Below, piece after piece: positions 1 through 64,000 of a stretch of 64,000 nt of DNA (position 1 is its first letter; each line of letters starts with the position of its first letter). Below the pieces are notes generated by a model that saw only the letters and a list, made by a program, of their open reading frames with translations, had not been told where the DNA came from and ran no database searches. Both the position numbers and the translations under genes were made by a program. The stretch comes from an uncultured delta proteobacterium (lineage in GTDB: Bacteria > Myxococcota_A > Polyangia > Polyangiales > Houyiibacteriaceae): positions 672,001 to 736,000 of the forward strand of contig CAVOVB010000001.1 in the NCBI GenBank assembly GCA_963699755.1, written 5' to 3'.

Positions 1-351
1 CCCCCAAATCATGCCCAGGACGTTGACCTCGGTCATCTGTCGAACGAGCTCGTCGCCGTGATCCCAGGCGTGGCCCGTGTGAAGCACGCCAGCGTTGTTC
101 ACCCAGAGCGCGGGGGAGCCACGTTCAGCGGCAGCGCGGGCAACCTCGTGATGCGATGAAGGATCTCGGACATCCTGGTGCATCGACCAGGCCCCGCCGC
201 CGATGGCGTCCGCAGTGGCCCGAGCCGAATCCTCGTCTATGTCTGTCGCCAGGACGGTGAACTGCTTCGCTGCGAGGCCTTTTGCGATCTCTCGGCCGAG
301 TCCCCTACCGGCTCCTGTCACGACGGCAATCTTCATTCCCGGTTCTTGCAT
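1..351 (-). CDS. Short-chain dehydrogenase/reductase (SDR), 5' part; runs off the window edge
   Basis: Manual translation gives MQEPGMKIAVVTGAGRGLG...WVNNAGV...EVNVLG, with TGxxxGxG and NNAG motifs. Alternative start at 336. Not in the ORF track. Confidence 0.9.
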   Translation of the reverse strand, partial: MQEPGMKIAVVTGAGRGLGREIAKGLAAKQFTVLATDIDEDSARATADAIGGGAWSMHQDVRDPSSHHEVARAAAERGSPALWVNNAGVLHTGHAWDHGDELVRQMTEVNVLGMIWG

Positions 352-425
352 GCATCTCGGTGAGAGTTCAAGAGCTGGCGAAAGGCCTGTAGACACCGCA
401 GACGGGGGGATTTAGCATCGGCGCC

Positions 426-2528
426 ATGCTTCCCCGTTTCTCTCACCTTGCCGTGATCGCGTCTGCTGTTCTTTTCACCGTCGGCTGCGGCAACGATGCC
501 AGCAGCACTGTGGGGTCTGGGGGCTCGGGGGGATCCGCCGGGTCGGCGGGTTCGGGCGGCTCCGCTGGGTCGGCGGGTTCGGGCGGGACTCTGGCCCTCG
601 GCTGCGATCCCTTGACGCCGAGCTATTGCGGCTTCCCCTACCCCAACGACTACTGGACGGTCGCGGACGCGAGCACCGAAACCGGGCTCCGGCTCGCGCT
701 CCCGGAGGTCGTCATGCCCGCGACGTTTTACGGGTCTCGATCAAACCCCGATGCGTTCAACGAGATGGATGGTTTCTCGCCTGGGATCGCTGCGATGACC
801 CACTTCCCCGGCGCGACCGTCGCCGGGCTCGCGACGCCCGAGAGCATTCAAGAATCGCTGAGCGCGGAGTCTCCGACCGTGATCATCAACGCCAAGACGG
901 GTGAGAGGCTCGCGCACTGGGTCGACCTCGACGAGTACGTCGTGCAGGCGAAGCTTCGCGTGGACGCGAACGAAGACAGGCCTGACTTCACGATCGATCG
1001 CGAGCTCGGGGCGCTCAGGCAAGAGCAAGCGCTGATGCTGCGCCCTGCGATCCGTCCCGAAGATGCGACTCGATACATCGTGGCGATTCGGAACGTCCGG
1101 GATGGAGACGGTGCCCTCGTGGCGCCATCCCCGGGCTTTTTGGCCTTGAGGGACGACGAACCGTCCGGTGATGAGGTCATCGAGTCACGGCGCAGTCACT
1201 TCGAGGAGATTTTCGCGACGCTCGAAGAGGCCGGCATCGCGCGCGACGATCTTCAGATCGCTTGGGACTTCACCACGGCAAGCCGGGAGAACAACACCCG
1301 CGCGATGGTCCAGATCCGCGATGACGCCTTCGCAAAGTACCCAGACGGTGTGCCGTACACGATTGAGCTGAAGAATGAAGAGATCATCGAGGGAATCGCC
1401 TGCCGCCTCGAGATCCGCTTCGAGATGCCTCTCTACATGACAGAGGGCGAAACCGGAGGGCTGCTCAACCTCGGCGACGACGGTCTCCCGGAGCAGAACG
1501 GCACGTATCCGTACTTCGCGGCGATGATCATTCCCGTCGCCGCCCAATCGACGCCCTCGGGCCTCGTTGCGGTCGGGCACGGTCAGCTGGGATCGAAAGA
1601 GGGTGTTCTCGGATACCAAGAGATCATGGCCCAGGCGAACCTCGCGGCCTTCGGGATGGACCACAAGGGGTTCTCGCGGGACGACATCCCCACGGTGGTG
1701 GCAGCCATCCTCGGCGGAGACTTGTCGCTCTTCCGAAAGATCCCCGAGCGAATGCACCAGGGCTTCCTGAACTTCCTGATGGGGATGCGGACCTTGTCCC
1801 GGGAAGCCGATGGCGGTCCATCGACGGCACTGAATCAAGCGCTCGTGAACGACTGCGGCGGCGCGACGATCGACGGCTCGAAGCGCTACTACTTCGGGGG
1901 GAGCCAGGGCGGGATCCTGGGCGCGAGCATCATGGCGCTCAGCACCGACACCGAACGCGGTCTTTTGGCCGTGCCGGGCCAATCGTACAACCTGCTTCTC
2001 AACCGGAGCGTGAACTTCGATGAATACTCTGGGGAGCTGTACAGGAACTACGACTGGAACGCGCTCGACATGCAGATGAACCTCGCGCTCATTCAAGGGC
2101 TCTGGGATCGCGCCGAGCCGACGGGGTACTCCAAGTACATCCGGACCAATCGCTTGCCGGGTACGCCTGCGCACGAGGTGGTGATCCAGGTCTCGAAGGC
2201 CGACCATCAGGTGACGAACCTCGGCGCCCACATCATGGCGCGCACCATCGGCGGGGTCGTCAACCTCGCCCCGTTGATTCGACCGGTCTGGGGCCTCGAC
2301 GTCGTCAGCGGCGAGCACACGGGCTCGGCAATGATCGAAATCGACTTCGGGAACCCGGATCCGCCGCTCACCAACATCCCGCATTGGGCAGACACCATGC
2401 GGGACCCGCACGGACGCGCGACCGAGCTCGAAGCTCTTGGGCCCATTCTCATCGAGTTCTACGAGAACGGAACCATCTCGAACCCGTGCAATGGGCCCTG
2501 CGACCAAGACGACTTGGTCGGCCCTTAG
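426..2528 (+). CDS. Secreted lipoprotein with alpha/beta-hydrolase (lipase-like) C-terminal domain
   Basis: Lipobox TVGC, Gly/Ser linker, PYPNDYW and DGFSP N-terminal motifs, nucleophile elbow GGSQGG. Confidence 0.75.
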   Translation: MLPRFSHLAVIASAVLFTVGCGNDASSTVGSGGSGGSAGSAGSGGSAGSAGSGGTLALGCDPLTPSYCGFPYPNDYWTVADASTETGLRLALPEVVMPATFYGSRSNPDAFNEMDGFSPGIAAMTHFPGATVAGLATPESIQESLSAESPTVIINAKTGERLAHWVDLDEYVVQAKLRVDANEDRPDFTIDRELGALRQEQALMLRPAIRPEDATRYIVAIRNVRDGDGALVAPSPGFLALRDDEPSGDEVIESRRSHFEEIFATLEEAGIARDDLQIAWDFTTASRENNTRAMVQIRDDAFAKYPDGVPYTIELKNEEIIEGIACRLEIRFEMPLYMTEGETGGLLNLGDDGLPEQNGTYPYFAAMIIPVAAQSTPSGLVAVGHGQLGSKEGVLGYQEIMAQANLAAFGMDHKGFSRDDIPTVVAAILGGDLSLFRKIPERMHQGFLNFLMGMRTLSREADGGPSTALNQALVNDCGGATIDGSKRYYFGGSQGGILGASIMALSTDTERGLLAVPGQSYNLLLNRSVNFDEYSGELYRNYDWNALDMQMNLALIQGLWDRAEPTGYSKYIRTNRLPGTPAHEVVIQVSKADHQVTNLGAHIMARTIGGVVNLAPLIRPVWGLDVVSGEHTGSAMIEIDFGNPDPPLTNIPHWADTMRDPHGRATELEALGPILIEFYENGTISNPCNGPCDQDDLVGP
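534..587 (+). repeat. 27-bp tandem repeat (x2) encoding SAGSAGSGG linker
   Basis: tccgc(c/t)gggtcggcgggttcgggcgg at 534 and 561. Confidence 0.85.
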
Positions 2529-2533
2529 AGCGC

Positions 2534-3166
2534 CTAAATCCAGCCGAGCACGGCGCCGAAGACGATGAGGCAGGCCACGTCGAACCCGAGGATTGCGCCG
2601 ACGGTCACGGCTTGCCGTTTGACGGACGTCATGTCGTGCACCCAGTAGGCGACGACGAAAAACGGGAAGTAGCCGATTAGAAAGATGAGCCAGGGCGCGG
2701 AGCGGTTCCACCAAGAGTAGTCCCAAGTCAGCGCATTGACGGCGTTGAGCAGATACTCGATGAAGACGGCGAGCGCGCTGAAAAAGATCGCGAAGACCCA
2801 GCGGTTGGGCAGGCCGAGAACCTTGGCCTCCTTGCGGGGAAGCATGACGCTCGTGACGATGCCGAGAATTGCGAACATGAAACAGATCTCGATGTTCAAG
2901 CCGATCAGAATCAAGTACGCCGTCTCGCCCGGCGCAGCCCAGACAGGCGAGTAGCCGCTGAAGTGGAAGACCAGCGCGTTCCAGATCTCGTTGAACCAGT
3001 CCATTCCCCAGAGCGCGAGGCCGGCGAAGACGACGCTGTAGTTCTTTCGCCCGATCTGATCGTGATAGATGTAGAGCACGATCACCAGAAGCGGGATCAC
3101 GTACCACTGAAAGCCGGATGTATCGCGAAGATTGGAGAGCGCCTGCAGCGCGTGATCGGTGGGCAT
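2534..3166 (-). CDS. Multi-pass membrane protein of unknown function
   Basis: 210-aa ORF with about 6 hydrophobic helices; converges neatly on the upstream gene. Confidence 0.75.
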   Translation of the reverse strand: MPTDHALQALSNLRDTSGFQWYVIPLLVIVLYIYHDQIGRKNYSVVFAGLALWGMDWFNEIWNALVFHFSGYSPVWAAPGETAYLILIGLNIEICFMFAILGIVTSVMLPRKEAKVLGLPNRWVFAIFFSALAVFIEYLLNAVNALTWDYSWWNRSAPWLIFLIGYFPFFVVAYWVHDMTSVKRQAVTVGAILGFDVACLIVFGAVLGWI

Positions 3167-3319
3167 GAGCGGGGCTTACCATCAGCCGGCGCGCATCAGC
3201 TAGCGCAGAAATTGCGCCTGAAGCCGCTGGCCTGGCTGATCTTTTGAATCTCGGGGAAGTGGCGCTATTCTCGGACTGCGGCGCACGGTGGGTCGAGCGC
3301 CCGTTTCACAGCACGGTCT

Positions 3320-4717
3320 ATGTTGCGGTTTCTCTCGAATCGATGGTCTCTCTTGTGTCTGGTGGTTCTGGTCGCGGGAATCGGCGGTGGGGCCGTCGCG
3401 CTCGGCGAGCGCGCTTCCGATCAGCAGCTGCACGGCACCGAAACCGTCGACGGGAAGCGCCTACTGCGAGCGCCCGGACTCGACGACTGGAACGAACGTC
3501 AGCAAAGCCCGAAGAACAACCCCGGTACGGCCGGGCTCTTTGGCTCCGCCTTTCACTACGACTCGTTCGTCTATGACAAAGCCGAGAGCAGCCCGAAGGT
3601 GGCGGGCATCGTTCGGCGCGGCACCGTCCTCAAGGTGGGCAAGCAAGTCAGCGGCAACGGCTGCAAGGACGGTTCCTGGTACGAGGCGACACCGTTTGGA
3701 TACGTCTGCACTTCGCTCGGCTTCAATGTGAGCGACTCGCCAAGCGGCAATCGATATGGAGTTCCCCCGGCCAAGGTGAGCACTCACCTTCCCTACCAGT
3801 ACTCGCGCGTCATCACGAAGAGGGCGCCGCGCTACTTCCGCATCCCGACGGTAGAGGAAGAAAAGCAAGCCCGACGCGCGATGGAGAAGAAGGGCTCGAC
3901 GCCCGAAGTGGTCTCGACGCTCATGGAGGGGGACTACTTTCTCGCGCTTGCGGAGAAGGAGACTCGCGAAGCTGACGGCGCGGTATTCTACCGTACGGTC
4001 CGCGGCCGTTTCGTGCGCGAAAGCGACGTCGAGCTTCGCAACCCCGATGTGGTTCGCGGCGAAGAGCTCGGCCACGACGGCTGGACCCTGCCCTTGGCCT
4101 TCGTGTACGGCGAGGACCGAGACCTGTTCGACCTGAAGGGCGGGAAGGCAAACGTGACTGGTAAGGCTCAAAAGCACGGACGCTTCGCCGTCACCGAGGA
4201 GCTCAGCGTAGGCGGCGTTCTATACCTTGCCGGAAAGCCTGGCGCGGCGAGGCGCGAGGATCTGCGCGTGGCGCGGCAAGCCAAGCGCCCAGGGGACGTT
4301 CCGGCGAACGGGAAATGGATTCACGTCGACCTGAAAGAGCAAACCCTCGTCGCATACGAGGGCGACAAGCCCGTCTACGCAACGGTCATTTCGAGTGGCA
4401 AAGAGGGCTATGAACCGCCCACCGGACTCTTCGAGGTCCAACAGAAGCACATTTCGACGACGATGAACGCGACCGACCCGATTGACGGCTTCTACGAAGT
4501 CGAAGAGGTTCCCTGGACGCTCTACTATCATGGGGGCTACGCGCTCCACGGCGCGTACTGGCACACCGATTTCGGCAAGGTGCGCAGCCACGGATGCACG
4601 AACATCGCGCCGGTCGACGCGCGCTGGCTCTATTATTGGAGCGAGCCCGAGGTTCCCGCAGCCTGGCACGCCGTACGCTTCCAACCGGAAACGACCTGGG
4701 TCCAGTTCACCAATTGA
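3320..4717 (+). CDS. L,D-transpeptidase (YkuD domain), membrane-anchored
   Basis: WIHVDLKEQTL, ALHGAYWH and SHGCTN catalytic motifs; N-terminal hydrophobic segment. Confidence 0.9.
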   Translation: MLRFLSNRWSLLCLVVLVAGIGGGAVALGERASDQQLHGTETVDGKRLLRAPGLDDWNERQQSPKNNPGTAGLFGSAFHYDSFVYDKAESSPKVAGIVRRGTVLKVGKQVSGNGCKDGSWYEATPFGYVCTSLGFNVSDSPSGNRYGVPPAKVSTHLPYQYSRVITKRAPRYFRIPTVEEEKQARRAMEKKGSTPEVVSTLMEGDYFLALAEKETREADGAVFYRTVRGRFVRESDVELRNPDVVRGEELGHDGWTLPLAFVYGEDRDLFDLKGGKANVTGKAQKHGRFAVTEELSVGGVLYLAGKPGAARREDLRVARQAKRPGDVPANGKWIHVDLKEQTLVAYEGDKPVYATVISSGKEGYEPPTGLFEVQQKHISTTMNATDPIDGFYEVEEVPWTLYYHGGYALHGAYWHTDFGKVRSHGCTNIAPVDARWLYYWSEPEVPAAWHAVRFQPETTWVQFTN

Positions 4718-5447
4718 AGAGACCCCGCGCGAACAGTAGGAGCGCTGCACCGCCCGCCACGACGACGATGGCATTGCGGAGCCGAGGCCCATCGACGCGC
4801 GGAATCAGTTTCTTGCTCGCACGCAGCCCGAGCCCAACTGCTGGTAGCAGCGCGGCTCCGATGACGACCTCGTCCCAACTGACCTTGCCGGCCAGGGCGC
4901 GAACACTGATCGTGATACACAGACCTATTGCAAAGACCAGGCCCAGATTCGCACGAACGGTTGGGCCCGAGTCATTGCGATAGAGCAGCGCGATGGGCGG
5001 CCCGCCAATGGCCGAGACCATCGCCATGGTTCCCGAAGCCACGCCGGCGCTGAACTCACGGACGGCTGTTCTGCGGAAAGTCCCGCGGCTCAGCACGATG
5101 GCGACACCAACGATGACCATCACGGACATCAGGACATCCAGTGCGGCCGCACTGAGCAACTTGAGGAGGGCCACGCCAATCAGCGCGCCCGGCACACGAC
5201 CCGCGAAAATCCAGAGGGTGCTCCTCACCTCGATGGCGTCGCGTTCGCGAAGGACGATGGCGAGGGTCAGCGGGAAAACGACGAGCAGTTGGGGTACCGG
5301 CGCAAATAGAGGATTGAGCAGCGAGAGGACAGGCACGCTGAGCAGCGCGAAGCCGAAGCCAACCGTGCTGTGAAGCGCTGCGGCCAGAAAGCTCACCAGG
5401 AACGCGACGGCAAACTCCGGCGTGGCGATATGTGCTAGGGCTTCCAT
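4707..5447 (-). CDS. Sulfite exporter TauE/SafE family protein
   Basis: GFGFALLSVP and IGGPP motifs; about 8 TM helices. Confidence 0.85.
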   Translation of the reverse strand: MEALAHIATPEFAVAFLVSFLAAALHSTVGFGFALLSVPVLSLLNPLFAPVPQLLVVFPLTLAIVLRERDAIEVRSTLWIFAGRVPGALIGVALLKLLSAAALDVLMSVMVIVGVAIVLSRGTFRRTAVREFSAGVASGTMAMVSAIGGPPIALLYRNDSGPTVRANLGLVFAIGLCITISVRALAGKVSWDEVVIGAALLPAVGLGLRASKKLIPRVDGPRLRNAIVVVAGGAALLLFARGLFNW

Positions 5448-5477
5448 CGGCGGTGCTAGGGTAGTCAGGGTCTGATC

Positions 5478-6392
5478 ATGCGGCCAACCAAGACGAGCAG
5501 GACCCGAGACCCTCTGCAGAAGACGGCCAGCCGCGTGCTGGGGGCGGCCAGCAGCGCGCTCGACTTAGCGGTTCGCAATCTGGACAACGCCCGCCGAATC
5601 GCCAAGTTCCTGCGAGGTCGGCTGGACCTGGAGGTGCGAGAAAGCGACGTATTCATCTCGAGCTATCCACGCTCGGGTACGACGCTAACGCAATGGATCG
5701 TGTATCTGTTGGCACACGAGGCGCAGCCCGAACCAACGCATATCACGAAGGTCTCGCCTTGGTTCGAACGCTCGCTGGCTATCGGAGAGCTAAGTGCGTC
5801 GGACCTGGCGAGCTTTCCATCGCCCCGCGTGTTCAAGAGCCACTTGCCGAGAGAATGGCTGCCGGACGGAGCGCGCTACATCTATGTGGAGCGCGAGAGC
5901 TCGGATGTCCTGTTTTCGTATTTTCACTTCTACCGAGACTACCTCGGGTTCGATGGAACACTGGGTGAGTTTCACCAACGCTTCATGGAAGGACGCCTCC
6001 AGTATGGGTCCTGGTTCGACCACGTCGCCGGTTGGCGCAACCGGGCCTCTGATCCCGACGTTTTGATCATTCGCTACGAAGATCTGATCCGGGATCGCAA
6101 GGCATCGATCGAACGCATAGTCGATTTTCTCGATTGGGATCGCGACGAACGCTCCATCGACCGGGCCGTCGCGGAGAGCAGCTTCGATGCGATGAAGCAG
6201 CGCGAGTCGATCTTCGATCACGCGACGGCCCTGCTTCTCGAACGCGGCGTGAGCCCTCAGTCGTTTCTTCGCGCAGGAGAGAGCGGAGGTGGAGTCGACG
6301 CGCTAACGGACGAACAAGCGCGGGATCTCAGGGAGCATAGCTCGTCGGGGCGCCGACTCGCGATTCTCGGGCTGCCCGCTTTTTTGCAGTAG
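5478..6392 (+). CDS. PAPS-dependent sulfotransferase (Sulfotransfer_1-like)
   Basis: SYPRSGTT 5'-PSB motif, FKSHLP, YGSWFDHV, RYEDL. Confidence 0.9.
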   Translation: MRPTKTSRTRDPLQKTASRVLGAASSALDLAVRNLDNARRIAKFLRGRLDLEVRESDVFISSYPRSGTTLTQWIVYLLAHEAQPEPTHITKVSPWFERSLAIGELSASDLASFPSPRVFKSHLPREWLPDGARYIYVERESSDVLFSYFHFYRDYLGFDGTLGEFHQRFMEGRLQYGSWFDHVAGWRNRASDPDVLIIRYEDLIRDRKASIERIVDFLDWDRDERSIDRAVAESSFDAMKQRESIFDHATALLLERGVSPQSFLRAGESGGGVDALTDEQARDLREHSSSGRRLAILGLPAFLQ

Positions 6393-7251
6393 CTGGGCGG
6401 GCGGAGGTGTCGACGACGAACTGAAGGAAGCTCTCAGGAGTGCCCGGGTCGTCCCCAGTGAGATGGAGATACGCGCGCGCAAGCTTGCCGATCAGACGGC
6501 GATAGCCTCTGACCGCGGGCGATGCGGCGTCGCTGTAGAGCTTTCGGACTGCGTTTTCTCGGGTCCCGAGGAGGAGGCGATCGGCCGGCTCGCGGCAGAG
6601 GTAAGGACACGCGCGCGGCCGCTGCGGATTCAGGGTCCGTCCGCCAATCGTATACGCAAAGGTCACTTGGTCGCCGAAACGATTGCGGTAGAGTCGATCG
6701 AAATAGGTTTCGTCGTAGGTGCAGGCAGACAAGGCCCAACCGACCTTCAATGCTGCGCCACGGGAACGCATGATTTCGGTCTGCACCAGTTGCTGTGCCA
6801 CGTAACCGTTTTCGATCTCGAGGGCCTCCTGCTTTCGCTCGACCTCGGCGGCCGGTGCCAAGGAAGACGAACGATGGATGTCCACGGGGAAACCAAAGCG
6901 ATCGATCAGTGCCTCGAGCGGCGCCTGTGCAAGCGAAGCAGCGCGATGCACGTCGAGCCTCGGGACGCCGGCGTCGCAAGCGTTGCTATCGGCGATGAGG
7001 ATGGAGCTCTTGGCGAGCCCGAGCTCCCTCCGCACCATCTCTTGCGCGAAGACTAGAATCAGCACGTCGATCGGGAGACCGCAGCTCGCCTCACCGGCAG
7101 CAACCCCGACGCCGAACCAAGTCGATGTCGTCGACTCGAGTGCCTGGGCGGAGATCACAGGCTCGTATTGCCGCCGAGCGAAAAGCTCTTGGCGGTTTGC
7201 TAGCGAAGCTAGACGCTCCCCCGAATAATCTGTCCCTACTTGGCTGCTCAT
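6328..7251 (-). CDS. Hypothetical protein, possible class Ic aminoacyl-tRNA-synthetase/CDPS-like Rossmann fold
   Basis: 307-aa ORF with ILIADSNA, KVGW, DETYFD and RPRACPY segments; 3' end overlaps the sulfotransferase by 65 bp. Confidence 0.6.
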   Translation of the reverse strand: MSSQVGTDYSGERLASLANRQELFARRQYEPVISAQALESTTSTWFGVGVAAGEASCGLPIDVLILVFAQEMVRRELGLAKSSILIADSNACDAGVPRLDVHRAASLAQAPLEALIDRFGFPVDIHRSSSLAPAAEVERKQEALEIENGYVAQQLVQTEIMRSRGAALKVGWALSACTYDETYFDRLYRNRFGDQVTFAYTIGGRTLNPQRPRACPYLCREPADRLLLGTRENAVRKLYSDAASPAVRGYRRLIGKLARAYLHLTGDDPGTPESFLQFVVDTSARPATAKKRAARESRVGAPTSYAP

Positions 7252-7384
7252 CAGGCGTTTCGCGGTGCGTCCCGAGGAACTACCCTAGCGGACAAGGCCC
7301 AGGCTCGCAAAACCTTTGAAGGCGCGAAACGGCTAGGACACTTGCGCCGATAAGTTGGAATGATCACGCCCTAGCGGCATCCTG

Positions 7385-8767
7385 TTGTATGCTTGGGAGA
7401 ACCGCTTGAGATTCCTCGCCAGTTTTTTAGCCCTCGCTAGCTTCCTCGCGCTCGCCGCTGCCTTGCAGTCGAGCCATGCGCAGGACACACCCTGGAAGCG
7501 GCGCCTTCGCATGGGGGTGGTGCTGAACGAGTCCGCAGACGGTCCGCCGGAAGACAGAAGGGGTTCTCTGACTGCCGACGAGATGCGCCGTCTTGCTCTG
7601 CGTCCACGAGGGAGCGGCCTGGCCGATTTGTCGTACTGGCCGGAGGAGCCCGGCTCGCCGGCAAGTGTGAGGACGAGCGACCTCGCGGCGGCAATGACTC
7701 AGCTCTGCCCAGCATCGGTGAAAGCCAGCGAGCTCGAGCGATACGCCGCCGCCATCGTTCGATACAGCCAGGAGTTCGCCGTCGACCCGTGGCTGCTTGC
7801 CGCACTCGTCTACACGCAAAGCAATTGTGACCACCAGAGCAGCAACAGCTACGGCACAGGCCTCGCGTTGATCAACCAGGGGATGCATGCAGCCAACATC
7901 AGAGATGGGGTCTACCGCTTCGGCGCCTGGACGGACAAAGGCTGGACCCGCAAGGAGCTCGACGTAGGCGCCTTTCCGTTTCGCCGTGAGGCGCTCGCGC
8001 GCCCAGAGCCCAACATCTACTTCGCGGCCGCTTTCCTCCATGTGTTCGGCCAGCAGTGCCCACAGATCGACCGAGCCTTCGACTCTGCGCCTCACCGCCA
8101 CTCGGTCTCGCATTTCATCTGGGGCGATCGCGTCAGCGACGCGGGCCCCGAGGATCGGATTCTCACGGCGCGGCGCCGTCTCCTGAGCAGCCACGCACTA
8201 CTGAATCGCGGGGGCCAGTCGCGCATCGGCATCTCATTCGTGAGCCCGCTCGATGGCTATCCGCGGATCGCGATCAGCGGCCTTGGCGAGCCGCGCGACA
8301 ACGGGCGCCGAACCCATCGCGGCATCGACTTCGCATCCGAGGAGGGCGAGCCCGTTCGCTCCATCGCAGCTGGCGTCGTGACGTTCGCTGGTGTGGACTG
8401 GGAACGCCGCGCGCAGATCCCGCTCGAGCCCTGGGGCGCCGTGCTCGTCCACGGGAGGCACATGGGCCCACGTGGATTGTTCATTGAAGTGGATCACGGC
8501 AACGGCTTGGTGTCGCTCTATGCGCACCTTGCGAGTTACGATATCCATGTCGGCGATCGCGTGGAAGCGGGCCAGCGGCTCGGCGAAGTCGGCCGCACCG
8601 GAATCAAGGATTCCGGCGCCCATCTTCACTTCGGGCTATTCCAGGACGGCCAGGTTCTGGACCCGCTGGATCACTTGGCGGCCTTTGTCTTCCCGCCGAA
8701 TCTCACCAATCGGGGCCACGCGGAGCTCGCAAAGCATCACCGGCCGAAGCGCTACCGACGCCGCTGA
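7385..8767 (+). CDS. M23 family metallopeptidase with N-terminal degenerate lytic-transglycosylase-like domain
   Basis: M23 motifs HRGIDF, YAHL, HLHF; SLT-like VDPWLLAALVYTQS and PEPNIYFAAAFL; signal peptide. Start uncertain. Confidence 0.8.
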   Translation: MYAWENRLRFLASFLALASFLALAAALQSSHAQDTPWKRRLRMGVVLNESADGPPEDRRGSLTADEMRRLALRPRGSGLADLSYWPEEPGSPASVRTSDLAAAMTQLCPASVKASELERYAAAIVRYSQEFAVDPWLLAALVYTQSNCDHQSSNSYGTGLALINQGMHAANIRDGVYRFGAWTDKGWTRKELDVGAFPFRREALARPEPNIYFAAAFLHVFGQQCPQIDRAFDSAPHRHSVSHFIWGDRVSDAGPEDRILTARRRLLSSHALLNRGGQSRIGISFVSPLDGYPRIAISGLGEPRDNGRRTHRGIDFASEEGEPVRSIAAGVVTFAGVDWERRAQIPLEPWGAVLVHGRHMGPRGLFIEVDHGNGLVSLYAHLASYDIHVGDRVEAGQRLGEVGRTGIKDSGAHLHFGLFQDGQVLDPLDHLAAFVFPPNLTNRGHAELAKHHRPKRYRRR

Positions 8768-8828
8768 GCACTGCTGTGGGGCGAAGCCCCTTGGTCGACG
8801 CAAAGGGTCGAGTTGACGGAGTCGATAA

Positions 8829-9461
8829 CTAGGGACAGGACCGTGGGTCCGGCCACTTTTCGAAGATCAGCTCAATCGCCTGCTGAGCCTTGGTCATCGC
8901 ATCTCCGCCTGATCCGACGACCGACTGTGCGAGGCCGGCAAAAATGAGATCCGGCGTCGCATCGCCAACGGGTGGGAGGCCAATGGGAACCAGTAAGCTG
9001 CCCACGTCATATTCGACGTAGGTCGGAACCCAGTAGGCGCAGGAGTCCCAGTACCAGCCCCAATAGCCCCACCACCAGCCGCCGACGCATTCGTAATAGT
9101 AGCCGCCTTCAGTCTCGCGTGAGACACCGTTTGCCGCCCAGAGGTCAGGCTGGTTTTCGTCGGTCACGTCATCGGGGTCGATGAAGGTCAGACAGACGGG
9201 TTCAGCCTGCATGGCCTCCACGATCAAGTCATTGACCATGTCGTTGAAAGCCTCTTGATCGGCATCGAGGTCCGGGAGGCGGTCGGGCGGGACGATGTCC
9301 GAGGTCACGACGCTAAACTTCTTCGCCTTTTTAAAATCGTCGAGGTTGTCTCGGTTCCATTGAACATCGACCGAGCCTGTCTGGACCACGGTGCTATCGG
9401 CACAGCTCAGAACGAACAACGCCGCAGCAGCAAGAAGAACGAAACGCAAGTGACGAATCAT
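8829..9461 (-). CDS. Lipoprotein, DUF4136-like
   Basis: Lipobox VLSC; Trp/Gly/Tyr-rich GGWWWGYWGWY segment followed by YDVGSL. Confidence 0.6.
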   Translation of the reverse strand: MIRHLRFVLLAAAALFVLSCADSTVVQTGSVDVQWNRDNLDDFKKAKKFSVVTSDIVPPDRLPDLDADQEAFNDMVNDLIVEAMQAEPVCLTFIDPDDVTDENQPDLWAANGVSRETEGGYYYECVGGWWWGYWGWYWDSCAYWVPTYVEYDVGSLLVPIGLPPVGDATPDLIFAGLAQSVVGSGGDAMTKAQQAIELIFEKWPDPRSCP

Positions 9462-9511
9462 GAAGATCTCCTATCGCCGCCGAGATAGCACGGTCCGCCA
9501 GGGCATCAATT

Positions 9512-10792
9512 CTATGGGGCGTCCGTGGCGCTGCCGCTGCGTTCACTCTGCTCGGTTCGAGGGACGAAACCACTCGGGACGCGGGGCGGAGGCGGCACGA
9601 CGCTCTCGGGGGCAATGGTCGTTCGAAGCATTCGCGTGCCCCAGGGTGCGCGCGCGGCCACGAACAGCGAGAGCAGGAGCAAGGCCAGCACGATGCCGGC
9701 AAGCCAGCGGTTAGCCTGCCGCTTCTGGAAGATATCGCCTGCGCCGACTTCCGGCATCGTGCGCGGGGCAATCTCCAGCCCGTACCTCTCCGCCAGCTCT
9801 ACAATCTGCGTCAAGTGGATCCCGGGCACGCCGATCTCGAGAAAAGCACCCAGCACCGACGGAGGCATGTCCTCGATGCCTTTTGGCGGCCGCGTGTTGA
9901 CGCCAGGCACGAACTTGCGCTTCCCGACCTTCGTGCCGACCGACACCGTACCGCCGCCTATGTTGACGTAGGCCTTGATGGGACGGTCGCCTGCGACTTC
10001 GTGGTAGAGGCGAACACGCTCTTGGACGCGATCTTGATCGACCAGACCGTAGTTCTGCGGGACCTGTTCGGCCTCCTCTTCGTCGCTGTCCGATCGCGAG
10101 TCGTCCGACTCGATCTCCGCAAGCACCGGAATCTTGTTCCGCTCGATGGCGCGCTGGAGCATCTGGCGCCCGCGCTTGGTGAGGCCGATGGCATCGTCGC
10201 CCACACCACCGAGCGACGCGGCAACCGATTTGTAAGGGAAGACCTGGTTCTTGCGGAGCGCGGCTTCCATGTCGAGCCACGTGAAGCTGGGATCGTTGGC
10301 ACCATACTGGGAAGCCGCAGTGCTCGAGATGATGATGGGCTCGAGACCGAGCTCGTGAATCGCGGCGTAGACCGCTACATTGATCGCAGGGAAGGAACCG
10401 GAGACGCCGACGGCGACCACGTCGCCGGTCTTGACATGAATCTCCTTCAGCCACTCCACCACCACCGCGGCGAAGTTGGGGTTCACTGTGGTTTGCTTGG
10501 AAACCAGGCTGCCGCTGCCGCTGGTGATCGGCGATAGTGGATCGCCAATCAACCTCGAGCCGGATGGATCGAACTTGGGCTCGAGGCGAAAGCCGCGCTG
10601 TTCAGAAGCGTCGGCGATGACGTCAAACGCGTCTTGCGCCTTGCGGGCGGCGAGCATCTTCTCTGCGTAGTGGGGCTGCTGCTCTTCGGTGGGGAACACC
10701 TCGACCGCCACGAGTCCGACCACAGCCAGCGCCGCAACCAGCGCGCGCTGAACCTGAGAGGCCCCCTCGGGCTTCCAGTACATCCCTCTCAT
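9512..10792 (-). CDS. pgsW: Poly-gamma-glutamate system protein PgsW
   Basis: SKQTTVNPNFAA, GVSGSFP, ASQYGANDP, ASLGG and YVNIGGG motifs; follows pgsC with ATGA overlap. Start reset to MRGMYW. Confidence 0.85.
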   Translation of the reverse strand: MRGMYWKPEGASQVQRALVAALAVVGLVAVEVFPTEEQQPHYAEKMLAARKAQDAFDVIADASEQRGFRLEPKFDPSGSRLIGDPLSPITSGSGSLVSKQTTVNPNFAAVVVEWLKEIHVKTGDVVAVGVSGSFPAINVAVYAAIHELGLEPIIISSTAASQYGANDPSFTWLDMEAALRKNQVFPYKSVAASLGGVGDDAIGLTKRGRQMLQRAIERNKIPVLAEIESDDSRSDSDEEEAEQVPQNYGLVDQDRVQERVRLYHEVAGDRPIKAYVNIGGGTVSVGTKVGKRKFVPGVNTRPPKGIEDMPPSVLGAFLEIGVPGIHLTQIVELAERYGLEIAPRTMPEVGAGDIFQKRQANRWLAGIVLALLLLSLFVAARAPWGTRMLRTTIAPESVVPPPPRVPSGFVPRTEQSERSGSATDAP

Positions 10793-11247
10793 AGCGCTAC
10801 CTCTCCAATCGCTACGACCAAGACCATGCGAACGATGATCGCCGCAGTGACGAGGCTGAGCGTCGTCTCGAGGACGCCCTGCCGCTGGTACCAAATCGCG
10901 ATGAGCCCTGGAATGATGAAGCCGATGATCGCGCCTTCGGCGAACGGAGCAGCGGGGGAGTCCAACCACATTCGCATACCGAGGCCCACCAGATAGCCGA
11001 CCAGAATGGTGAGCGCCGTTCGACGTCGGCCGTAGACAATCGCGATCTGCGAAACGCCCTTGAGAAAGCCGAAGGTCAAGAGGGCGGCCAGCAGCGTCAA
11101 CCCGATATCGACCGGCTGGTTCATGTAGAGGGCAATGTAGCCTGGGACGACCATCCCGCCGGCTGCAAGCCCGAAGAGCTCGCCGTAGAGAAGGCTGGCT
11201 GCAAGGCCCAGCCCGATCGAAAGGGTCAACAACTCAATCTCTGGCAT
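10789..11247 (-). CDS. pgsC: Poly-gamma-glutamate biosynthesis protein PgsC/CapC
   Basis: AAGGMVVPGYIAL, YGRRR and IGFIIPGLIA motifs. Confidence 0.93.
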   Translation of the reverse strand: MPEIELLTLSIGLGLAASLLYGELFGLAAGGMVVPGYIALYMNQPVDIGLTLLAALLTFGFLKGVSQIAIVYGRRRTALTILVGYLVGLGMRMWLDSPAAPFAEGAIIGFIIPGLIAIWYQRQGVLETTLSLVTAAIIVRMVLVVAIGEVAL

Positions 11248-12430
11248 GGTCCATCCCCCGATTGGCGAAATACTCGGCCAACGCCAAGCCCGGCCCCGCA
11301 ATGTTCCCAAGGCCCATCACCAGGGCGGAAGGCTCGGCAAGGCCGAGCAGAATCTCGAAAATGTCGGCCGGATGGGTCCGGTCGACGAAAACCAAACGCG
11401 TCGGATCGAGACCGCTCTTCACCGCGGCTCGGGCGAAAATGTACTGACCGCTGCCAAGCAAGACCACCTCGTCCGCCTGGGTCCATTGGGCGTATGACTC
11501 GGCGAGTTGCTCGGAGCGGTCGGCGCGGTCCGATCGGCAATTGAAGACGGCGATACGCCTGGTGAGCTCGCGATGCCGGCGCAGGGATTGCTCCCAGATG
11601 TAGTGGGTCGAAATCGGGTCGTTGGCCGCGAATCCGTTGACGAAGACGATGTGTCGGCCGAAAAACTCCACCTGGGCTTCGGTCATCGCTCCAGGGTCCG
11701 GCTTGGCTCTCCACATGCCTCGAAGAGCAGTCTCGTTGTCGATCCCGATTTCCTCGCAGACGGCAAGGGCGAGCTCGATGTTGTCCCGGTGCTCCAGATA
11801 GGAGAATGCCGCCACTTCTTCGTCCGTGAGCGGCCGGCTGATCTGCTCGGAGGCGTGAAAGCGTGAACCACGATCGGCGGCAACTTCTTCAAAAAAGGGG
11901 CGATGATGCCGCTCAGCGGTTAGAAAGACGCCGTTGACCGGAACCGTTGCGGCAAGCGCCCGAGCGACGTCGTCCTCGGTGGGGCCCATCACGTCGAGAT
12001 GATCGGGGCGCGCGTTGGTGATGACGCCGTGCGTGGCGCGAACGAGCTTCGACTCGGAAAGCCACTGAAGTTGGGGTTGGAGCGCCATGCACTCCACGAC
12101 GAGCGCATCGGCTCGCTGGGCGGCGGCCATGGTGATCGACTGCTTCTGCTCGATCACGTTGGCGCCGCCGGGACGGTAGACCGGCACTTCGCGGCCGTTT
12201 GGCAAAATGAAGCGGGGCACGGTGCCCGTGGTCTTGGCCACTGTGCGAAAGCCGGCTTCCCGCAGGCCGGCGGCGATGAGCCGGGTCACGCTCGTCTTTC
12301 CGCGCGTGCCGTTCACATGAATGCGAATGGGAATCCGCCGCAGCCGGCTCCGGTGAAGGATGAGCTCGATAATACCCATCGCGATGAGCAGCCCGCAGGC
12401 ACAGAGAAGGATGACAATCTCGTTAGACAC
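11234..12430 (-). CDS. pgsB: Poly-gamma-glutamate synthase PgsB/CapB
   Basis: IRIHVNGTRGKTS, AKTTGT, ECMALQP, NARPDHLDVMGP, NGFAANDP; GTG start at 12430. Confidence 0.95.
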   Translation of the reverse strand: MSNEIVILLCACGLLIAMGIIELILHRSRLRRIPIRIHVNGTRGKTSVTRLIAAGLREAGFRTVAKTTGTVPRFILPNGREVPVYRPGGANVIEQKQSITMAAAQRADALVVECMALQPQLQWLSESKLVRATHGVITNARPDHLDVMGPTEDDVARALAATVPVNGVFLTAERHHRPFFEEVAADRGSRFHASEQISRPLTDEEVAAFSYLEHRDNIELALAVCEEIGIDNETALRGMWRAKPDPGAMTEAQVEFFGRHIVFVNGFAANDPISTHYIWEQSLRRHRELTRRIAVFNCRSDRADRSEQLAESYAQWTQADEVVLLGSGQYIFARAAVKSGLDPTRLVFVDRTHPADIFEILLGLAEPSALVMGLGNIAGPGLALAEYFANRGMDHARD

Positions 12431-12583
12431 TCGACTCGCCCCCGGGATAGATAGATCGGAAGCCCCCTGACGCCTGCCTCTTATCAGGTGCCGCTGCTGC
12501 GGCAAACCCGCTGCGCTGCGGCCTCCAAGGGTGTCGCGGCTGCGCCGGCCTCTCTTGCGAACTTGGTCACCGTGGCCCCTCCA

Positions 12584-12673
12584 TACCCCTAAAGGATGAA
12601 TAAAAATGTAATGAACTGTCGTGATCCCTAGACACCTACACCCTTAGGGATCCATACAGACCCTAAGGGGTGA
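12584..12673. promoter_or_regulatory. Three 7-2-7 imperfect palindromes (NarL/LuxR-type operator candidates) in the divergent pgsB / DUF1592 intergenic region
   Basis: TACCCCT-AA-AGGATGA (12584), ACACCCT-TA-GGGATCC (12638), AGACCCT-AA-GGGGTGA (12658). The 15-mer GACACCTACACCCTT recurs at 41329. Confidence 0.6.
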
Positions 12674-12677
12674 AATA

Positions 12678-14459
12678 GTGAAACGAGGGGTTTGCTTGGG
12701 CCTAGTGGGCCTTCTACTGCTTGGATGCGAGGGCGTGATTGGGGGAGCCGATGGCGGGCCACGTCTGGGGGACGACGGCCCGTCCAACGATCCCGGCTCA
12801 TCGTTCGGATACGCGAGTCAGGCCTCGCTGCTCCGGCTGACCAAGGCTCAGCACCAGCGAACGATGGCGGACCTCCTCGGTCACTTCCTCGGTGAAGATG
12901 CCGGCGCCGTGCTCGACGCAATCGAGCCGGCGTACGGCATCATCCCCGACGACCCATCGGAGATCGACATCGGCGGCCTGGTCGGCTCCACGTTCAGCCG
13001 CATGTCCCAGAACGTGGGCGAGCTTCACGTCCGCGGCTACTTCGACGTCGCACAGATCGCGGCCAATGCGATCGTGCAAGACGACCTGCGGCGCGGCAGA
13101 ATGTTCGGCAGCTGCGTCGACGCTGCGAGCGACGACCACTCCTCGTGCATCCTGCCCTTCATCGACTCGTTTGGCCTCTGGGCGATGCGCCGCCCGCTAA
13201 CCGATGAGGAGCGCGACTTCTTTCACCACGCGATCTTCGCGAACGACAGGCAGAATTACGAAGCGACGCCGCAGGCCCTTGCTGACCTGCTCGTCGCCTT
13301 CCTAATCTCCCCCAATTTCGTCTATCGGGTGGAAACGGGTGGTGAGGAAATCGACGAGGGCCTCTACGAGCTCGACGGGTTCGGGCTTGCCTCTCGGCTT
13401 TCGTACCATTTCTGGGGATCGATGCCCGATGAAGAGCTCTTCGCTGCAGCGGAGGATGGCTCTCTAATGACCGAAAGCGGTTACAACGCCCAAGTCGAGC
13501 GCATCTATTCCGACGCGCGCACGCGTGTGACCTTCCAGTCCTTCTTTGACGAATGGCTCGAGCTCTATAAATCTGGCGATCCCTTTGGCGGCGTGTCCTC
13601 TGGGAATGCGCAGAAGATGGCCTTCATCGAAGGGGTCAACGTCTCGCCGCAGCTTCGGGACAACATGATCGCCGAGGCGCTCGAGATGACGGAGTACTAT
13701 CGTCAGCACGGCACCTTCGAAGACCTCTTCACCAGCACGGGATCGTTCGCGCGAACAGCAGATCTTGCCGCGATCTACGAGGTTCCGACCTGGAGCGGCC
13801 AAGGGCCGCCAATCGAGTTCCCGACGCCTGAGCGCAGGGGAGTGCTCGGCCGGGCGGCGCTACTCGCAGCAGCAACGGTGCAAACCCACCCGATCCTCCG
13901 AGGGGTTCGCATTCGTGAGAACTTCTTGTGCGATGCGCTCGGGACGCCGCCTGCGAACGTCAACCGAGACATCGAGGAAGTCGACGCGCTAGTCGGCGCG
14001 ACCACACGGGAAAAGGTCGAGTTCCTGACCAGCCCCGGCGGCTGCGCGGGTTGTCACCAGTACATCAATGGGCTCGGCTTTCCGCTCGAAGCCTTTGACG
14101 CACTGGGCCGGCACCGAAGCGCTGAGATGGTCATCGATACCGAAGGCGGCGTGGAAATGTTTCCGATTGATGTTGCGGCCACACCGTTTATCGACGGGCT
14201 CGGTGACGACCGCACGGTGACTGGGCCGGCCGAACTCGTCGATCAGCTCATGGAGGGCGGCCAGCTTCAAGACTGCTTCGCGCAGCACTACGTTCGCTTC
14301 GCGCTGGGGCTCACCGCTGACCCGGACTTCGGAGGCGACCCCGAGACGATCGAAGCCCTGGGCGACGAGTTGCGCTCAGGAGCCCTTTTGAGCGACGCGC
14401 TCAAGCTGATCGCATTCATGCCGGCGTTCAAGCAACGCCTGAGAGGAGACGAGTCCTAA
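12678..14459 (+). CDS. DUF1592/DUF1588-type (PSD/PSCyt) lipoprotein with c-type heme motif
   Basis: Lipobox [47 protein letters not shown]. Confidence 0.88.
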
Positions 14460-16294
14460 TGCCGGTCCGCCAACTGGGTCGCCGCCACTTTCTACTGGGC
14501 ACCGGCGGTGCCGTTCTTTCGATTCCCTTTCTTCAGTCCCTTCAGCCGCGGACCGCGCGAGCCCAGGCGCCAGATCAGAAATTCTTCGTCGCGTACATGA
14601 CTGGTCATGGAGGCGTCTGGCCGGAGCACATGTACCCGGCGAGCAATGTCCTCACCAACAGCCATGCGCTCTACGCCGATCACACGATGCGCTACGGGCC
14701 TCTCTCCGCATCGTCGTCCGGCGGTCAGGTCTCGCTCTCGCCCGTCTTGACCGGTCCGGCTGCTTCGATGCCGCAGAGCCTGGTCAACAAGATGATGGTG
14801 ATCCGAGGGCTCGATGTGCCGACGTACATCGGCCACTCTACGGCCGCCACGCTTGGAAACTACGAGCGAAGGGACCAAGGGCCCGACAGTCCGAGTTTGT
14901 ACGTGCCCACGATCGATCAAATCCTCGCGGCATGGAGCGGATTCTACGGCGGGGGCGATCCGTACATGCTGAAGTCGATGCATGTGGGGGCGGCATTCTC
15001 ATGGGTACAGCGTTCGGCCGGAATTCAGGCGATGGATCCGGCAACCAGCCCCGCTGTCCTGTTCAGCCTAGTGCTCTCTACGGTTCCACCGTATCAGCCT
15101 TCGCCGACGCCTTCACCGACACCTTCGCCGACGCCTTCGCCTTCGCCGACGCCTTCGCCGACGCCTTCACCGACACCTTCGCCGACGCCTTCGCCGACGC
15201 CGACGCCTTCCCCTTCGCCGACGCCTTCGCCGACGCCGACGCCTTCCCCTTCGCCGACGCCTTCGCCGACGCCTTCGCCGACGCCTTCGCCTTCGCCGAC
15301 GCCCAGTCCGATCCCGATGCCGGGGCAGCCCGGGGAGAGCCGAACGCACGTGCTCAATCGTGTGGTGGAGCACTTCAATCAGCTGACCACGGGAGCGTTC
15401 GGAGACGCGCGTCGGCTCAGCGCTGGCGACAAGGCCCGTCTGAACGACCACATGGATATGGTCTCCGACCTAGCCCGCCGCTTCGACACCGCTGATGCGG
15501 TTGCAACGAAGGCCGGGGGAGTCGGAGCCGCCTGCAATCCGCAGTCTGGCAACACCGGGAACACCGACACCAAGGACGACATGTACTCGCCGGTCTACAC
15601 CGACCTGAAAGCCTGGCACGAAGACTACAACGCGGTCTTTGCAGCGGCGATCTCCTGCGGAGCCAGCCGGATCGCTACAGTTCGCATCGAGAACACCTTC
15701 CATCAGAGCTCGCAGTACACGATCGACTGGGAGCAATGGCACGAGCCCGTCGCGCATCGCGCGGCTACGCCGCGAGCCAACTGGAGCGGTGGTACCCATC
15801 CGCAGGACATTCTCATCACTGCGAAGAACAACTTCTATCGCGACGCGTACCTGGATCTACTCGAGCGCTTGGACGCAATCGATGCGGGTGACGGAACCTC
15901 GCTGCTCGACAAGGGCCTGGTCATGTGGTCCCAGGAGTCTGGCCCCGTCACGCACGAAATGGACTCGACTCCGGTCATCACCGCGGGCAGCGTCGACGGC
16001 TACTTCAATACCGGAAACTACTTCGACCTCCGCAACGTGAACGCCCCTCAGTACTGGGACGACGGCAGCGGCAACACCGCGCTCCACGCGCAGCGACGCC
16101 CGGGGATCATGTACAACCAATGGCTGTCGAACATCTTGCAGTCGATGGGCATGAGCCCGAGCGAATTCCAACGAAGCCACCAGTACGGATGGGCGGGCTA
16201 CGGTCACGCCAAGATCGATCGCCCCGAACAGCACCCATCACGGCTGATCAGCGACGCGAACAAGAAGATTCCAAAGGTCACTTCGGGGACCTGA
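14459..16294 (+). CDS. DUF1552 family Tat-exported protein with internal Pro/Thr/Ser repeat
   Basis: GRRHFLLG Tat motif, [22 protein letters not shown]; translationally coupled to the upstream gene. Confidence 0.85.
15098..15310 (+). repeat. Degenerate 6/12-bp tandem repeat (ccttcgccgacg)n encoding about 71 aa of PSPT
   Basis: Directly visible in the DNA and in the translation. Confidence 0.95.
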
Positions 16295-16300
16295 GCGGTC

Positions 16301-17962
16301 TCACTGCCCTTCGACGATCCTGATCTTCATCAAGTCACTCGATAGGGCGGGCGCGTGGATGGTCAGCTCCGAATCGCTACGCGTCCAACTGCCGTGAACA
16401 TCCTCGCCGATGTAGACCCGGTACGCCCGGTCTGGGTCGAGGTTACGCACGACCAGGTCGGTGGGGCGGGTGGTGACCTGGGCGCCATTGACCGTGACGT
16501 AGAGAATGGGATCGTCCCAGATGGCCTGATTCACGAAGGCATCGGGGTTGGAAACATGTGAGACGAATGGCTGCGCGTAGAAGTCAGGGCCACGTGGGTC
16601 TTCCACGACTGACCGGAAATTGTTTTCCGCCGTCGTCGCCTCTGCCCAGAGGGTGAAGCCGTTGGGAAACACCATGAACAGAGGCCACTCGGATTGATTC
16701 AGAAAGCCGTACTGGTTTCCTACCCAGAATCGCTCGCCCGCGACCGCATCGAATCCTTTCCGGAGCAGCGCGTAGCTGTCCGCATCGCCCATCTCCCGAG
16801 TCAGAACCGCCGCGTAGCCGGTGCCGATCATGTCGATCAGGGACAGATTCTGAAATTGCCCATGTCGGTTGGGTCCAAAGCTCACGATTCCGGTCCCGGG
16901 TTCGACGATCTCGATCGCCTCGCTGATGAAAGTGGGATAGTGCTCCTCGACGACCTCCGGGGCGAAGCCGTGCATGAAGTGGTGTGCCCAGGATGAATAC
17001 GCCCCGGGTAGCACCGTATCGAACTCGGGCACGGCCTCATAGGGCTTGTATCGGTTGTAGTAGTACCTTGTCTCGGGATCGAGCATGTTCGCGCCGTGCC
17101 ACTCGACGAACCGCGCGTTGGCCTCGGACGCATCCAGCTCGATCGACTTGGGCAGGATGGCGAAGGCGAGCTGTGCGACTGTGTTGCAGCAGGTGAAGAC
17201 CCAGGGGGTCTCGCAGCTGACCGAATAGAAGTTATCTCCGTTGCTGTCTCGGTTGCTCAAGCTCTGCTGATAGATGTCGCGTGACAAGTCGCGCAGGTTG
17301 GTCGTCCAGGTCTGGGAGCCGTCCGCGGTCCTGAGCTCGACATCATTATCGATGTACTTCCCGTCGCCGGCGTGCCGCTCATAGAAGCCCATCAACAACT
17401 GAAGATGGCCCGTGTACATGATGTTGTAGGGGTGGATGGGGTTGGCTCCGCCCCAGCTGAAACCGAGCTCATCGCCGCGCATCCAATAATCCCAGACGAC
17501 CGGGTTCAGAAGCTTCTGGATCATCCCATCCATCGTTTCGAGGTAGCGTTCTCGATAAGCAGGCGTCTGTTCGGCGAGCATCGAAACGCCATACCCCGTG
17601 AAAGCAATCGTGTATCGGTGCATGTTCACCGCACCGCCTGGCGCCCCCTCTCCTGCGGCCAAGCCAAACGGTACCTCTGGTCCCCAGTCGGCGGCGTTGA
17701 GGTCGTCCGGCGGAGTGATGGAGATCGAACGGATGTAATTGAACATCCCGAGCTTCTCGTTGCTCACGAAGGGAAGCTCGTCGAAGTCCGCAATCGAACC
17801 GGACTCGCTGAAGTCGTCCAGTCGGTCGATTCCCCCGGCGCCGCCAACACCGCCGGCACCGCCAATGACATCGGCCGGGCTGGCGCTTCCGCTTCCACAA
17901 GCGGTCACGAAGGCCAAGCCTAGGAGGCAAGCGATGGTGAACCCTCTGCTCGGAAATCTCAT
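16301..17962 (-). CDS. Linalool dehydratase/isomerase (LinD)-like lipoprotein
   Basis: RYTIAF, TPAYRE, WDYW, NIMYTGHL and SCETPWVFTCCN resemble LinD motifs; lipobox VTAC with start MRFPSR. Confidence 0.75.
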   Translation of the reverse strand: MRFPSRGFTIACLLGLAFVTACGSGSASPADVIGGAGGVGGAGGIDRLDDFSESGSIADFDELPFVSNEKLGMFNYIRSISITPPDDLNAADWGPEVPFGLAAGEGAPGGAVNMHRYTIAFTGYGVSMLAEQTPAYRERYLETMDGMIQKLLNPVVWDYWMRGDELGFSWGGANPIHPYNIMYTGHLQLLMGFYERHAGDGKYIDNDVELRTADGSQTWTTNLRDLSRDIYQQSLSNRDSNGDNFYSVSCETPWVFTCCNTVAQLAFAILPKSIELDASEANARFVEWHGANMLDPETRYYYNRYKPYEAVPEFDTVLPGAYSSWAHHFMHGFAPEVVEEHYPTFISEAIEIVEPGTGIVSFGPNRHGQFQNLSLIDMIGTGYAAVLTREMGDADSYALLRKGFDAVAGERFWVGNQYGFLNQSEWPLFMVFPNGFTLWAEATTAENNFRSVVEDPRGPDFYAQPFVSHVSNPDAFVNQAIWDDPILYVTVNGAQVTTRPTDLVVRNLDPDRAYRVYIGEDVHGSWTRSDSELTIHAPALSSDLMKIRIVEGQ

Positions 17963-18020
17963 GAAACCTCTCCTGAAGAAGTCGCGTCTCGCAAAGAAGC
18001 GGTATGGTAAAGGCGAGCCG

Positions 18021-18629
18021 ATGTCAACGCTCGTGAGGCCTAGTTTCCCCAAGACCCGCCTGATCGCGTGGGAGGTCTTCGCGATCTGCTCGGTGACCAT
18101 CATCTTGTGTGCGTGCTCGAAGAAGAGCGCCGAGCAAGTGCCGATCATCGCGCAGCTCCCTGCGCCTTCGCTCGTCGACCAGGATCGGCAGGTCTTCGAG
18201 CGCGAAGCGATGGAGGGGAAACTCTGGGTGACCTCCTTCGTGTTCACCCATTGTCGCGCGACCTGCCCGCGACTGATGGCGCAGATGAAGAAGCTACAAG
18301 GACGCGTTTCCAACGTTCCAAGCGCCCAGCTTCTTTCGGTGAGCGTCGATCCGCAAAACGATACACCCGAGGTGATCAAGGCTTACATGCGGAGGAACGG
18401 ATTCGATGAATCCAACTGGCGCTTCGTGACCGGCGACGAAGATGCGGTTCAGGATTTCGTAGTCGGCGGCTTCAAGGTCGGCTACGGTCAGACCCGATGG
18501 TCGACCGAGCTGACACACTCGAATTCCTTGGCACTCGTGGATGACCTCGGCCGGATCCGAGGCTACTACCGCTCGGATGACGAGGGCCTCGCCGAGCTCG
18601 AGCGTGACCTGCGGGCGATTGCGCCCTAG
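18021..18629 (+). CDS. SCO family copper-binding protein
   Basis: FTHCRATCP (CxxxC), SVDPQNDTPE and conserved His in THSN. Confidence 0.9.
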   Translation: MSTLVRPSFPKTRLIAWEVFAICSVTIILCACSKKSAEQVPIIAQLPAPSLVDQDRQVFEREAMEGKLWVTSFVFTHCRATCPRLMAQMKKLQGRVSNVPSAQLLSVSVDPQNDTPEVIKAYMRRNGFDESNWRFVTGDEDAVQDFVVGGFKVGYGQTRWSTELTHSNSLALVDDLGRIRGYYRSDDEGLAELERDLRAIAP

Positions 18630-18703
18630 CAGCGGCAGGGATAGGAGCACGAGCTCTTGAGGTGCAGCGACGAAGTCATGAATGCACCCATCGGCCAAGC
18701 GGC

Positions 18704-19565
18704 ATGAGCGAGGCACGTGAAAATGGGGTCGGGCGACCGCATCGGCTCTTCGGAGTGAAGATGATGAACCTGATCGGTCGTGCGGCCAATGCCCTGGGCA
18801 TGCATCCGATCGCGCTCGACGAAGAAGAGTTGATCGATCGAGCGATCAAGAAAGCGCGGAGCTCGGATTTCGGCGGGGACGAGTTCCGGGAGGGACTTCG
18901 GCGCTTCCTGGCCAGCGCCGCGAGCCAAGCCGAGCTCACCCTACTGGGCCGTCTCATGGTCCAGCGGTACGTGACCGACAACCTCGTCAATCGCTTGAAG
19001 CTGGTCGACTGGCGCAAGAAGCATAGGGCAGTCGGGTGGCGTTCGGGGTGGGCGTTGGGTGCTGAAGTCTCCGGCGCACCTGCACTTGATCGACACGCTC
19101 CTGGATGTGTTTCCCGACGCGCGGATCGTGCATACGCATCGGGACCCGATCAAGGTCTGCGCATCAGTCGCGAGCTTGACTGCCACACTTCGAGGCGCTT
19201 CGACCGACAGGATCGATCTGCACGAGGTCGGCCGCCAGCAGGTCGACTGGTGGGCCAAGCTGATCGACCAATCCCTACGGCAACGAAAGCGCCTCGCGCA
19301 CAAGAGCGAGCAATTCTTCGACGTAACGATGAGCGAAACGGTGTCGGACCCGCTAGACGTGGTGCGCCGAATATACGCGCACTTCGGCTACCCACTCAGC
19401 CACGAAGTACAAGCCCAGATGCTCGCGTTCATGAAGGACAACAGCCGCAACAAGCACGGCTCACACACCTACGCTGCCGAGGACTTTGGAATCGACCCCG
19501 TGCGCGACCGGGCACCGTTCCAAGACTACATTGACTATTTTGGCCTTGCCGAGCCTAGCCGCTGA
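18704..19565 (+). pseudogene. Sulfotransferase (Sulfotransfer_3-like) with internal deletion and frameshift near 19025
   Basis: N-part ...LVNRLKLVDWRKKH joins out of frame to QSGGVRGGRWVLKSPAH...THRDP...S; the central PAPS-binding PRxGTT motif is absent. Confidence 0.8.
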
Positions 19566-19572
19566 CCGATCT

Positions 19573-20592
19573 TCAGACCGCCCCGATGGATTCGAGATGC
19601 TGACATGTGCGCTCGATGCCTTCCTCCACCGAGACGGCGGGGTCGTAGCCGAGCTCGCGGCGTGCCTTCTCGATGCTGAAGTAGTGGTGGGTGCACATGT
19701 AGCGGATCGCAAAACGCGTGAGGCCGTCTTCTGCGTTGAGGGTGCCGCCCTTGAGGGTGTCGATGCCCTCTTTGACCGCCGCAATTGCGTAGACGAGCGA
19801 CCTGGGAGCCGTGTACTTCACGGGGGGGAAGCCGAGGCGCGCGGCGACTTTGCGGATGAAGTCCCAGAATGGCATCGGTTCGCCATTGGTGATGAAGTAG
19901 GCCTGGCCGGCGGCAACGCTGTTCAAACCTTCCTTGGCGAGCGCTTGGTCGGCGAGGAGGACCGCGTCCGTCATGTTGGTCACGTAGGTGTAATCGGAAA
20001 GCCAAACACCACGCCCGATTTGAACCTGTAGCTGCCCGTTGCGACCTTTTGCAAGCAGCGTGGGCATGAAGCGGTTGTCCCCCGGACCGAAGACGACGTG
20101 CGGACGAAGGGCACAGGTCGCCATACCGCCCCTGCCGTTCTCGGCGAGCACCAGCTTCTCCGCCTCGATCTTGCTGTCCGCGTATGGGGCCTGGGAAACC
20201 GACGAGTACGGAAGACTCTCGTCGCCGTTTTCGATGTCCTTGCCCTCGTAGACCACGCTCCCGGAGCTGATGTAGATGAAACGTGGGACGCCATTGAGCC
20301 GCGCTCCTTCGAGCATGTTCTTGGTGCCGCCCAGGTTCACCGACCAAACGATGTCCTTCTTATTCTGCTTGGTGTGGACGATCGAAGCATTGTGAATGAC
20401 GCTGTCGACGCCACGGCAGGCCTCGATGACGGCAGCCTTGTCGGTGATGTCGACGCGCCTGTGCTCCACGCCCTCGACCGAGCATTCCGGCGCCAAATCG
20501 AGGACGATGACCTGATCACCCCGATCCCTGAGTGCGCGCGCAATCGCCGCGCCCAGGAAGCCACAGCCGCCCGTTACCAAACTGACAGTCAT
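19573..20592 (-). CDS. 3-beta-hydroxysteroid dehydrogenase/decarboxylase, NSDHL/Erg26-like extended SDR
   Basis: TGGCGFLG, SSGSVVYEGKDIENGDESLPY, YADSK, ALRPHVVFGPGD, GQAYFITNGEP, KARRELGY. Confidence 0.85.
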   Translation of the reverse strand: MTVSLVTGGCGFLGAAIARALRDRGDQVIVLDLAPECSVEGVEHRRVDITDKAAVIEACRGVDSVIHNASIVHTKQNKKDIVWSVNLGGTKNMLEGARLNGVPRFIYISSGSVVYEGKDIENGDESLPYSSVSQAPYADSKIEAEKLVLAENGRGGMATCALRPHVVFGPGDNRFMPTLLAKGRNGQLQVQIGRGVWLSDYTYVTNMTDAVLLADQALAKEGLNSVAAGQAYFITNGEPMPFWDFIRKVAARLGFPPVKYTAPRSLVYAIAAVKEGIDTLKGGTLNAEDGLTRFAIRYMCTHHYFSIEKARRELGYDPAVSVEEGIERTCQHLESIGAV

Positions 20593-20595
20593 GAC

Positions 20596-21282
20596 TTACT
20601 CCACCGTGCCGAAGATGATGTCGGGCAAGGGCGTGATCGAAGCGTAGTTGCCCGAAAGCATGCTGTGATGATGGCGGTCGTGGACCGCTGCGAGCTTGCC
20701 AAGGGTCTTGAACGGGAATCGAGGGCAGTCGATACCCGCATGATTGAGGATGTTGAGCGCGGTGTAAATGGTGAACAAGACAGCGAACGTGATGACGTGC
20801 ACGCCTCCGACGAACGCAAGCGAGCTGAAGAACAAGCTGAGGCCGAGAAAGGTTTCGACGGGATGCAACAAGAGGCTGTCGATCTGCCTCGGATTTCTCG
20901 CCGCGTGGTGAACAGAATGAACACCACGTAGGATCTTCCATTCATGGAATGGGTAGCGGTGCATGAAGTAGTACCCGAAGTCGTAGATCAGAATCACGGT
21001 CACTCCCTCGAGCAAGAATCGCCAAAGCGGCATGGCACGGTCGTGGTAGAGGTGCTCTCCCAATCCGAACATCACCGAAAAGATGAGGGTGATCGAAACG
21101 ACCATGTTGAGTCGAACCCTCCAACGGAGCTCGCTCTCGCTCTTCGAGCGATGGGGGTCGTCGCTGATCAGGTACTTCTGCGCTTCAGGGCTGCGGTAGG
21201 CCTTGTTGAGAACGACCTGTGCGATCCCCGCCGAGGCGTAACTGGCGAGGATGGCTATCAATGCTTTCATTTCCACCGTCAT
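20596..21282 (-). CDS. Sterol desaturase / fatty-acid hydroxylase superfamily di-iron enzyme (Erg25/Erg3-like)
   Basis: His boxes HRYPFH, HSVHH, HPVE, NHAG, HDRHHH; TM helices. Start reset to MTVEMK. Confidence 0.88.
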   Translation of the reverse strand: MTVEMKALIAILASYASAGIAQVVLNKAYRSPEAQKYLISDDPHRSKSESELRWRVRLNMVVSITLIFSVMFGLGEHLYHDRAMPLWRFLLEGVTVILIYDFGYYFMHRYPFHEWKILRGVHSVHHAARNPRQIDSLLLHPVETFLGLSLFFSSLAFVGGVHVITFAVLFTIYTALNILNHAGIDCPRFPFKTLGKLAAVHDRHHHSMLSGNYASITPLPDIIFGTVE

Positions 21283-21290
21283 CTCATCAC

Positions 21291-22454
21291 CTAGGGCACC
21301 AATCTGAGAACGAGCGTACCAGCAATCATGAAGGCGAAAACGGCAACGGCCGCCAGCCTCGACCAGGTCTTGCTGTAGGAGGATTTGACGCCTGAGGCGG
21401 CCCGGAAAGACGTCGATTCGCTGTCGAGCTCCAGAGGTTCGGCGCTCGCGGGAAAGCTTTGGCAGAGGAGCGCGACGCCCCGTGCGACGTCCCTTTCGGA
21501 GAGCGCGTCGTGCGTGCGCATGTAGACCTTGCCGGTGTTCACATGGGCCATGCAGGAGCCGCAGTACCCCGACTCGCAGGAATGGGGCGGATTCAGGCCC
21601 GCCGCTTGCGCACACTGCAAGAGGGTCTTGCCTTTCTCGTATGGAACGGTTCGAGATCGGCCGTTCATCCATAGGCTGAAGCCAGCGGGGGCCGCGAGAG
21701 ACTCGACGTGGATCGCATCCGCTTCGACCCGAGCGGGATCGGCGGGAGAGACGAAGCGCTCGATGTAGACGAGCTCCTCGTGCACCCCTGCCTCTTCGAG
21801 CGTCTCCCGGATGAGCTCCATGAAAGGCTCGGGGCCACAGATGTAACACTCGGCGACGTCGCTGTGATGGAGGAGCCCTCGCACGTCCGCTGGCTCCACA
21901 CAACCGCTCTCCGAATCGAAATGGTATCGAATGTGTAGGCGCTCGGTATGCTCTGCTGCGAGCTGCGCGAGCTCAGCGCCGTAGATGACCGAGTGCAGGT
22001 CTCGGTTGGCGTAGAGCAAAGTGATGCAGCGCTTGGTCGTCGCGAGGGCGCTCTTCAGAAGTGAAATGATCGGAGTGATTCCGCTTCCGCCGGCGAATAG
22101 GAAGAGCGGGGAGCTCGATCGAGTTTCTGGATCCAGAACGAAGCGGCCCTCGGGGATGCTTGCACGGATCGAGTCACCGACCTTCAGATTGTCGTTGAGC
22201 CAGTTGGAGATTCGACCTCCTTCTACCCTTTTTACGGCAATTTTGAGAGGTTCATCGAGGTCGGGGCAGCTCGACAAGGAATAGCAGCGCGTGACTTTGA
22301 AGTCGTCCCAAGGGAGCTCGACGGTGAGGTGCTGGCCTGATCGATACCGGTAGGCATCTCGCAGGCTCATCGGCACTCGGAGCTCGAACGAGCTGGAGTC
22401 GGCCGTCTCGCGAATGACGGCGCTGACTTCGAGCTCGTGAAACTCGACGCTCAT
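21291..22454 (-). CDS. FAD/NAD(P)H-[2Fe-2S] oxygenase reductase (KshB/PaaE-like) with C-terminal TM anchor
   Basis: RCYSLSS, GGSGITP, YICGP, CESGYCGSC...LLCQ; hydrophobic tail LAAVAVFAFMIAGTLVL. Confidence 0.88.
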   Translation of the reverse strand: MSVEFHELEVSAVIRETADSSSFELRVPMSLRDAYRYRSGQHLTVELPWDDFKVTRCYSLSSCPDLDEPLKIAVKRVEGGRISNWLNDNLKVGDSIRASIPEGRFVLDPETRSSSPLFLFAGGSGITPIISLLKSALATTKRCITLLYANRDLHSVIYGAELAQLAAEHTERLHIRYHFDSESGCVEPADVRGLLHHSDVAECYICGPEPFMELIRETLEEAGVHEELVYIERFVSPADPARVEADAIHVESLAAPAGFSLWMNGRSRTVPYEKGKTLLQCAQAAGLNPPHSCESGYCGSCMAHVNTGKVYMRTHDALSERDVARGVALLCQSFPASAEPLELDSESTSFRAASGVKSSYSKTWSRLAAVAVFAFMIAGTLVLRLVP

Positions 22455-23134
22455 GGCTCTTCTTCCAAACCAGCCCTCTCGAGAGCTGCGGCCAGATGCT
22501 CTGGTTTGCAGTAGCTCCTGAGCAGATGCCTGAGCGCCGCATCGGCTAGGCGACTAGAGTCTTCCTTGCATCCTCGATCCATCCACATCGCCAACCGTGC
22601 TTGCTGCGCCGCGATCATCATCCTTGCCATGAGCTCCGGATCGTCATCGACGAGATACCCGTCTTCGATGCAGCTCCGGAAGAGGCTCGCGACGAGATCC
22701 AAACCGACCCCGAGTGCCTCGACCTGTTCGGGGCTGCGTAGCAGCTCGATCGTCGACCAGGCGGTGACTTCCTTGAGTTGCATCTTGGTGAAGTCGAGGT
22801 GCTCCATGAAGAAGGACAGCTGCGTTCGAGTTCCGGCGATGAGGATGTCGAGCGAAGACATCTCTTTTTGAAGAACGTCTTGTGTGCGGAGCATGACCTC
22901 GCCCAAGCGCCGGCGGTGCACGGCGCGGTAGATCTCCCACTTGGAAGGGAGCACGCTGTAGAGCGTGGTCAGCGAGACCCCTGCCTCGGCGGCGATCCGC
23001 TGCACTTTGGTGGCCTCGTAGCCCTCCTGGCCAAACACCCGTTCCGCGGCGTCGAGGACGGCCTCGCGATAGAGCTCGCGCTTCCTATCCTTCAGGGATT
23101 CTTGGGCTTTTGCGGCTGCGGCGCTCGTTGACAC
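22451..23134 (-). CDS. TetR/AcrR family transcriptional regulator
   Basis: N-terminal HTH VLDAAERVFGQEGYEATKVQRIAAEAGVSLTTLY. Confidence 0.92.
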   Translation of the reverse strand: MSTSAAAAKAQESLKDRKRELYREAVLDAAERVFGQEGYEATKVQRIAAEAGVSLTTLYSVLPSKWEIYRAVHRRRLGEVMLRTQDVLQKEMSSLDILIAGTRTQLSFFMEHLDFTKMQLKEVTAWSTIELLRSPEQVEALGVGLDLVASLFRSCIEDGYLVDDDPELMARMMIAAQQARLAMWMDRGCKEDSSRLADAALRHLLRSYCKPEHLAAALERAGLEEEP

Positions 23135-23182
23135 GGTTGGGTCGGAATGATAAGGGCGAAAATCAGAATGTCAATTCCGATT
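23128..23182. promoter_or_regulatory. Overlapping divergent sigma70-like promoters with TetR operator palindrome
   Basis: Minus strand: TTGACA(23174-23169)-16 bp-TATCAT(23152-23147). Plus strand: TTGACA(23128)-17 bp-TAAGGG with upstream TG. Palindrome AATCAGAAT-gtca-ATTCCGATT at 23161-23182. Confidence 0.7.
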
Positions 23183-24760
23183 TCGGCGGAGACCGAATCT
23201 GCACCTTCCGCGCCGGCTAGCCAGATCCCATGTGTCGACCCGGCGACGCGAGAGCGACTTGGAGCGATTCCCGTCGACTCTCCTGAGGACGTCGCTGCCG
23301 CCGTGGCGCGTGCCAAGGTCGCGCAGAAAGCTTGGCGTAGGACTTCGTTCGAACAGCGACGCGAGCTTCTGCGGCGGCTGCTCGCATTCACGGTCGATCA
23401 GAAGGACGAGATCTGTCTCGCGGTGCAGCGCGACTCCGGTAAGACCCGAGAAAACGCGCTGATGGGGGAGATCTGGCCAACCTGCGAGAAGTTTCGCTGG
23501 ATGATCAAGAATGGCGAGAAGTATCTTCGCCCCGAACGCGTCTCGTCTGGCTTGCTGCTCCATAAGACGGCGCGCCTCGAGTATCACCCGCTCGGTGTCA
23601 TCGCCGCAATCATTCCCTGGAACTATCCGTTCCAGAACATCGTCAACCCGGTGATCCCGGCTCTGATGTCGGGAAATGCAATCGTCCTCAAGCCATCGGA
23701 GTGGGTGGCCTGGTCGAGCGACAAGTTCGTCCAGGCGCTTCAAAAGGTCGTCGAAGAAGCGGGACACAATCCGGATCTGATTCAGGCGGTGCAAGGGTAC
23801 GGACCCACCGGCGCAGCACTCGCTCGCTCTGCGGTCGATTCGATCCTGTTCATCGGCTCGGTTCGCAACGGGCGTCGCGTCATCGAAGCCAGCGCGGAGC
23901 GGGTTGTCCCGGTCGTCATGGAGCTCGGCGGCAAGGACGCTTTCATCGTCTGCGATGATGCGGATCTCGAACAGGCAGTCCATGCCTCGCTCGCTGGTTG
24001 CTACATCAATTGCGGACAGAACTGCGTCGCTTCGGAGCGAATTTTGGTCTACGAGGACATCTACGACGCCTTCGAAAAGCGAGCCGCAGAGCTGGTTCGA
24101 GAGTTTCGACAGGGCAGCAGCCGTGAGGGCGTTGTCGATGTCGGCGCGATCGTCACGCCCCTACAGCTCGACGTGATCGAGATGGCGGTCGATGGGGCGA
24201 TCGCCGAGGGTGCTCGGGTCATCACCGGGGGCAAACGCGTGCTGAGCGACAAGGGTGATTACTTCGAGCCGACCATCTTGGCAGACGTGACGCCAGAGAT
24301 GGACATCGCACAGGAAGAGGTCTTTGGCCCGGTGATGCTCTTGATGCGCGTACGAGATGATGCGCATGCGGTCGAGGTCGCAAATGGGGTGGCGTACGGC
24401 CTCTCGTCGTCGGTTTTTTCCAAGAACCGCTCGCGGGCTCGCAAGATCGCCTCGGAGCTCGAAGCCGGCATGAGCGCGATCAACGAGTTCGGCGGAATCA
24501 CGTACATGGCGCAAGGACTCACCTTCGGTGGCGTGAAGGCTTCGGGATACGGTCGAATGAACGGTCGTGAAGGCTTGCGTTCGATGTGCAACATCAAGGC
24601 GGTCGTCGATGATCGCTTGCCGATCAACAAAGCCAACCGGGTTTTCCCGGTCGCTGAGAAGGACTATGGCGTTTTCAGTGCTGTGATCGAGCTGATCTAT
24701 GGCAAGAGCCTCGCGCAGCGATGGCGTGGCTTGCTGAAGCTGTTGGGCCGAAAGCGCTGA
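23168..24760 (+). CDS. Aldehyde dehydrogenase (resembles ALDH family 15/22)
   Basis: PWNYP, KPSE, FIGS, MELGGKD, catalytic GQNC, EEVFGP, FGGVKASG. Confidence 0.93.
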   Translation: MSIPISAETESAPSAPASQIPCVDPATRERLGAIPVDSPEDVAAAVARAKVAQKAWRRTSFEQRRELLRRLLAFTVDQKDEICLAVQRDSGKTRENALMGEIWPTCEKFRWMIKNGEKYLRPERVSSGLLLHKTARLEYHPLGVIAAIIPWNYPFQNIVNPVIPALMSGNAIVLKPSEWVAWSSDKFVQALQKVVEEAGHNPDLIQAVQGYGPTGAALARSAVDSILFIGSVRNGRRVIEASAERVVPVVMELGGKDAFIVCDDADLEQAVHASLAGCYINCGQNCVASERILVYEDIYDAFEKRAAELVREFRQGSSREGVVDVGAIVTPLQLDVIEMAVDGAIAEGARVITGGKRVLSDKGDYFEPTILADVTPEMDIAQEEVFGPVMLLMRVRDDAHAVEVANGVAYGLSSSVFSKNRSRARKIASELEAGMSAINEFGGITYMAQGLTFGGVKASGYGRMNGREGLRSMCNIKAVVDDRLPINKANRVFPVAEKDYGVFSAVIELIYGKSLAQRWRGLLKLLGRKR

Positions 24761-26340
24761 TGGACCAGTTCGACTACATCGTGGTTGGGGGCGGATCAGC
24801 AGGCTGCATCGCAGCCGCTGAGCTCGCGGGTGATCCTCGGTATCGCGTGCTCCTACTGGAGGGCGGACCCAGGGCCGAGGAGCACCCCGAAACCCTGGTC
24901 GCGGACGGCTACAAAGAGGCATTCGTCAACGATGCCGTGATGGGAGAGCGGTTTTCGGTTCCGCAGGCCCACGCCGGCAAGCGGCGAATCTTCGCTGGTA
25001 CCGGGACCGTGATGGGCGGCAGTGGTTCTGTGAACGCCATGGTCTACACGCGTGGCTCGCGCGAGGACTACGCAGAGTGGCCTGAGGGCTGGCACTGGGA
25101 CGACAATCTCGCTGATTTCCGCGCGATCGAGGAGACGCTTCGACCACATCGACGCCCTGCGACCGCCTGGACCGAAGCCTGCATCGCTTCGGCGGAACAG
25201 CACGGCTTCACCCGGAAAGAAGACCTCAACGACGGCAACATGAGCAACGTCATCGGCTACGAGTGGATGTCCTACGAGGGCGAGAACCGTCGAAGCTCCT
25301 ACGTGGCGTTCATCAAGGACGCCGGCGCACGTCCGAATCTCACCGTCGTCACGGGCGCCCTCGCCCATCGGGTCGTGTTCACGGGCGAGAAGCTGGCCCG
25401 TGCGGTCGAGTTCGAACATGCGGGTGCGCTCCAGCGGGCGGAGGCGAGCAAAGAGATCGTACTTTGCGCCGGCGCACTGGAGACCCCGAAGCTGCTCATG
25501 CTCTCGGGCGTGGGTCGGAGCGAACACCTGCGGACCTTCGACATCCCCCTGGTTGCCAATAGGCCAGCAGTCGGAGACGGGCTTCACGATCACCCGAACG
25601 TGCCCGTCTTCTTCCAGGCCGAGAAGGGCATCGACTGCTTCTATCCGCAGCTCTACAGCTTTTTCCGTACCAACCACGCGAGCGACCTTCCGGCCTCGCA
25701 GAGCGACACTTGCTATGTGTACTGGCCGGCTCCTTCGGCGATGCAGCAGATGATGGAGCGCATGCTGCCGCCGATGGCGGTCCCGCATGGGCTCTACGGC
25801 CCGCGATCGCGACAAATGGTGCGCGGCATGGTGGGCACCGCGTTCAAGCTCGGCGCTGTACGACGTTTCACCGACCGGATGTTCGGGATCATCTTGATCC
25901 TCGGGAAGCCAAAGAGCCGCGGCACGCTGCGTTTGCAGTCGACCGACGTGCGCCGCCAGGCGCTCATCGATCCGGCCTATTACTCGGACCCGGAGGACAT
26001 GGAGACGATGGTCAGAGGCGTTCGGATTGCCAAAGCGATAGGTGCTTCGGGCGGGCTCGCGGAATGGGGGGCCAAGGAGCTCATGCCTGGCAAGCGGGTC
26101 CAGAGCGATGAGGCCATCGCCAACTACGTCCGAAAGAACACGATTACGACCTATCACGTCGCCGGAAGCTGCAGCATGGGTGTCACCGAAGCGCACGCGG
26201 TCGACCCTCAGCTCCGCCTGCGAGGCGTCACGGGTCTGCGAATTGCGGATGCTTCAGTGATCCCTTGGACGCCGGTTTCCGCGCTCAACGCCCCGAGCAT
26301 GCTGATCGGCTATCGCGCCGCGAAGCTCATCCGGAGCTGA
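24760..26340 (+). CDS. GMC family FAD oxidoreductase (alcohol dehydrogenase/oxidase)
   Basis: DYIVVGGGSAG, GGSGSVNAMVYTRG, LMLSGVG, YH...SCSMG, LRIADAS; TGATG coupling with the ALDH. Confidence 0.92.
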   Translation: MDQFDYIVVGGGSAGCIAAAELAGDPRYRVLLLEGGPRAEEHPETLVADGYKEAFVNDAVMGERFSVPQAHAGKRRIFAGTGTVMGGSGSVNAMVYTRGSREDYAEWPEGWHWDDNLADFRAIEETLRPHRRPATAWTEACIASAEQHGFTRKEDLNDGNMSNVIGYEWMSYEGENRRSSYVAFIKDAGARPNLTVVTGALAHRVVFTGEKLARAVEFEHAGALQRAEASKEIVLCAGALETPKLLMLSGVGRSEHLRTFDIPLVANRPAVGDGLHDHPNVPVFFQAEKGIDCFYPQLYSFFRTNHASDLPASQSDTCYVYWPAPSAMQQMMERMLPPMAVPHGLYGPRSRQMVRGMVGTAFKLGAVRRFTDRMFGIILILGKPKSRGTLRLQSTDVRRQALIDPAYYSDPEDMETMVRGVRIAKAIGASGGLAEWGAKELMPGKRVQSDEAIANYVRKNTITTYHVAGSCSMGVTEAHAVDPQLRLRGVTGLRIADASVIPWTPVSALNAPSMLIGYRAAKLIRS

Positions 26341-26433
26341 TCCGCGCCTGGATGAATCCGCGCACAGGGACTCGCGTCGGATGTTCAAACAAATCGATTG
26401 CAGTAGCAACGCGCCTTCCCCATAGGAAGATCC

Positions 26434-27453
26434 ATGACCAAAGCCAAGCACCTCTTCATCGCCGTCCTAGCCCTGGGCGCCTTCATGCTGCCAGGGACTG
26501 TTTCCCTACCCCAGGCGAACGCTGCCTCCTCGACGATCATTCGCTTTGCATCTCTCGCACCCCCCGGCTCGGCGTTCATGAAGTTGATGAAGGCTTGGAA
26601 CCGGAGCCTGAAGACCGAAACCGAAAACCGAGTCGAGCTTCGCTTCTACTCGGGCGGGAGCCAAGGCGACGAGCGCGACTTCATCCGCAAGGTGCGCGCG
26701 GGGCAGATGGACGCGGCCGGAGTCACGACCACGGGCCTTGGAATGGTCGCGCGTCCGGTTCTGGTTCTGACCGCACCCGGAATGATCACCGAATACGCGC
26801 AGCTCGAACGCGCGCGCGAGCAGCTGGGCGAGCGATTCTCCAAGTTGTTCAGGGAAAATGGGTTTGTCATGCTGGCTTGGGGAGAGGCCGGTAAGAACCG
26901 CATTTTTTCCATGGAAAAGTTTGCGAAACCCGATGACTTGAAGCGGCTCCGACCCTGGGCATGGAAAGACGACCCGGTTTTCGCCGGCTATGTCAGCACC
27001 ATCGGCGCGAATCCGGTGCGCATGGGCGTGCCCGAAGTCTACGGAGGTTTGCAGACGCGAATGCTCGACACCGTGCCCGCCTCGGCGCTCGCTGCTGTCG
27101 CGCTCCAGTGGTACACGCGCCTCAACTACATGGCGAAGGAGAACTTCGGCATCATCATCGGCGGCTCGGTCATCAAGCAGGAGAAGTTTGATCTGCTGAG
27201 TGAGCATGATCAGAAAGTGCTGATGGACACCAGCGAGCGCGCCGCACGAGCCGGCGACGTGATGGCACGCCGGGACGACGAGCGGGCCTATGCTTCACTG
27301 ATCAAGCGCGGCATGGTCGAAGTGGACACCGCTGCCTACCAGGCCGAATGGGACGCCGTCGCCAAGAAGACGCGCGAAAGCCTGACCGGTCGGGTCTACA
27401 GCAAGAGCCTCCTCGAAGCCGTCGAGAAGGTCGTAGCGGGCGAGCCTAACTAG
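26434..27453 (+). CDS. dctP: TRAP transporter substrate-binding protein DctP (TatP-like)
   Basis: IRFASLAPPGS, GDERD, GQMD, VPEVYGGLQT; signal peptide. Confidence 0.85.
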   Translation: MTKAKHLFIAVLALGAFMLPGTVSLPQANAASSTIIRFASLAPPGSAFMKLMKAWNRSLKTETENRVELRFYSGGSQGDERDFIRKVRAGQMDAAGVTTTGLGMVARPVLVLTAPGMITEYAQLERAREQLGERFSKLFRENGFVMLAWGEAGKNRIFSMEKFAKPDDLKRLRPWAWKDDPVFAGYVSTIGANPVRMGVPEVYGGLQTRMLDTVPASALAAVALQWYTRLNYMAKENFGIIIGGSVIKQEKFDLLSEHDQKVLMDTSERAARAGDVMARRDDERAYASLIKRGMVEVDTAAYQAEWDAVAKKTRESLTGRVYSKSLLEAVEKVVAGEPN

Positions 27454-28286
27454 CCCAATTCGTCACGGAGAAACCGAAGCGAGAGCTCATTGAAGAGCTT
27501 CGGGTATTCGACCATGACCCAATGGCCGCAGCGGGAAATCAGCATCGTGCGTGAGTTCGCACAGCGGCTCGCGATTTTGGCCGCACCGCTCGAAGGACAG
27601 AACTTGTCATTGGCGCCCCAGAAGCAGAGCACCGGACACTGAATCTCGGAGAGCCTGTCTTCCTGGTTCGCAACGTGGATGCGGGCAATGTTGTCCCGGT
27701 GTTGCGTCATCGCGATCTGAAATCGCTCTTCGATCACCTCGTCGGTGATCTTCGATTCGTCATGAAGCTGCAGCGTGAAAACCTTGCGCATGGTTTCCTT
27801 GCTGATGCCCTCTTTGAAGAGGACGCGAATCATCGCTTTGATCCCCTCCATCTCCATGTAAGTCTCTCGCGCTTCGAGGCCGCCCGGCGCCATCAAGACG
27901 AGCTTCTCGACCAGCTCCGGATAGTTGAGCGCCATCGTGATGGCGATCGCTCCGCCCTGTGAGTTGCCGATGACGGCGGCGCGCTCGACAGCGAGGGAGT
28001 CGAGGAGGCCCTTGTACTGGGCGGCGACGTCGTCGAGGCTGAACACCCCGTCTTCAGGCTTGGTCGAATAGCCGTAGCCCATCGTGTCGGGCACGATTGT
28101 TCGGTAGCCCTGCTCGGCGAGGAAGGGGTAGTTCCCCTTGAAGTTACTCCAACCGCTGGCGCCTGGACCGCTGCCGTGGACGAACAAGACGACGCCACGT
28201 TCCCCGCTGCCGGCCTCGTGGTAGTGCATCGTGATGCCCTTACCGGTGTCGGCGTATCTTCCCTCGGGAACTGCTTCTACGACCAT
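27450..28286 (-). CDS. hsaD: Meta-cleavage product (C-C) hydrolase, HsaD/BphD/MhpC-like
   Basis: HGSGPGASGWSNF, GNSQGG, WGANDKF, CGHW. Confidence 0.8.
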   Translation of the reverse strand: MVVEAVPEGRYADTGKGITMHYHEAGSGERGVVLFVHGSGPGASGWSNFKGNYPFLAEQGYRTIVPDTMGYGYSTKPEDGVFSLDDVAAQYKGLLDSLAVERAAVIGNSQGGAIAITMALNYPELVEKLVLMAPGGLEARETYMEMEGIKAMIRVLFKEGISKETMRKVFTLQLHDESKITDEVIEERFQIAMTQHRDNIARIHVANQEDRLSEIQCPVLCFWGANDKFCPSSGAAKIASRCANSRTMLISRCGHWVMVEYPKLFNELSLRFLRDELG

Positions 28287-28302
28287 GCTTCGGACCTCGG
28301 AA

Positions 28303-28316
28303 TAGAACGTGTTCTA
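28303..28316. promoter_or_regulatory. KstR-type operator palindrome TAGAACGTGTTCTA
   Basis: Exact fit to TnnAACnnGTTnnA with perfect 6-bp arms; lies about 17 bp upstream of the hsaD-like start. Confidence 0.65.
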
Positions 28317-28350
28317 GCGCAGGGACCGGGAGCGGTCCAATCACGGCGCC

Positions 28351-29271
28351 TCAGTCCTTTTTGCCCTTCGCTTCTTTGGCGCGCCGGTAGGCCTTGGTGA
28401 GGAGCTGCGGAGGATGATGCCCCCACTCGCTGACCTTGTCGTGGGTCATGCTCTTCCAACCCTCTCCGATTTCGATGGCCCCAGCGCCGAACTCGAAGTG
28501 AAAACCGGAGGGCGTGTACCCGTAGAACGAAAACATCTTGTCGTTGGGGTGCCGCCCCAGGGTTTGGTGAACCATCCCGCCGGAGAAGAGGAAGCGATCG
28601 TAACACCTGCCGACTTCATCCAGCGTCTTGGACTGCACCATGAAGTGGTGAATGCGCTTGAGCTGCCCGCCACCGAATGCAAGCGAGTGATGCCGCGCGT
28701 TGGCGTGCATGAAGGTGACGTTGATCTCGTGCCCAAAGTACTCACAACGAATGTAGTCGCTGAGCTCGAGCCCGAAGATGCTCGCATAGAACTGTTCCTG
28801 CTTCGCGTCGTCTTTGGAGACGACGACGACGTGTCCAAAACCCTGTTCGTCCGCGACGAAACCCGAAGCGACGACTTCGGAGAGGAACGGCTCGTCGGCC
28901 ATCCTGGGACCGTAGAAGATCTCGATCGGGTTCCCAGCCGGATCACTTGCTCGAACGAGCGCCTGAACGTTTCGCCTAGCGGCGTCGTCCTGGCTAGCCT
29001 CGACGACCTCGTGTCCGGCACGTTTGAGGCTTTGGACGATCTCTTCGAGCGCCGCGGGGCCTTCGACCTCCCAGCCGACCGCCGCCAGGTCGTCCGCCGG
29101 CCCCTTCTCGATGAAGAAGCGCTGCTGATAGCCATCCATGCGTAGAGAAAAACCGCTATCACCGCGCCGATCGACCAGCTGGAGACCAAGAATCTTGGTT
29201 CCGAAATTCTCCCACGCCGCGAGGTCGCTGACCTCGAAGACCAAGTATCCCGCTTGCTTTACCGCAGCCAT
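28351..29271 (-). CDS. hsaC: Extradiol ring-cleavage dioxygenase, HsaC/BphC-like (VOC fold)
   Basis: GFGHVV, HHSLAF, HHFMVQ, LGRHPNDKMFSFY..TPSGF.FEFG, SEWGH. Start reset to MAAVKQ. Confidence 0.82.
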   Translation of the reverse strand: MAAVKQAGYLVFEVSDLAAWENFGTKILGLQLVDRRGDSGFSLRMDGYQQRFFIEKGPADDLAAVGWEVEGPAALEEIVQSLKRAGHEVVEASQDDAARRNVQALVRASDPAGNPIEIFYGPRMADEPFLSEVVASGFVADEQGFGHVVVVSKDDAKQEQFYASIFGLELSDYIRCEYFGHEINVTFMHANARHHSLAFGGGQLKRIHHFMVQSKTLDEVGRCYDRFLFSGGMVHQTLGRHPNDKMFSFYGYTPSGFHFEFGAGAIEIGEGWKSMTHDKVSEWGHHPPQLLTKAYRRAKEAKGKKD

Positions 29272-29324
29272 TTGCCTTGCCTCCGGCCGCATCATAGTAC
29301 GGAGGCCGCATCTGGCTACGGAGA

Positions 29325-30032
29325 ATGTTGATGAAATCCACCGCAACGGCGAGAGGGCCCACGGTCCCGACTGCAGCAGTCATCGCAACCGTCGTCGTCG
29401 TCGGCACGCTGTTCCACACCTGGCTGCACCAGCGCGAGCACGGCATCTACAACATTACGCAGATCGGCTTGGCGTTCTTCCTGGTGATCAACATGATGAT
29501 CGCGTGGTGGGAGATCGCGTTGTTCGTCTGCCAAGATCAGATTCACGCCGAGTACGAGGCCACCAAGGAACCTTACCGCGGACGCGAGCTGCAACGAATC
29601 GGAGAGATCTTCGCGCGCCGCATCCCGCTGTTGCGCGTTTTCTCCTTCAGCGAGTGGACGACGATTTGGTCGGGCTATTCGCTCTTCGACCCGGGGTACT
29701 CCGACCGACGCTCGTTCGGCTACAACATCGACGTAGGCAACGGCTTCACGACCCTGATTCCGGCAACCCTATTCGCATTCGGCATGACCTTCGAGCTGAT
29801 GCCAGCGCGCTGGCTCGGCATCATCGGCGTGGTCATGTTCTGGCAGATGTTCTACGGAACCTCGGTTTACTTTTTCCAGTTCTTCAACAACGGCCGCCAC
29901 GAAGGCCACTCGCTCAGGGACCTCCTGCTCTTCGTCGGCATCACCAACCTGATGTGGCTCGTATTTCCGATCTGGGGGCTCTGGACGAGCATCCAGCTGA
30001 TTCTGAGCGGCTCCTACGGCCTCTTTCTCTAG
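29325..30032 (+). CDS. EBP/EXPERA-like membrane protein, putative sterol delta8-delta7 isomerase
   Basis: WSGYSLFDPGY, QMFYGTSVYF and FVGITNLMWLVFP parallel EBP motifs WxEYxxxDxRY, GQxYGxxLYF and NxxWxxxP. Confidence 0.6.
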   Translation: MLMKSTATARGPTVPTAAVIATVVVVGTLFHTWLHQREHGIYNITQIGLAFFLVINMMIAWWEIALFVCQDQIHAEYEATKEPYRGRELQRIGEIFARRIPLLRVFSFSEWTTIWSGYSLFDPGYSDRRSFGYNIDVGNGFTTLIPATLFAFGMTFELMPARWLGIIGVVMFWQMFYGTSVYFFQFFNNGRHEGHSLRDLLLFVGITNLMWLVFPIWGLWTSIQLILSGSYGLFL

Positions 30033-31408
30033 ATCGCGCGCCGGTCTCTCGATTTCAGCATCATTTTCTGCATCTGCTTGAAGTCGGCAACGGCATCCTG
30101 CTCGTCGGTCGAAAACGGATAGTCGGCGCCGATCGAATGGGCAACGACCAGCCCGGACATGAAGGACAAGTCGTGTCCGCCCTCTGGAGTCGTGAACGTA
30201 CCGCAGTAGTAGAGCCCGTCCTTCCCCTGAAGGTGTCGCATCATCGACATGATGATGAGGTTCCCCAGCGAGACGCTGTGGGTGGGATGGGGCAGCTCGA
30301 TCCGTTTCTGAGCTCGCTCGATCGGCCGCTTCGCGTTGAAGGTGACCAGCATCGGCACACCCTGGTCCTTGGTGCTCGGGTTCTGGGCCGAGATGACGAA
30401 AGTGCACTCGAGCTCGCCCGCTTCATCGATTTGCGAATAGGTGTTGTACCCGGAGAGGATCTTGTCGCGATGTTCCCCGGGGAAGATGCTCGTGTCGGAG
30501 TGAACGATGAAGCTGGAGAACGTCGGATCGACGTCGTCTACGTACTCAGCCCTGCTGAAGAGGAGCCTCTGAAGCCAGCTGGGAGATTCGAGCGCGTCGA
30601 GCACCGAGGTCGCATCACAGGCGAAGACCACCTCATCGGCTTCGTAGCTCCGCCCTCTTGCATCAGCGAGGATGTACCGACCGTTTCTCCGTTTCACGCT
30701 CGTGATTTCGTGGTCGCAGTGCACCCGATCCGAAAATCGCGCCGTCATGCGGTCGAAAACCTGCCGGGGCGCGCCTTGCCAGGTTCCCATCTGCGTAGGC
30801 TCTTCGAGAGGTACGATGCTTTCGAGCAAGGGCAGGATCACCGCGGGAACCCCGCGCATCGAAGTCGTGATGAAGCTCGCGCAGTGGATCGGAACGAAGA
30901 TCGTGTCCCAGAAGTCGCGCGAGATCCCAAAGAGCCGGGCCATCCAGTAGAGCGGGATGAAGTTGAGCGGGTTGAAATACGAGAAGTGGTAGAGAGAGTC
31001 GTGTTTGTTTCTTGGCAGGAAGAAATCGTTCACCTTGCTGACGAAGGCGACGAGCCGCTTCCACCGGCGAAACTCGGGCGCGAATCGCTGCTGGAGCGCG
31101 GTTTGCCCGTCCTGGCAGAAGTGCCCCTCGGGGGTCTGCACGAAGTATGAGATGGGCAAGGTTTCGATTCCGACGCCTAGCTGCTGCAGGAGCAGCTCGT
31201 AGTTGTGGTAGTACATCTGCGGCCAGGCGACGACGAGGAGGGGCGAGTCCGCATGGCCTCGATCGGTGCGCCAGCGAAAGGTCTTCGCGTTGCCGCCGAG
31301 CGCAGGGCCCTTCTCGAAGATGTCTACCTCGTAGCCCGAGCGGCTGAGCGACCAGGCCGCGCCAACCCCGGCGATACCCCCTCCAACGACCGCTATCTGC
31401 TTGGTCAT
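30029..31408 (-). CDS. FAD/NAD(P)-binding oxidoreductase (amine-oxidase/COG2907-like)
   Basis: IAVVGGGIAG...FEK...LGGNA dinucleotide fold; C-terminal YYCG...GGHD..SG. Confidence 0.8.
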   Translation of the reverse strand: MTKQIAVVGGGIAGVGAAWSLSRSGYEVDIFEKGPALGGNAKTFRWRTDRGHADSPLLVVAWPQMYYHNYELLLQQLGVGIETLPISYFVQTPEGHFCQDGQTALQQRFAPEFRRWKRLVAFVSKVNDFFLPRNKHDSLYHFSYFNPLNFIPLYWMARLFGISRDFWDTIFVPIHCASFITTSMRGVPAVILPLLESIVPLEEPTQMGTWQGAPRQVFDRMTARFSDRVHCDHEITSVKRRNGRYILADARGRSYEADEVVFACDATSVLDALESPSWLQRLLFSRAEYVDDVDPTFSSFIVHSDTSIFPGEHRDKILSGYNTYSQIDEAGELECTFVISAQNPSTKDQGVPMLVTFNAKRPIERAQKRIELPHPTHSVSLGNLIIMSMMRHLQGKDGLYYCGTFTTPEGGHDLSFMSGLVVAHSIGADYPFSTDEQDAVADFKQMQKMMLKSRDRRAI

Positions 31409-31431
31409 ACGGCTCTCCCCAATCTCCTTCG

Positions 31432-32676
31432 CTACGCCCGCTTTGGTACCAAATCGACGATCGGCCCGTGGCGCAAAGTGTGACAGAGGCCTTTGTAGAT
31501 GCCGAGCGATTCGTAGACCGCCGCGGTCATCATCACCGTCCGGGTCTGCCCGATGATCGTGAATGGGAAGCCGCTGTGCAGAAAGGCAAACGAAAGCCGG
31601 TGCTCGGGGTTCGCCCAACCCCCAGCTCCACCTAACCCGAAATGTCCGAAGGCCGCCGGGACGTCCATCAGGAAAGCGTCGGTTCGGTGATAGCCGAGCT
31701 TCCAATGAAGGGGATAGATCGTGACCCTGTCGGCGCGCCTAGTTTGGACCTCGGACGCTTTTCGAACGACTTCTTCGGAGACCAGCCGGACGCCGTCGAG
31801 CTGGCCGCCCATCGAAAGCGGCGCGTACAACTTGGCGAGCGAACGCGCGGTCGCGACGCCGTTCATCGCAGGCAAGCAGGCCTTCCAAAACGCCGGATGC
31901 GAAAAGAGCTCCTTGGCATTTCGCGGAGTAATTCCGCGGCGACAGAGATCGCGCATCTGATTGGAGCGGACCCAGAAGGGCACGCGGTAGTCGATCCTGA
32001 GAGGCAGAGCGCCGTGCCGCTGGAGCTCAGGCAAGCCCACGAAGTCGGGTATGCGATCCATTTGGCTGTCCGCGTCGCCGATGTACAGCCCGTCGAGGTC
32101 GAGAGGTTTGACGATTCGTTGCTCGATGAACTCCGACACCGTGAGGCCAGAAATGCGGCGAATCAGCTCGCCCACGAGCCAACCAAAGGTGAGCGCCTGA
32201 TAGGCGTTGGCCGTGCCGGGGTGGAAGTCCGGCTCGATCTTGGCAAGGCGCGAGACGATGAGGTCCCAGTCGAGGATGTCGGTAAGCTGCTCCACGACAT
32301 GGACGACCTTGTGAAGGCCTGCCTGGTGCGAAAGGACTTGCCGGACGGTGATCTCCTGCTTGCCATTGCAGCCGAACTCTGGCCAATAGTCGGCGACCGG
32401 CGCCTCGTAGTCGATGAGACCTTCGGTCGCCAGCACGTGGATCGCGGTCGAGGTGATTCCTTTCGTGCCTGAGTAGCAGATCGACATCGTGTCTCGCTGC
32501 CAGCGCGCGCCGTCTTTCCGCGCAGACCCCGCCCAGATGTCGACTACGGGCTTGCCTTCGATGAACACCGCCGCCGAGGCACCTCCGCCGTACTGCTTGA
32601 TTTGCTTCCGCATCAGCTTCACGACCGGCTCGAATCGTGGCTCGTATGCGCCATATATCTCGATCTTCGTAGACAT
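31432..32676 (-). CDS. Serine hydrolase, beta-lactamase-related esterase
   Basis: VVDIWAG, SGTK (SxxK), LSHQAG, FGHFGLGG. Confidence 0.88.
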   Translation of the reverse strand: MSTKIEIYGAYEPRFEPVVKLMRKQIKQYGGGASAAVFIEGKPVVDIWAGSARKDGARWQRDTMSICYSGTKGITSTAIHVLATEGLIDYEAPVADYWPEFGCNGKQEITVRQVLSHQAGLHKVVHVVEQLTDILDWDLIVSRLAKIEPDFHPGTANAYQALTFGWLVGELIRRISGLTVSEFIEQRIVKPLDLDGLYIGDADSQMDRIPDFVGLPELQRHGALPLRIDYRVPFWVRSNQMRDLCRRGITPRNAKELFSHPAFWKACLPAMNGVATARSLAKLYAPLSMGGQLDGVRLVSEEVVRKASEVQTRRADRVTIYPLHWKLGYHRTDAFLMDVPAAFGHFGLGGAGGWANPEHRLSFAFLHSGFPFTIIGQTRTVMMTAAVYESLGIYKGLCHTLRHGPIVDLVPKRA

Positions 32677-32703
32677 CAGCTCCGTCCTGGGTAGCGCACC
32701 GGG

Positions 32704-33513
32704 CTAGATCGGTCCAAAGAACGCCGCGGCGAAGTCCAATAGGAAGATCATGATCAGGCTCGCGGTGCACGCTGCGGCCGCCGTCATCGGCAGGCTCCAA
32801 TTCTTGTTACGCTCCTCGTCGATCCAGCAAAAGATCGGGAAGCTCGCTACGAAGTAGAGCGAATAGAAAAGGGAGCCGTACGTGAGCATTCGCTCCAGGT
32901 CCTTGTAGTAGAACTGGCTCTCCATCCAGGGGTTCGCCATGGCCTTGGTTTCCATCCAGGCCCAAAAATAGGCGATGCCGAGGACCAGGATCGGCCACGC
33001 CAGGGCGCCGCTCGGAATCCGGGAGGTGCGGATGCGCCTGAGGACGATGACCGCGGTCGTGTGATAGGTGAGAAAGTACGCCTGGGTGAGCAGATACATG
33101 ATCAACGGCACCCGTTGTTCTCCGGAGCCCACGAGCGCCGAATCGAGATTGAGCTCGATCATCGGGTAGTCGTAGACCATCCCGAGCACGTCGAAGAAGT
33201 ACTCGGTGCCGAAGTAGTTGGCCGCGAAGTTGAAGATCGCAATGTAGAGGTTCGCTTTGAACCAGTAGGTCTGGTACCAGCGTCGCCCGATGGGCTTCTC
33301 GTCGCGAATGAGGGCTGGGATCGCCGCCAGGGGCAGCGCGACGGCGACACCAATCGCCATGAAGCCCCACTCGCCCACACGATCGGTGACGCCGAGGCCC
33401 ATCACGAGCCCCATCATCGTCATCCAGACCGGCGAGTAGGCGAGGAAGAACCTCTCGCCCCAGGCCTTGCTGGGGTTTGCCGAGAACCAGCGCGGGACGA
33501 CAGCGCGCGTCAT
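32704..33513 (-). CDS. cpi1: Cycloeucalenol cycloisomerase (cyclopropyl sterol isomerase) homologue
   Basis: WFSANPSKAWGERFFLAYSPVW, YWFKANLYIAIF, NYFGTEYFF.VLG..Y and YH...LRR match plant CPI1 motifs. Confidence 0.85.
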   Translation of the reverse strand: MTRAVVPRWFSANPSKAWGERFFLAYSPVWMTMMGLVMGLGVTDRVGEWGFMAIGVAVALPLAAIPALIRDEKPIGRRWYQTYWFKANLYIAIFNFAANYFGTEYFFDVLGMVYDYPMIELNLDSALVGSGEQRVPLIMYLLTQAYFLTYHTTAVIVLRRIRTSRIPSGALAWPILVLGIAYFWAWMETKAMANPWMESQFYYKDLERMLTYGSLFYSLYFVASFPIFCWIDEERNKNWSLPMTAAAACTASLIMIFLLDFAAAFFGPI

Positions 33514-34889
33514 GCGGCCCGGCGGCGATATCGAATCCGAATGGGCGGCTTGGGCCCGAGGACCAGGCCCTGGAAGTCGGTTTCAATCGGATCGCCAGCG
33601 AGCTCGAAATCATAGCGATTGAGCAAGACCGCGATGATCGTTTTGATCTGCAAGATCGCGAAGGCGTTCCCCATGCACTTGTGTCGACCACCGCCAAAAG
33701 AGATGTACGCGAACGGGCGCTTGTCCTCTTCGCGTCCGGGGCCGTAGCGGTCCGGATCGTACTCGAGTGCGTTCTTGAACACTTCCTCGTCCCGATGCGC
33801 AATCATCGGCGAGACCGCCACCCAGTTCCCCTTCTTCACCCGATAACCCAAGATTTCGCAGTCCTCGAGCGCCGCTCGGAGAAGGATGAAGAGCGGCGGA
33901 TGGATGCGGAGGGCCTCTTTCACGGCGCCTTCGGTCTTCTCGAGGTCGCGAAGAGACTCGAAGCTGTATTGCTCGGCGTCCGCGTAGCGCGCGTGGATTT
34001 CGCGTTGCACTTCCTCGAGGAAGCGCGGGTGCCTCAGGAGCTCGACTAGGGTCCAGGCGGTCGTGACGGAGCTCGTGTGGTGCCCGGCAAACATGGCAGC
34101 GACGAGCATACCGGTGATCTCGTGGTCGCTGAGCTTGCTCCCATCCGAGTACTCCGCGTCCATCAGCGTCTGCAAGAAGTCTTCGCCCCGGTAGCCGGAC
34201 TGCTTTCGCTTCTCGACGATTTCGGAAACCATCTCCCCAAGCCGGGCGCGCGCCCTGTCCCGACGCCGAAAAGCAGGGAGCGGTAAGTACGGATGGATAT
34301 AGCCCCAGGCGACGATGCCTCGCTCGAGATCGTAGTAGACCTTCGAGAACTCCGCGCTCATCTCATTGCGGAACTCTTTGCCGAGCAGGCAGCTGCTCGA
34401 CGTGTAATTGGTGAGCATGCCGAAGAATTGGCTCGCCTCGATCTCGCCTTGCTCGCCCCAGTCGGCAAGAACGTCTAGGGTCTCTTTGGCCACGATTTCG
34501 GTGTAGGTGCGCATGCGATTGTTGCGCAGCGCCGGGTAGAGCATGTGCATCTGCTCTGCCATTTTCGCGGGCTCGGCTCCGTAGGCGACCCCCTCGCCAA
34601 AGACGGGAACCATCATCTTGTAGGCCGCGTTAGGACTGAGGACTTCGTCGGGCTGCCTGAACAGGGCCTCGTGCGCCGCCGGTCCGGTGAAGAGAATCAT
34701 GTCCTTGCCGAAGAGCTTGAATCGACCGACCCGCCCACACTCGTCGTAGGTCCGCTGGAGCAAGCCGATCGTGTCCTTCACGAAGGCCATGGTGTGACCG
34801 ACCAGCGGAAGCCCGCCCTTGAGCTTGGGAGGCCTCTTGAGCTTGCCGGCGGTCATGGTCGTAGTGGCGCTCTGTGCTCTTGCTGTCAC
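33510..34889 (-). CDS. cyp51: Cytochrome P450, sterol 14-alpha-demethylase CYP51
   Basis: PVFGEGVAY, MFAGHHTSS (CYP51 I-helix), EALR, FGGGRHKCMG heme Cys; AGGAG RBS. Confidence 0.92.
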   Translation of the reverse strand: MTARAQSATTTMTAGKLKRPPKLKGGLPLVGHTMAFVKDTIGLLQRTYDECGRVGRFKLFGKDMILFTGPAAHEALFRQPDEVLSPNAAYKMMVPVFGEGVAYGAEPAKMAEQMHMLYPALRNNRMRTYTEIVAKETLDVLADWGEQGEIEASQFFGMLTNYTSSSCLLGKEFRNEMSAEFSKVYYDLERGIVAWGYIHPYLPLPAFRRRDRARARLGEMVSEIVEKRKQSGYRGEDFLQTLMDAEYSDGSKLSDHEITGMLVAAMFAGHHTSSVTTAWTLVELLRHPRFLEEVQREIHARYADAEQYSFESLRDLEKTEGAVKEALRIHPPLFILLRAALEDCEILGYRVKKGNWVAVSPMIAHRDEEVFKNALEYDPDRYGPGREEDKRPFAYISFGGGRHKCMGNAFAILQIKTIIAVLLNRYDFELAGDPIETDFQGLVLGPKPPIRIRYRRRAA

Positions 34890-34938
34890 CCTGGGCTCCT
34901 AGTCGGTCGCATGGTATCTGGGAACGGAAGGAGCTCCA

Positions 34939-35130
34939 ATGCGAATCAAAGCGGATTTCGATCTTTGCAAGGGACACGCCAACTGCATGGGCGAAGCCCC
35001 CGAGGTCTTTGAGGTGGATGACAATGGCTACCTCAACATACTTCAGGAAGAGCCGCCCGAAGAGCTGCGCGAACAAGTCGAGCTCGCGGTCAAGCACTGT
35101 CCCACGGGCGCCCTCAGCCTCGAAGGCTGA
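34939..35130 (+). CDS. [3Fe-4S]-type ferredoxin, probable CYP51 redox partner
   Basis: CKGHANC...CPTGAL; GAAGGAG RBS; divergent from cyp51. Confidence 0.9.
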   Translation: MRIKADFDLCKGHANCMGEAPEVFEVDDNGYLNILQEEPPEELREQVELAVKHCPTGALSLEG

Positions 35131-35231
35131 GCTGTCATTCCCACGGCTTGATGTGCTCGGTCATCAACTGGTAGCTGCTGTGTTGGAGGTACGCGGCTGA
35201 GATGAACTCGGGATGGGAAAGGCTCGCCTGA

Positions 35232-36035
35232 CTAGCGGGACCGACAAGGGCCTTCCCCAGGCGGAGGGCACTCAGCGACGGCCAACCAGTCCATGGTGAG
35301 AGCGACGCCCACATGAATCAGGACCCCTCCCCAGATGGAGCGGGTGCGCATTGCTAGCGTCCCGAGGGCAATCCCCGCAAGAATTGCGCCGAGGGTTTCG
35401 GGCAGTGGCTTTGGGTAGTGAATCATGCAGTAGGGCACGATCATCACGTAGATGGCGCCATAGCCGAACTTGTGCCGGAGCCCGTTGAGCATGTAGCCGC
35501 GAAAGAAAAACTCGAGGGCGAGGAATTGAACCGTATAGAGCAGCTGCCACGAGAGGAAGTGGGCGACCGACTGATTGGCGTACTTATAGAAGGGATAGGT
35601 GCGAAGAAATTGCTCTTGCTGCGCGACGAGCAGCACGAAAGGGAGCACGAGTAGATAGAGCCCAACGTAAATCCAAAGGTGGCGGCCGAAGCCGCGGAAA
35701 GAGATGTAGTAGTCGCGAATGCGCTCGCCTGGCATCAAGAGGATGGTCAGCCCTGGGATCAGCACGTAGGTCACAATTCGAACGCCCGACCACCAGGCCC
35801 TGGCCATCAAGTCCCATTCCGCGCGTGAATGAACCTTTGGGTCGTACGGAACGAGGTCGGAGAATGTCGCGTTGCCGCCGAAATACCGCGCGAGCGTTAG
35901 CACGACGGCGGTCGTGACGAGCACGACGATCGGTCGCCAATCGAGTCGCTCGGCACGGGCGGTGTCCGCCTCCGCGTCAGCCTGACGCCAAGAATCCAAG
36001 AAGACGCGCTGAAAAAACCCCTCTATCCCATCCAT
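35232..36035 (-). CDS. CPBP (Abi/CAAX) family intramembrane metalloprotease
   Basis: [21 protein letters not shown]. Confidence 0.85.
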
Positions 36036-36093
36036 CGAAGCGCGGGACTATAACCGATGGACGATGTCGATTGTAGGCTAAGCTCTGGGACGG

Positions 36094-37074
36094 ATGGCAT
36101 CTGCCGTGAACAATCGACTGACTACCCTGATCGTGCTGACTACGCTGGCGATCTGCGCGCTCTTTTGTGCTCAAGGAGCGACCGCTCTGCTTGCCGAAAG
36201 GACGCTGGGCGCCGAAGAGGAGGCCAGCCCAGCCCCTCCCGGCAAGGCCGTGGCGCCCGCTCGGACTCAACGCAAACGCGATCCGGTCGTCATCCTGAAG
36301 CGCAATATCTTCGACTCTGCGCTGGGCGACCTGTCCAGCGTCCCCAGCCAGGAACCGGCGCTGGCCTTGGAAGACTTGCCAGCAGAAGACGTGGAAACCC
36401 TTTGCACTGGAGAGATGCGGGTGATCGGTACGGTAGTGATTCCCGGCGATCTCGAACGCTCGCTCGCCGCCATCGTAGGCACAGACAAGAAGGCGGGCCT
36501 GCACTACGGCGGGACCGAGGTCGAAGGCTCCAGGATTCGTGCAATTCATTCCGACGCGGTGGTGCTTCAGAGCAAGAGCGGCCTGTGTCGCCTCGCCATG
36601 TTCCAGGTTGCTGGTTCGACCAACAAGCCCGTGTTCAGGGGCGCGTCGGAGCCCAAGGAAGTCAAACAGAAGAATGTCAGGAACGCCGCGATTACGGATC
36701 GCAACGCCGGCCTGACCAACGAAGAGATGAACGAGGGCATCGAGCGCGTCAACGACAACAACTTCAATCTCTCGCGGACGATGCTCAACAAAGTGCTCGA
36801 CAATGCTGGCAAGATCATCGGTATTGCCGCGGTCTCGCCCAAAATCGAAAACGGAGAGTCGATCGGCATGGAGATTCGAGGCATTCGTCCCTACACGCTT
36901 CTCACCAAGATCGGCATCCAGAACGGCGACATCCTCGAGAGCGTCAACGGCCAATCTCTGAGCAGCCCCGATGCGGCACTCGGCGCCTACACGACCCTGC
37001 GAACGGCCGACAAGTTCACTCTTTCGGTTCGGCGCGGCGGCCAATCGATGATGATCAACTACAACCTCCAATGA
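36094..37074 (+). CDS. gspC: Type II secretion system protein GspC (PDZ-containing)
   Basis: N-terminal TM, RNIFDS, and PDZ segment IGIQNGDILESVNG...VRRGG. Confidence 0.85.
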   Translation: MASAVNNRLTTLIVLTTLAICALFCAQGATALLAERTLGAEEEASPAPPGKAVAPARTQRKRDPVVILKRNIFDSALGDLSSVPSQEPALALEDLPAEDVETLCTGEMRVIGTVVIPGDLERSLAAIVGTDKKAGLHYGGTEVEGSRIRAIHSDAVVLQSKSGLCRLAMFQVAGSTNKPVFRGASEPKEVKQKNVRNAAITDRNAGLTNEEMNEGIERVNDNNFNLSRTMLNKVLDNAGKIIGIAAVSPKIENGESIGMEIRGIRPYTLLTKIGIQNGDILESVNGQSLSSPDAALGAYTTLRTADKFTLSVRRGGQSMMINYNLQ

Positions 37075-37095
37075 GCGAGGCGCCGGAAAGCTAAG

Positions 37096-40000
37096 TCAGG
37101 ACGGTTTTGGAGGCACCGTTAGCGCAGCCGGCAGTGAACGAACGTGCAAGTCCCGCTGTGGGAAAGCGATTTCGATGCCGGCCTCGCGGAACGCCTTGTC
37201 GATGGCCATGTGCAGATCGTGTCGCGCCATGAACATCTGCTCCGCGCTGCGCACGAAGACTCGGAGCTCGAAGGAGAGCGAGCTGTCGCCAAAGGCGTTG
37301 AAGAGAACGTGAGGGCGCGGGTCTCTCAAGACACGCCATGACTCTTTGGCCACCCGTTCCAGGACCTCGATGGCTAACTTCGTGTCCGAGCCATACGCGA
37401 TACCGACTGGAATCGAGAGGCGCAAGACCGAGTCCGACAGCGTCCAGTTGATCAGTTGGCCCGTCACGAACTCTTTGTTGGGCACCAGGAGCTCTTTTCG
37501 ATCGAACGCGGTGATCCAGGTCGCACGGGTTCGGATTCTCGACACGGTTCCACTGACTTCGCCGATGGTGACGACATCGCCCACTCGAATCGGGCGTTCG
37601 AACAAGATGATCAGCCCGGAAACGAAATTCGCGAAAATCTCTTGAAGACCGAAACCGAGGCCCACGCCGATGGCAGCGACCAGCCATTGAATGCTCGACC
37701 AGCCAACGCCGATGGCATCGAATGCAAGCCCCAGGCCCGCCAAGACCACGGCATACTTCGCGATGGTGGAATAGGCATAGCGTACGCCGTGATCCAATCC
37801 GCGAAACAGGGTGGCTTCAAGCAAACCGGGAACGGCGCGCATGAAGACCACAGTCAGCAAGATGATGAAAACGGATCGGATGAGCTCTGCGAGTGTGATC
37901 GCGACCAGTCGCTCGTCGGTGGAGAAATGTTCGACCCCGGACGGGTCGAGCTCGGAGACCGTAACTTTCTGGGTGACACTCCAGAGCTCGACCTGCTGAA
38001 GAATTCGTGTCGCCGGCAAGAGGTCGGCCCAGACGGCGAGCAATCCGAGAACGACGATCAGAATCCCAGTGCCGATCATCAGGCGGCTGAGCTGCATCGT
38101 CGGCGTCGGCCTTGCGGTGACGTCCGAAGGCTCGTCGTCTTCGAGGGCAGCGTGGCGCCCGGACACCATGGTCCAGCGGGCGTAGAGTTGAACGCCGAAT
38201 GCGACGAAAAAGACGAGAACGGCAGATAGGTGCAAGCGAATGGCCAGCTGGAGGGCAGTCCAGTAAAAGCCGTAGAGTGCTCCAAAGACGAGTCCGAACG
38301 GCAGCAGCACCGAGGAAATCTGGAGCACCCGCCAGAGCCAGGGACGACTGGGCTCGCCTCCGTGCAGCACCTGGGTCACGGGGCCGTCTGATCGCAAGGC
38401 CAGATAGTTGAACGCGGCGACGGCGAGCATCGACAAGGAGAACGTCACTCGGCCGACCGATTCGCGCCAAAGGTCCTCGCCACGTGCCTCGAAAACGAAG
38501 ATGATGAAGACAGCAGGCACGGTCAGGGCCAAAAACCAGCGAAGGTTTCGCCACAAAGACTGCGCGGCGCTGGCTGGCCATTCACAATGCCCAACGGCGA
38601 TTCCTTCCGGACGAACAAGAGATCGGCATAGGCGGATGGTCGCCCAAAACGCTGAGGCGATCAGCAAACCGTATGCAAAACAGCGAGTGAACTGGGTAGC
38701 CGCCGGAGACAGGCCGAGACGCCACCCCAGATACGCGAAGACCGCAGGTAACCACAGTGCCAACGCAAGCGTAAGCAGAAAGGCTTCTATCGTGGGAGCC
38801 AAGGTCGCGCAGTCGGGTCTGCGTGCCGTTTCGGCGAGAACCTGGAGTCGCCGCCTGGCTCGCCGCGCCAAGGGAACGAACACGATGACCAGGATCAAGA
38901 CGAGAAGATTGACGGGCCAGAACTTGGTCGCTGTTTCTCGAAACGCCCTGCCGAGCTGCGCCCAATACTGCGGGCTCACTAGCCAAGTCACCGCATCGCG
39001 CCCGTCGGAGACAAGCTCGGGCTGCACCGCTTTGCCGCTCGGAATCCAAAGGATGCGTTCGTCGATGTAGTCGAGAAGGTCCTTCGTGCGATCGATGAGC
39101 TCCCGCTGGCTCGCATCGAAATCGACGAGCTTCTGAAAGTAGGTCTCGTAGTCGTCGATGAGCGCGTCCATGTACCTGCGCTGGGTCTCAAAGAGTTGCC
39201 GCAGGAGCTGCTCGACCTCTCGACGGGCCTCGGGCGAGAGAGGCTCGTCGACCGAACCCATGACCTCGCCGACTAGCGAATCGATATCAGCGAGCGCCTG
39301 CCGTTGCTCACGAAGCTTGATCTGCTGAAGCTGCACGTCGCCGATCTGCTCCTGGCGCATGCGAATGAACCGCTGGTACATGCCGATGTCGGGTGCTTCG
39401 GCTCGATGCTGCCGAAGCAGGGCGCCGACCGAATCCGCGAGACCGACCGCCTCGACGCGCGCTGCGAGCCCAACGAGCTCGGACTCGATTTCCGCAATCT
39501 TGGCCACGGCTCGCGCGAGCTTGTCGCTGACATCTTCGATCTGACGGTGGAGCCCGCCGTCGCCGGTCCAAACGGAAGCCAATGCCTCGTTTCGCCGATA
39601 GAGCTCTTCGAGTCTTTGCTTGAAGCCTTCAGGTAGAGCGGTCAGCTCCTTCAAGAGCTTTTTCGCTGCCTCGTTCTCGCTCTCGACCTTGAGCAGCTCC
39701 ACGCGTTGCATCGCTTCGCGGAGCTTGGTGCTCGAAGCTTGATAGTATGCGATTCGCAAGGTCGCTCTGTCCCGACGCTTGGCGAGCAGCGCACCGCGGA
39801 CATCGTAGCTCGCGAGCTCGTTCTGATACGCCTCGATCTCCGCTAGCAGCGCTTGCCGCCTCAGCGAGCCGATTTCGGAAAACGCCTCCATTTCCGGCGC
39901 ATCGCTGCCCGCCGCGATGGGCGTGCTTTCGAGATCTCGAAGCCGCTGCTTCGCGATCAGAAGCAACTCGGGGACCCTTCTACGCCGCTCCGCCCGGGCC

Positions 40001-40401
40001 TCGGATTCCGCATCGAGCTCGGTGGCCTCGCGTCGCGCCGCCGCGAGATCCTGCTCCGCCTCCAGCAGCTGGGCGGCGAGCTGAGCCGCGGTCGCGCCCT
40101 CCTGCACCTCGATTGCCTTCCGCTCTTGAAGGCGTGCGACCTCTTGGTCGATGATCTCGGAGCGGGCTTGTGCCTCTTCCCCCGCGCGCTGGTACTCCGC
40201 AGCCGTGGCCTGCCAGCTCTGGAGTCTGGCGCGCAGCTCCTGTATCTTTGGATCGGTCTCGAGCGGCTCCGGCGGCGTCTCGCGCGGACCTGCGTCCTCG
40301 GCGGGCGGGAGCAGCGGGCTCGTTTGAGCCACCGCCGAAGATCCAGCAAGACCAAAGCCGGTGACGATGGTTAGCCACAGCGGTGTGCTTCGTCGGCTCA
40401 T
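37096..40401 (-). CDS. Mechanosensitive channel MscK/MscM-like
   Basis: Periplasmic coiled-coil, multiple TMs, GVGLGFGLQEIFANFVSGLIILFERPIRVGD, FPQRDLH. Start reset to MSRRST. Confidence 0.9.
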   Translation of the reverse strand: MSRRSTPLWLTIVTGFGLAGSSAVAQTSPLLPPAEDAGPRETPPEPLETDPKIQELRARLQSWQATAAEYQRAGEEAQARSEIIDQEVARLQERKAIEVQEGATAAQLAAQLLEAEQDLAAARREATELDAESEARAERRRRVPELLLIAKQRLRDLESTPIAAGSDAPEMEAFSEIGSLRRQALLAEIEAYQNELASYDVRGALLAKRRDRATLRIAYYQASSTKLREAMQRVELLKVESENEAAKKLLKELTALPEGFKQRLEELYRRNEALASVWTGDGGLHRQIEDVSDKLARAVAKIAEIESELVGLAARVEAVGLADSVGALLRQHRAEAPDIGMYQRFIRMRQEQIGDVQLQQIKLREQRQALADIDSLVGEVMGSVDEPLSPEARREVEQLLRQLFETQRRYMDALIDDYETYFQKLVDFDASQRELIDRTKDLLDYIDERILWIPSGKAVQPELVSDGRDAVTWLVSPQYWAQLGRAFRETATKFWPVNLLVLILVIVFVPLARRARRRLQVLAETARRPDCATLAPTIEAFLLTLALALWLPAVFAYLGWRLGLSPAATQFTRCFAYGLLIASAFWATIRLCRSLVRPEGIAVGHCEWPASAAQSLWRNLRWFLALTVPAVFIIFVFEARGEDLWRESVGRVTFSLSMLAVAAFNYLALRSDGPVTQVLHGGEPSRPWLWRVLQISSVLLPFGLVFGALYGFYWTALQLAIRLHLSAVLVFFVAFGVQLYARWTMVSGRHAALEDDEPSDVTARPTPTMQLSRLMIGTGILIVVLGLLAVWADLLPATRILQQVELWSVTQKVTVSELDPSGVEHFSTDERLVAITLAELIRSVFIILLTVVFMRAVPGLLEATLFRGLDHGVRYAYSTIAKYAVVLAGLGLAFDAIGVGWSSIQWLVAAIGVGLGFGLQEIFANFVSGLIILFERPIRVGDVVTIGEVSGTVSRIRTRATWITAFDRKELLVPNKEFVTGQLINWTLSDSVLRLSIPVGIAYGSDTKLAIEVLERVAKESWRVLRDPRPHVLFNAFGDSSLSFELRVFVRSAEQMFMARHDLHMAIDKAFREAGIEIAFPQRDLHVRSLPAALTVPPKPS

Positions 40402-41264
40402 CGCTGATTCCGGTTTCGCATCAGGCCCTCCTGCGCGACCGAGGCGACGAGCGCTCCGTTCCTGGAGTAAATCCGACCGAAGTTGAGTCCGCGCCCTCCG
40501 CCGGTACGTGGGCTCTCGGTCACGTAGAGCATCCACTCGTCTGCGCGACACGCTTGGTGGAACCAGATCGCATGGTCCAGGCTGGCGAGGATGAGCTTGT
40601 CGGTCAGGAAGCTGTGACCGTGCTGGGCGAACGAGGCTTCGAGCAGTCCGTAGTCGCTGGCGTAGGCAAGGACCGCCTGATGAATCACCGCGTCTTGGTC
40701 GTCGAGCATACCAGTCGCACGAAACCAAGTTCGGTGGATGCCAGTACTCGGCTTGGGGTCGAGCAGATCGACGTGATCCACTTCGCGTCGCTCGATGGGC
40801 CGGTCGAGCATCAAGAGGAAATCGATCGCCGGATGGTCCGAGCGATCTTTGTAGGCGCGCAATCGCTCTACGTTCGTGGGCACCATCTCCGGTGGTGGAG
40901 CATCGGGCATCTGCGTCTGGTGTTCGAGGCCGCCTTCCGGTACCTGGAACGAAACCGACAGGTTGAAAATCGCTTTGCCGTGCTGCTTGGCGACGACACG
41001 CCGAGTCGCAAACGAGCGCCCGTCGCGAATGCGGTCGACGTGATAGATGACGGGTACCGAGGTGTCGCCCTCACGAAGGAAGTAGCCGTGCAGCGAATGC
41101 GCCACCCGACCCTCGACCGTCCGGCACGCCGCGATCAACGACTGCGCCGCGACTAGGCCACCGAAGATTCTCGGCCGGCCGTCGTGCGCGCTCGAGCCGC
41201 GAAAGAGATCGTCGTCGAGTCGCTCGAGATCGAGTCGCTCGAGAAGGCCGGTGAGCTTTGACAC
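40398..41264 (-). CDS. tesB: Acyl-CoA thioesterase II
   Basis: IFGGLVAAQ, HSLHGYF, RDGRSF, YASD, ASLDHAIWFH, QEGL. Confidence 0.93.
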   Translation of the reverse strand: MSKLTGLLERLDLERLDDDLFRGSSAHDGRPRIFGGLVAAQSLIAACRTVEGRVAHSLHGYFLREGDTSVPVIYHVDRIRDGRSFATRRVVAKQHGKAIFNLSVSFQVPEGGLEHQTQMPDAPPPEMVPTNVERLRAYKDRSDHPAIDFLLMLDRPIERREVDHVDLLDPKPSTGIHRTWFRATGMLDDQDAVIHQAVLAYASDYGLLEASFAQHGHSFLTDKLILASLDHAIWFHQACRADEWMLYVTESPRTGGGRGLNFGRIYSRNGALVASVAQEGLMRNRNQR

Positions 41265-41326
41265 CCGGGTGAATTAGCACGGGATTTCCGCGATGTAGCC
41301 TTTCGATCTGTACCTTCATGAGCCCC

Positions 41327-41375
41327 TTGACACCTACACCCTTTAGGCTGCAATAATGCTCCACTAGGGTTAAAT
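41327..41375 (+). promoter_or_regulatory. Promoter/operator region sharing a motif with 12629-12673
   Basis: TTGACA at 41327; GACACCTACACCCTT identical to 12631-12645; palindrome ACACCCT-TT-AGGCTGC. Confidence 0.6.
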
Positions 41376-41377
41376 CT

Positions 41378-43063
41378 GTGAGAGCTCGATACTTTGGGAT
41401 CTGCAGCGTGTTCGTGCTGCTCGGCTGCAACGGAACGATTGGTGGGGCCACAGATCAAGCTGGCGGCCCTGGAGCGCCTGGAACGCCGGCCCCTCGCTGC
41501 GGGCGCTCCGTCTGCGGCGCGACCGGTGAGCTAGCCGCAGGAACCGCGTTTCCGCGTCTCACTCATCGTCAATGGGAGAACAGCGTGGCCGATCTCCTCC
41601 GCCTCGCCGACCCACCCAATCTTTCCGGCAGCTTCGAGCCCGACACGAGAATCAGCTTCTTCGAGAACAACATCCGTGCGCTCCGGGTGAGCAGCGACCT
41701 CTGGGGCGACTACCAAGATGCGGCCGAAACACTGGCGGAAGCCGCGACGAGTAATGAAGCGGTGCTCAATGGCTTGCTACCGGACGGGCTTCCGAGTGAC
41801 CCAGCGGAACGCGTTCGCGCTCTGATTCGCGACTTGGGGCGGCGAGCCTACCGGCGTCCGCTCTCGAGCGAGGAGGTCGATGGGCACGTCGCACTCTTCG
41901 AGCAGGGCATCACGCATTTCCCCGACATGCCCGCGTTTGAGGGAGGGGTTCGCGTCTTGCTCGAAGCCCTGATGCAATCGCCTCATTTCTTGTACCGAGT
42001 CGAGCTCGGTCAAAGTCAGAATGGGGACACCGTGCAACTCGGCGACTTCGAGATCGCTTCACGACTCTCGTACATGATTTGGAACAGGGGGCCGGACGAC
42101 GCCTTGCTAGACCAAGCCGAGCAGGGCGCCTTGCATACTCCGGAGCAGATCGCGAGCCAGGCCGAACGATTGCTCGAGGACCCGCGTGGCCGGGCCATGC
42201 TCGAGCGCTTCCATTCGCAGCTCTTCAACTGGGACCTCTACCGCGACCTGAGCAAAAACCCTTCGGAGTTCCCGCTCTACTACGGCGGGGTAGGCCAGGA
42301 CATGTACGAGGAGGCACGCCGCTTCGTCGAGCACGTCGTAGAGACCGACGGGGATTTCACTGAGCTGCTGACCGCGCCCTACACCTTCGTCAACGCTGGG
42401 TTGGCCGCGATTTACGGGCTCGAGGGCGGATTCGACGATAGTTTCTCGCAGGCGAGCTTCGACGCGTTGGCTGAACCTCAGCGCGGCGGTCTTCTCACGC
42501 AGCTCGGCTTCTTGGCCTCTCACGGCGGGCTCACGGGCTCGGTTCACCGAGGCGTCTTCATCAATCACCGGGTTCTTTGTACCGAGTTGCCTCCGCCGCC
42601 AGACGTCATTCCGCCGATTCCCAGTGATGATGGGATCACGATGACTTCTCGACAACGGATCGAGATGCACACCGGTCCTGGGACCTGCGGTGCGAGCTGT
42701 CACGGGACCTACATCAACCCGGTCGGCTATGCTTTCGAAAGCTTTGATGGGCTCGGGCAATATCGGACCGAAGAGCTCGGGTTGCCAATCGACTCGGCAG
42801 CGAGCTTCGAGTTTGCTGACGGTCCGGTTTCGTTCGACGGGGCCGCTGAGCTCAATCAAGCCATGACCGAACGGGTGCAGACACACGACTGCTACGCCAA
42901 GCACTGGGTCGAGTATGCGCTCGGGCGCGACACCGCCGGCTCGGATCTCGACCTCATTCAGAAGATGGGCGACGCCTCTCTTGCGGGGCTCTCGATCAAG
43001 GAGCTCATCCTAGAGCTCGTCCGGAGCGAAGAGTTCCAGGCGCGCAACGCGGAGGGTTCATGA
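41378..43063 (+). CDS. DUF1592/DUF1588-type lipoprotein (paralogue 2)
   Basis: Lipobox LLGC, RLTHRQW, SPHFLYRVE, ASRLSY, VHRG, CGASCH. Confidence 0.88.
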   Translation: MRARYFGICSVFVLLGCNGTIGGATDQAGGPGAPGTPAPRCGRSVCGATGELAAGTAFPRLTHRQWENSVADLLRLADPPNLSGSFEPDTRISFFENNIRALRVSSDLWGDYQDAAETLAEAATSNEAVLNGLLPDGLPSDPAERVRALIRDLGRRAYRRPLSSEEVDGHVALFEQGITHFPDMPAFEGGVRVLLEALMQSPHFLYRVELGQSQNGDTVQLGDFEIASRLSYMIWNRGPDDALLDQAEQGALHTPEQIASQAERLLEDPRGRAMLERFHSQLFNWDLYRDLSKNPSEFPLYYGGVGQDMYEEARRFVEHVVETDGDFTELLTAPYTFVNAGLAAIYGLEGGFDDSFSQASFDALAEPQRGGLLTQLGFLASHGGLTGSVHRGVFINHRVLCTELPPPPDVIPPIPSDDGITMTSRQRIEMHTGPGTCGASCHGTYINPVGYAFESFDGLGQYRTEELGLPIDSAASFEFADGPVSFDGAAELNQAMTERVQTHDCYAKHWVEYALGRDTAGSDLDLIQKMGDASLAGLSIKELILELVRSEEFQARNAEGS

Positions 43064-44481
43064 GCTTTTTCGGCAAACGGCCGTTCACGCGGCGACTCTT
43101 TCTCACGGGCGCCGCTGGCGTGACGGTGGGACTACCGTTCCTGGAGACCTTTTCATCGAAGATGGTTCGCGCGGCCGGACCCGACGATCCTGGTTTCGTC
43201 GTGTTCATGCGTCAGGGCAACGGGTGCTCCCAGGCCCTGCAGAACAGCAACCCAGCCGAGCCGGAGATGTTCTGGCCCCGCAATTTGGGAGCGCTCACCA
43301 CGGCCTCGATGCTCGCCGACGCCGACCGCGCGACCAGCGAGCTGAGCGCGCACGCAGACAAGCTCTTGATGGTTCGAGGGGTAAACGGCGCATTTTCAAT
43401 TTCCGGCTGTGGTCACGCGCGCGGAGCGCTCCAGGCACTGACCGCGCAACCCACTGGCGATTCCGAAGCGAGCAATAACTCCCTTGCGCTCGGCGAGTCG
43501 CTCGACAATCGAATCGCCCGAGAGCTCAACCCCGACGGCCGAGGGCCCCTCACCCTCGCCGCAATGCGACCGTACAACTTCCTCGACAGCGTCCTCTCTT
43601 ATCGCGGGCCCAACGATCGCCGCGGTGCACAGACGAACCCAAAGGTCGCGTTCGACGACATCATGGGACTAGTCAATCTGGACGAGGGCTCGGCGAATGC
43701 GATCGCGCTCCGCCGCCAAAGCGTCAACGACCTCGTGCGCGACCAGATGCAGTCCCTCTTGAATCGAAGCGACCTGAGCTCGGACGATCGCGCTCGTCTC
43801 GACTTGCACTTCTCTGCGATTCGGGACCTCGAGCTTCGGCTTGCGGAGTGCACGCCACTAGCGCCTGCCGCCGTCAACGCGATCAGCGCGATCGACGGCG
43901 CTCACGAGAACGGCGACCGCGTCGTCGAAGTCGCAGAGCTACACATCGACGTGATCGCGCTTGCACTGAGCTGCGGCTATACGCACGCGGTGACTCTTCA
44001 AATCGGCAACGGCAACGACGGGACGCGATACCGCTGGCAAGGCGAGGAGTTTCCGTCGTATCACTGGATCTCGCATCGCATCTTTGCGGACGGCTCGGAC
44101 GGCGATCCGATCCCCGACGCGCAGGCGAAACATTCGGCCGTAGACCGCATCCACGCGCGCCTCTTCGCAAGACTGCTCGACCGGCTCTCGGCCTATACGA
44201 CCGAAACGGGAACGCTTCTCGACAAGGGCGTCTGCGCCTGGATCAACGACCTCTCGAACGGCCCACCGCACTCGATCAACAACCTGCCGTACATCCTCGC
44301 CGGCAGCGCCGACGGCTACCTCAAGACCGGGACCTATGTCGACGCAGGCGGCGTTCCGCACAACAAACTGCTCAACACCCTGGCCACCGCCGTCGGGCTT
44401 AGGAAGGACAACGGAGAGCCAGTCGACGATTTCGGGCATGCGAGTCTCGAGCGCGGTCTGATCGACACAATGCTGGCTTGA
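43060..44481 (+). CDS. DUF1552 family Tat-exported protein (paralogue 2)
   Basis: TRRLFL Tat motif, GLPFLE, SLD, DRARLDLH, HWISH, TLLD. Confidence 0.88.
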   Translation: MSFFGKRPFTRRLFLTGAAGVTVGLPFLETFSSKMVRAAGPDDPGFVVFMRQGNGCSQALQNSNPAEPEMFWPRNLGALTTASMLADADRATSELSAHADKLLMVRGVNGAFSISGCGHARGALQALTAQPTGDSEASNNSLALGESLDNRIARELNPDGRGPLTLAAMRPYNFLDSVLSYRGPNDRRGAQTNPKVAFDDIMGLVNLDEGSANAIALRRQSVNDLVRDQMQSLLNRSDLSSDDRARLDLHFSAIRDLELRLAECTPLAPAAVNAISAIDGAHENGDRVVEVAELHIDVIALALSCGYTHAVTLQIGNGNDGTRYRWQGEEFPSYHWISHRIFADGSDGDPIPDAQAKHSAVDRIHARLFARLLDRLSAYTTETGTLLDKGVCAWINDLSNGPPHSINNLPYILAGSADGYLKTGTYVDAGGVPHNKLLNTLATAVGLRKDNGEPVDDFGHASLERGLIDTMLA

Positions 44482-44525
44482 CTCGGGCCAAGCTATGATC
44501 TCGGTCGTGCTATAGTTGAGAGCAG

Positions 44526-45248
44526 ATGGTGGAACCTACAGGGATTTGCGATACGCATGCGCTCCCGCTCGATAGGGACGGCGAGTGCGAGTTGTGTCGC
44601 CTGAACCTGATGCCCTCGAAGGCGCCGCCGAGCTCCAGTGCATGGTGGATGCTGATCATCCCTCTTCTGCTGCTCGGCGCCGGTGCCGCCTGGGCGTTCG
44701 CTTCTCTGGGCTCCCGTCCCGAAGCCGCCCCCCAACGAGGCGTCCGCGTCACCGAGCCTCGGCCCGCCTCCCGTGCCCCGGTCAATCCGAGGCCCAAGGA
44801 ACCCGAGCCTGAAACCAGCCCGCTGCCACCCGAACCTCCCATTCCCGCTGAGATGAGCCCAAACAAGAACATCCCGGTTCCGAAACCGAGTGGGGACGAG
44901 ACGCCACAAAGCACCGAGCTCGATCGGCAACCGAACGGTCTGACCGGAGCAGCCGCCGAAAAGGGCCCCGATTGGAAATGGGAGCTCGCCCGAAAGCGCG
45001 TGATGATCACGATGTACGCGACGCAGTGGTGCGGTGCGTGTAAGGCAGCGCGCGCGTACCTGGAGGCAAACCGGATCGACTTCACGGAGCTCGACACCGA
45101 TGACAACGCCGCCGCGAAAGAGCGCCTTGGCGAGCTCAACCCTCTCAACACGATCCCCACTTTCCAAATCGACGAGCTGGTGTACGTTGGCTTTCAAAAC
45201 GAGCTCTTCGAGGCGAATCTCGACAAGGCCGCGCAGAAGCATCTTTAG
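44526..45248 (+). CDS. Membrane-anchored glutaredoxin/NrdH-like protein
   Basis: N-terminal CxxH...CxxC, TM helix, Pro-rich linker, YATQWCGAC, TIP, GF. Confidence 0.8.
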   Translation: MVEPTGICDTHALPLDRDGECELCRLNLMPSKAPPSSSAWWMLIIPLLLLGAGAAWAFASLGSRPEAAPQRGVRVTEPRPASRAPVNPRPKEPEPETSPLPPEPPIPAEMSPNKNIPVPKPSGDETPQSTELDRQPNGLTGAAAEKGPDWKWELARKRVMITMYATQWCGACKAARAYLEANRIDFTELDTDDNAAAKERLGELNPLNTIPTFQIDELVYVGFQNELFEANLDKAAQKHL

Positions 45249-45399
45249 CATCACCCCGATCTCAGAAGACCCGGAGGCGCGGGAAAATGGGGCCACTGCG
45301 CTGATCCACCACCTCCATGAGCGAGCCGTTACACTTTCCGATTCTGCGTAAAATGGCCGTCTAGTTTGCATTGGCCGGGACATCCCCGATAATCGGAAC

Positions 45400-45888
45400 A
45401 TGGGGGGGGTGCCGAACATCGATGCGCCGCCGAAGGGCGTAGGCCTTCGGTTCGACGTCTCGATGTGGCCGCTGACCGTGATCTCGATGCCGCCCGTGAT
45501 GGCGCAGGCTGACATCAAGTACATGCAAGACTGCTACGAGCACGTCTTCGCAGCGCCGACGCGACATGCCCTGATCGTCGATGCGACGACGTTCGTGCGA
45601 GTGCCTGATGCGACGCTGCGAAGGCAGATGAAGGCGTTCGAAGACAGCCGACGACCAATCATTCGTGAGAAGAATATCGGCAGCGCGATCATCATTCAGA
45701 GCGCAGTCGTTCGAGGTGCGTACACGGCCCTCCGGTGGATTTCCCCGCAGCCCGCCCCGAATCGAGCCTTCCCCAATCTGCGAGAGGCCGCCGAGTGGTG
45801 CGTACAGGGAATCGAAGAAGACGGGCAGATCGTACCCATCGCCGCGTACACGCTTGCCGGCCTTACGGGGCACGCTTCGACGGGTTGA
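45400..45888 (+). CDS. Hypothetical protein (STAS/SEC14-like fold possible)
   Basis: 162-aa ORF; LIVDA, SAVVRGAYTALRW and AF...EAAEW pattern. Confidence 0.6.
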   Translation: MGGVPNIDAPPKGVGLRFDVSMWPLTVISMPPVMAQADIKYMQDCYEHVFAAPTRHALIVDATTFVRVPDATLRRQMKAFEDSRRPIIREKNIGSAIIIQSAVVRGAYTALRWISPQPAPNRAFPNLREAAEWCVQGIEEDGQIVPIAAYTLAGLTGHASTG

Positions 45889-45941
45889 GCAGCCCAGAGC
45901 TTACGAGTCTCGATCCCGTTCGAGTGGCCGCGAGCTTCGTG

Positions 45942-47084
45942 TCACGATGAGCTGCGCATACTTCGAGACGAGCCCAAAAGCATTGCGAGCCAGGACCATT
46001 CCGTCGATTGGGCTGCGGTCATTCGCACGATGATCGTGAGCGGAACCGATAGCAGCGCGCCGATCGGCCCGAGCACGAATCCCCAAAAGACCATCGAGAG
46101 GACCACCACCGTAGGCGAGAGGTCTGTTGCCTGACCTGCCCAGCGCGGCTCGATCAAGATGCCGATGAGCAGGTTGATCAGACCATAGCCTGCGGCCAGC
46201 CCGAATGCGGGGAGCCAGCCGAGGGTGATGAGGCATAGCGCGATCGCTGGAATCGATGCGAGAATGCTTCCGATGCTGGGGATGTAGTTGAGAATGAAGG
46301 CCATTAGTCCAAAGAGCAGCGAATGGCCGAGCCCGACGACACTGGTCAGACCGGCGACGAGTAGCCCCGTTACCGTGCTCGTCACCGTCTTGATGAGGAG
46401 ATAGCGCTGGACGTCGCGAGCCGCCCCTTTGAGCGTCTGTACCCCGAGCCGGCCCAGGTGATCGGTTCCAGAGAGCTTCTGGGCTATCGAACCGCTCTCG
46501 ACGACCAGGAACACGGTGATCAGCAGGACGAGCGAACCGGCGGACACGACGCTGAGTGCGAGCGTCAGGCCCGGAAGCGTGAGACCCCGCACCAACTCGC
46601 TCGGATCGAACTGCTCTACCGCAGTGGCGGGGATGCCGAGCCCCTGAGCCCAGAGCCACGACGCCGCCTCGAACTGCAAGCGATCGAAATCCTCGCGATA
46701 CTGGCTGAACGCCATGGCAAAATCGGTGGCCGCACGAGTCGTGAGAAAGCCGAGGGCTGTCACGACGGCGACCGCCGCAAGACAGGCCAGTGCGACCGCA
46801 AGCCAATGAGGAACGCCGCGGCGGGTGAGGTCGAGAATCTTCGATAGGCTGATCGCGATGAGGCTCGCGAGAAGAATGGGAATCACAATCGGCTGCCCCA
46901 AGTGCAGCACGACCAAGAACACCCCAAAGGCAGCCAAGCGAACCATCGAAAGAAGGCTAGCACTCAATCGGATGGCGGGGGAACGCGACAAGCCGGCCAC
47001 GATCGACCAGGAGATCGGAGAGCGCCTCGCGACAGGCATGCTCACGATTGGGCGCCCCGAAGCCACGTCTGCTCGAGGAGCCAT
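45942..47084 (-). CDS. AI-2E family transporter
   Basis: LNYIPSIGS, IEPR, LSP..V.LS..FWG..LGPIGALLSVPLT. Start uncertain (47084, 47039 or later). Confidence 0.88.
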   Translation of the reverse strand: MAPRADVASGRPIVSMPVARRSPISWSIVAGLSRSPAIRLSASLLSMVRLAAFGVFLVVLHLGQPIVIPILLASLIAISLSKILDLTRRGVPHWLAVALACLAAVAVVTALGFLTTRAATDFAMAFSQYREDFDRLQFEAASWLWAQGLGIPATAVEQFDPSELVRGLTLPGLTLALSVVSAGSLVLLITVFLVVESGSIAQKLSGTDHLGRLGVQTLKGAARDVQRYLLIKTVTSTVTGLLVAGLTSVVGLGHSLLFGLMAFILNYIPSIGSILASIPAIALCLITLGWLPAFGLAAGYGLINLLIGILIEPRWAGQATDLSPTVVVLSMVFWGFVLGPIGALLSVPLTIIVRMTAAQSTEWSWLAMLLGSSRSMRSSS

Positions 47085-47168
47085 GCTTCTAGGCGCCGGC
47101 CCAGTCGGCGTGCTGCCCATCCGGAGCCGTTCTCCTCTTGAATGAAGTTGAATGCAGGGACGCTGTGA

Positions 47169-47549
47169 CTACGACGTCTTGCCGAGCATTAGTCGGAAGA
47201 ATGAGGCGCCGGTGTGTTTCATCGTTCCGATGATGTAGACGAGCCCGATCAGCCCATCGAACGCCACGATGCCGTATTGCCAGGATTCGGCGATGCCTTT
47301 TGGAACCATGTAGAGGATGCTGGCACAGGCCGTCAGTCGAACAAAACCCTGCCAGAAGACGATTGGGGCGCGCACTTTCATGTCTTGCGCAGACCAGATG
47401 AGCGCTGCGCCGGCAAAGATCAGGAATGAACCGCAGGTCATGAGCGCGCCGAAGTGCGTGTCCTGCGGCTCGAGAATTGCCGCCGCCCAGGTTGCCAGGC
47501 CGATGGGGATATCCAGAAACCCGGTGACCAGCACGAACTTTCTAAGCAT
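47169..47549 (-). CDS. Small four-TM membrane protein
   Basis: Hydrophobic 126-aa ORF with GGAGAG RBS. Confidence 0.7.
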   Translation of the reverse strand: MLRKFVLVTGFLDIPIGLATWAAAILEPQDTHFGALMTCGSFLIFAGAALIWSAQDMKVRAPIVFWQGFVRLTACASILYMVPKGIAESWQYGIVAFDGLIGLVYIIGTMKHTGASFFRLMLGKTS

Positions 47550-47710
47550 CCTACTCTCCTTGTGCGCCCGAGACCGAGCGGCGGCGCGACTCTAAACGAC
47601 GCGCCCGCAGCTGTCACTTGGTTCGCTCCGAATGCAAGGCCACCGTTGCGCCGGGCGCTGCGAGAGCGTACCGTCTGCGACGGTCGGGCATCGACTTCGA
47701 GGACACTCAC

Positions 47711-49369
47711 GTGCATACGATCCATCGCACGCTAGCTTGGCTGATCGCCACTGCGGGCTCGCTGCTCATCAGCATGGCGGGTTGCAGCAGTAGCCCGGCC
47801 ACAGAGATCGAGGTAGACGCGGGTCCGATTGCTCTACGGCGCCTCACCGCAGAGCAGTTCGGCCGAAGCATCCATGACGTGCTCGGCGAGCACATTACGG
47901 TGCCGAGGCGCATCGACCCAGACGATCGGCGCGCCGGGCTTCTCTCGGTCGGGGCTTCATTTGCGAGCGTGACGCCGTCGGGCTTCGAAAAGTACGAAGC
48001 GGCGGCGGCGGCGGTGGCGGAGCAAGCGCTCAACGCTTCACATCGCGATGAGCTGGTCCCATGCCAACCAGCTACGGCGACCGCGAGCGATGAGGACTGC
48101 GCCCGAATGTTCCTCGAGCGGGTCGGGCGCCGGTTGTTCCGGCGCTCATTGACAGCGGAAGAGACCGATGCTCGAGTCGGGATTGCCAACCAAGCGGCGG
48201 ACACGCTCCGTGACTTCTACGCCGGCCTCGAGCTAGGGCTGATGAGCTTCCTGGTCTCACCCGAATTCCTTTTTCGCGTCGAGGTTGCAGATCCAAACCC
48301 TGCTGATCCGTCGGTCGGGCGCCTCAGCAGCATCTCGATGGCTTCCCGCCTGAGCTATCTCCTCTGGGACAGTACCCCCGACGAGGACCTCTTGGCAGCC
48401 GGGGAGAACGGCGACCTCATCACCGAAGACGGGCTGGCAGCGCAGGTCGAGCGCATGCTCACCTCTCCCAAGCTCGAGACGGGCCTCCGCGCGATATTCT
48501 CGGACCTTTACGATTTCAAGCAGTTCGATGACGGCCTGGTCCGCAAAGATAACGCGCTCTTTCCCGTGTACACGCAGAGCATGGTCGAGGAGGCCAAGGA
48601 GCAAACCCTCCGCACCATCGTCGCACACGTGACCGGGGAGCGTGACTACCGCGATCTATTCACGACTCGCGAGTCATTCATGACCCGAAGGCTCGGTGTC
48701 GTGTATCGCTTGCCTGTCGCAACGGCCGATGGTTGGCAACCCTACACCTTCCCCGACGACGCTGGCCGAGCGGGTCTGCTCGCTCACATCAGCTTCAACG
48801 CGCTGCACTCCCATCCAGGTCGAAGCTCCGCCACGCTCCGTGGCAAGTTCGTGCGCGAGGTCTTGCTCTGCCAGGATATCCCAACCCCGCCGGCCAACGT
48901 CGATTTCTCAATCGTCGAAAACACGACCGGCGAGCTACGAACCGCGCGGGAACGCTTGGAGAAACACGTGGCGAGCCAAGCCTGCGCTGGATGTCACACC
49001 CTGACCGATCCCATCGGTCTGGCGCTCGAGAGCTTCGATGCGGTGGGTATGTTTCGCGAAGAAGAAAACGGCGCTCTGATCGACACTTCGGGCGAGCTCG
49101 ACGGGATCGCGTATGACGACGCTGTGGGAATGGGCCAGGCACTGCGCGACAACCCAGCGCTTGCCCCGTGCTTGGTGCGGAGCGTCTTCCGCTACGCGGT
49201 GGGTCGGAGCTTCGAGCCTGGGGAAGAAGCCCTTCTCGAATCCTTGGACGATCGCTTCGCCAAATCGGGGTACCGCGTGACCGAGCTCCTGCGCGAGATC
49301 GTCTTGAGCGATGGGTTCCGCACGACCTCGGGGCCACGCGAAGCCGAAGCCCCTGGAGACGAGTCGTGA
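47711..49369 (+). CDS. DUF1592/DUF1588-type lipoprotein (paralogue 3)
   Basis: Lipobox MAGC, LRRLT, SPEFLFRVE, ASRLSY, SATLRG, CAGCH. Start uncertain (GTG 47711). Confidence 0.87.
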   Translation: MHTIHRTLAWLIATAGSLLISMAGCSSSPATEIEVDAGPIALRRLTAEQFGRSIHDVLGEHITVPRRIDPDDRRAGLLSVGASFASVTPSGFEKYEAAAAAVAEQALNASHRDELVPCQPATATASDEDCARMFLERVGRRLFRRSLTAEETDARVGIANQAADTLRDFYAGLELGLMSFLVSPEFLFRVEVADPNPADPSVGRLSSISMASRLSYLLWDSTPDEDLLAAGENGDLITEDGLAAQVERMLTSPKLETGLRAIFSDLYDFKQFDDGLVRKDNALFPVYTQSMVEEAKEQTLRTIVAHVTGERDYRDLFTTRESFMTRRLGVVYRLPVATADGWQPYTFPDDAGRAGLLAHISFNALHSHPGRSSATLRGKFVREVLLCQDIPTPPANVDFSIVENTTGELRTARERLEKHVASQACAGCHTLTDPIGLALESFDAVGMFREEENGALIDTSGELDGIAYDDAVGMGQALRDNPALAPCLVRSVFRYAVGRSFEPGEEALLESLDDRFAKSGYRVTELLREIVLSDGFRTTSGPREAEAPGDES

Positions 49370-50721
49370 AGCGGTTCGATCGCAGAGCTCTTCTTCGCGG
49401 CGCGTTGGCTGGCGGCACAGTCTCGATGGGGCTGCCCCTGCTCGATTGCTTTTTGAATGAGAATGCGACCGCGATGGCCCAAGGCGCGCCGCTGCCACTC
49501 CGATTCGGCGCCTGGATGTGGGGCTGTGGCATGAATCCCGGTCGCTGGACCCCGAACAGCCAAGGCACTGGCTTCGAATTGCCGATCGAGCTGCAGGCCC
49601 TCGACCGTCCGCTCGCAAGCGGCGGCAAGCTTCGGGACCAGGTCAGCGTCTTGAGCGGCTTCGACGTCCATCTCGATGGGCGGCCGAACTTTCCCCACAC
49701 CGCCGGCCTGATGGGCACCCTGACAGGCAGCCTGCCGCTCGAGGACTACACGGTGCCAGCGCCTACGCTCGATACCATCATCGCGGGGCAAGTCGGTGGT
49801 GCCACCCGATTCCGCTCTCTTGAAATGTCCTGTACGGGCAATCGAAATCAAAGCTACAGCTACGAAAGCCAAAGTGTCTTCAACGCACCCGAGATTTCCC
49901 CCATGGCCTTGTACACGCGAGTGTTCGGCCCCGAGTTCGCCGACCCAAATGCGGGGCCGTTCACGCCAGACCCGCGTGTAATGCTCCGACAAAGCGTGCT
50001 CTCCGCGGTCAAAGCCGACCGTGATCGCTTGCTTCAACGGGTGGGCACGCACGACAGGGAACGGCTCGATCAGTACTTCACCTCGGTCCGGCAGCTTGAG
50101 CAGCAGCTCGACATCTTGCTCGCCGGACCGCCGGACCTCGAGAGTTGCTCGCGCGCGCCAGCACCAGGCGCCGAGAGCCTTGGGACCGAAGTTGGGCAGT
50201 CGATGTCGACCAATCGACTGATGGCCAGCCTGCTTTCTTTCGCGCTCGCATGTGACCAGACTCGGGTCTTCAGCATGATGTTCTCGGACCGGATTTCAGG
50301 CCTGCGCCAACCGGGGTCGAGCTCCCAACACCACCAGCTCACCCACGATGAGGCCCTGAACCCGGATCTCGGCTACCAGCCGGAGGCTACCGAGTTCGTG
50401 TACAGCTCCATGGAAGCCTGGGCCGACTTCGTAGAGCGTCTCGCCGCGATCCCTGAAGGCGATGGGACCCTGCTCGACAACTGTCTCGTATTCGCACATT
50501 CGGATGTTTCGCTTGCCAAGATTCACGGCATCACCGGCATCCCGATGATGATCGCCGGACGCGCTCGGGGAGCCTTGAAGACCGGGGTTCACGTCGCTGG
50601 CGCCACCTCGCCGACGACCCGCGTGGGGCTCACGATCCAGCAGGTCATGGGCTTGAACACCGAGAGCTGGGGCACCCGCTCGATGGAAGCCACGCAGCCG
50701 ATCAGCGAGATCTTGGTCTGA
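49366..50721 (+). CDS. DUF1552 family Tat-exported protein (paralogue 3)
   Basis: GTG start giving KRFDRRALLRG; GLPLLD, TLD, DRERLDQY, HHQLTH, TLLDN. Confidence 0.88.
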   Translation: MKRFDRRALLRGALAGGTVSMGLPLLDCFLNENATAMAQGAPLPLRFGAWMWGCGMNPGRWTPNSQGTGFELPIELQALDRPLASGGKLRDQVSVLSGFDVHLDGRPNFPHTAGLMGTLTGSLPLEDYTVPAPTLDTIIAGQVGGATRFRSLEMSCTGNRNQSYSYESQSVFNAPEISPMALYTRVFGPEFADPNAGPFTPDPRVMLRQSVLSAVKADRDRLLQRVGTHDRERLDQYFTSVRQLEQQLDILLAGPPDLESCSRAPAPGAESLGTEVGQSMSTNRLMASLLSFALACDQTRVFSMMFSDRISGLRQPGSSSQHHQLTHDEALNPDLGYQPEATEFVYSSMEAWADFVERLAAIPEGDGTLLDNCLVFAHSDVSLAKIHGITGIPMMIAGRARGALKTGVHVAGATSPTTRVGLTIQQVMGLNTESWGTRSMEATQPISEILV

Positions 50722-50863
50722 GCGGGCCTTCGCACCGAGCTTCCTGTGATCCAGCACACAGTGAAGCGCCCTTGTCATTGACGCTGTAAAAACGCACCCC
50801 GAAACTACTAAGACGCGATGCCGGCCCGAGGGGAGGGTCTGCATCGGCAGTGAGGGGGATTCG

Positions 50864-51613
50864 ATGGCACGCTTTGGGTTGGTTCTTGGGGCATTTTGGA
50901 TGACGACGCTGGGCGCCAGCGCGCAGGACTTGCCGGGGACCTTCTCCGTCGAGCAGAACGGCGTCACGCTCGCCGGAGACGGCGATGCAGCAGGCGAAGT
51001 CCCGGCGGACGCTCCAGAACGAAGCAAGGTCTACGACAAGAGAGTCGGAGGGATTGTCTGGCTCGAGGCTACGGCAGGCCCATCGAGGTTTGACGTGACG
51101 CGATTTCGGACGCTCAAGCTCATCCCCGACCAAATCAGCTCGTTCATTCCAAGCGTGGTCGTGAGCGGTCCCGAGTTCGGTGCTGCCCTTCGCTTTCGCG
51201 CCGGCTCGTCGACGATAGGTGCGCGCTTCAAGCACGCAGACTACGACCCGTTCAATCTGACCTCGATCGGTTTGGACCTCGGTTTCCTGATCCGCGCGGT
51301 TCCGTACGTGCACCCATCGATCCGGCTCGGTTTCAACTACTACATGACGACTGGCGGCCTCATTATTCCGGAGCTCCAAGGCGACTTGAACAATGTCCGT
51401 AGCCAGGGTGGCGGCGCATCGATCGGTGTAGGTCTTCGCATCCCAATCGTGAAATGGTTGTCGATCGCGGCTGACTTCGACTACTCGATTATCGGCCTTT
51501 CCTTTCGAGGGAGCTACAACGTTCCCGGTGTCGGCGCGCTCGGGTTCACCGCTGGCACCGCCGGCACCGCTATCGCCGGAACGTTTGCTCTGACCGTGCA
51601 CCTCGGCGGCTGA
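50864..51613 (+). CDS. Outer-membrane beta-barrel protein (about 8-stranded)
   Basis: Signal peptide followed by alternating amphipathic strands. Confidence 0.6.
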   Translation: MARFGLVLGAFWMTTLGASAQDLPGTFSVEQNGVTLAGDGDAAGEVPADAPERSKVYDKRVGGIVWLEATAGPSRFDVTRFRTLKLIPDQISSFIPSVVVSGPEFGAALRFRAGSSTIGARFKHADYDPFNLTSIGLDLGFLIRAVPYVHPSIRLGFNYYMTTGGLIIPELQGDLNNVRSQGGGASIGVGLRIPIVKWLSIAADFDYSIIGLSFRGSYNVPGVGALGFTAGTAGTAIAGTFALTVHLGG

Positions 51614-51734
51614 CCCGTCCCAGAGGCCGCGCGACAGGCGCACACAGTGTTGCACGTAAGGGTGTCTTCTTCCGCAATCTGGCTATAGTGACCAGGTCGC
51701 AGAGCGCGCTTCGTCCCTGTGCCGAGTCGAGCCG

Positions 51735-52940
51735 ATGAAAGTCGCCTACCTCACAAATCAGTATCCGAGCGTGAGCCATACGTTCATTCGTCGCGAAATC
51801 GCAGCCCTCGAAGATCAGGGCATCGATATCGTGCGGTTTTCAATTCGCCCGCCTCCTACGCGTCTCGTCGACCCGGAGGACATCGCAGAGCAAAGCCGGA
51901 CGACGGTCTTGCTCGCGCGGGGCATCCCACACCTGGTACTCACGGCAGCGTGGACCGCGGCTCGCCACCCAGTGCGCTTCGCCAAGACCTTCGCCATGGC
52001 CGTCCGGATGGGGCTTCGTTCGGAGCGCGGTCTGCTTCGCAACCTGGGCTACCTGATGACGGCCTGCACTGCCCTTCAGCTGTTTCAGCGGGAGCAGTGC
52101 GGTCACGTGCACGTTCACTTCGGAACCAACCCGGCAGCCGTCGCGATGCTGTGCCGGATGCTGGGCGGACCGCCGTATAGCATCACCGTACACGGGCCCG
52201 AGGAGTTCGACCGGCCCTGGCCGCTCAGCCTCACCGAGAAGATCGAAGCATCGAGCTTCGTCGCCGGCGTCAGCAGCTTCGGGCGAAGCCAACTGTATCG
52301 ACAATGCGGTCACGAGCACTGGCCCAAGATCGAAATCGTTCGATGCGGCGTCGACCGGAGCTACGTCGATACCGAAGTCACTTCGATCGGCGACTCGCGG
52401 CGACTGGTTTGCGTGGGGCGACTCTGCGAACAAAAAGGCCAGCTCCTCTTGATTGAAGCCGCCGCCAAGCTCCGCGATCTCGGTGGGCAGTTCGAGCTGA
52501 TCCTCGTCGGCGACGGTGACATGAGAGCAGAGGTCGAGTCGCTCGTCGCGCGACACGGGCTCGGCGAAATGGTCACCATCACGGGCTGGGCATCGGGTGA
52601 CGAAGTGCGGGACTACCTCGTCGGCGCACGTGCCATGGTGCTTCCGAGCTTCGCCGAAGGGCTGCCGGTAGTGATCATGGAAGCGCTCGCGCTTGGCCGA
52701 CCGGTCGTCTCTACTTACATCGCCGGTATCCCGGAGCTCGTCGTGCCTGGCGAGTCCGGCTGGCTCGTTCCTGCCGGCTCGATCGATGCACTGGTCGATG
52801 CGATGGGGGAGGTCTTGAAGACACCTTCGGCAAGACTCGAAGAGCTCGGTCGCGAAGGGCGGCGTCGGGTTCTGGCCGCCCACGATGCAAGCATCTCGAC
52901 CAGACCCTTGTTCGAGCGCTTCACTCAGGGTCAGCGATGA
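51735..52940 (+). CDS. GT4 glycosyltransferase (WcaL-like)
   Basis: SHTFIRREI, HVHF, VGRL.EQKG, EGLPVVIMEA. Confidence 0.92.
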   Translation: MKVAYLTNQYPSVSHTFIRREIAALEDQGIDIVRFSIRPPPTRLVDPEDIAEQSRTTVLLARGIPHLVLTAAWTAARHPVRFAKTFAMAVRMGLRSERGLLRNLGYLMTACTALQLFQREQCGHVHVHFGTNPAAVAMLCRMLGGPPYSITVHGPEEFDRPWPLSLTEKIEASSFVAGVSSFGRSQLYRQCGHEHWPKIEIVRCGVDRSYVDTEVTSIGDSRRLVCVGRLCEQKGQLLLIEAAAKLRDLGGQFELILVGDGDMRAEVESLVARHGLGEMVTITGWASGDEVRDYLVGARAMVLPSFAEGLPVVIMEALALGRPVVSTYIAGIPELVVPGESGWLVPAGSIDALVDAMGEVLKTPSARLEELGREGRRRVLAAHDASISTRPLFERFTQGQR

Positions 52941-53000
52941 GCCTCGTGTGCGCCGGTCAATTGTTCCGGTTATGCTGACTGACGAGGTCGGTAGCAGTTT

Positions 53001-54053
53001 ATGAAGATCATCGTTACGGGTGGTGCGGGCTTTATCGGCGCCAACTTCTTGAACGGGTTGGTGCCCGATCTGCCGGAGCACCAGTTCGTCAACCTCGACA
53101 AGCTCACCTATGCCGCCAATCTCGGGAGCTTGAAGGCGATCGATTCGCTACCGAACTACGAGCTTCGCCGGGTGGACATCACGGACATGGATGGCGTCGA
53201 CGCGGTGTTCGAGGAGTTCGACCCCGACCTCGTCGTGCACTTCGCAGCCGAAAGCCATGTCGACCGGAGCATTCTCGGGCCGCGCGAGTTCGTCCGGACC
53301 AACATCGAAGGCACCTTCAACCTGCTCGAAGCCTGCCGAAAGCGCTGGTCAGGCGACGACAACCGACTCTTTCATCATGTGAGCACGGACGAGGTCTACG
53401 GCTCACTTGGCGAGACGGGGCTCTTCGAGGAAACCACGGCGTATGACCCATCGAGCCCCTATTCCGCATCGAAGGCGGCAAGCGACCACATCGTTCGCGC
53501 CTACCACCGAACCTACGGCCTCCCGATCAAGATCACGAACTGCTCCAACAACTACGGACCGATGCAGTTTCCGGAGAAGCTGATCCCGCTGATGATCCTC
53601 AACGCAGTGGAACGGAAGCCTTTGCCAATCTACGGCGAAGGGCTCAACGTGCGCGACTGGCTCTACGTTACCGATCATTGCGAAGCGATTTGGTCTGTGA
53701 TCCAGACGGGTCGCATGGGTCGTACGTATAACATCGGCGGAAACAACGAAATGAGGAACATCGACGTGGTTGACACGCTCTGTGAGGTCGTCGCCGAGGA
53801 AACCAGCACCGACCTCGCCGAGCTCCTCTCGCTCAAGAAGTACGTCGCCGACCGGCCCGGCCACGATTTGCGCTACGCCATCGACGCGACCCGGATCCGC
53901 GAAGAGTGCGGATGGGAACCAAAGGAGACCTTCGGCACCGGCATTCGCAAAACGGTGCAATGGTATCTCTCGAACGATAGCTGGGTGGAGAGCGTACGCT
54001 CGGGTGAGTACCGCAAATGGATGAACCTGAACTACGGCGACCGTGCGGGATAG
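53001..54053 (+). CDS. rfbB: dTDP-glucose 4,6-dehydratase
   Basis: TGGAGFIG, AAESHVDRS, STDEVYG, YSASK, DRPGHD.RY. Confidence 0.97.
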   Translation: MKIIVTGGAGFIGANFLNGLVPDLPEHQFVNLDKLTYAANLGSLKAIDSLPNYELRRVDITDMDGVDAVFEEFDPDLVVHFAAESHVDRSILGPREFVRTNIEGTFNLLEACRKRWSGDDNRLFHHVSTDEVYGSLGETGLFEETTAYDPSSPYSASKAASDHIVRAYHRTYGLPIKITNCSNNYGPMQFPEKLIPLMILNAVERKPLPIYGEGLNVRDWLYVTDHCEAIWSVIQTGRMGRTYNIGGNNEMRNIDVVDTLCEVVAEETSTDLAELLSLKKYVADRPGHDLRYAIDATRIREECGWEPKETFGTGIRKTVQWYLSNDSWVESVRSGEYRKWMNLNYGDRAG

Positions 54054-54062
54054 AGGGCGAGC

Positions 54063-54944
54063 ATGATCAGCAAGGGCATCATCTTGGCAGGAGGCACCGG
54101 TACCAGGCTGCATCCGCTCACCAAAGGCTTGAGCAAGCAACTCATGCCCATCTACGACAAACCGATGATCTACTACCCGCTGTCGACTCTGATGCTCGCG
54201 GGGATCCGGGAGGTCTTGGTCATCACGACACCACACGAGCAGGCTCTGTTTCAGGGTCTTCTCGGAAACGGTGAGAGCTGGGGGATGCGCTTTCGGTACG
54301 CTGCGCAGCCGAGCCCGGACGGCCTGGCACAAGCATTCTTGATCGGCGAGGACTTCATCGATGGCGATGCCTGTGCGCTCGTGCTGGGCGACAACATCTT
54401 CTACGGTCATGGGCTCCAAGGCTTACTTCAGCAAAGCGCTCAGCAAGCCGATGGCGCCACCGTTTTCGGTTACTACGTGAGCAACCCCACGGCATATGGC
54501 GTCGCCGAGTTCGACGCCAACGGTGTAGTCATCGGGCTCGAAGAAAAGCCAAGGGAGCCTAAGTCCAACTATGCGGTGGCAGGCCTCTACTTCTATGACG
54601 AAGACGTGGTGGCCCACGCCAAGGCGCTCAAGCCGTCCGCGCGAGGTGAGCTCGAAATCACCGACCTCAATCGCAGGTACCTCGACGCAGGAAAGCTTCG
54701 GCTTCAGCGGTTTGGGCGCGGCGTCGCGTGGCTGGATACGGGGACGCCGGGGGCCCTGCTTCAAGCCGCCAATTTCGTGCAGACGATTCAGGAACGCCAA
54801 GGCTTGCGCGCTTCTTGCCCCGAAGAAATTTCGTTTCGAATGGGCTGGATCGACGCCGAGCAGCTGGCACGGCTCGCCAAACCTCTCGAGAAGACCGAGT
54901 ACGGTCAGTACCTGCAAGCATTGGCCGCCGGGTTGGACATTTAA
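54063..54944 (+). CDS. rfbA: Glucose-1-phosphate thymidylyltransferase
   Basis: [40 protein letters not shown]. Confidence 0.97.
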
Positions 54945-55498
54945 TGAAGGTCGAATCGGCGATCATTCCGGGTCCGCTGATCATCGAGCCGGCGGTTCAT
55001 GGCGATGAGCGCGGCTTCTTCATGGAAACGTATTCGCGCGACCGTTACGCAGCGGCTGGGCTCCCCGGCGACTTCGTTCAAGACAACGTATCGATGTCTG
55101 CCAAGGGCATCTTGCGCGGGCTTCATCTCCAGCACCCGAACGATCAGGGCAAGCTCTGCAGTGTGCTCGACGGCGAGGTGTTCGATGTGGCGGTCGACGT
55201 GCGCGTTGGCTCTCCGACCTTTGGCCGCTGGGTGGGGGTGACTCTGTCGTCGAAGAACAAACGGCAGTTTTACGTTCCGCCCGGCTTCGCCCATGGTTTC
55301 TGCGTGCTCAGCGAGCGCGCGCTCTTTTCCTACAAATGCACCGACTTCTATTCGGCTGCGAGCGAGCTCGGGGTCGCCTGGGACGACCCGGACATCGGCA
55401 TCGATTGGCCCATTTCTTCGCCGACGCTCTCGGGGAAGGACCAAGCCAACCCCTCGCTGAAGGACATCCCGACCGAGAAGCTTCCGCACTATGAGTGA
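54944..55498 (+). CDS. rfbC: dTDP-4-dehydrorhamnose 3,5-epimerase
   Basis: DERGFF, QDN, LRGLH, GFAHGF; ATG at 54944. Confidence 0.96.
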   Translation: MKVESAIIPGPLIIEPAVHGDERGFFMETYSRDRYAAAGLPGDFVQDNVSMSAKGILRGLHLQHPNDQGKLCSVLDGEVFDVAVDVRVGSPTFGRWVGVTLSSKNKRQFYVPPGFAHGFCVLSERALFSYKCTDFYSAASELGVAWDDPDIGIDWPISSPTLSGKDQANPSLKDIPTEKLPHYE

Positions 55499-56333
55499 CA
55501 TTCTGGTCATTGGAGCCGACGGCATGCTGGGTCGGTGCTGGACCGAGCTCCTCGAGAGTCGAGGCATCGAGCACAGGGCCACCATGCTCGAGGATCTCGA
55601 CATTCGCGACCGGGCCGCCCTGAACGGCTTCATCACGCCGGGGACGGACTGGGTCGTGAACTGCGCCGCATACACCCTGGTCGATGCAGCCGAAGAACAT
55701 GAAGCCCTCGCGAACGAAGTCAACGGCCACGCGGTCGGCGCAATGGCCGAGCAGTGTAAGCTCGTCGGTGCCAAGCTGCTTCACTACAGCACCGACTATG
55801 TCTTCGACGGAACGGCGCGAGTGCCCTACCCAACCGATCATCCGAGGAACCCGGTCAATGCCTACGGTCGAAGCAAGGCGATCGCCGAGGAGCTGATCGA
55901 GCGCTCGGGCGTAGAGCACCTTCTGGTGCGCAGCAGTTGGCTGTACGCGCCCTGGGCGAAGAACTTCGTGCTCACCATCCGCGAACTAGCGAAGACCCGG
56001 CCAAGTCTTCGCGTCGTCGACGACCAGCGAGGCCGCCCCACCGACAGCCGAAAGCTCGCCGAGGTGAGCCTGGCCCTCGCTGATCACGGCAGTCGCGGCG
56101 TCTTTCACGTAACCGACGGCGGAGAGTGCAGCTGGTTCGAGCTTGCTGCGTTGATCGCAGAAATCGTGAATCCGGAGTGCCGCGTCGAACCTTGTACGAG
56201 CGACGAGTTCCCACGCCCCGCGCCCCGTCCCGCCTACAGCGTCTTGGACATTTCGGCGACGGAACGGGTCGTCGGGCCGCTGATTCCATGGGAAGCTCGC
56301 GTCCGTGACGTGTTGGGCATCGTCGAGCCTTAG
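55491..56333 (+). CDS. rfbD: dTDP-4-dehydrorhamnose reductase
   Basis: GADGMLG, NCAAYT, STDYVFDG, YGRSK, RPAYS. Confidence 0.95.
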   Translation: MSDILVIGADGMLGRCWTELLESRGIEHRATMLEDLDIRDRAALNGFITPGTDWVVNCAAYTLVDAAEEHEALANEVNGHAVGAMAEQCKLVGAKLLHYSTDYVFDGTARVPYPTDHPRNPVNAYGRSKAIAEELIERSGVEHLLVRSSWLYAPWAKNFVLTIRELAKTRPSLRVVDDQRGRPTDSRKLAEVSLALADHGSRGVFHVTDGGECSWFELAALIAEIVNPECRVEPCTSDEFPRPAPRPAYSVLDISATERVVGPLIPWEARVRDVLGIVEP

Positions 56334-57861
56334 ACTAGCCGCCGCTGCGATTCTTGTCTTCGCGCTCCTGATCGCGATCAGCGCATCGCCGACTCGTTCT
56401 CAGGCGCAGGCGATCTACTACCGTTCAATTCCGCTGGGCGATCGGGCGATGGGCCTAGGAGGCGCCTTCACCGGCATCGCGAGCGATCCTTCGGCCACGT
56501 ACTACAACCCAGCCGGCATCATGATCGGCGGACGCTTCCAACTCATGGGAAGCCTGACGTCGATTGTGTTTACCCGCAAAACGATCGACAACGGCTTGAA
56601 CTTCCAGAACGTGAGCGAAGACTTCAAGTCGACCGCTACGACGACGCTCCCCTCTTTCGTTGGAACCGTCGTGAAGTTCGGGCGCGAGCGCTTCGGAGAC
56701 CGCCAGTTCGCACTTGCGTACAGCACGTTCGAAGTCAGTCGCGAAGCCTTCGGAACGGGGGCCTCAGAGTTCCAGGAAGCTGGGACGCTCGACCTGCGTT
56801 TGGGTCGGGGCTTCAGGGATCGCTGGTACGGAGTCTCGTTCGCCGCGCAGGCGACCAAGAAGGTCGCCCTCGGCCTCACGGGCTTCCTCGCGCAACAGCA
56901 AGGCGACTACCGCGAGGACATCGGCTCCGCGACGGGAGGCACAATCGACGAGAACGGGCAGCGCGTAGATGGTGATTTTGCAACGACCAGCCTTTCGCTC
57001 TCAACACGGGCATACGACTTCGTGTTCAGGCTTGGCGCGCTCTATCGGATCAACCCCCGCTGGCAAGTTGGCTTCGTGTTCCAACCGCCAGGCGTTCCGC
57101 TGAGCCAGAAGGGCAGCGTCTTTCGACGCACGAATTCGGCTTCGATCGATGGCCAGACTACTTATTCGCTCATCGACCAGGGCGACCTCTCGACGAGGGT
57201 GCCGATCCCCTTCGAGCTCCGCGCCGGCTTTGAGTTCAAGGCCAATACCTTGACGACTCTGTCGGCGGACGCCGCGGTGAGCGGCCCGGTTCGTGATCGC
57301 GACATATTCGGCCTCCCCGCGGCTCAGCTCGAGGTTCTTCCCGAAGACCTCGGGGTGTACTTCGCCAACTCGACCGAGCGGCGCTGGACTCCCAACGTTG
57401 CGATTGGTGTGGAGCACATGTTCGGCAAAGCTGTGGTGGCAGGAGGCCTGTTCACCAATGTCTCCGCCGCCCCCAACGTCCCCGAGACAGCGAATGAATA
57501 CAGCCCTGACCAAGTGTCGATGTTCGGCGCGTCGGTGTCGATCGGAATCGACACGAAAGGCTACCGCCTCGGTCTTGGGGCGACTGGATTCTTCGGCAGG
57601 GGTGACGCGCTCTCGTTCACTATCGACCGTGACACGCAGGTCGTCGGCTATCGACGCACGAAGGCGACCACCTCGGCCCTGATCCTCTACATCTCCGGCG
57701 CCGTCTCCGTCGCATCCAAGGGCGCAAAGAACGTCCAAGAGAAGATCAAGGAGAAGCAACAGAAGAAGAAAGAGAACGGCGACACCGACGAGAACGAGAA
57801 CGGGTCCGAGGACGCAACGCCTCCCCCTGACGCAAACCAGAGCCCGCCCTCAGTCGAGTAG
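56305..57861 (+). CDS. FadL/OmpP1/TodX-like outer-membrane protein
   Basis: PLGDRAMGLGGAFTGIASDPSATYYNPAG hatch motif; beta-strand pattern. Start uncertain. Confidence 0.7.
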   Translation: MTCWASSSLRLAAAAILVFALLIAISASPTRSQAQAIYYRSIPLGDRAMGLGGAFTGIASDPSATYYNPAGIMIGGRFQLMGSLTSIVFTRKTIDNGLNFQNVSEDFKSTATTTLPSFVGTVVKFGRERFGDRQFALAYSTFEVSREAFGTGASEFQEAGTLDLRLGRGFRDRWYGVSFAAQATKKVALGLTGFLAQQQGDYREDIGSATGGTIDENGQRVDGDFATTSLSLSTRAYDFVFRLGALYRINPRWQVGFVFQPPGVPLSQKGSVFRRTNSASIDGQTTYSLIDQGDLSTRVPIPFELRAGFEFKANTLTTLSADAAVSGPVRDRDIFGLPAAQLEVLPEDLGVYFANSTERRWTPNVAIGVEHMFGKAVVAGGLFTNVSAAPNVPETANEYSPDQVSMFGASVSIGIDTKGYRLGLGATGFFGRGDALSFTIDRDTQVVGYRRTKATTSALILYISGAVSVASKGAKNVQEKIKEKQQKKKENGDTDENENGSEDATPPPDANQSPPSVE

Positions 57862-59154
57862 GTAGACCTTCGTCGGGGGAAGGCCGATCCCCGGCCCAAT
57901 CGCGCTCGACCCCACTTCGACGAAGCCGCTCTCATCCGCCGCAAACTCCAAAACCGCGTTCTCGGCCGCATCCGGCACGTAGAGCATCTCGCTTTGCGGA
58001 TCGTAGGCGGGTTCCCCGATCACGAACGAGCTCATGGATTCGTACACGAGCGTTTGCGCCCCAGTCTCGAGATCGATCAAGTACAAACCGTCCGTGGTCG
58101 TCGCGAAGTCGCCGCTTACCACCCCAAGCGCTCGCTGCGCGTCGATCGCGATTACACCGTTCACCGCAATCGCCGACGCGGGGTCGTCGGCTACCCGCCA
58201 AACCTCTTCAATTGCCACCCCGCCCTGGCCTACGTCGAGCAGCGCAATGCCTGAGGACGCCCGAACCTGCGGCTCGTCTCCAAAGGGCTGCGCGAAACCG
58301 ACGCATGCCACGACGAGCTTGCTTGGCTCCCCGGGCACAGGAACGGTGCGCCCGCAGCTCTTGAGCCCGGGCAGCTCCAGCCCCTCAACCGACTCGTCTT
58401 CGAGGTCGACGACTGCCACCATTCCCGGTCCGGCTGCGTCGAAATTGGCACTGATGCGATCGAGCCCGACGACGATGGTCGAGCCAACGAGCACGCCGCG
58501 GCTCGGTCGCGCGAAGACGTCCACCGTGAGCGCTCCGTCTCCAGTTCCTGCTCGGGCGGTCGTGTCGAGCGAAGAGAGGTCGATTCGGGCGCCCGTTGCG
58601 CTCATGTCAGAAGGATTGACCTCGAACAGGTCGTTCCCTTGGTTTTCGGGCACGGCGGCCGGATTCAAGTTCGACTCGTAACGGGGAACCCAGGCGCTGT
58701 CCGAGTGGACGAAAATGAAATCCTGTGGGTTCGAAGAGAAGCCCGAGTCTCCGATGTCGCCTTGGGTCCGCAGCTGTCCATTGAGATTCCCAGTCGGCAC
58801 GAAGAAACGAGTCACCACATCGGTGAAGAATCGATCGATCACGGCAAGCGTTCCGTCGCCGGCTTGGCGAGTGGGCAAGACCACGTCGCCCGACAGGGTG
58901 GCGACCAGACCAGGATACCTCGTCCCGGAGCTGAGCCAGCTCTCGTCGATGGCGACGAAATCGGCGTCGAGCATCGCGATGGACGAGCTGCTGAAGTCCG
59001 AGCTGAGCACCGCATAGCGCGGCGTCGACGAGAGCGGATCGAGCGCAGGGCTGCCAGGTGCGTCGCCGCCACGGCTCCGTGGATCTCCATCCCCGCAGCC
59101 GACGGCGACGAGCAAGAGACAAGTCAGCAGAGTGAATTTGAGATCCCGTTCCAT
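57850..59154 (-). CDS. Beta-propeller-like lipoprotein, probable cobalamin-uptake accessory (BtuG-like role)
   Basis: Lipobox AVGC; repeated beta blades (NPQD, LYVPD); preceded by a cobalamin riboswitch. Confidence 0.65.
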   Translation of the reverse strand: MERDLKFTLLTCLLLVAVGCGDGDPRSRGGDAPGSPALDPLSSTPRYAVLSSDFSSSSIAMLDADFVAIDESWLSSGTRYPGLVATLSGDVVLPTRQAGDGTLAVIDRFFTDVVTRFFVPTGNLNGQLRTQGDIGDSGFSSNPQDFIFVHSDSAWVPRYESNLNPAAVPENQGNDLFEVNPSDMSATGARIDLSSLDTTARAGTGDGALTVDVFARPSRGVLVGSTIVVGLDRISANFDAAGPGMVAVVDLEDESVEGLELPGLKSCGRTVPVPGEPSKLVVACVGFAQPFGDEPQVRASSGIALLDVGQGGVAIEEVWRVADDPASAIAVNGVIAIDAQRALGVVSGDFATTTDGLYLIDLETGAQTLVYESMSSFVIGEPAYDPQSEMLYVPDAAENAVLEFAADESGFVEVGSSAIGPGIGLPPTKVYLLD

Positions 59155-59228
59155 TTGCTTCCTCTCGCGTCGGGATAGGAAGGACAGGAACGAGGCACGT
59201 TCAATCGTGAAACGAAAACCATGGCCAC

Positions 59229-59430
59229 CCGCCCTCCCCGAGGCGTTTCGAGTGAGCTCACGAGGGTAGGTCTCCGGGCTGGTAACCCTAGGTTCTGCCG
59301 CCTTCCCAGGTTTTCACCCAGTGGCATCGTGGCAGCGCATTCAGTTACATACCGTGGCGGGTCCGCGTCGGCCTCTCACCGACTTCCCTCTTCAACCGAT
59401 CGGATTTCTCTCCATCGGCCTATCTCCAAC
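59229..59430 (-). promoter_or_regulatory. Cobalamin (B12) riboswitch 1, including downstream P13 hairpin
   Basis: Minus strand: AGGGAAgtcGGTGAGAggccgacgcggaCCCGCCACGGTA...GCCACTGGG...GGGAAGGC...AGCCCGGAGACCT; P13 cgcctcggggagggcg. Confidence 0.93.
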
Positions 59431-59499
59431 GGCTTCGAGGAAGCCGCCTTCGACCTTCGTAAGGACGTCAACGCTAGTTTGGCGTCGAGGAAAGTCAAC

Positions 59500-61536
59500 C
59501 TACCAGGCGTGCCGATAGCTGGCCCTTCCACTGTAGCGGCGCCCGGGAAGTGGGTAGCCCACCAGATCTTGGCCGCGAACGTCGAGCAGATCGTCGGCTC
59601 GGAACCCCAAGCCCAGGCGCCCCTCGAAAAGGAGCGCCCCGACCCCGGCGGCGAGCGCCGTGCGCGCGGAAATCTCGACGAGGTTGGCCGGGTCCTCATA
59701 GGCCTTGCCCAGATAGGCAAGCTGGAAGAACCCGAAGATGTCGGAGACCCGCTTCGACAGGGTCCCCGAGTGGACCTCCGGCTGAACATAAGCGACCCAT
59801 TCCGGCTGCACTGGCAGTTGATTGCCATTCGCTTTGTCGATCGCTTGCGTCCAGGTGACCTCGCCTTGGAGAACGAAATATTGCGTGACTCCACCGCGAA
59901 GCTCGACCTCGACGCCTCGATTACGGGCGCCGCCGATATTCTCCGCCTTGAAGGTCGAAGCCGAAGTTCTGCGAAACCGGATCGCATCGTCGAGATGGGT
60001 CAAGAACGCGCCGAGCGACGCATAGCCGCTCACCGCTTCGCGATGACCACGAAGCGTCACTGCTCCGTCGTAGGCAAGCGAGCGCTCTTGCACCAAGTCG
60101 GGGTTTCCCTCGACGTTCGTGCGGTTGCCGAAGAGCTGGAGCAACGAAGGCAACTTGAATCCGCTGCTGACTGATCCGCGAAAGGCAAGCCACTCCAAGG
60201 GCGAGATCGCCGCAGCAACCCGATAGGTCGGAAGAAGATCGGACGACTCTCCTGGCGGCTCACCAACCAACGGAGCTTCTCGAATCGCGACGCGGGTCCA
60301 AGCCAGTCGAACGCTCGACCGCAGCTCCAAACCAACTTTCCCGACGTCACCGAAGAAACGGGTTTCCAAAGTCCCCGCGGCGGTGAGGCGATCGGAAGCC
60401 GGTTCGGGAAGCGCGGAAAGCTCGTTCTTGGGATCGTATGCTTGATAGCGTGCGGTGCCAATCGTCGTGATCTCGAACCAGGGCAAGGCCATCACCGATG
60501 CAGCCACGCGTCCGAAGGCCGTATGGGTCTGGTCATCTGTGCGTCGAGGACCGCCTCTGCCTAACTCACCGAGCCTGTCGTCGAGCTGGTTTCTTCCGTA
60601 ATCGTAGTTCGCCAACACTTGGAGCCTGTACGGATGCGCCCCGTCCTGCTGTTGAAGCCATGAGGCGGAGCCGATCAGCCGGGTCGTCTGTGTGCGCGCC
60701 CGGAGCGCGGGAGTCGCACCCAGCCCCGGCTCTCCGCGCTCGCGGCCGAGGCCGAGGAGGACCAGGTCGAGCTGGCTCGATTCGCTGGTCTTGGTGCGCA
60801 TGTTTGCGAAACCGAACCCTTCGACGAAGTCGGCGTTCTGCCGGCGGCGCTCCACGTCGTCTGTGGGATCGAACAGTGTTGCGTTGTCGTCGAGGTAGGG
60901 ATAGTCGTTCCGCGCTCCTGCCCCGCCAACGGTGCCAAAGAACGAAACCTTCTTCGAGGAGGCTGCGCCAAAAACGTTCGCACGCCAAGACCCGAAGCTG
61001 CCCCCGGTCAGACGCGTCCCCACTTCGGTCTCCTCGTAGTTTCGGGGCCGAAGACGCAATACGCCGCCGATCGCACCTTCGTTCAGCCAGGCGGGCGTGC
61101 CGCCCCGAAACACCTCGAAGCCTTCGATGGCTTCCAAGGGCACCAGACTCAGGTCAAACGAGCCCGCATCGGGGCTGCTGATCGGCACGTCGCCCAACAT
61201 CACCGCAACCTGGTCGCAGGCCACGCCGCGAAGCCGAAGGCAAAACGGCGAGCCCGCCGCTCCCTCGGACACGACGCGCGTACCGGCCGATTCGAGCAGA
61301 AGCTGATCGGTCGTTTGGGCAATGATCCGGTCGCGGACAAGGACCTCGCTTCCCGCCGCGGTCGCGTCGAGCGAGTTCGTCGCGGGGATCGGTCGGGCCA
61401 CCTTGGCGGTTTCACCGAACTGAGCGGAAGCAGGAGCAGTGATCGCAACGACTGAGATGAGCGCGGAGACTGCAAGACCGACGGGACTCCTTCTCCCCCG
61501 CGCTCGCTCGATCCGCCATTTCCCGACCTCGTCCAA
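59500..61536 (-). CDS. btuB: TonB-dependent receptor, probable cobalamin transporter BtuB
   Basis: Plug LRLRG...EVFRGG...AIGGV, NPDL.ER, C-terminal PLPGRRY...W; downstream of a B12 riboswitch. Confidence 0.85.
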   Translation of the reverse strand: MDEVGKWRIERARGRRSPVGLAVSALISVVAITAPASAQFGETAKVARPIPATNSLDATAAGSEVLVRDRIIAQTTDQLLLESAGTRVVSEGAAGSPFCLRLRGVACDQVAVMLGDVPISSPDAGSFDLSLVPLEAIEGFEVFRGGTPAWLNEGAIGGVLRLRPRNYEETEVGTRLTGGSFGSWRANVFGAASSKKVSFFGTVGGAGARNDYPYLDDNATLFDPTDDVERRRQNADFVEGFGFANMRTKTSESSQLDLVLLGLGRERGEPGLGATPALRARTQTTRLIGSASWLQQQDGAHPYRLQVLANYDYGRNQLDDRLGELGRGGPRRTDDQTHTAFGRVAASVMALPWFEITTIGTARYQAYDPKNELSALPEPASDRLTAAGTLETRFFGDVGKVGLELRSSVRLAWTRVAIREAPLVGEPPGESSDLLPTYRVAAAISPLEWLAFRGSVSSGFKLPSLLQLFGNRTNVEGNPDLVQERSLAYDGAVTLRGHREAVSGYASLGAFLTHLDDAIRFRRTSASTFKAENIGGARNRGVEVELRGGVTQYFVLQGEVTWTQAIDKANGNQLPVQPEWVAYVQPEVHSGTLSKRVSDIFGFFQLAYLGKAYEDPANLVEISARTALAAGVGALLFEGRLGLGFRADDLLDVRGQDLVGYPLPGRRYSGRASYRHAW

Positions 61537-61596
61537 ATCCCGTTCCTAGATCGGGAACGGCCGATCGAACGGAACAGAAATTCCGACGCGCGACTC

Positions 61597-61790
61597 TCAC
61601 CATCCCCGAGGTGATCAGCACAAAGAACACGATCGCAGGTTTCCGGGCTCGCGACCCCAGGTCCTGTCACCTTCCCAGGCTCATCACCCAGTGGCATCAC
61701 GACAGAACATTCAGTCACATACCGTGGCGGGTCCGCGCCGGCCTCTCACCGACTTCCCTGCTTGAACCGACGATGACCGATCCGGCTTTG
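61597..61790 (-). promoter_or_regulatory. Cobalamin (B12) riboswitch 2, including downstream P13 hairpin
   Basis: Minus strand: AGGGAAgtcGGTGAGAggccggcgcggaCCCGCCACGGTA...GCCACTGGG...GGGAAGGT...AGCCCGGAAACCT; P13 cacctcggggatggtg. Confidence 0.93.
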
Positions 61791-61849
61791 AGCGTCAATC
61801 GTCCTCAACGCGTATCGATCGGTCTCGGACCGCGTGGTAAGGACGCGCA

Positions 61850-62824
61850 GTGCGGCTCTATCCCCTGTTGTTTCTGCTCTTGCTCATCGCTGCGGCCCTC
61901 GCCGTGCTGGTCGGCTCGGGCGATCTCACCGATCCGGAGCTCCGCGACACGTTTCTGAAGCTCCGCGGCTATCGCCTCGCGGCAGCGTTTCTTGCCGGGG
62001 CGGCCTTGGCAGTCGGCGGTGTCGTCGTGCAGGGCCTCTTTCGCAACCCTCTGGCGAGCCCGTCCGTGCTCGGCACGACCGCCGGCGCGAGCTTTGGCGG
62101 ACAAGTCGCCCTCCTCGCGTACGGTCTCACTGGCGCCGGAAGCAGCTTCATCGTTCCGGAAATGATCGTGCCGATCGGTTGCTTCGTCGGGGCCTTGGGG
62201 GCTTTGGCGGTTCTCCTGCTCTTCTTGCGCATCACCCACGACCTGCTCGCGCTCCTCCTGACGGGGTTCGTCCTGAGCGCGCTCTTTTTGAGTCTTAGCG
62301 CCTTCGTCACCAGCGTTGCACAGGAAACCTGGGAGCTCGGCCGGGCGGTGGTCTCTTTTTCACTTGGCTCGGTGAGCGGGACCGGGCCGCGTCAACTCTC
62401 GTTCGCTCTGCCGCTCATCGGGCTCGCGCTGGTCGCGTCCTGGTTCTGGGGGCGCTCGCTCGACCTTCTCCTGAGCGGCGAGGAAGAAGCTCAATCGATG
62501 GGCGCCAACGTTGGGGCAGCACGCTGGTGGTCGGCGATTTGGGTGAGCGTTCTGGTTGCTGGAGCCGTATCGGTAGGCGGCAACGTCGGCTTCGTAGGAC
62601 TGGTCGTGCCGCACATGCTGCGCCCTTTTGCCGGGACCAAGCATCAGCGATTGATCCCTGCGGCTGCTTTGGCCGGCGGGATCTTTCTGGTGTCCTGCGA
62701 CGTCGTCGCTCGACTGATCCCCTCTCGAAGCGAAATCCCCCTCGGCGTCGTGACCGGCCTGATCGGCGCACCACTGTTCTTGTTGCTTCTGATTCGGCTG
62801 CGCCGGGAGCGCGCTTATGCGTAA
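61850..62824 (+). CDS. btuC: FecCD/BtuC-family ABC permease (cobalamin)
   Basis: QGLFRNPLASPSVLG, GEEEAQSMG, GFVGLVVPH, EIPLGVVT.LIGAP.F. Confidence 0.88.
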   Translation: MRLYPLLFLLLLIAAALAVLVGSGDLTDPELRDTFLKLRGYRLAAAFLAGAALAVGGVVVQGLFRNPLASPSVLGTTAGASFGGQVALLAYGLTGAGSSFIVPEMIVPIGCFVGALGALAVLLLFLRITHDLLALLLTGFVLSALFLSLSAFVTSVAQETWELGRAVVSFSLGSVSGTGPRQLSFALPLIGLALVASWFWGRSLDLLLSGEEEAQSMGANVGAARWWSAIWVSVLVAGAVSVGGNVGFVGLVVPHMLRPFAGTKHQRLIPAAALAGGIFLVSCDVVARLIPSRSEIPLGVVTGLIGAPLFLLLLIRLRRERAYA

Positions 62825-63608
62825 GGGCGAAGGACACCTCGGTCTTCGCGCACGGAGCTTGAGCGTCACGCTTGGCGGCCGCAGGGTGTTGCGAGACGTA
62901 GACCTGGAGGCCCATCCCGGCGAAGTGCTCGCTCTCCTCGGTCCCAACGGAGCGGGTAAGAGCACGCTTCTCAAAGCGCTGGCGGGCTTGTTGCCTTATA
63001 AAGGCAGGGTCGATATCGGGGGGGCAGACCTTGCCCCGCTTTCGACTCGAAAAAGGGCGAGGCGGATTTCCTACGTGCCGCAACGGAGCCTGCTCCAATC
63101 TGCGCTCTCCGTGGAGGAAGTCGTCGCGCTGGGCCGTTACGTTCACGGCGGAAGCTTCGGCGGCATGTCGAGAGGCGACAAAGAGGCGATCGACCACGCA
63201 CTCGCGACCGCGCATGCCGATGCACTGCGCGATCGGATCTTCACCCAGCTCTCCGTTGGAGAACAGCAACGCGTCTTGCTTGCCCGCGCTCTCGCCTCCG
63301 ACGCACCCATCTTGCTGCTCGACGAACCGACCGCCGCGCTCGACGTCGGCGAAGCAATGGCGGTCCTGCGATTGATAAGAACGCTCGCTGCACGCAAACA
63401 CACTCTCATCGTCGTGCTCCACGACCTCGCCGATGCCCGCAGTACGACCGACCGCGCCCTCTTGCTGAGAGATGGATGTGTCGTCGAGCAGGGGGACACC
63501 CGAGACGTAGTCAGCGCTGAGCCGATTCGAGCGGTTTACGGTGTGAGGCTCATCGAGAATGCACGCATCGGTTTCGAGCCCGACTCTGAAACCCCGAACC
63601 CGGAGTGA
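62817..63608 (+). CDS. btuD: ABC transporter ATP-binding protein (BtuD/FepC-like)
   Basis: GPNGAGKST, LSVGEQQR, LLDEPT, VLHD. Confidence 0.88.
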   Translation: MRKGEGHLGLRARSLSVTLGGRRVLRDVDLEAHPGEVLALLGPNGAGKSTLLKALAGLLPYKGRVDIGGADLAPLSTRKRARRISYVPQRSLLQSALSVEEVVALGRYVHGGSFGGMSRGDKEAIDHALATAHADALRDRIFTQLSVGEQQRVLLARALASDAPILLLDEPTAALDVGEAMAVLRLIRTLAARKHTLIVVLHDLADARSTTDRALLLRDGCVVEQGDTRDVVSAEPIRAVYGVRLIENARIGFEPDSETPNPE

Positions 63609-63609
63609 C

Positions 63610-64000
63610 GTGAAGCGGGTCAACATCATCAACGGGGCGCTCCTTTTCGTGGCGGTTCTGACGAGCGCGATTCTCACCGCTGCCATCTCGAAGAGAACGC
63701 CGCTCGAGGACTCGCTTACCGGAGTGCGAACCGTCGAAGACGCGGCCGGACGGCCCATCGCGGCGCGGGAATACGTCCGCATCGTCAGCACGAGCACCAT
63801 CGCGGATCAGGTTCTCATCGAGATCATCGCGCCCGAGCGCTTGCTCGCGGTCAGCGCCCATACCCTACGCTCCCGAGACGCACGCCCCTACGAAGACAAA
63901 ATCGGCGTCGAGCACGCACGTGACATCGAGACGATCATCGAGCTTCGACCCGATATCGTCTTCATCAACAACTTCATCGACCAACGCCAGGTCGAGCGGC
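63610..64000 (+). CDS. btuF: Periplasmic binding protein (BtuF-like), 5' part; runs off the window edge
   Basis: Manual translation from GTG 63610: ...VEDAAGR...RIVST...LLAVS...IETIIELRPDIVF. Confidence 0.8.
   Translation, partial: MKRVNIINGALLFVAVLTSAILTAAISKRTPLEDSLTGVRTVEDAAGRPIAAREYVRIVSTSTIADQVLIEIIAPERLLAVSAHTLRSRDARPYEDKIGVEHARDIETIIELRPDIVFINNFIDQRQVER

What the first reader, a model, noticed from the sequence alone, without database searches (positions are those of the whole stretch)
19573..35130. Sterol island mixing plant-type biosynthetic tailoring enzymes with steroid ring-cleavage genes: candidate catabolic route for methylated/cyclopropyl sterols
Seen: CYP51 with ferredoxin, CPI1, an EBP-like protein, a sterol-desaturase-family hydroxylase and an NSDHL-like enzyme lie within about 16 kb of hsaC- and hsaD-like genes, a KstR-type box, an esterase and a DctP protein. 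No oxidosqualene cyclase or squalene epoxidase is in the window. Established: the 9,10-seco pathway needs a 3-oxo-delta4 steroid, 9-alpha-hydroxylation and A-ring C4 hydroxylation; 4,4-dimethyl groups and the 9beta,19-cyclopropane of cycloartenol block these steps. Inference: the 'biosynthetic' enzymes may convert scavenged cycloartenol/lanosterol-type sterols into degradable substrates. Alternatively the cell couples synthesis with turnover.
Basis: partly seen in the sequence, partly recalled or inferred. Interest (0 to 1): 0.9.

Follow-up and report, generated by a model that had tools for sequence, protein, structure and literature searches.

The report
Sterol demethylation genes in steroid-degrading myxobacterium
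A sediment myxobacterium whose genome shows no sterol-making genes keeps enzymes that normally finish sterol synthesis next to its ring-breaking genes, probably to strip blocking methyl groups and rings from scavenged sterols before eating them.

Summary
The locus carries CYP51 with ferredoxin, a CPI homolog, an EBP-fold protein, a di-iron hydroxylase, an NSDHL-like enzyme, hsaC- and hsaD-like genes and a KstR-type box. OSC, SQE and SQS were not found in the genome. It has the rest of a 9,10-seco pathway: kstD, kshAB, hsaA, hsaEFG and the HIP cluster. Orthologs of the dioxygenase and hydrolase sit in hsaA-C-D-E operons in sister genera. In the genus, CPI occurs in 51 of 54 genomes, CYP51 in 52, FadD3 in 44, OSC in only 20. 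It recurs in OSC-negative degraders, and four of its genes recur in a Pseudomonadota MAG. It is a candidate new C4-demethylase. Best reading (0.6): a front end that unblocks scavenged methylated or cyclopropyl sterols for catabolism. The main rival is remodelling for own use. No activity is shown, and CYP51 in sterol degraders was already flagged in 2026.

The parts
19573..20592 (-). NSDHL/ERG26-like 3beta-HSD, putative C4-decarboxylase
   Evidence: PF01073 E 1e-62; best PDB hit human NSDHL E 1e-36; far below SdmB cut-off, 81.5 vs 600 bits
20596..21282 (-). Membrane di-iron hydroxylase of the sterol desaturase/methyl oxidase family, putative C4-methyl hydroxylase
   Evidence: PF04116; His boxes conserved; close orthologs track FadD3 in the family; substrate inferred
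21291..22454 (-). FAD/NAD/[2Fe-2S] reductase with hydrophobic C-terminal tail, putative electron donor for the hydroxylase
   Evidence: PF00970, PF00175, PF00111; directly upstream of the hydroxylase in 5 of 5 sister-genus loci; a separate kshB candidate lies next to a kshA
22451..23134 (-). TetR regulator of the module
   Evidence: PF00440; conserved with the module
23147..24760 (+). Aldehyde dehydrogenase, putative 4-formyl to 4-carboxy step (start may be 23168)
   Evidence: PF00171; co-directional with hydroxylase in G065, G066, G068, G039, G364
24721..26340 (+). GMC oxidoreductase, putative 4-hydroxymethyl to 4-formyl step
   Evidence: PF00732/PF05199; linked to ALDH in G068, G039, G415, G080
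26434..27453 (+). DctP-family solute-binding protein, accessory
   Evidence: PF03480; at least 11 paralogs; missing from several relatives' loci
27450..28286 (-). HsaD ortholog (meta-cleavage product hydrolase)
   Evidence: HsaD model 187 bits vs BphD 170, both under cut-off; no close paralog; 58-63% orthologs in hsaA-C-D-E operons
28303..28316 (.). KstR-type palindrome 17 bp before hsaD
   Evidence: Exact match; kept in 23 of 26 relative loci with hsaD; like sites precede kstD, kshA, kshB, hsaA, echA20
28351..29271 (-). HsaC ortholog (type I extradiol dioxygenase)
   Evidence: PF00903/PF22632; only copy found; orthologs follow hsaA in 6 of 7 sister-genus loci, the 7th is cut off at that side
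29331..30032 (+). EBP/EXPERA-fold membrane protein, putative sterol delta8-delta7 isomerase, divergent from hsaC across 59 bp
   Evidence: Model pLDDT 85; top fold match human EBP, TM 0.53, E 0.017; Atlas
30029..31408 (-). FAD-dependent oxidoreductase of the amine-oxidase family, role not resolved
   Evidence: PF01593 weak; best PDB hit LkcE E 2e-18; absent from one variant of the locus
31432..32676 (-). LipL-like esterase, putative steryl-ester hydrolase
   Evidence: PF00144; LipL model 288 bits, under cut-off 650; substrate inferred
32704..33513 (-). Cyclopropylsterol (cycloeucalenol) isomerase homolog
   Evidence: Named homologs at 43-47%; in 51 of 54 congeners
33510..34889 (-). CYP51 sterol 14alpha-demethylase
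   Evidence: PDB CYP51 E 2e-140; only CYP51 found in the genome
34939..35130 (+). Small ferredoxin for CYP51
   Evidence: 63 aa ORF; homolog fused to CYP51 in Pseudomonadota loci

Best explanation
A front end that converts scavenged 4-methyl, 14-methyl and 9beta,19-cyclopropyl sterols into substrates for the 9,10-seco pathway. Shown: gene identities by homology, linkage, no cyclase found, a near-complete catabolic gene set. Inferred steps: (1) the esterase frees the sterol; (2) hydroxylase plus reductase hydroxylate a C4 methyl, GMC and ALDH oxidise it to the acid, and the NSDHL-like enzyme decarboxylates it to a 3-ketone; (3) an unidentified SDR resets the 3-OH between rounds; (4) CPI opens the cyclopropane to delta8; (5) CYP51 with ferredoxin removes C14-methyl; (6) an ERG24-family reductase elsewhere on contig C1 reduces delta14; (7) the EBP-fold protein moves delta8 to delta7, restoring the C9 hydrogen that KshAB needs; (8) KstD, KshAB, HsaAB, HsaC, HsaD, HsaEFG and the HIP enzymes mineralise the rings. 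Each step lifts a block: C4 methyls occupy the carbon HsaA hydroxylates; the cyclopropane or delta8(9) bond leaves no C9-H; a 14-methyl forbids the C8=C14 bond of HIEC-CoA/COCHEA-CoA.
For: No OSC, SQE or HMGS hit and only a weak SQS-family fragment in G000 with congener queries; Pfam hits are weak partials. KstD-like, KshA-like, hsaA with hsaEFG, FadD19, Ltp thiolases, KstR-like, FadD3 over cut-off, EchA20, IpdC-like and CoA-transferase present. Among 27 congeners at least 95% complete, 16 lack OSC; all 16 keep CPI and CYP51 and 15 have FadD3. Congener OSCs sit in a separate mevalonate-SQE-SQS-OSC cassette at varying sites; 12 of 12 read have Val at the 453 position and no Tyr at 381, the lanosterol-type signature (recalled), so CPI has no self-made substrate. 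Outside the genus, close hydroxylase orthologs (58% or more) occur in 7 of 8 FadD3-positive and 0 of 25 FadD3-negative family genomes; four of the seven lack a cyclase. G068 (99% complete) has the six-gene module, hsaACDE and FadD3 but no OSC, CPI or CYP51 hit. Seven Pseudomonadota MAGs with CPI have no cyclase; 6 have a CYP51-ferredoxin fusion beside it and 4 have FadD3 over cut-off; one has GMC-ALDH-hydroxylase-HSD in a row.
Against: No activity, expression response or growth data. No KstR-type box before CYP51, CPI, EBP-like or the C4 module. G000 also has two ERG4/ERG24-family reductases and a DHCR24-like protein, enough to finish a cholesterol-type sterol. In 11 of the 20 OSC-bearing congeners only one CYP51 was found, so it may serve synthesis there; the window's CYP51 groups with the cassette copies at 98 support. 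G101 (99% complete) keeps the C4 module and OSC but no FadD3, hsaD, CPI or CYP51 was found. G080 has CYP51-CPI-Fdx-ERG24-HSD-ALDH-GMC with a cyclase homolog and no FadD3, at 66% completeness. Three CPI-bearing Chloroflexota/Binatia MAGs have neither full cyclase nor FadD3. G415 has the module without FadD3. The hydroxylase could be a C5-desaturase or other hydroxylase. Kin are not independent.
Confidence: 0.6

Rival explanations
1. Sterol salvage: the organism lost de novo synthesis but still wants a finished sterol, so it remodels scavenged protosterols to a cholesterol-type lipid. The hsaC/hsaD linkage only reflects shared induction by sterols.
For: Two ERG4/ERG24-family reductases and a DHCR24-like protein outside the locus. 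OSC in 26 of 33 family genomes outside the genus suggests sterol-making ancestry. No KstR-type box on tailoring genes. G101 keeps the C4 module with OSC and without catabolic markers.
Against: Finished sterols are easier to scavenge than protosterols (general knowledge). Close hydroxylase orthologs follow FadD3, not OSC. G068 has the C4 module without a CYP51 hit. hsaC moved out of its ancestral hsaA-C-D-E operon to share a 59-bp divergent region with the EBP-like gene. Not exclusive with the best explanation.
Confidence: 0.25
2. Relic: tailoring genes of a sterol-making ancestor persist after recent, repeated loss of the OSC cassette, and the linkage to hsaC/hsaD is inherited synteny.
For: OSC is patchy, 20 of 54 congeners; most synteny data come from one genus; CYP51 groups with cassette copies.
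Against: All ORFs are intact, and CPI and CYP51 are kept in 16 of 16 OSC-negative high-quality congeners. The genus CPI groups with Pseudomonadota and Chloroflexota CPIs (SH-aLRT 91, unstarred), apart from the family's other CPI clade. Lanosterol-type OSCs need no CPI.
Confidence: 0.09
3. Two unrelated functions: the dioxygenase and hydrolase serve a non-steroid aromatic, and the hydroxylase module acts on another lipid or terpenoid.
For: Dioxygenase scores higher with the BphC model (298.5) than HsaC (221.7); PDB and plasmid best hits are BphC-type; the tree does not join it to actinobacterial HsaC. The hydroxylase matches no solved structure.
Against: No Ring_hydroxyl_A gene found. No other copy of either enzyme for a genome with hsaA and HIP genes. 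Orthologs lie in hsaA-C-D-E operons. KstR-type box before hsaD.
Confidence: 0.06

Closest known systems
Cyp51-ferredoxin-8,14-Bsr clusters of sterol producers and degraders (Lee, Giner, Welander 2026, PMC13277303)
   Same: CYP51 with its own ferredoxin in bacteria that degrade sterols; the authors suggest modification of exogenous lanosterol and cite conversion of lanosterol to a C19 8(14)-steroid by a Mycobacterium. An NTF2 protein resembling Bsr sits between CYP51 and CPI in several congeners and Pseudomonadota MAGs.
   Different: G000 has no Bsr hit and has ERG24-family and EBP-fold genes instead. The parts of the paper read do not mention CPI, a C4 module in degraders, or linkage to hsaC/hsaD.
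Aerobic 9,10-seco steroid pathway with KstR regulon and HIP cluster (Crowe 2017, PMC5380842; Holert 2018, PMC5790920)
   Same: kstD, kshAB, hsaA, hsaC, hsaD, hsaEFG, fadD3, echA20, ipdC and CoA-transferase homologs with a KstR-type palindrome.
   Different: Host is Myxococcota; Holert 2018 has no occurrence of 'Myxo' or 'delta' in its main text. hsaC/hsaD are split from hsaA and joined to tailoring genes; most proteins fall under actinobacterial model cut-offs.
Myxobacterial biosynthetic tailoring sets: CYP51, ERG24, ERG25-27, CPI1 (Hoshino and Gaucher 2021, PMC8237579)
   Same: Same enzyme families, syntenic, in myxobacteria.
   Different: That tree used species with a protosterol pathway; here no OSC, SQE or SQS is found and the context is catabolic.
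Bacterial C4 demethylases SdmAB/SdmABC (PMC10202945) and eukaryotic SMO/ERG25-ERG26-ERG27
   Same: Oxidation of a C4 methyl followed by decarboxylation by a 3beta-HSD-family enzyme.
   Different: Not a Rieske SdmA. A di-iron hydroxylase with a dedicated Fe-S reductase, plus separate GMC and ALDH; no ketoreductase in the module. Activity untested.

Membership tests
9,10-seco steroid catabolism | KstD, KshA/B, HsaA, HsaC, HsaD, HsaEFG encoded | tested here: met
   KstD-like 592 bits and HsaA-like 410 bits are under the curated cut-offs; a flavin reductase behind a KstR-type box is the hsaB candidate
9,10-seco steroid catabolism | HIP cluster (FadD3, EchA20, IpdAB, IpdC, FadA6) | tested here: met
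   C2:255-275 kb; FadD3 761 bits over cut-off 657
9,10-seco steroid catabolism | Growth on or mineralisation of a sterol | not testable with these tools
   No culture data available
HsaC (steroid extradiol dioxygenase) | Scores as HsaC equivalog or groups with actinobacterial HsaC | tested here: not met
   221.7 vs cut-off 450, BphC model higher; tree. Works like HsaC by context; not a member of the NCBIfam family
HsaC (steroid extradiol dioxygenase) | Orthologs in hsaA-linked operon; no biphenyl-type upper pathway | tested here: met
CYP51 | Closest to solved CYP51s with heme-binding Cys motif | tested here: met
Cycloeucalenol cycloisomerase (CPI1) | Full-length homology to proteins named CPI | tested here: met
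   names are automatic annotations
Cycloeucalenol cycloisomerase (CPI1) | Opens the 9beta,19-cyclopropane | not testable with these tools
   Needs an assay
EBP sterol delta8-delta7 isomerase | PF05241 match or EXPERA fold | tested here: inconclusive
   No Pfam hit; fold match TM 0.53, E 0.017, 16% identity; Atlas cluster with EBP on 20% of members
Sterol C4-methyl oxidase (ERG25/SMO) | PF04116 with His boxes, and orthology to SMO rather than C5-desaturase | tested here: inconclusive
   Family and His boxes met; no reference SMO sequence was in hand for a tree; no PDB match
SdmAB C4 demethylase | Rieske oxygenase SdmA plus SdmB | tested here: not met
   No Rieske gene in the locus; HSD 81.5 vs 600 bits; three other Rieske proteins score about 78 vs 600 for SdmA
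De novo bacterial sterol biosynthesis | SQS, SQE and OSC with the DCTAE motif | tested here: not met
   genome rated 100% complete, 9% contaminated, 11 contigs
Cyp51-8,14-Bsr pair | NTF2-family Bsr beside CYP51 | tested here: not met
   No hit in G000 with Bsr-like queries; identity of the query as Bsr is inferred from fold, position and motif

The most novel reading that the evidence does not exclude
Aerobic steroid degraders in Myxococcota and Pseudomonadota carry a dedicated route that unblocks protosterols and 4-methyl sterols, built on an undescribed C4-demethylase (di-iron hydroxylase, its own Fe-S reductase, GMC, ALDH, NSDHL-like decarboxylase) and a degrader clade of CPI. Much of the CYP51, CPI and ERG25/26-like gene content in environmental myxobacteria would then be catabolic, and dinosterol-type and cycloartenol-type sterols in sediments would have a specific biological sink.
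Probability: 0.4. Interest if true: 0.88.

Novelty: new variant of a known kind. Interest (0 to 1): 0.76.

Why it matters
It offers testable genes for an old whole-cell observation: titles from 1991 and 1995 report C19 steroids from cycloartenol and lanosterol (reference list of PMC13277303). It proposes a further bacterial route to C4 demethylation. It also warns that tailoring genes do not mark a sterol producer. One survey found 145 Cyp51 against 121 Osc sequences in Myxococcota MAGs and read extra Cyp51 lineages as possible synthesisers; here CYP51 is in 52 and OSC in 20 of 54 congeners. That bears on arguments for a myxobacterial source of eukaryotic sterol genes and on how 4-methyl and 14-methyl sterol biomarkers survive in sediments.

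Tried and rejected
Assembly artefact: rejected; the order recurs in many congeners, and near-identical pieces occur in sediment runs from 2 studies, though no laid contig spans the locus. RNA run X12 gave short pieces on many genes, which does not show transcription. Recent horizontal island: rejected on GC and genus-wide conservation. Weak PF13243 and PF08491 hits in G000 as OSC or SQE: rejected, no motif, 28 and 23.5 bits. Counts of 9 kshA and 2 hsaA: inflated, because contig C7 matches C1 over 288 of 436 kb at 83% and is probably from a sister organism; without it, 7 and 1. FAD oxidoreductase as a stand-in for Bsr: not supported, the two co-occur in some loci. One-mismatch KstR matches in the window (18 vs 7.8 expected) are mostly within coding sequence and were not used. 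A shared operator for CYP51, CPI and EBP-like: none found. Structure match for the hydroxylase: none. Family search around G038: CPI in 2 of 12, no quality data, uninformative. Earlier scan notes: none fit. The CYP51 tree is the quick tree only, as the careful search did not finish.
Full report
**Setting.** The window is G000:C1:672001-736000, in a 5.35 Mb, 11-contig genome rated 100% complete and 9% contaminated. Close relatives are uncultured Polyangiales/Myxococcales MAGs, SG8-38-like by record titles. Contig C7 matches C1 over 288 of 436 kb at 83% identity and probably comes from a sister organism, so I discount genes on it. Runs holding 30% or more of the locus words are sediment metagenomes from 2 studies.

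**Observation.** Every named part is there. The order is HSD, hydroxylase, reductase, TetR (all minus); ALDH, GMC, DctP (plus); hsaD, box, hsaC (minus); EBP-like (plus); FAD protein, esterase, CPI, CYP51 (minus); ferredoxin (plus). CPI and EBP-like have no Pfam match. CPI rests on named homologs at 43-47%. EBP-like rests on a moderate fold match (TM 0.53, E 0.017).

**No sign of sterol synthesis in this genome.** Pfam searches gave only weak partial hits without the cyclase motif. Congener OSC, SQE and HMGS proteins found nothing, and SQS only an 87-residue fragment at 30%. In 20 of 54 congeners a true OSC is present. In 8 of 8 congener regions examined it lies in a cassette with mevalonate genes, and with SQS/SQE where the contig reaches; the flanks differ between genomes. 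In one case the two flanks are neighbours in G000. All 12 congener cyclases read have His and Val at the positions of human 449 and 453 and no Tyr at 381; reading this as lanosterol-type is recalled knowledge.

**The genome has the degradation pathway.** Found: a KstD-like protein, 7 KshA-like proteins outside C7, a kshB candidate beside one of them, hsaA with hsaE/G/F homologs, FadD19, Ltp thiolases and a KstR-like regulator. The HIP cluster has FadD3 over its cut-off, EchA20, an IpdC-like protein and a CoA-transferase pair. The palindrome pattern occurs 48 times against 12-24 for six other spacer lengths. A pattern refined from these hits, hence partly circular, gives 24 sites, among them sites before kstD, kshA, kshB, hsaA, hsaD, echA20 and a flavin reductase. 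None lies before CYP51, CPI, EBP-like or the C4 module.

**Are the dioxygenase and hydrolase steroid enzymes?** By sequence the dioxygenase is nearer BphC (298.5 bits, cut-off 366) than HsaC (221.7, cut-off 450). A quick 33-row tree does not join it to actinobacterial HsaC; a dibenzofuran-plasmid-type enzyme and a BphC are the nearest named rows. Context decides the other way. Neither enzyme has a close paralog in G000. No ring-hydroxylating dioxygenase was found. Of 7 sister-genus loci with the closest orthologs, 5 read hsaA-C-D-E, 1 reads hsaA-C-E, and 1 reads C-D-E with the upstream side cut off. In three congeners whose locus lacks hsaD, the hsaD ortholog lies directly after hsaA (handles G017/G094, G025/G092, G033/G100).

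**Conservation.** Of 51 congener-type loci, hsaC is near CPI in 28 of 30 long enough, hsaD in 21 of 27, CYP51 in 38 of 41 (a few loci share a genome). The six-gene left module is complete in 19 of 20 regions fetched, and the 20th genome has it intact elsewhere. Genus counts out of 54: CPI 51, CYP51 52, hydroxylase 49, FadD3 44, OSC 20. Among 27 congeners at least 95% complete, 16 lack OSC; all 16 have CPI and CYP51 and 15 have FadD3.

Hydroxylase, reductase, GMC, ALDH, HSD and TetR travel together in changing order. G065 and G066 have ALDH-HSD-reductase-hydroxylase in a row; G068 has ALDH-GMC-reductase-hydroxylase with TetR and HSD divergent; G059 and G074 show only reductase-hydroxylase. A Pseudomonadota MAG (G039) has GMC-ALDH-hydroxylase-HSD. 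In a sample of 301 phylum genomes, 7 outside the family matched; 2 of these show the module and 3 of 5 tested have FadD3 over cut-off. Within the family outside the genus, orthologs at 58% or more occur in 7 of 8 FadD3-positive and 0 of 25 FadD3-negative genomes. This gene set is what methyl to alcohol to aldehyde to acid to decarboxylation needs, and the product would be a 3-ketosteroid, the entry point for KstD. The assignment is an inference: I had no characterised SMO or C5-desaturase to tree it against.

**Other lineages.** Seven Pseudomonadota MAGs carry CPI at 55-63%; none has a cyclase hit, 6 have a CYP51-ferredoxin fusion beside it, 4 have FadD3 over cut-off, 3 hsaA, 4 an hsaC-like gene (completeness not given). 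G059 (94% complete, no cyclase, hsaACDE, FadD3) has CYP51-CPI-Fdx-ERG24, and that ERG24 is 65% identical to one of two in G000. The genus CPI groups with the Pseudomonadota and Chloroflexota CPIs at SH-aLRT 91, not starred.

**Mechanism.** The steps are given under Best explanation. The blocking argument for C4 and C9 follows from established HsaA and KshA chemistry (own knowledge). For C14 it follows from the structures of HIEC-CoA and COCHEA-CoA in PMC5380842 (passages; HIEC-CoA is provisional there) and an 8(14)-ene metabolite title in PMC6678751; applying this to 14-methyl sterols is my inference.

**Against.** No box on the tailoring genes. G000 also has two ERG4/ERG24-family proteins and a DHCR24-like protein, which favours salvage. 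In 11 of 20 OSC-bearing congeners only one CYP51 was found; 8 have two or more matches and 1 has none. The window's CYP51 groups with cassette copies (quick tree). G101 and G080 keep tailoring genes with a cyclase and without FadD3; G415 has the module without FadD3; three Chloroflexota/Binatia MAGs have CPI with neither marker. The likeliest history is one toolkit used for synthesis in some lineages and on scavenged sterols in others.

**Literature.** Read: PMC13277303, parts 1-4 of 7 plus passages. Passages only: PMC8237579, PMC10202945, 10.1101/2024.11.01.621555 (80), PMC5380842, PMC5790920, 10.64898/2026.07.10.737566 (79), PMC6385002, PMC6678751, PMC8172173. The 1991 and 1995 Mycobacterium papers were seen as titles only. 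No supplements were read; the supplementary trees of the Cyp51, Osc and ERG25 papers may contain these sequences. Searches listed no paper describing 9,10-seco genes in Myxococcota, CPI in a degrader, or this C4 module; the library lacks most subscription journals.

**Verdict.** The idea that degraders use CYP51 on exogenous sterols is in print. The CPI, the C4 module and the fusion with hsaC/hsaD in a myxobacterium were not found in print. New variant of a known kind; interest 0.76.

Noticed in passing
window 16301-18100 (-): Protein with a linalool dehydratase/isomerase domain (PF18566, E 1e-36) just left of the locus; not found in the relatives' regions examined.
   Followed up: partly
window 18662-19565 (+): Sulfotransferase-family-like gene in two frames with a missing middle, 42-47% to intact paralogs; looks broken. 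Related intact genes are inserted between TetR and ALDH in several congeners.
   Followed up: partly
window 23139-23180: Conserved inverted-repeat stretch between TetR and ALDH, a candidate operator for the module's TetR; it may overlap the ALDH start.
   Followed up: partly
G000 contig C7: Matches C1 over 288 of 436 kb at 83% identity; probably a co-binned sister organism that explains the 9% contamination.
   Followed up: yes
L104-L111: Mevalonate-SQE-SQS-OSC cassette, in some with its own CYP51, at different chromosomal sites in congeners; behaves like a movable sterol-synthesis unit.
   Followed up: partly
L018:6186-7175, L032:6324-7316, L054:6738-7757: A divergent KshA-family Rieske oxygenase (30-36% to G000 KshA-like proteins) sits beside TetR-CYP51 in the variant with the other CYP51 type; a candidate 9alpha-hydroxylase for unusual sterols.
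   Followed up: no
L050:2043-4472; L055:10875-12239: An MMPL/sterol-sensing-domain transporter and a FadL-type outer-membrane protein are inserted into the locus in single relatives.
   Followed up: no
L058, L060, L062: A zinc alcohol dehydrogenase follows CPI in these Pseudomonadota MAGs, with a PF00756 esterase after it in L058 and L060; resembles a formaldehyde detoxification pair, which could handle C1 products of demethylation.
   Followed up: no
window 9512-12505 (-): Poly-gamma-glutamate synthase PgsB and an associated system protein, both over cut-off.
   Followed up: no
window 12678-16294, 41378-44481, 47618-50721: Three DUF1592/DUF1552 gene pairs in one window.
   Followed up: no
G000:C1:873073-873585 (L124:9074-9586): Small Ras-family GTPase (PF00071, E 9e-25) next to an ERG4/ERG24-family reductase.
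   Followed up: no
L071:779-3555: CPI, an ALDH 46% to the window's, and a sterol methyltransferase lie together in a cyclase-bearing Myxococcota MAG.
   Followed up: no

Follow-up and report, generated by a model that had tools for sequence, protein, structure and literature searches.

Seven genes of a marine-sediment myxobacterium (5.35 Mb genome; estimated completeness 100%, contamination 9%) lie within the 64,000-nucleotide stretch of DNA analysed here (the window) as two divergent, compact transcription units with a single conserved 36-bp element between them (Table 1). The left operon encodes a TetR-family regulator, a membrane-anchored reductase, a di-iron hydroxylase and an SDR, the successive junctions being an overlap of 4 nt and gaps of 11 and 3 nt. 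The oppositely directed right-hand unit encodes an aldehyde dehydrogenase (ALDH) and a GMC flavin oxidoreductase, with a DctP binding protein as the seventh gene of the set, 3' of GMC. The left operon and the ALDH and GMC genes are all present as listed in the preliminary description. This divergon forms one end of a conserved island kept across the genus, and the opposite end, 7-9 kb away, holds a CPI1-like gene and CYP51.

Table 1. Features of the divergon and the adjoining island, in window coordinates
Feature	Position	Strand	Match or remark
Extended SDR, 3beta-HSD/NSDHL (ERG26-like) family, 339 aa; last in left operon	19573..20592	-	PF01073 (3Beta_HSD) 1e-62
Membrane di-iron FA_hydroxylase (ERG25/SMO-like), 227 aa	20596..21279	-	PF04116 1.5e-24
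FNR-type flavin reductase with plant-type 2Fe-2S domain and C-terminal membrane anchor	21291..22454	-	PF00970 (FAD_binding_6), PF00175 (NAD_binding_1), PF00111 (Fer2)
TetR-family regulator; first in left operon	22451..23134	-	PF00440
Conserved 36-bp element at divergent junction	23144..23179	.	predicted operator
Aldehyde dehydrogenase (published 'ERG27-analog')	23147..24760	+	PF00171 (Aldedh) 1.5e-130
GMC flavin oxidoreductase	24721..26340	+	PF00732 + PF05199
DctP-type TRAP solute-binding protein; membrane partners absent alongside	26434..27453	+	NF037995 240 bits
HsaD/BphD-like meta-cleavage hydrolase	27450-28286	-	HsaD model 187 bits, cut-off 400
HsaC/BphC-like extradiol dioxygenase	28351-29346	-	BphC 298 bits, HsaC 222 bits (cut-off 450)
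CPI1-like	32704-33513	-	close homologues named cycloeucalenol cycloisomerase by JGI
CYP51 sterol 14alpha-demethylase	33510-34889	-	best PDB match Methylococcus CYP51, 2e-140

Encoded proteins and their catalytic motifs

The best PDB match of the SDR is human NSDHL (6jkg, 1e-36), and 8/8 sequences keep its TGGxGFxG motif, the Asp that ends beta2 and YxxxK. The hydroxylase, for which a PDB search at E<=1 found no relative, has its His boxes (HRxxxH, HxVHH, NH, HDRHHH) intact in 11/11 sequences; its gene and that of the SDR are never separated among close relatives. The reductase is PaaE-like (230 bits), ends in a hydrophobic C-terminal tail and keeps RxYS, GGSGITP and Cys4 in 10/10 sequences. 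Its gene adjoins the hydroxylase gene in every one of the relatives' loci compared, and in another genus the two form a single in-frame 641-aa fusion ORF (L115:4695-6620). The anchored reductase is the predicted electron donor of the hydroxylase. The TetR gene adjoins the hydroxylase gene in nearly all relatives, and the best NCBIfam matches of its product are weak and all to lipid-sensing TetRs (FadR, FasR, PsrA, KstR).

Because positions 23147-23167 fall within the conserved non-coding element, the ALDH probably begins at the ATG at 23168. Its motifs PWNYP, ELGGK (Glu), GQNC (Cys) and EEVFGP are kept in 11/11 sequences, all of which have intact residues that we take, from the ALDH literature, to be the nucleophilic Cys, the general-base Glu and the oxyanion-hole Asn; the retained Cys and Glu are consistent with the suggested CHO to COOH step. 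The likely start codon of GMC, the ATG at 24760, overlaps the stop codon of the ALDH gene. Among PDB entries the GMC protein comes closest to choline oxidase, alcohol oxidases and fatty-acid photodecarboxylase, with cholesterol oxidase absent among the matches at 1e-30 or better, and its GGGSAG, His and Asn motifs are kept in 9/9 sequences.

Conservation of the divergon and its sterol-related surroundings

The 36-bp element consists of a 7-bp inverted repeat (TCGGAAT/ATTCCGA) enclosing two GAATG words. It is at least 90% conserved in 36 aligned TetR/ALDH junctions, in which the neighbouring coding sequence is variable, and it occurs at one site in the whole genome, the reversed control giving none. 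In four relatives with 3-4 kb inserted between TetR and ALDH, the element is found once before each gene; it is single-copy in 12 other loci and was not found in five distant loci. A conserved, genome-unique element that is duplicated in split loci backs the earlier proposal that both units have one operator in common, to which the TetR of the divergon would bind.

The arrangement of the genes is conserved far beyond chance. When the neighbourhood was checked, ALDH and GMC accompanied the left operon in 14/14 fetched congeneric islands, with GMC next after ALDH in all of them and the DctP gene 3' of GMC in seven. An ALDH orthologue is present in 38/40 other genomes of the genus, all 25 metagenome loci that extend far enough contain both ALDH and GMC, and GMC lies in the operator-controlled unit of ALDH in every island extending to it. 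In another genus the six genes are reshuffled (L115; ALDH-GMC-reductase::hydroxylase divergent from TetR-SDR), and in another family the order is hydroxylase-reductase-TetR beside ALDH-GMC (L103). Counting against a fixed set, GMC is absent from some distant relatives that have ALDH, reductase and hydroxylase (L064, L068/L104). Together, the element and the fetched islands support the view of the gene set as a co-regulated and co-conserved unit.

Among the fetched congener islands, the CPI1-like gene is found in 12/14 and CYP51 in 10/14, and CYP51 lies on the same contig as the hydroxylase, at a distance of 12-19 kb, in 11 genomes of the genus including this one. In a metagenomic relative (L183), reductase, hydroxylase, SDR and CYP51 even form a single operon with gaps of 3-21 nt. 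With CYP51 and the CPI1-like gene in a common conserved island and CYP51 in the L183 operon, a sterol substrate, as initially supposed, is likely. No squalene/oxidosqualene cyclase was found in the genome, and the divergon therefore does not serve de novo sterol synthesis here. Likewise, a cyclase is missing from 10 of the 18 hydroxylase-bearing congeners, CYP51 is retained in 26/27 congeners, two genomes (G475, G436) have the module and CYP51 with the cyclase absent, and two others (G084, G140) have a second CYP51 adjoining their cyclase. Against the sterol C-4 reading, one genome (G077) carries all six genes, yet neither CYP51 nor a cyclase.

The HsaC-like gene, the only one in the genome, lies inside the island and is present in 12/14 fetched islands. 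The HsaC- and HsaD-like scores are below the equivalog cut-offs, and BphC/BphD fit equally well. Elsewhere, the genome has two HsaA-like genes (414 and 410 bits, cut-off 450) and nine KshA_C Rieske genes.

Relation to known systems

The divergon resembles the eukaryotic ERG25/SMO-ERG26/NSDHL complex in placing an FA_hydroxylase di-iron oxidase beside a 3beta-HSD-family dehydrogenase nearest to the NSDHL structure, and the proposed C-4 and C-3 chemistry is identical. The eukaryotic complex draws its electrons via cytochrome b5, whereas the divergon has a dedicated, sometimes fused, FNR/2Fe-2S reductase; its co-regulated GMC and ALDH may perform the second and third oxidations, it is without ERG27 and ERG28, and it is a putatively TetR-controlled operon in a genome without a cyclase. 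The proposed split of work, in which a hydroxylase with its own electron chain is followed by GMC and then ALDH, is also that of Pseudomonas putida AlkB/AlkJ/AlkH, where a membrane di-iron hydroxylase, a GMC alcohol dehydrogenase and an ALDH convert a methyl group stepwise to the acid. AlkB, however, belongs to a different di-iron family, is rubredoxin-dependent and acts on alkanes, and a decarboxylating SDR step is absent. The pairing of an integral-membrane di-iron enzyme with a dedicated reductase of identical domain order has a counterpart in mycobacteria, where the acyl desaturase DesA3 works with the FNR/2Fe-2S oxidoreductase Rv3230c; DesA3 differs in di-iron family and substrate, and we know of no DesA3-Rv3230c fusion.

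Characterised bacterial C-4 demethylation already includes three Sdm variants (PMC10202945). The SdmA/SdmB(/SdmC) systems share with the divergon an equal predicted net reaction, occurrence in Myxococcota and a position beside CYP51 in sterol clusters, but the divergon cluster encodes no Rieske oxygenase, the class to which SdmA belongs. The best score of the SdmA model against the genome is 80 bits (cut-off 600), and the SDR reaches 81 bits with the SdmB model (cut-off 600) and 250 bits with OleD, both well below the cut-offs. Full-strength SdmA (397-420 bits) is present in 18/61 genomes of the family and in none of this genus, and in other genera of the family it adjoins CYP51 and the cyclase. 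Three observations count against reading the divergon as a C-4 demethylation module: an SdmA-like Rieske protein (221-270 bits) occurs in 9/27 congeners, C-4 demethylation in cultured Myxococcota has been demonstrated via SdmAB(C) (PMC10202945), and, with the cut-offs it applied, the same group reports that homologues of the eukaryotic enzymes were not found (PMC10202945; bioRxiv 2024.11.01.621555).

The claim that the gene set represents a third architecture for sterol demethylation has to be given up in that form, as the hydroxylase/SDR/ALDH trio is an already published bacterial synteny group. Desmond and Gribaldo 2009 proposed the ALDH of the trio from its phyletic pattern (PMC2817430), and Hoshino and Gaucher 2021 took the trio, from synteny and trees, to be a myxobacterial C-4 route of the eukaryotic type, with the ERG27-analog mostly flanked by ERG25 and ERG26 (PMC8237579). 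The window trio belongs to this group by the accessions of its congener orthologues, which appear in the PMC8237579 supplement in the ERG25 ingroup (hydroxylase; KPK15878.1, 78% identical), in 'bacterial ERG26 homolog 1' (SDR; KPK15879.1, 82%) and in the ERG27-analog tree (ALDH; KPK15882.1, 76%); the orthologue of the CPI1-like gene (KPK15870.1) is in its CPI1 tree, and another paralogue of the congener (KPK10785.1) falls in the ERG3-type outgroup. Further, in Ketobacter alkanivorans and Zavarzinia compransoris the ERG26, ERG25, ALDH, CYP51 and CPI1 accessions in these trees are near-consecutive, an indication given by accession order only. In the passages concerning these genes, both papers describe a biosynthetic, eukaryote-type pathway with the ALDH as a ketoreductase stand-in, and do not handle cyclase-less genomes as a separate case (PMC2817430, PMC8237579). 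GMC, choline dehydrogenase and ferredoxin have no occurrence in the PMC8237579 supplement, and of its 16 word-start matches to 'TetR' the 11 displayed places are other words. Three features are novel: a reductase dedicated to the hydroxylase, which one relative carries as a fusion with it; the co-regulated GMC together with the catalytically intact ALDH, which suggest stepwise CH3 to COOH oxidation; and the setting, in cyclase-less genomes beside HsaC/HsaD-like genes, which points to exogenous sterols.

A candidate sterol C-4 demethylation module

Our best explanation, to which we give a probability of about 0.45, is that the TetR-controlled divergon may be a sterol C-4 demethylation module acting on exogenous sterols. 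TetR without ligand would occupy the 36-bp element and silence both units until a sterol or an intermediate releases it. Electrons from NAD(P)H would then pass through the anchored reductase to the ERG25/SMO-like hydroxylase, which would hydroxylate a C-4 methyl group; the GMC flavoenzyme would convert 4-hydroxymethyl to 4-formyl and the ALDH 4-formyl to 4-carboxy, whereupon the NAD-type SDR would oxidise the 3beta-hydroxyl and the beta-keto acid so formed would lose CO2. The end product would be a 3-keto, C-4-demethylated sterol; if it is bound for the ring-opening enzymes, whose HsaC/HsaD-like genes adjoin the divergon, ERG27-type reduction would be unneeded. CPI1 would open the 9,19-cyclopropane and CYP51 take off the 14-methyl group.

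Rather unlikely, in our view, is the published eukaryote-style scheme, in which the hydroxylase alone carries out the three C-4 oxidations, the SDR decarboxylates, the ALDH is the missing 3-ketosteroid reductase, and GMC and DctP have other jobs, such as 3beta-hydroxyl oxidation or the handling of another intermediate. Eukaryotic SMO performs all three oxidations unaided, and GMC and ALDH are therefore chemically dispensable, which counts against our proposal, and the linkage of ALDH to the hydroxylase is more widespread than that of GMC (L064, L068). Catalytic residues intact in every ALDH compared, however, serve aldehyde oxidation, not ketone reduction, and GMC shares the operator-controlled unit of ALDH wherever the island extends to it. 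The scheme is that drawn from phyletic pattern in PMC2817430 and from synteny and trees in PMC8237579, but the yeast member was unable to substitute for ERG27 according to Desmond and Gribaldo (PMC2817430).

The substrate might also be a sterol attacked elsewhere than at C-4, with hydroxylase, GMC and ALDH making a side-chain carboxylate, or the hydroxylase acting as a C-5 desaturase or C-25 hydroxylase, and the SDR being an ordinary 3beta-hydroxysteroid dehydrogenase/isomerase, together the first two steps in the aerobic breakdown of sterols. TetR control, the HsaC/HsaD-like neighbours and the genomic HsaA- and KshA-like genes suit catabolism, the 3Beta_HSD Pfam family also includes catabolic dehydrogenases, and the FA_hydroxylase superfamily includes C-5 desaturases and cholesterol 25-hydroxylase; in actinobacteria, CYP125 turns the side-chain terminal methyl to a carboxylate. 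We nevertheless regard this as distinctly improbable, as the hydroxylase and SDR genes lie 3 nt from each other and stay together in all close relatives, the island partners CPI1 and CYP51 are ring-methyl trimmers rather than side-chain enzymes, and the hydroxylase orthologue is in the ERG25 group with a separate congener paralogue in the ERG3-type outgroup, a clade assignment taken from the tree in the PMC8237579 supplement.

General lipid or hydrocarbon oxidation with sterol genes merely nearby would recall the methyl-to-acid route of AlkB/AlkJ/AlkH, with GMC and ALDH resembling AlkJ/AlkH, the choline-type betIBA unit in its TetR, ALDH and GMC, or ether-lipid cleavage by an alkylglycerol monooxygenase-like enzyme plus a fatty aldehyde dehydrogenase. 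We know of no non-sterol substrate of CYP51, and the scores for BetA (267 bits, cut-off 732) and BetB (311 bits, cut-off 669) argue against the second of these. The genome with six genes but neither CYP51 nor cyclase fits such a role, as does the presence of the trio in hydrocarbon-degrading Proteobacteria (PMC8237579 trees). The linkage to CYP51 and CPI1, however, is genus-wide, operonic in L183 and recurrent by accession order in the same Proteobacteria, and makes a non-sterol function very improbable.

If the C-4 demethylation reading is true, the island would trim cycloartenol-/lanosterol-type and 4-methyl sterols to forms that the ordinary steroid pathway accepts, and in cyclase-bearing congeners the same island could process their own sterols.

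The module, its conservation and its predicted operator

The module comprises two back-to-back transcription units, in which genes for a TetR regulator, a reductase, a di-iron hydroxylase and a short-chain dehydrogenase/reductase (SDR) on the reverse strand diverge from genes for an aldehyde dehydrogenase (ALDH), a GMC flavoenzyme and a DctP-type binding protein on the forward strand. It forms one end of a larger gene island that runs through a CPI1-like gene and CYP51. All the genes listed in the preliminary description are present at the coordinates tabulated here. The four genes on the left are tightly packed (4-nt overlap, 11-nt gap and 3-nt gap), and in all five enzymes the catalytic motifs are intact and conserved across 8 to 11 sequences, with identities as low as 38-60%. 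The sulfotransferase remnant that flanks the SDR gene has a 422-aa orthologue in a close relative, of which it retains residues 1-110 and 244-421 in two different frames and has lost about 133 residues; intact sulfotransferases recur in or beside the island of other genomes. The neighbouring Ldi-domain protein also has counterparts of 72-80% identity next to the island in some relatives.

Features of the module, the rest of the island and the left flank (window positions)
Feature	Position	Strand	Remarks
Protein with linalool dehydratase/isomerase (Ldi) domain, 692 aa	16301-18379	-	Domain match 1e-36; no NCBIfam match
Sulfotransfer_3 remnant	18704-19559	+	Convergent on SDR gene
Extended SDR, 3Beta_HSD family, 339 aa	19573-20592	-	PF01073, 1e-62
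FA_hydroxylase protein, 227 aa	20596-21279	-	PF04116, 1.5e-24
Reductase, 387 aa	21291-22454	-	FAD_binding_6, NAD_binding_1, plant-type 2Fe-2S; PaaE-like, 230 bits; hydrophobic tail at end
TetR regulator	22451-23134	-	First gene transcribed on the left
Conserved junction block	23144-23179		Predicted operator
Aldehyde dehydrogenase (ALDH)	23147-24760	+	Longest ORF
GMC flavoenzyme	24721-26340	+	
DctP-type binding protein	26434-27453	+	Absent from the preliminary gene list
235-aa protein	29325-30032		Conserved island member
Amine-oxidase/phytoene-desaturase-type flavoprotein	30029-31705	-	Conserved island member
LipL-like esterase	31432-32676	-	Conserved island member
CPI1-like protein, 269 aa	32704-33513		
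CYP51	33510-34889		

Among 151 genomes sampled from the order, an orthologue of the hydroxylase (threshold E<=1e-40) occurs in 20, namely the genome of the window, 18 of 18 genomes of the same genus (congeners) and one genome of a sister genus. ALDH and GMC appeared to be missing in roughly half of the loci (27 and 24 of 56, respectively), which was an artefact of 6-kb flanks: in longer stretches the two genes are displaced by a 3-4 kb insert holding a sulfotransferase, a classical SDR, a DUF1214 protein and sometimes an HpnA/SdmB-like SDR. Of 40 further genomes from the genus, 38 have an ALDH orthologue and the remaining two are 80% and 87% complete. All 14 fetched congener islands contain both ALDH and GMC, which are directly adjacent to the diverging TetR gene or lie 3-4 kb away from it. 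Both genes are likewise carried by every one of the 25 metagenome loci, out of 80, that extend far enough. The linkage of ALDH and GMC to the left operon, on which the preliminary description depended, is thus conserved.

Further away the same genes are found in other arrangements. In the sister genus (locus L115), ALDH, GMC and a reductase-hydroxylase fusion diverge from TetR-SDR, and in another family (L103) hydroxylase, reductase and TetR lie opposite ALDH-GMC; two more loci read TetR, then ALDH-reductase-hydroxylase (L104), and ALDH-SDR-reductase-hydroxylase (L064). GMC is the least constant member of the module among distant relatives. More distant relatives of the hydroxylase (43-51% identical; L105-L109 and L112), where TetR is kept and none of the other module genes, are treated here as other subfamilies.

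Only 12 bp separate TetR from ALDH when the longest ORFs are counted. Alignment of 36 TetR/ALDH junctions delimits a block that is at least 90% conserved, including would-be third codon positions, with drifting flanks, and in which two GAATG words are enclosed by the arms of a 7-bp inverted repeat (TCGGAAT ... ATTCCGA). The block reaches into the longest ALDH ORF, and the seven initial codons of this ORF are therefore regulatory DNA; the true start is probably at 23168, matching the annotated protein of a congener. A search for the pattern gave a single site in the 5.35-Mb genome and none in the reversed control. Four congeners with an insertion between TetR and ALDH carry one copy ahead of each gene, and elsewhere there is one copy in twelve other loci and none in five distant loci. 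Being conserved, unique and duplicated when the genes are split, the element gives good comparative support to the earlier proposal that both transcription units answer to one site, and we infer that it is bound by the neighbouring TetR. Altogether, the unit is confirmed as real, conserved and co-regulated. In two congeners (L119, about 18120, and L133:1295-1825) a further, distantly similar TetR-like gene (38-40% identical) flanks the island on its CYP51 side, where the window has none.

The CYP51/CPI1 island and the probable substrate of the module

Between the end of GMC and the CPI1-like gene, the island holds genes for an HsaD/BphD-like hydrolase, an HsaC/BphC-like extradiol dioxygenase, the 235-aa protein, the flavoprotein and the LipL-like esterase. 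As called, the ORFs of the last two overlap by 274 nt, so a later start is probable for the flavoprotein. Close homologues of the CPI1-like protein are named cycloeucalenol cycloisomerase by JGI, and the CYP51 is a true member of its family, with Methylococcus CYP51 as the best solved relative (2e-140). Gene order is kept genus-wide: the CPI1-like and HsaC-like genes are each present in 12 of the 14 fetched islands and CYP51 in 10, and in 11 genomes of the genus, including that of the window, hydroxylase and CYP51 lie on the same contig at a distance of 12-19 kb. In a metagenome contig (L183:2-3267, + strand) the end of the reductase gene, the hydroxylase, the SDR and a CYP51 (461 aa, 65% identical to that of the window) follow one another in the same orientation, separated by 3 and 21 nt, as an apparent operon.

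No squalene/oxidosqualene cyclase was found in the genome of the window (estimated 100% complete, 9% contamination), in which a single 28-bit domain match falls within a 382-aa ORF, and a cyclase is present in only 8 of the 18 hydroxylase-bearing congeners. CYP51 is found in 26 of 27 congeners, whether a cyclase is present or not. Outside the genus, two module-bearing genomes have CYP51 and lack a cyclase, and the sister-genus genome that carries L115 lacks both. Two congeners with a cyclase (G084 and G140) have two CYP51 genes each, the island copy being 91-92% and the other 80-82% identical to that of the window, and about 4 kb separate the second copy from the gene for oxidosqualene cyclase.

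Because the cyclase is absent, the module was at first taken to oxidise non-sterol lipids or ether lipids, with sterols given roughly one chance in ten; this view was dropped after the CYP51 and CPI1 neighbours had been confirmed and found to be syntenic. A lead towards ether lipids, a FAD_binding_4 protein beside TetR in locus L052, was rejected because its matches were only weak ones to generic FAD-oxidases. A choline unit of the BetI-BetB-BetA type was likewise rejected, as the scores were 267 bits for BetA (cut-off 732), 311 for BADH (669) and 20 for BetI (201). We regard a sterol as the very probable substrate of the module. Oxidation at C-4, in whichever form, is the best reading, to which we assign a probability of about 0.65, and the fully modular form, with the hydroxylase, GMC and ALDH acting in succession ahead of decarboxylation by the SDR, would have slightly under an even chance.

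Predicted enzyme roles and relation to published C-4 demethylation pathways

Four histidine motifs of a di-iron centre are kept in 11/11 hydroxylase sequences, Atlas and homologue searches both yield merely "sterol desaturase family", and there are no PDB relatives at E<=1. The role of the reductase is clearer: in L115 (4695-6620, - strand) the FNR/2Fe-2S reductase and the FA_hydroxylase form a single 641-aa ORF within the ALDH-GMC-fusion operon, and because of this natural fusion we take the reductase, beyond reasonable doubt, to be the electron donor of the hydroxylase. Eukaryotic ERG25/SMO receives electrons via cytochrome b5 and its reductase, whereas here an adjacent or fused FNR/2Fe-2S reductase would take that place. 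Oxidation of the C-4 methyl by the hydroxylase is predicted from its context, namely the CYP51/CPI1 island and, in L183, the apparent operon shared with CYP51.

The SDR has a Rossmann glycine motif and the Ser...YxxxK set, kept in 8/8 sequences, and among proteins of solved structure human NSDHL is the closest to it (1e-36). The best NCBIfam model is OleD, at 250 bits far below the cut-off of 580, and a member of the SDR's cluster carries the JGI label sterol-4alpha-carboxylate 3-dehydrogenase. The protein is a candidate decarboxylating dehydrogenase acting on 4-carboxysterols, and may instead be a 3beta-HSD/isomerase without decarboxylating activity or a reductase of the OleD type.

In earlier papers, homologues of ERG25 and ERG26 are reported from Plesiocystis (PMC2817430) and from further myxobacteria (Wei et al., PMC4919349), and myxobacteria and Dadabacteria are described as holding a three-step ERG25-27 pathway beside SdmAB (Hoshino and Gaucher, PMC8237579). 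Exact look-up identified the orthologues in a congener MAG as KPK15878.1 (hydroxylase), KPK15879.1 (SDR), KPK15882.1 (ALDH) and KPK15870.1 (CPI1-like). In the trees of PMC8237579 these appear as ERG25, "ERG26 homolog 1", ERG27-analog and CPI1, respectively, with KPK15878.1 in the ERG25 ingroup of the supplement tree and another paralogue of the same genome in the outgroup. The core finding is therefore a published prediction, and the view in the preliminary description that the TetR divergon represents a third architecture of sterol C-4 demethylation, distinct from SdmAB, was not borne out. In the same supplement, the entries of Ketobacter alkanivorans and Zavarzinia compransoris for ERG26, ERG25, ALDH, CYP51 and CPI1 have near-consecutive accessions, with room for two unlisted genes between ALDH and CYP51, and this accession order suggests that the island also occurs in Proteobacteria.

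Experiments on SdmAB(C) stand against the ERG25-27 prediction for bacteria. SdmABC of Enhygromyxa and SdmAB of Calothrix are sufficient for C-4 demethylation (PMC10202945), as are SdmAB of Sandaracinus and Minicystis (preprint bioRxiv 2024.11.01.621555), and at the cut-offs of that laboratory no homologues of the eukaryotic C-4 enzymes were found in Enhygromyxa, Sandaracinus or Minicystis (PMC10202945; bioRxiv 2024.11.01.621555). The cluster studied here has no SdmA (NF052579, cut-off 600 bits; best in the genome 80 bits), and on the SdmB model (NF052578, cut-off 600 bits) its SDR reaches 81 bits and the best protein elsewhere in the genome 209 bits. A Rieske gene downstream of the SDR in the loci of three relatives was ruled out as SdmA (36 bits). 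Full-strength SdmA (397-420 bits) is present in 18 of 61 family genomes, none of them of this genus, in which a relative of only 221-270 bits occurs in 9 of 27 genomes. A clean either/or of SdmA and the module across the family was rejected, since several CYP51-bearing genera lack both at the thresholds used.

The ALDH-family protein was proposed in 2009, from its phyletic pattern, as the missing ERG27 equivalent, i.e. the 3-ketoreductase of plants and many protists (Desmond and Gribaldo, PMC2817430), and its role was still called open in a 2016 paper (PMC4919349). A congener ALDH orthologue (76% identical) clusters with KPK15882.1, the entry of the ERG27-analog tree. The Cys, Glu and Asn residues that serve catalysis in true aldehyde dehydrogenases are preserved in 11/11 sequences, so that the active site appears better suited to oxidising an aldehyde than to reducing a ketone, although the protein may have another activity. 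In two congeners (G128:C14:97039-98647 and G132:C12:49439-50999) the ALDH matches as two abutting pieces, which may reflect a frameshift or, in G128, masked bases.

The terms GMC, choline dehydrogenase and ferredoxin have no occurrences in the supplement of PMC8237579, and in the open-access library searched we found no paper on a GMC/ALDH/reductase-assisted C-4 route or on bacterial catabolism of cycloartenol-type sterols. The present analysis adds a reductase that is dedicated to the hydroxylase and in some cases fused to it, a GMC under shared control, the intact ALDH site of the "ERG27-analog", the predicted operator and the genomic setting.

A possible catabolic setting and its implications

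The HsaC- and HsaD-like neighbours score below the cut-offs of NF045631 (222 bits; cut-off 450) and NF045632 (187 bits; cut-off 400), and the BphC model (298 bits) beats the HsaC model on the former gene, so that the likeness is at family level only. The HsaC-like gene of the island is the sole one in the genome, which also has two HsaA-like genes (414 and 410 bits, just below the equivalog cut-off) along with nine Rieske genes of the KshA_C type. Clusters of these elsewhere in the genome (C7:169280-172134 and C2:244881-251062) suggest a capacity for degradation of the steroid nucleus. In the 9,10-seco pathway, 9alpha-hydroxylation would be prevented by a 9,19-cyclopropane ring and 4,5 ring cleavage by methyl groups at C-4; an organism that degrades protosterols would therefore require CPI1, CYP51 and a C-4 demethylase. 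A Cyp51-linked sterol reductase recently found in sterol-degrading Mycobacteriales shows that such "biosynthetic" enzymes do occur in degraders (PMC13277303).

A speculative and rather unlikely reading is that Myxococcota of marine sediments that have lost the sterol cyclase keep the 16-22 kb island as a catabolic funnel for foreign protosterols and 4-methyl sterols. CPI1 would open the cyclopropane ring, CYP51 would take off the 14-methyl, and the C-4 methyls would be removed by the di-iron hydroxylase with its own reductase, followed by GMC as alcohol oxidase, the "ERG27-analog" as true aldehyde dehydrogenase and finally the NSDHL-like decarboxylase, whose 3-keto product could directly enter ring cleavage.

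Phylogenetic papers rest on bacterial ERG25/ERG26 homologues when arguing for a myxobacterial origin of the eukaryote sterol pathway, and the only experiments so far show bacterial C-4 demethylation by the unrelated SdmAB(C). The locus is a compact unit that carries all accessories for expression, with its own reductase, GMC and ALDH. Retention of the module and CYP51 without a cyclase bears on the sedimentary reworking of sterane and 4-methylsterane biomarkers and calls for caution, as metagenomic "sterol biosynthesis genes" are not proof of sterol production. If the catabolic reading is true, enzymes usually taken as biosynthetic would serve degradation, and the long puzzling ERG27-analog of non-opisthokont eukaryotes, for which the locus offers a concrete alternative job, would convert the 4-formyl to the 4-carboxy group.
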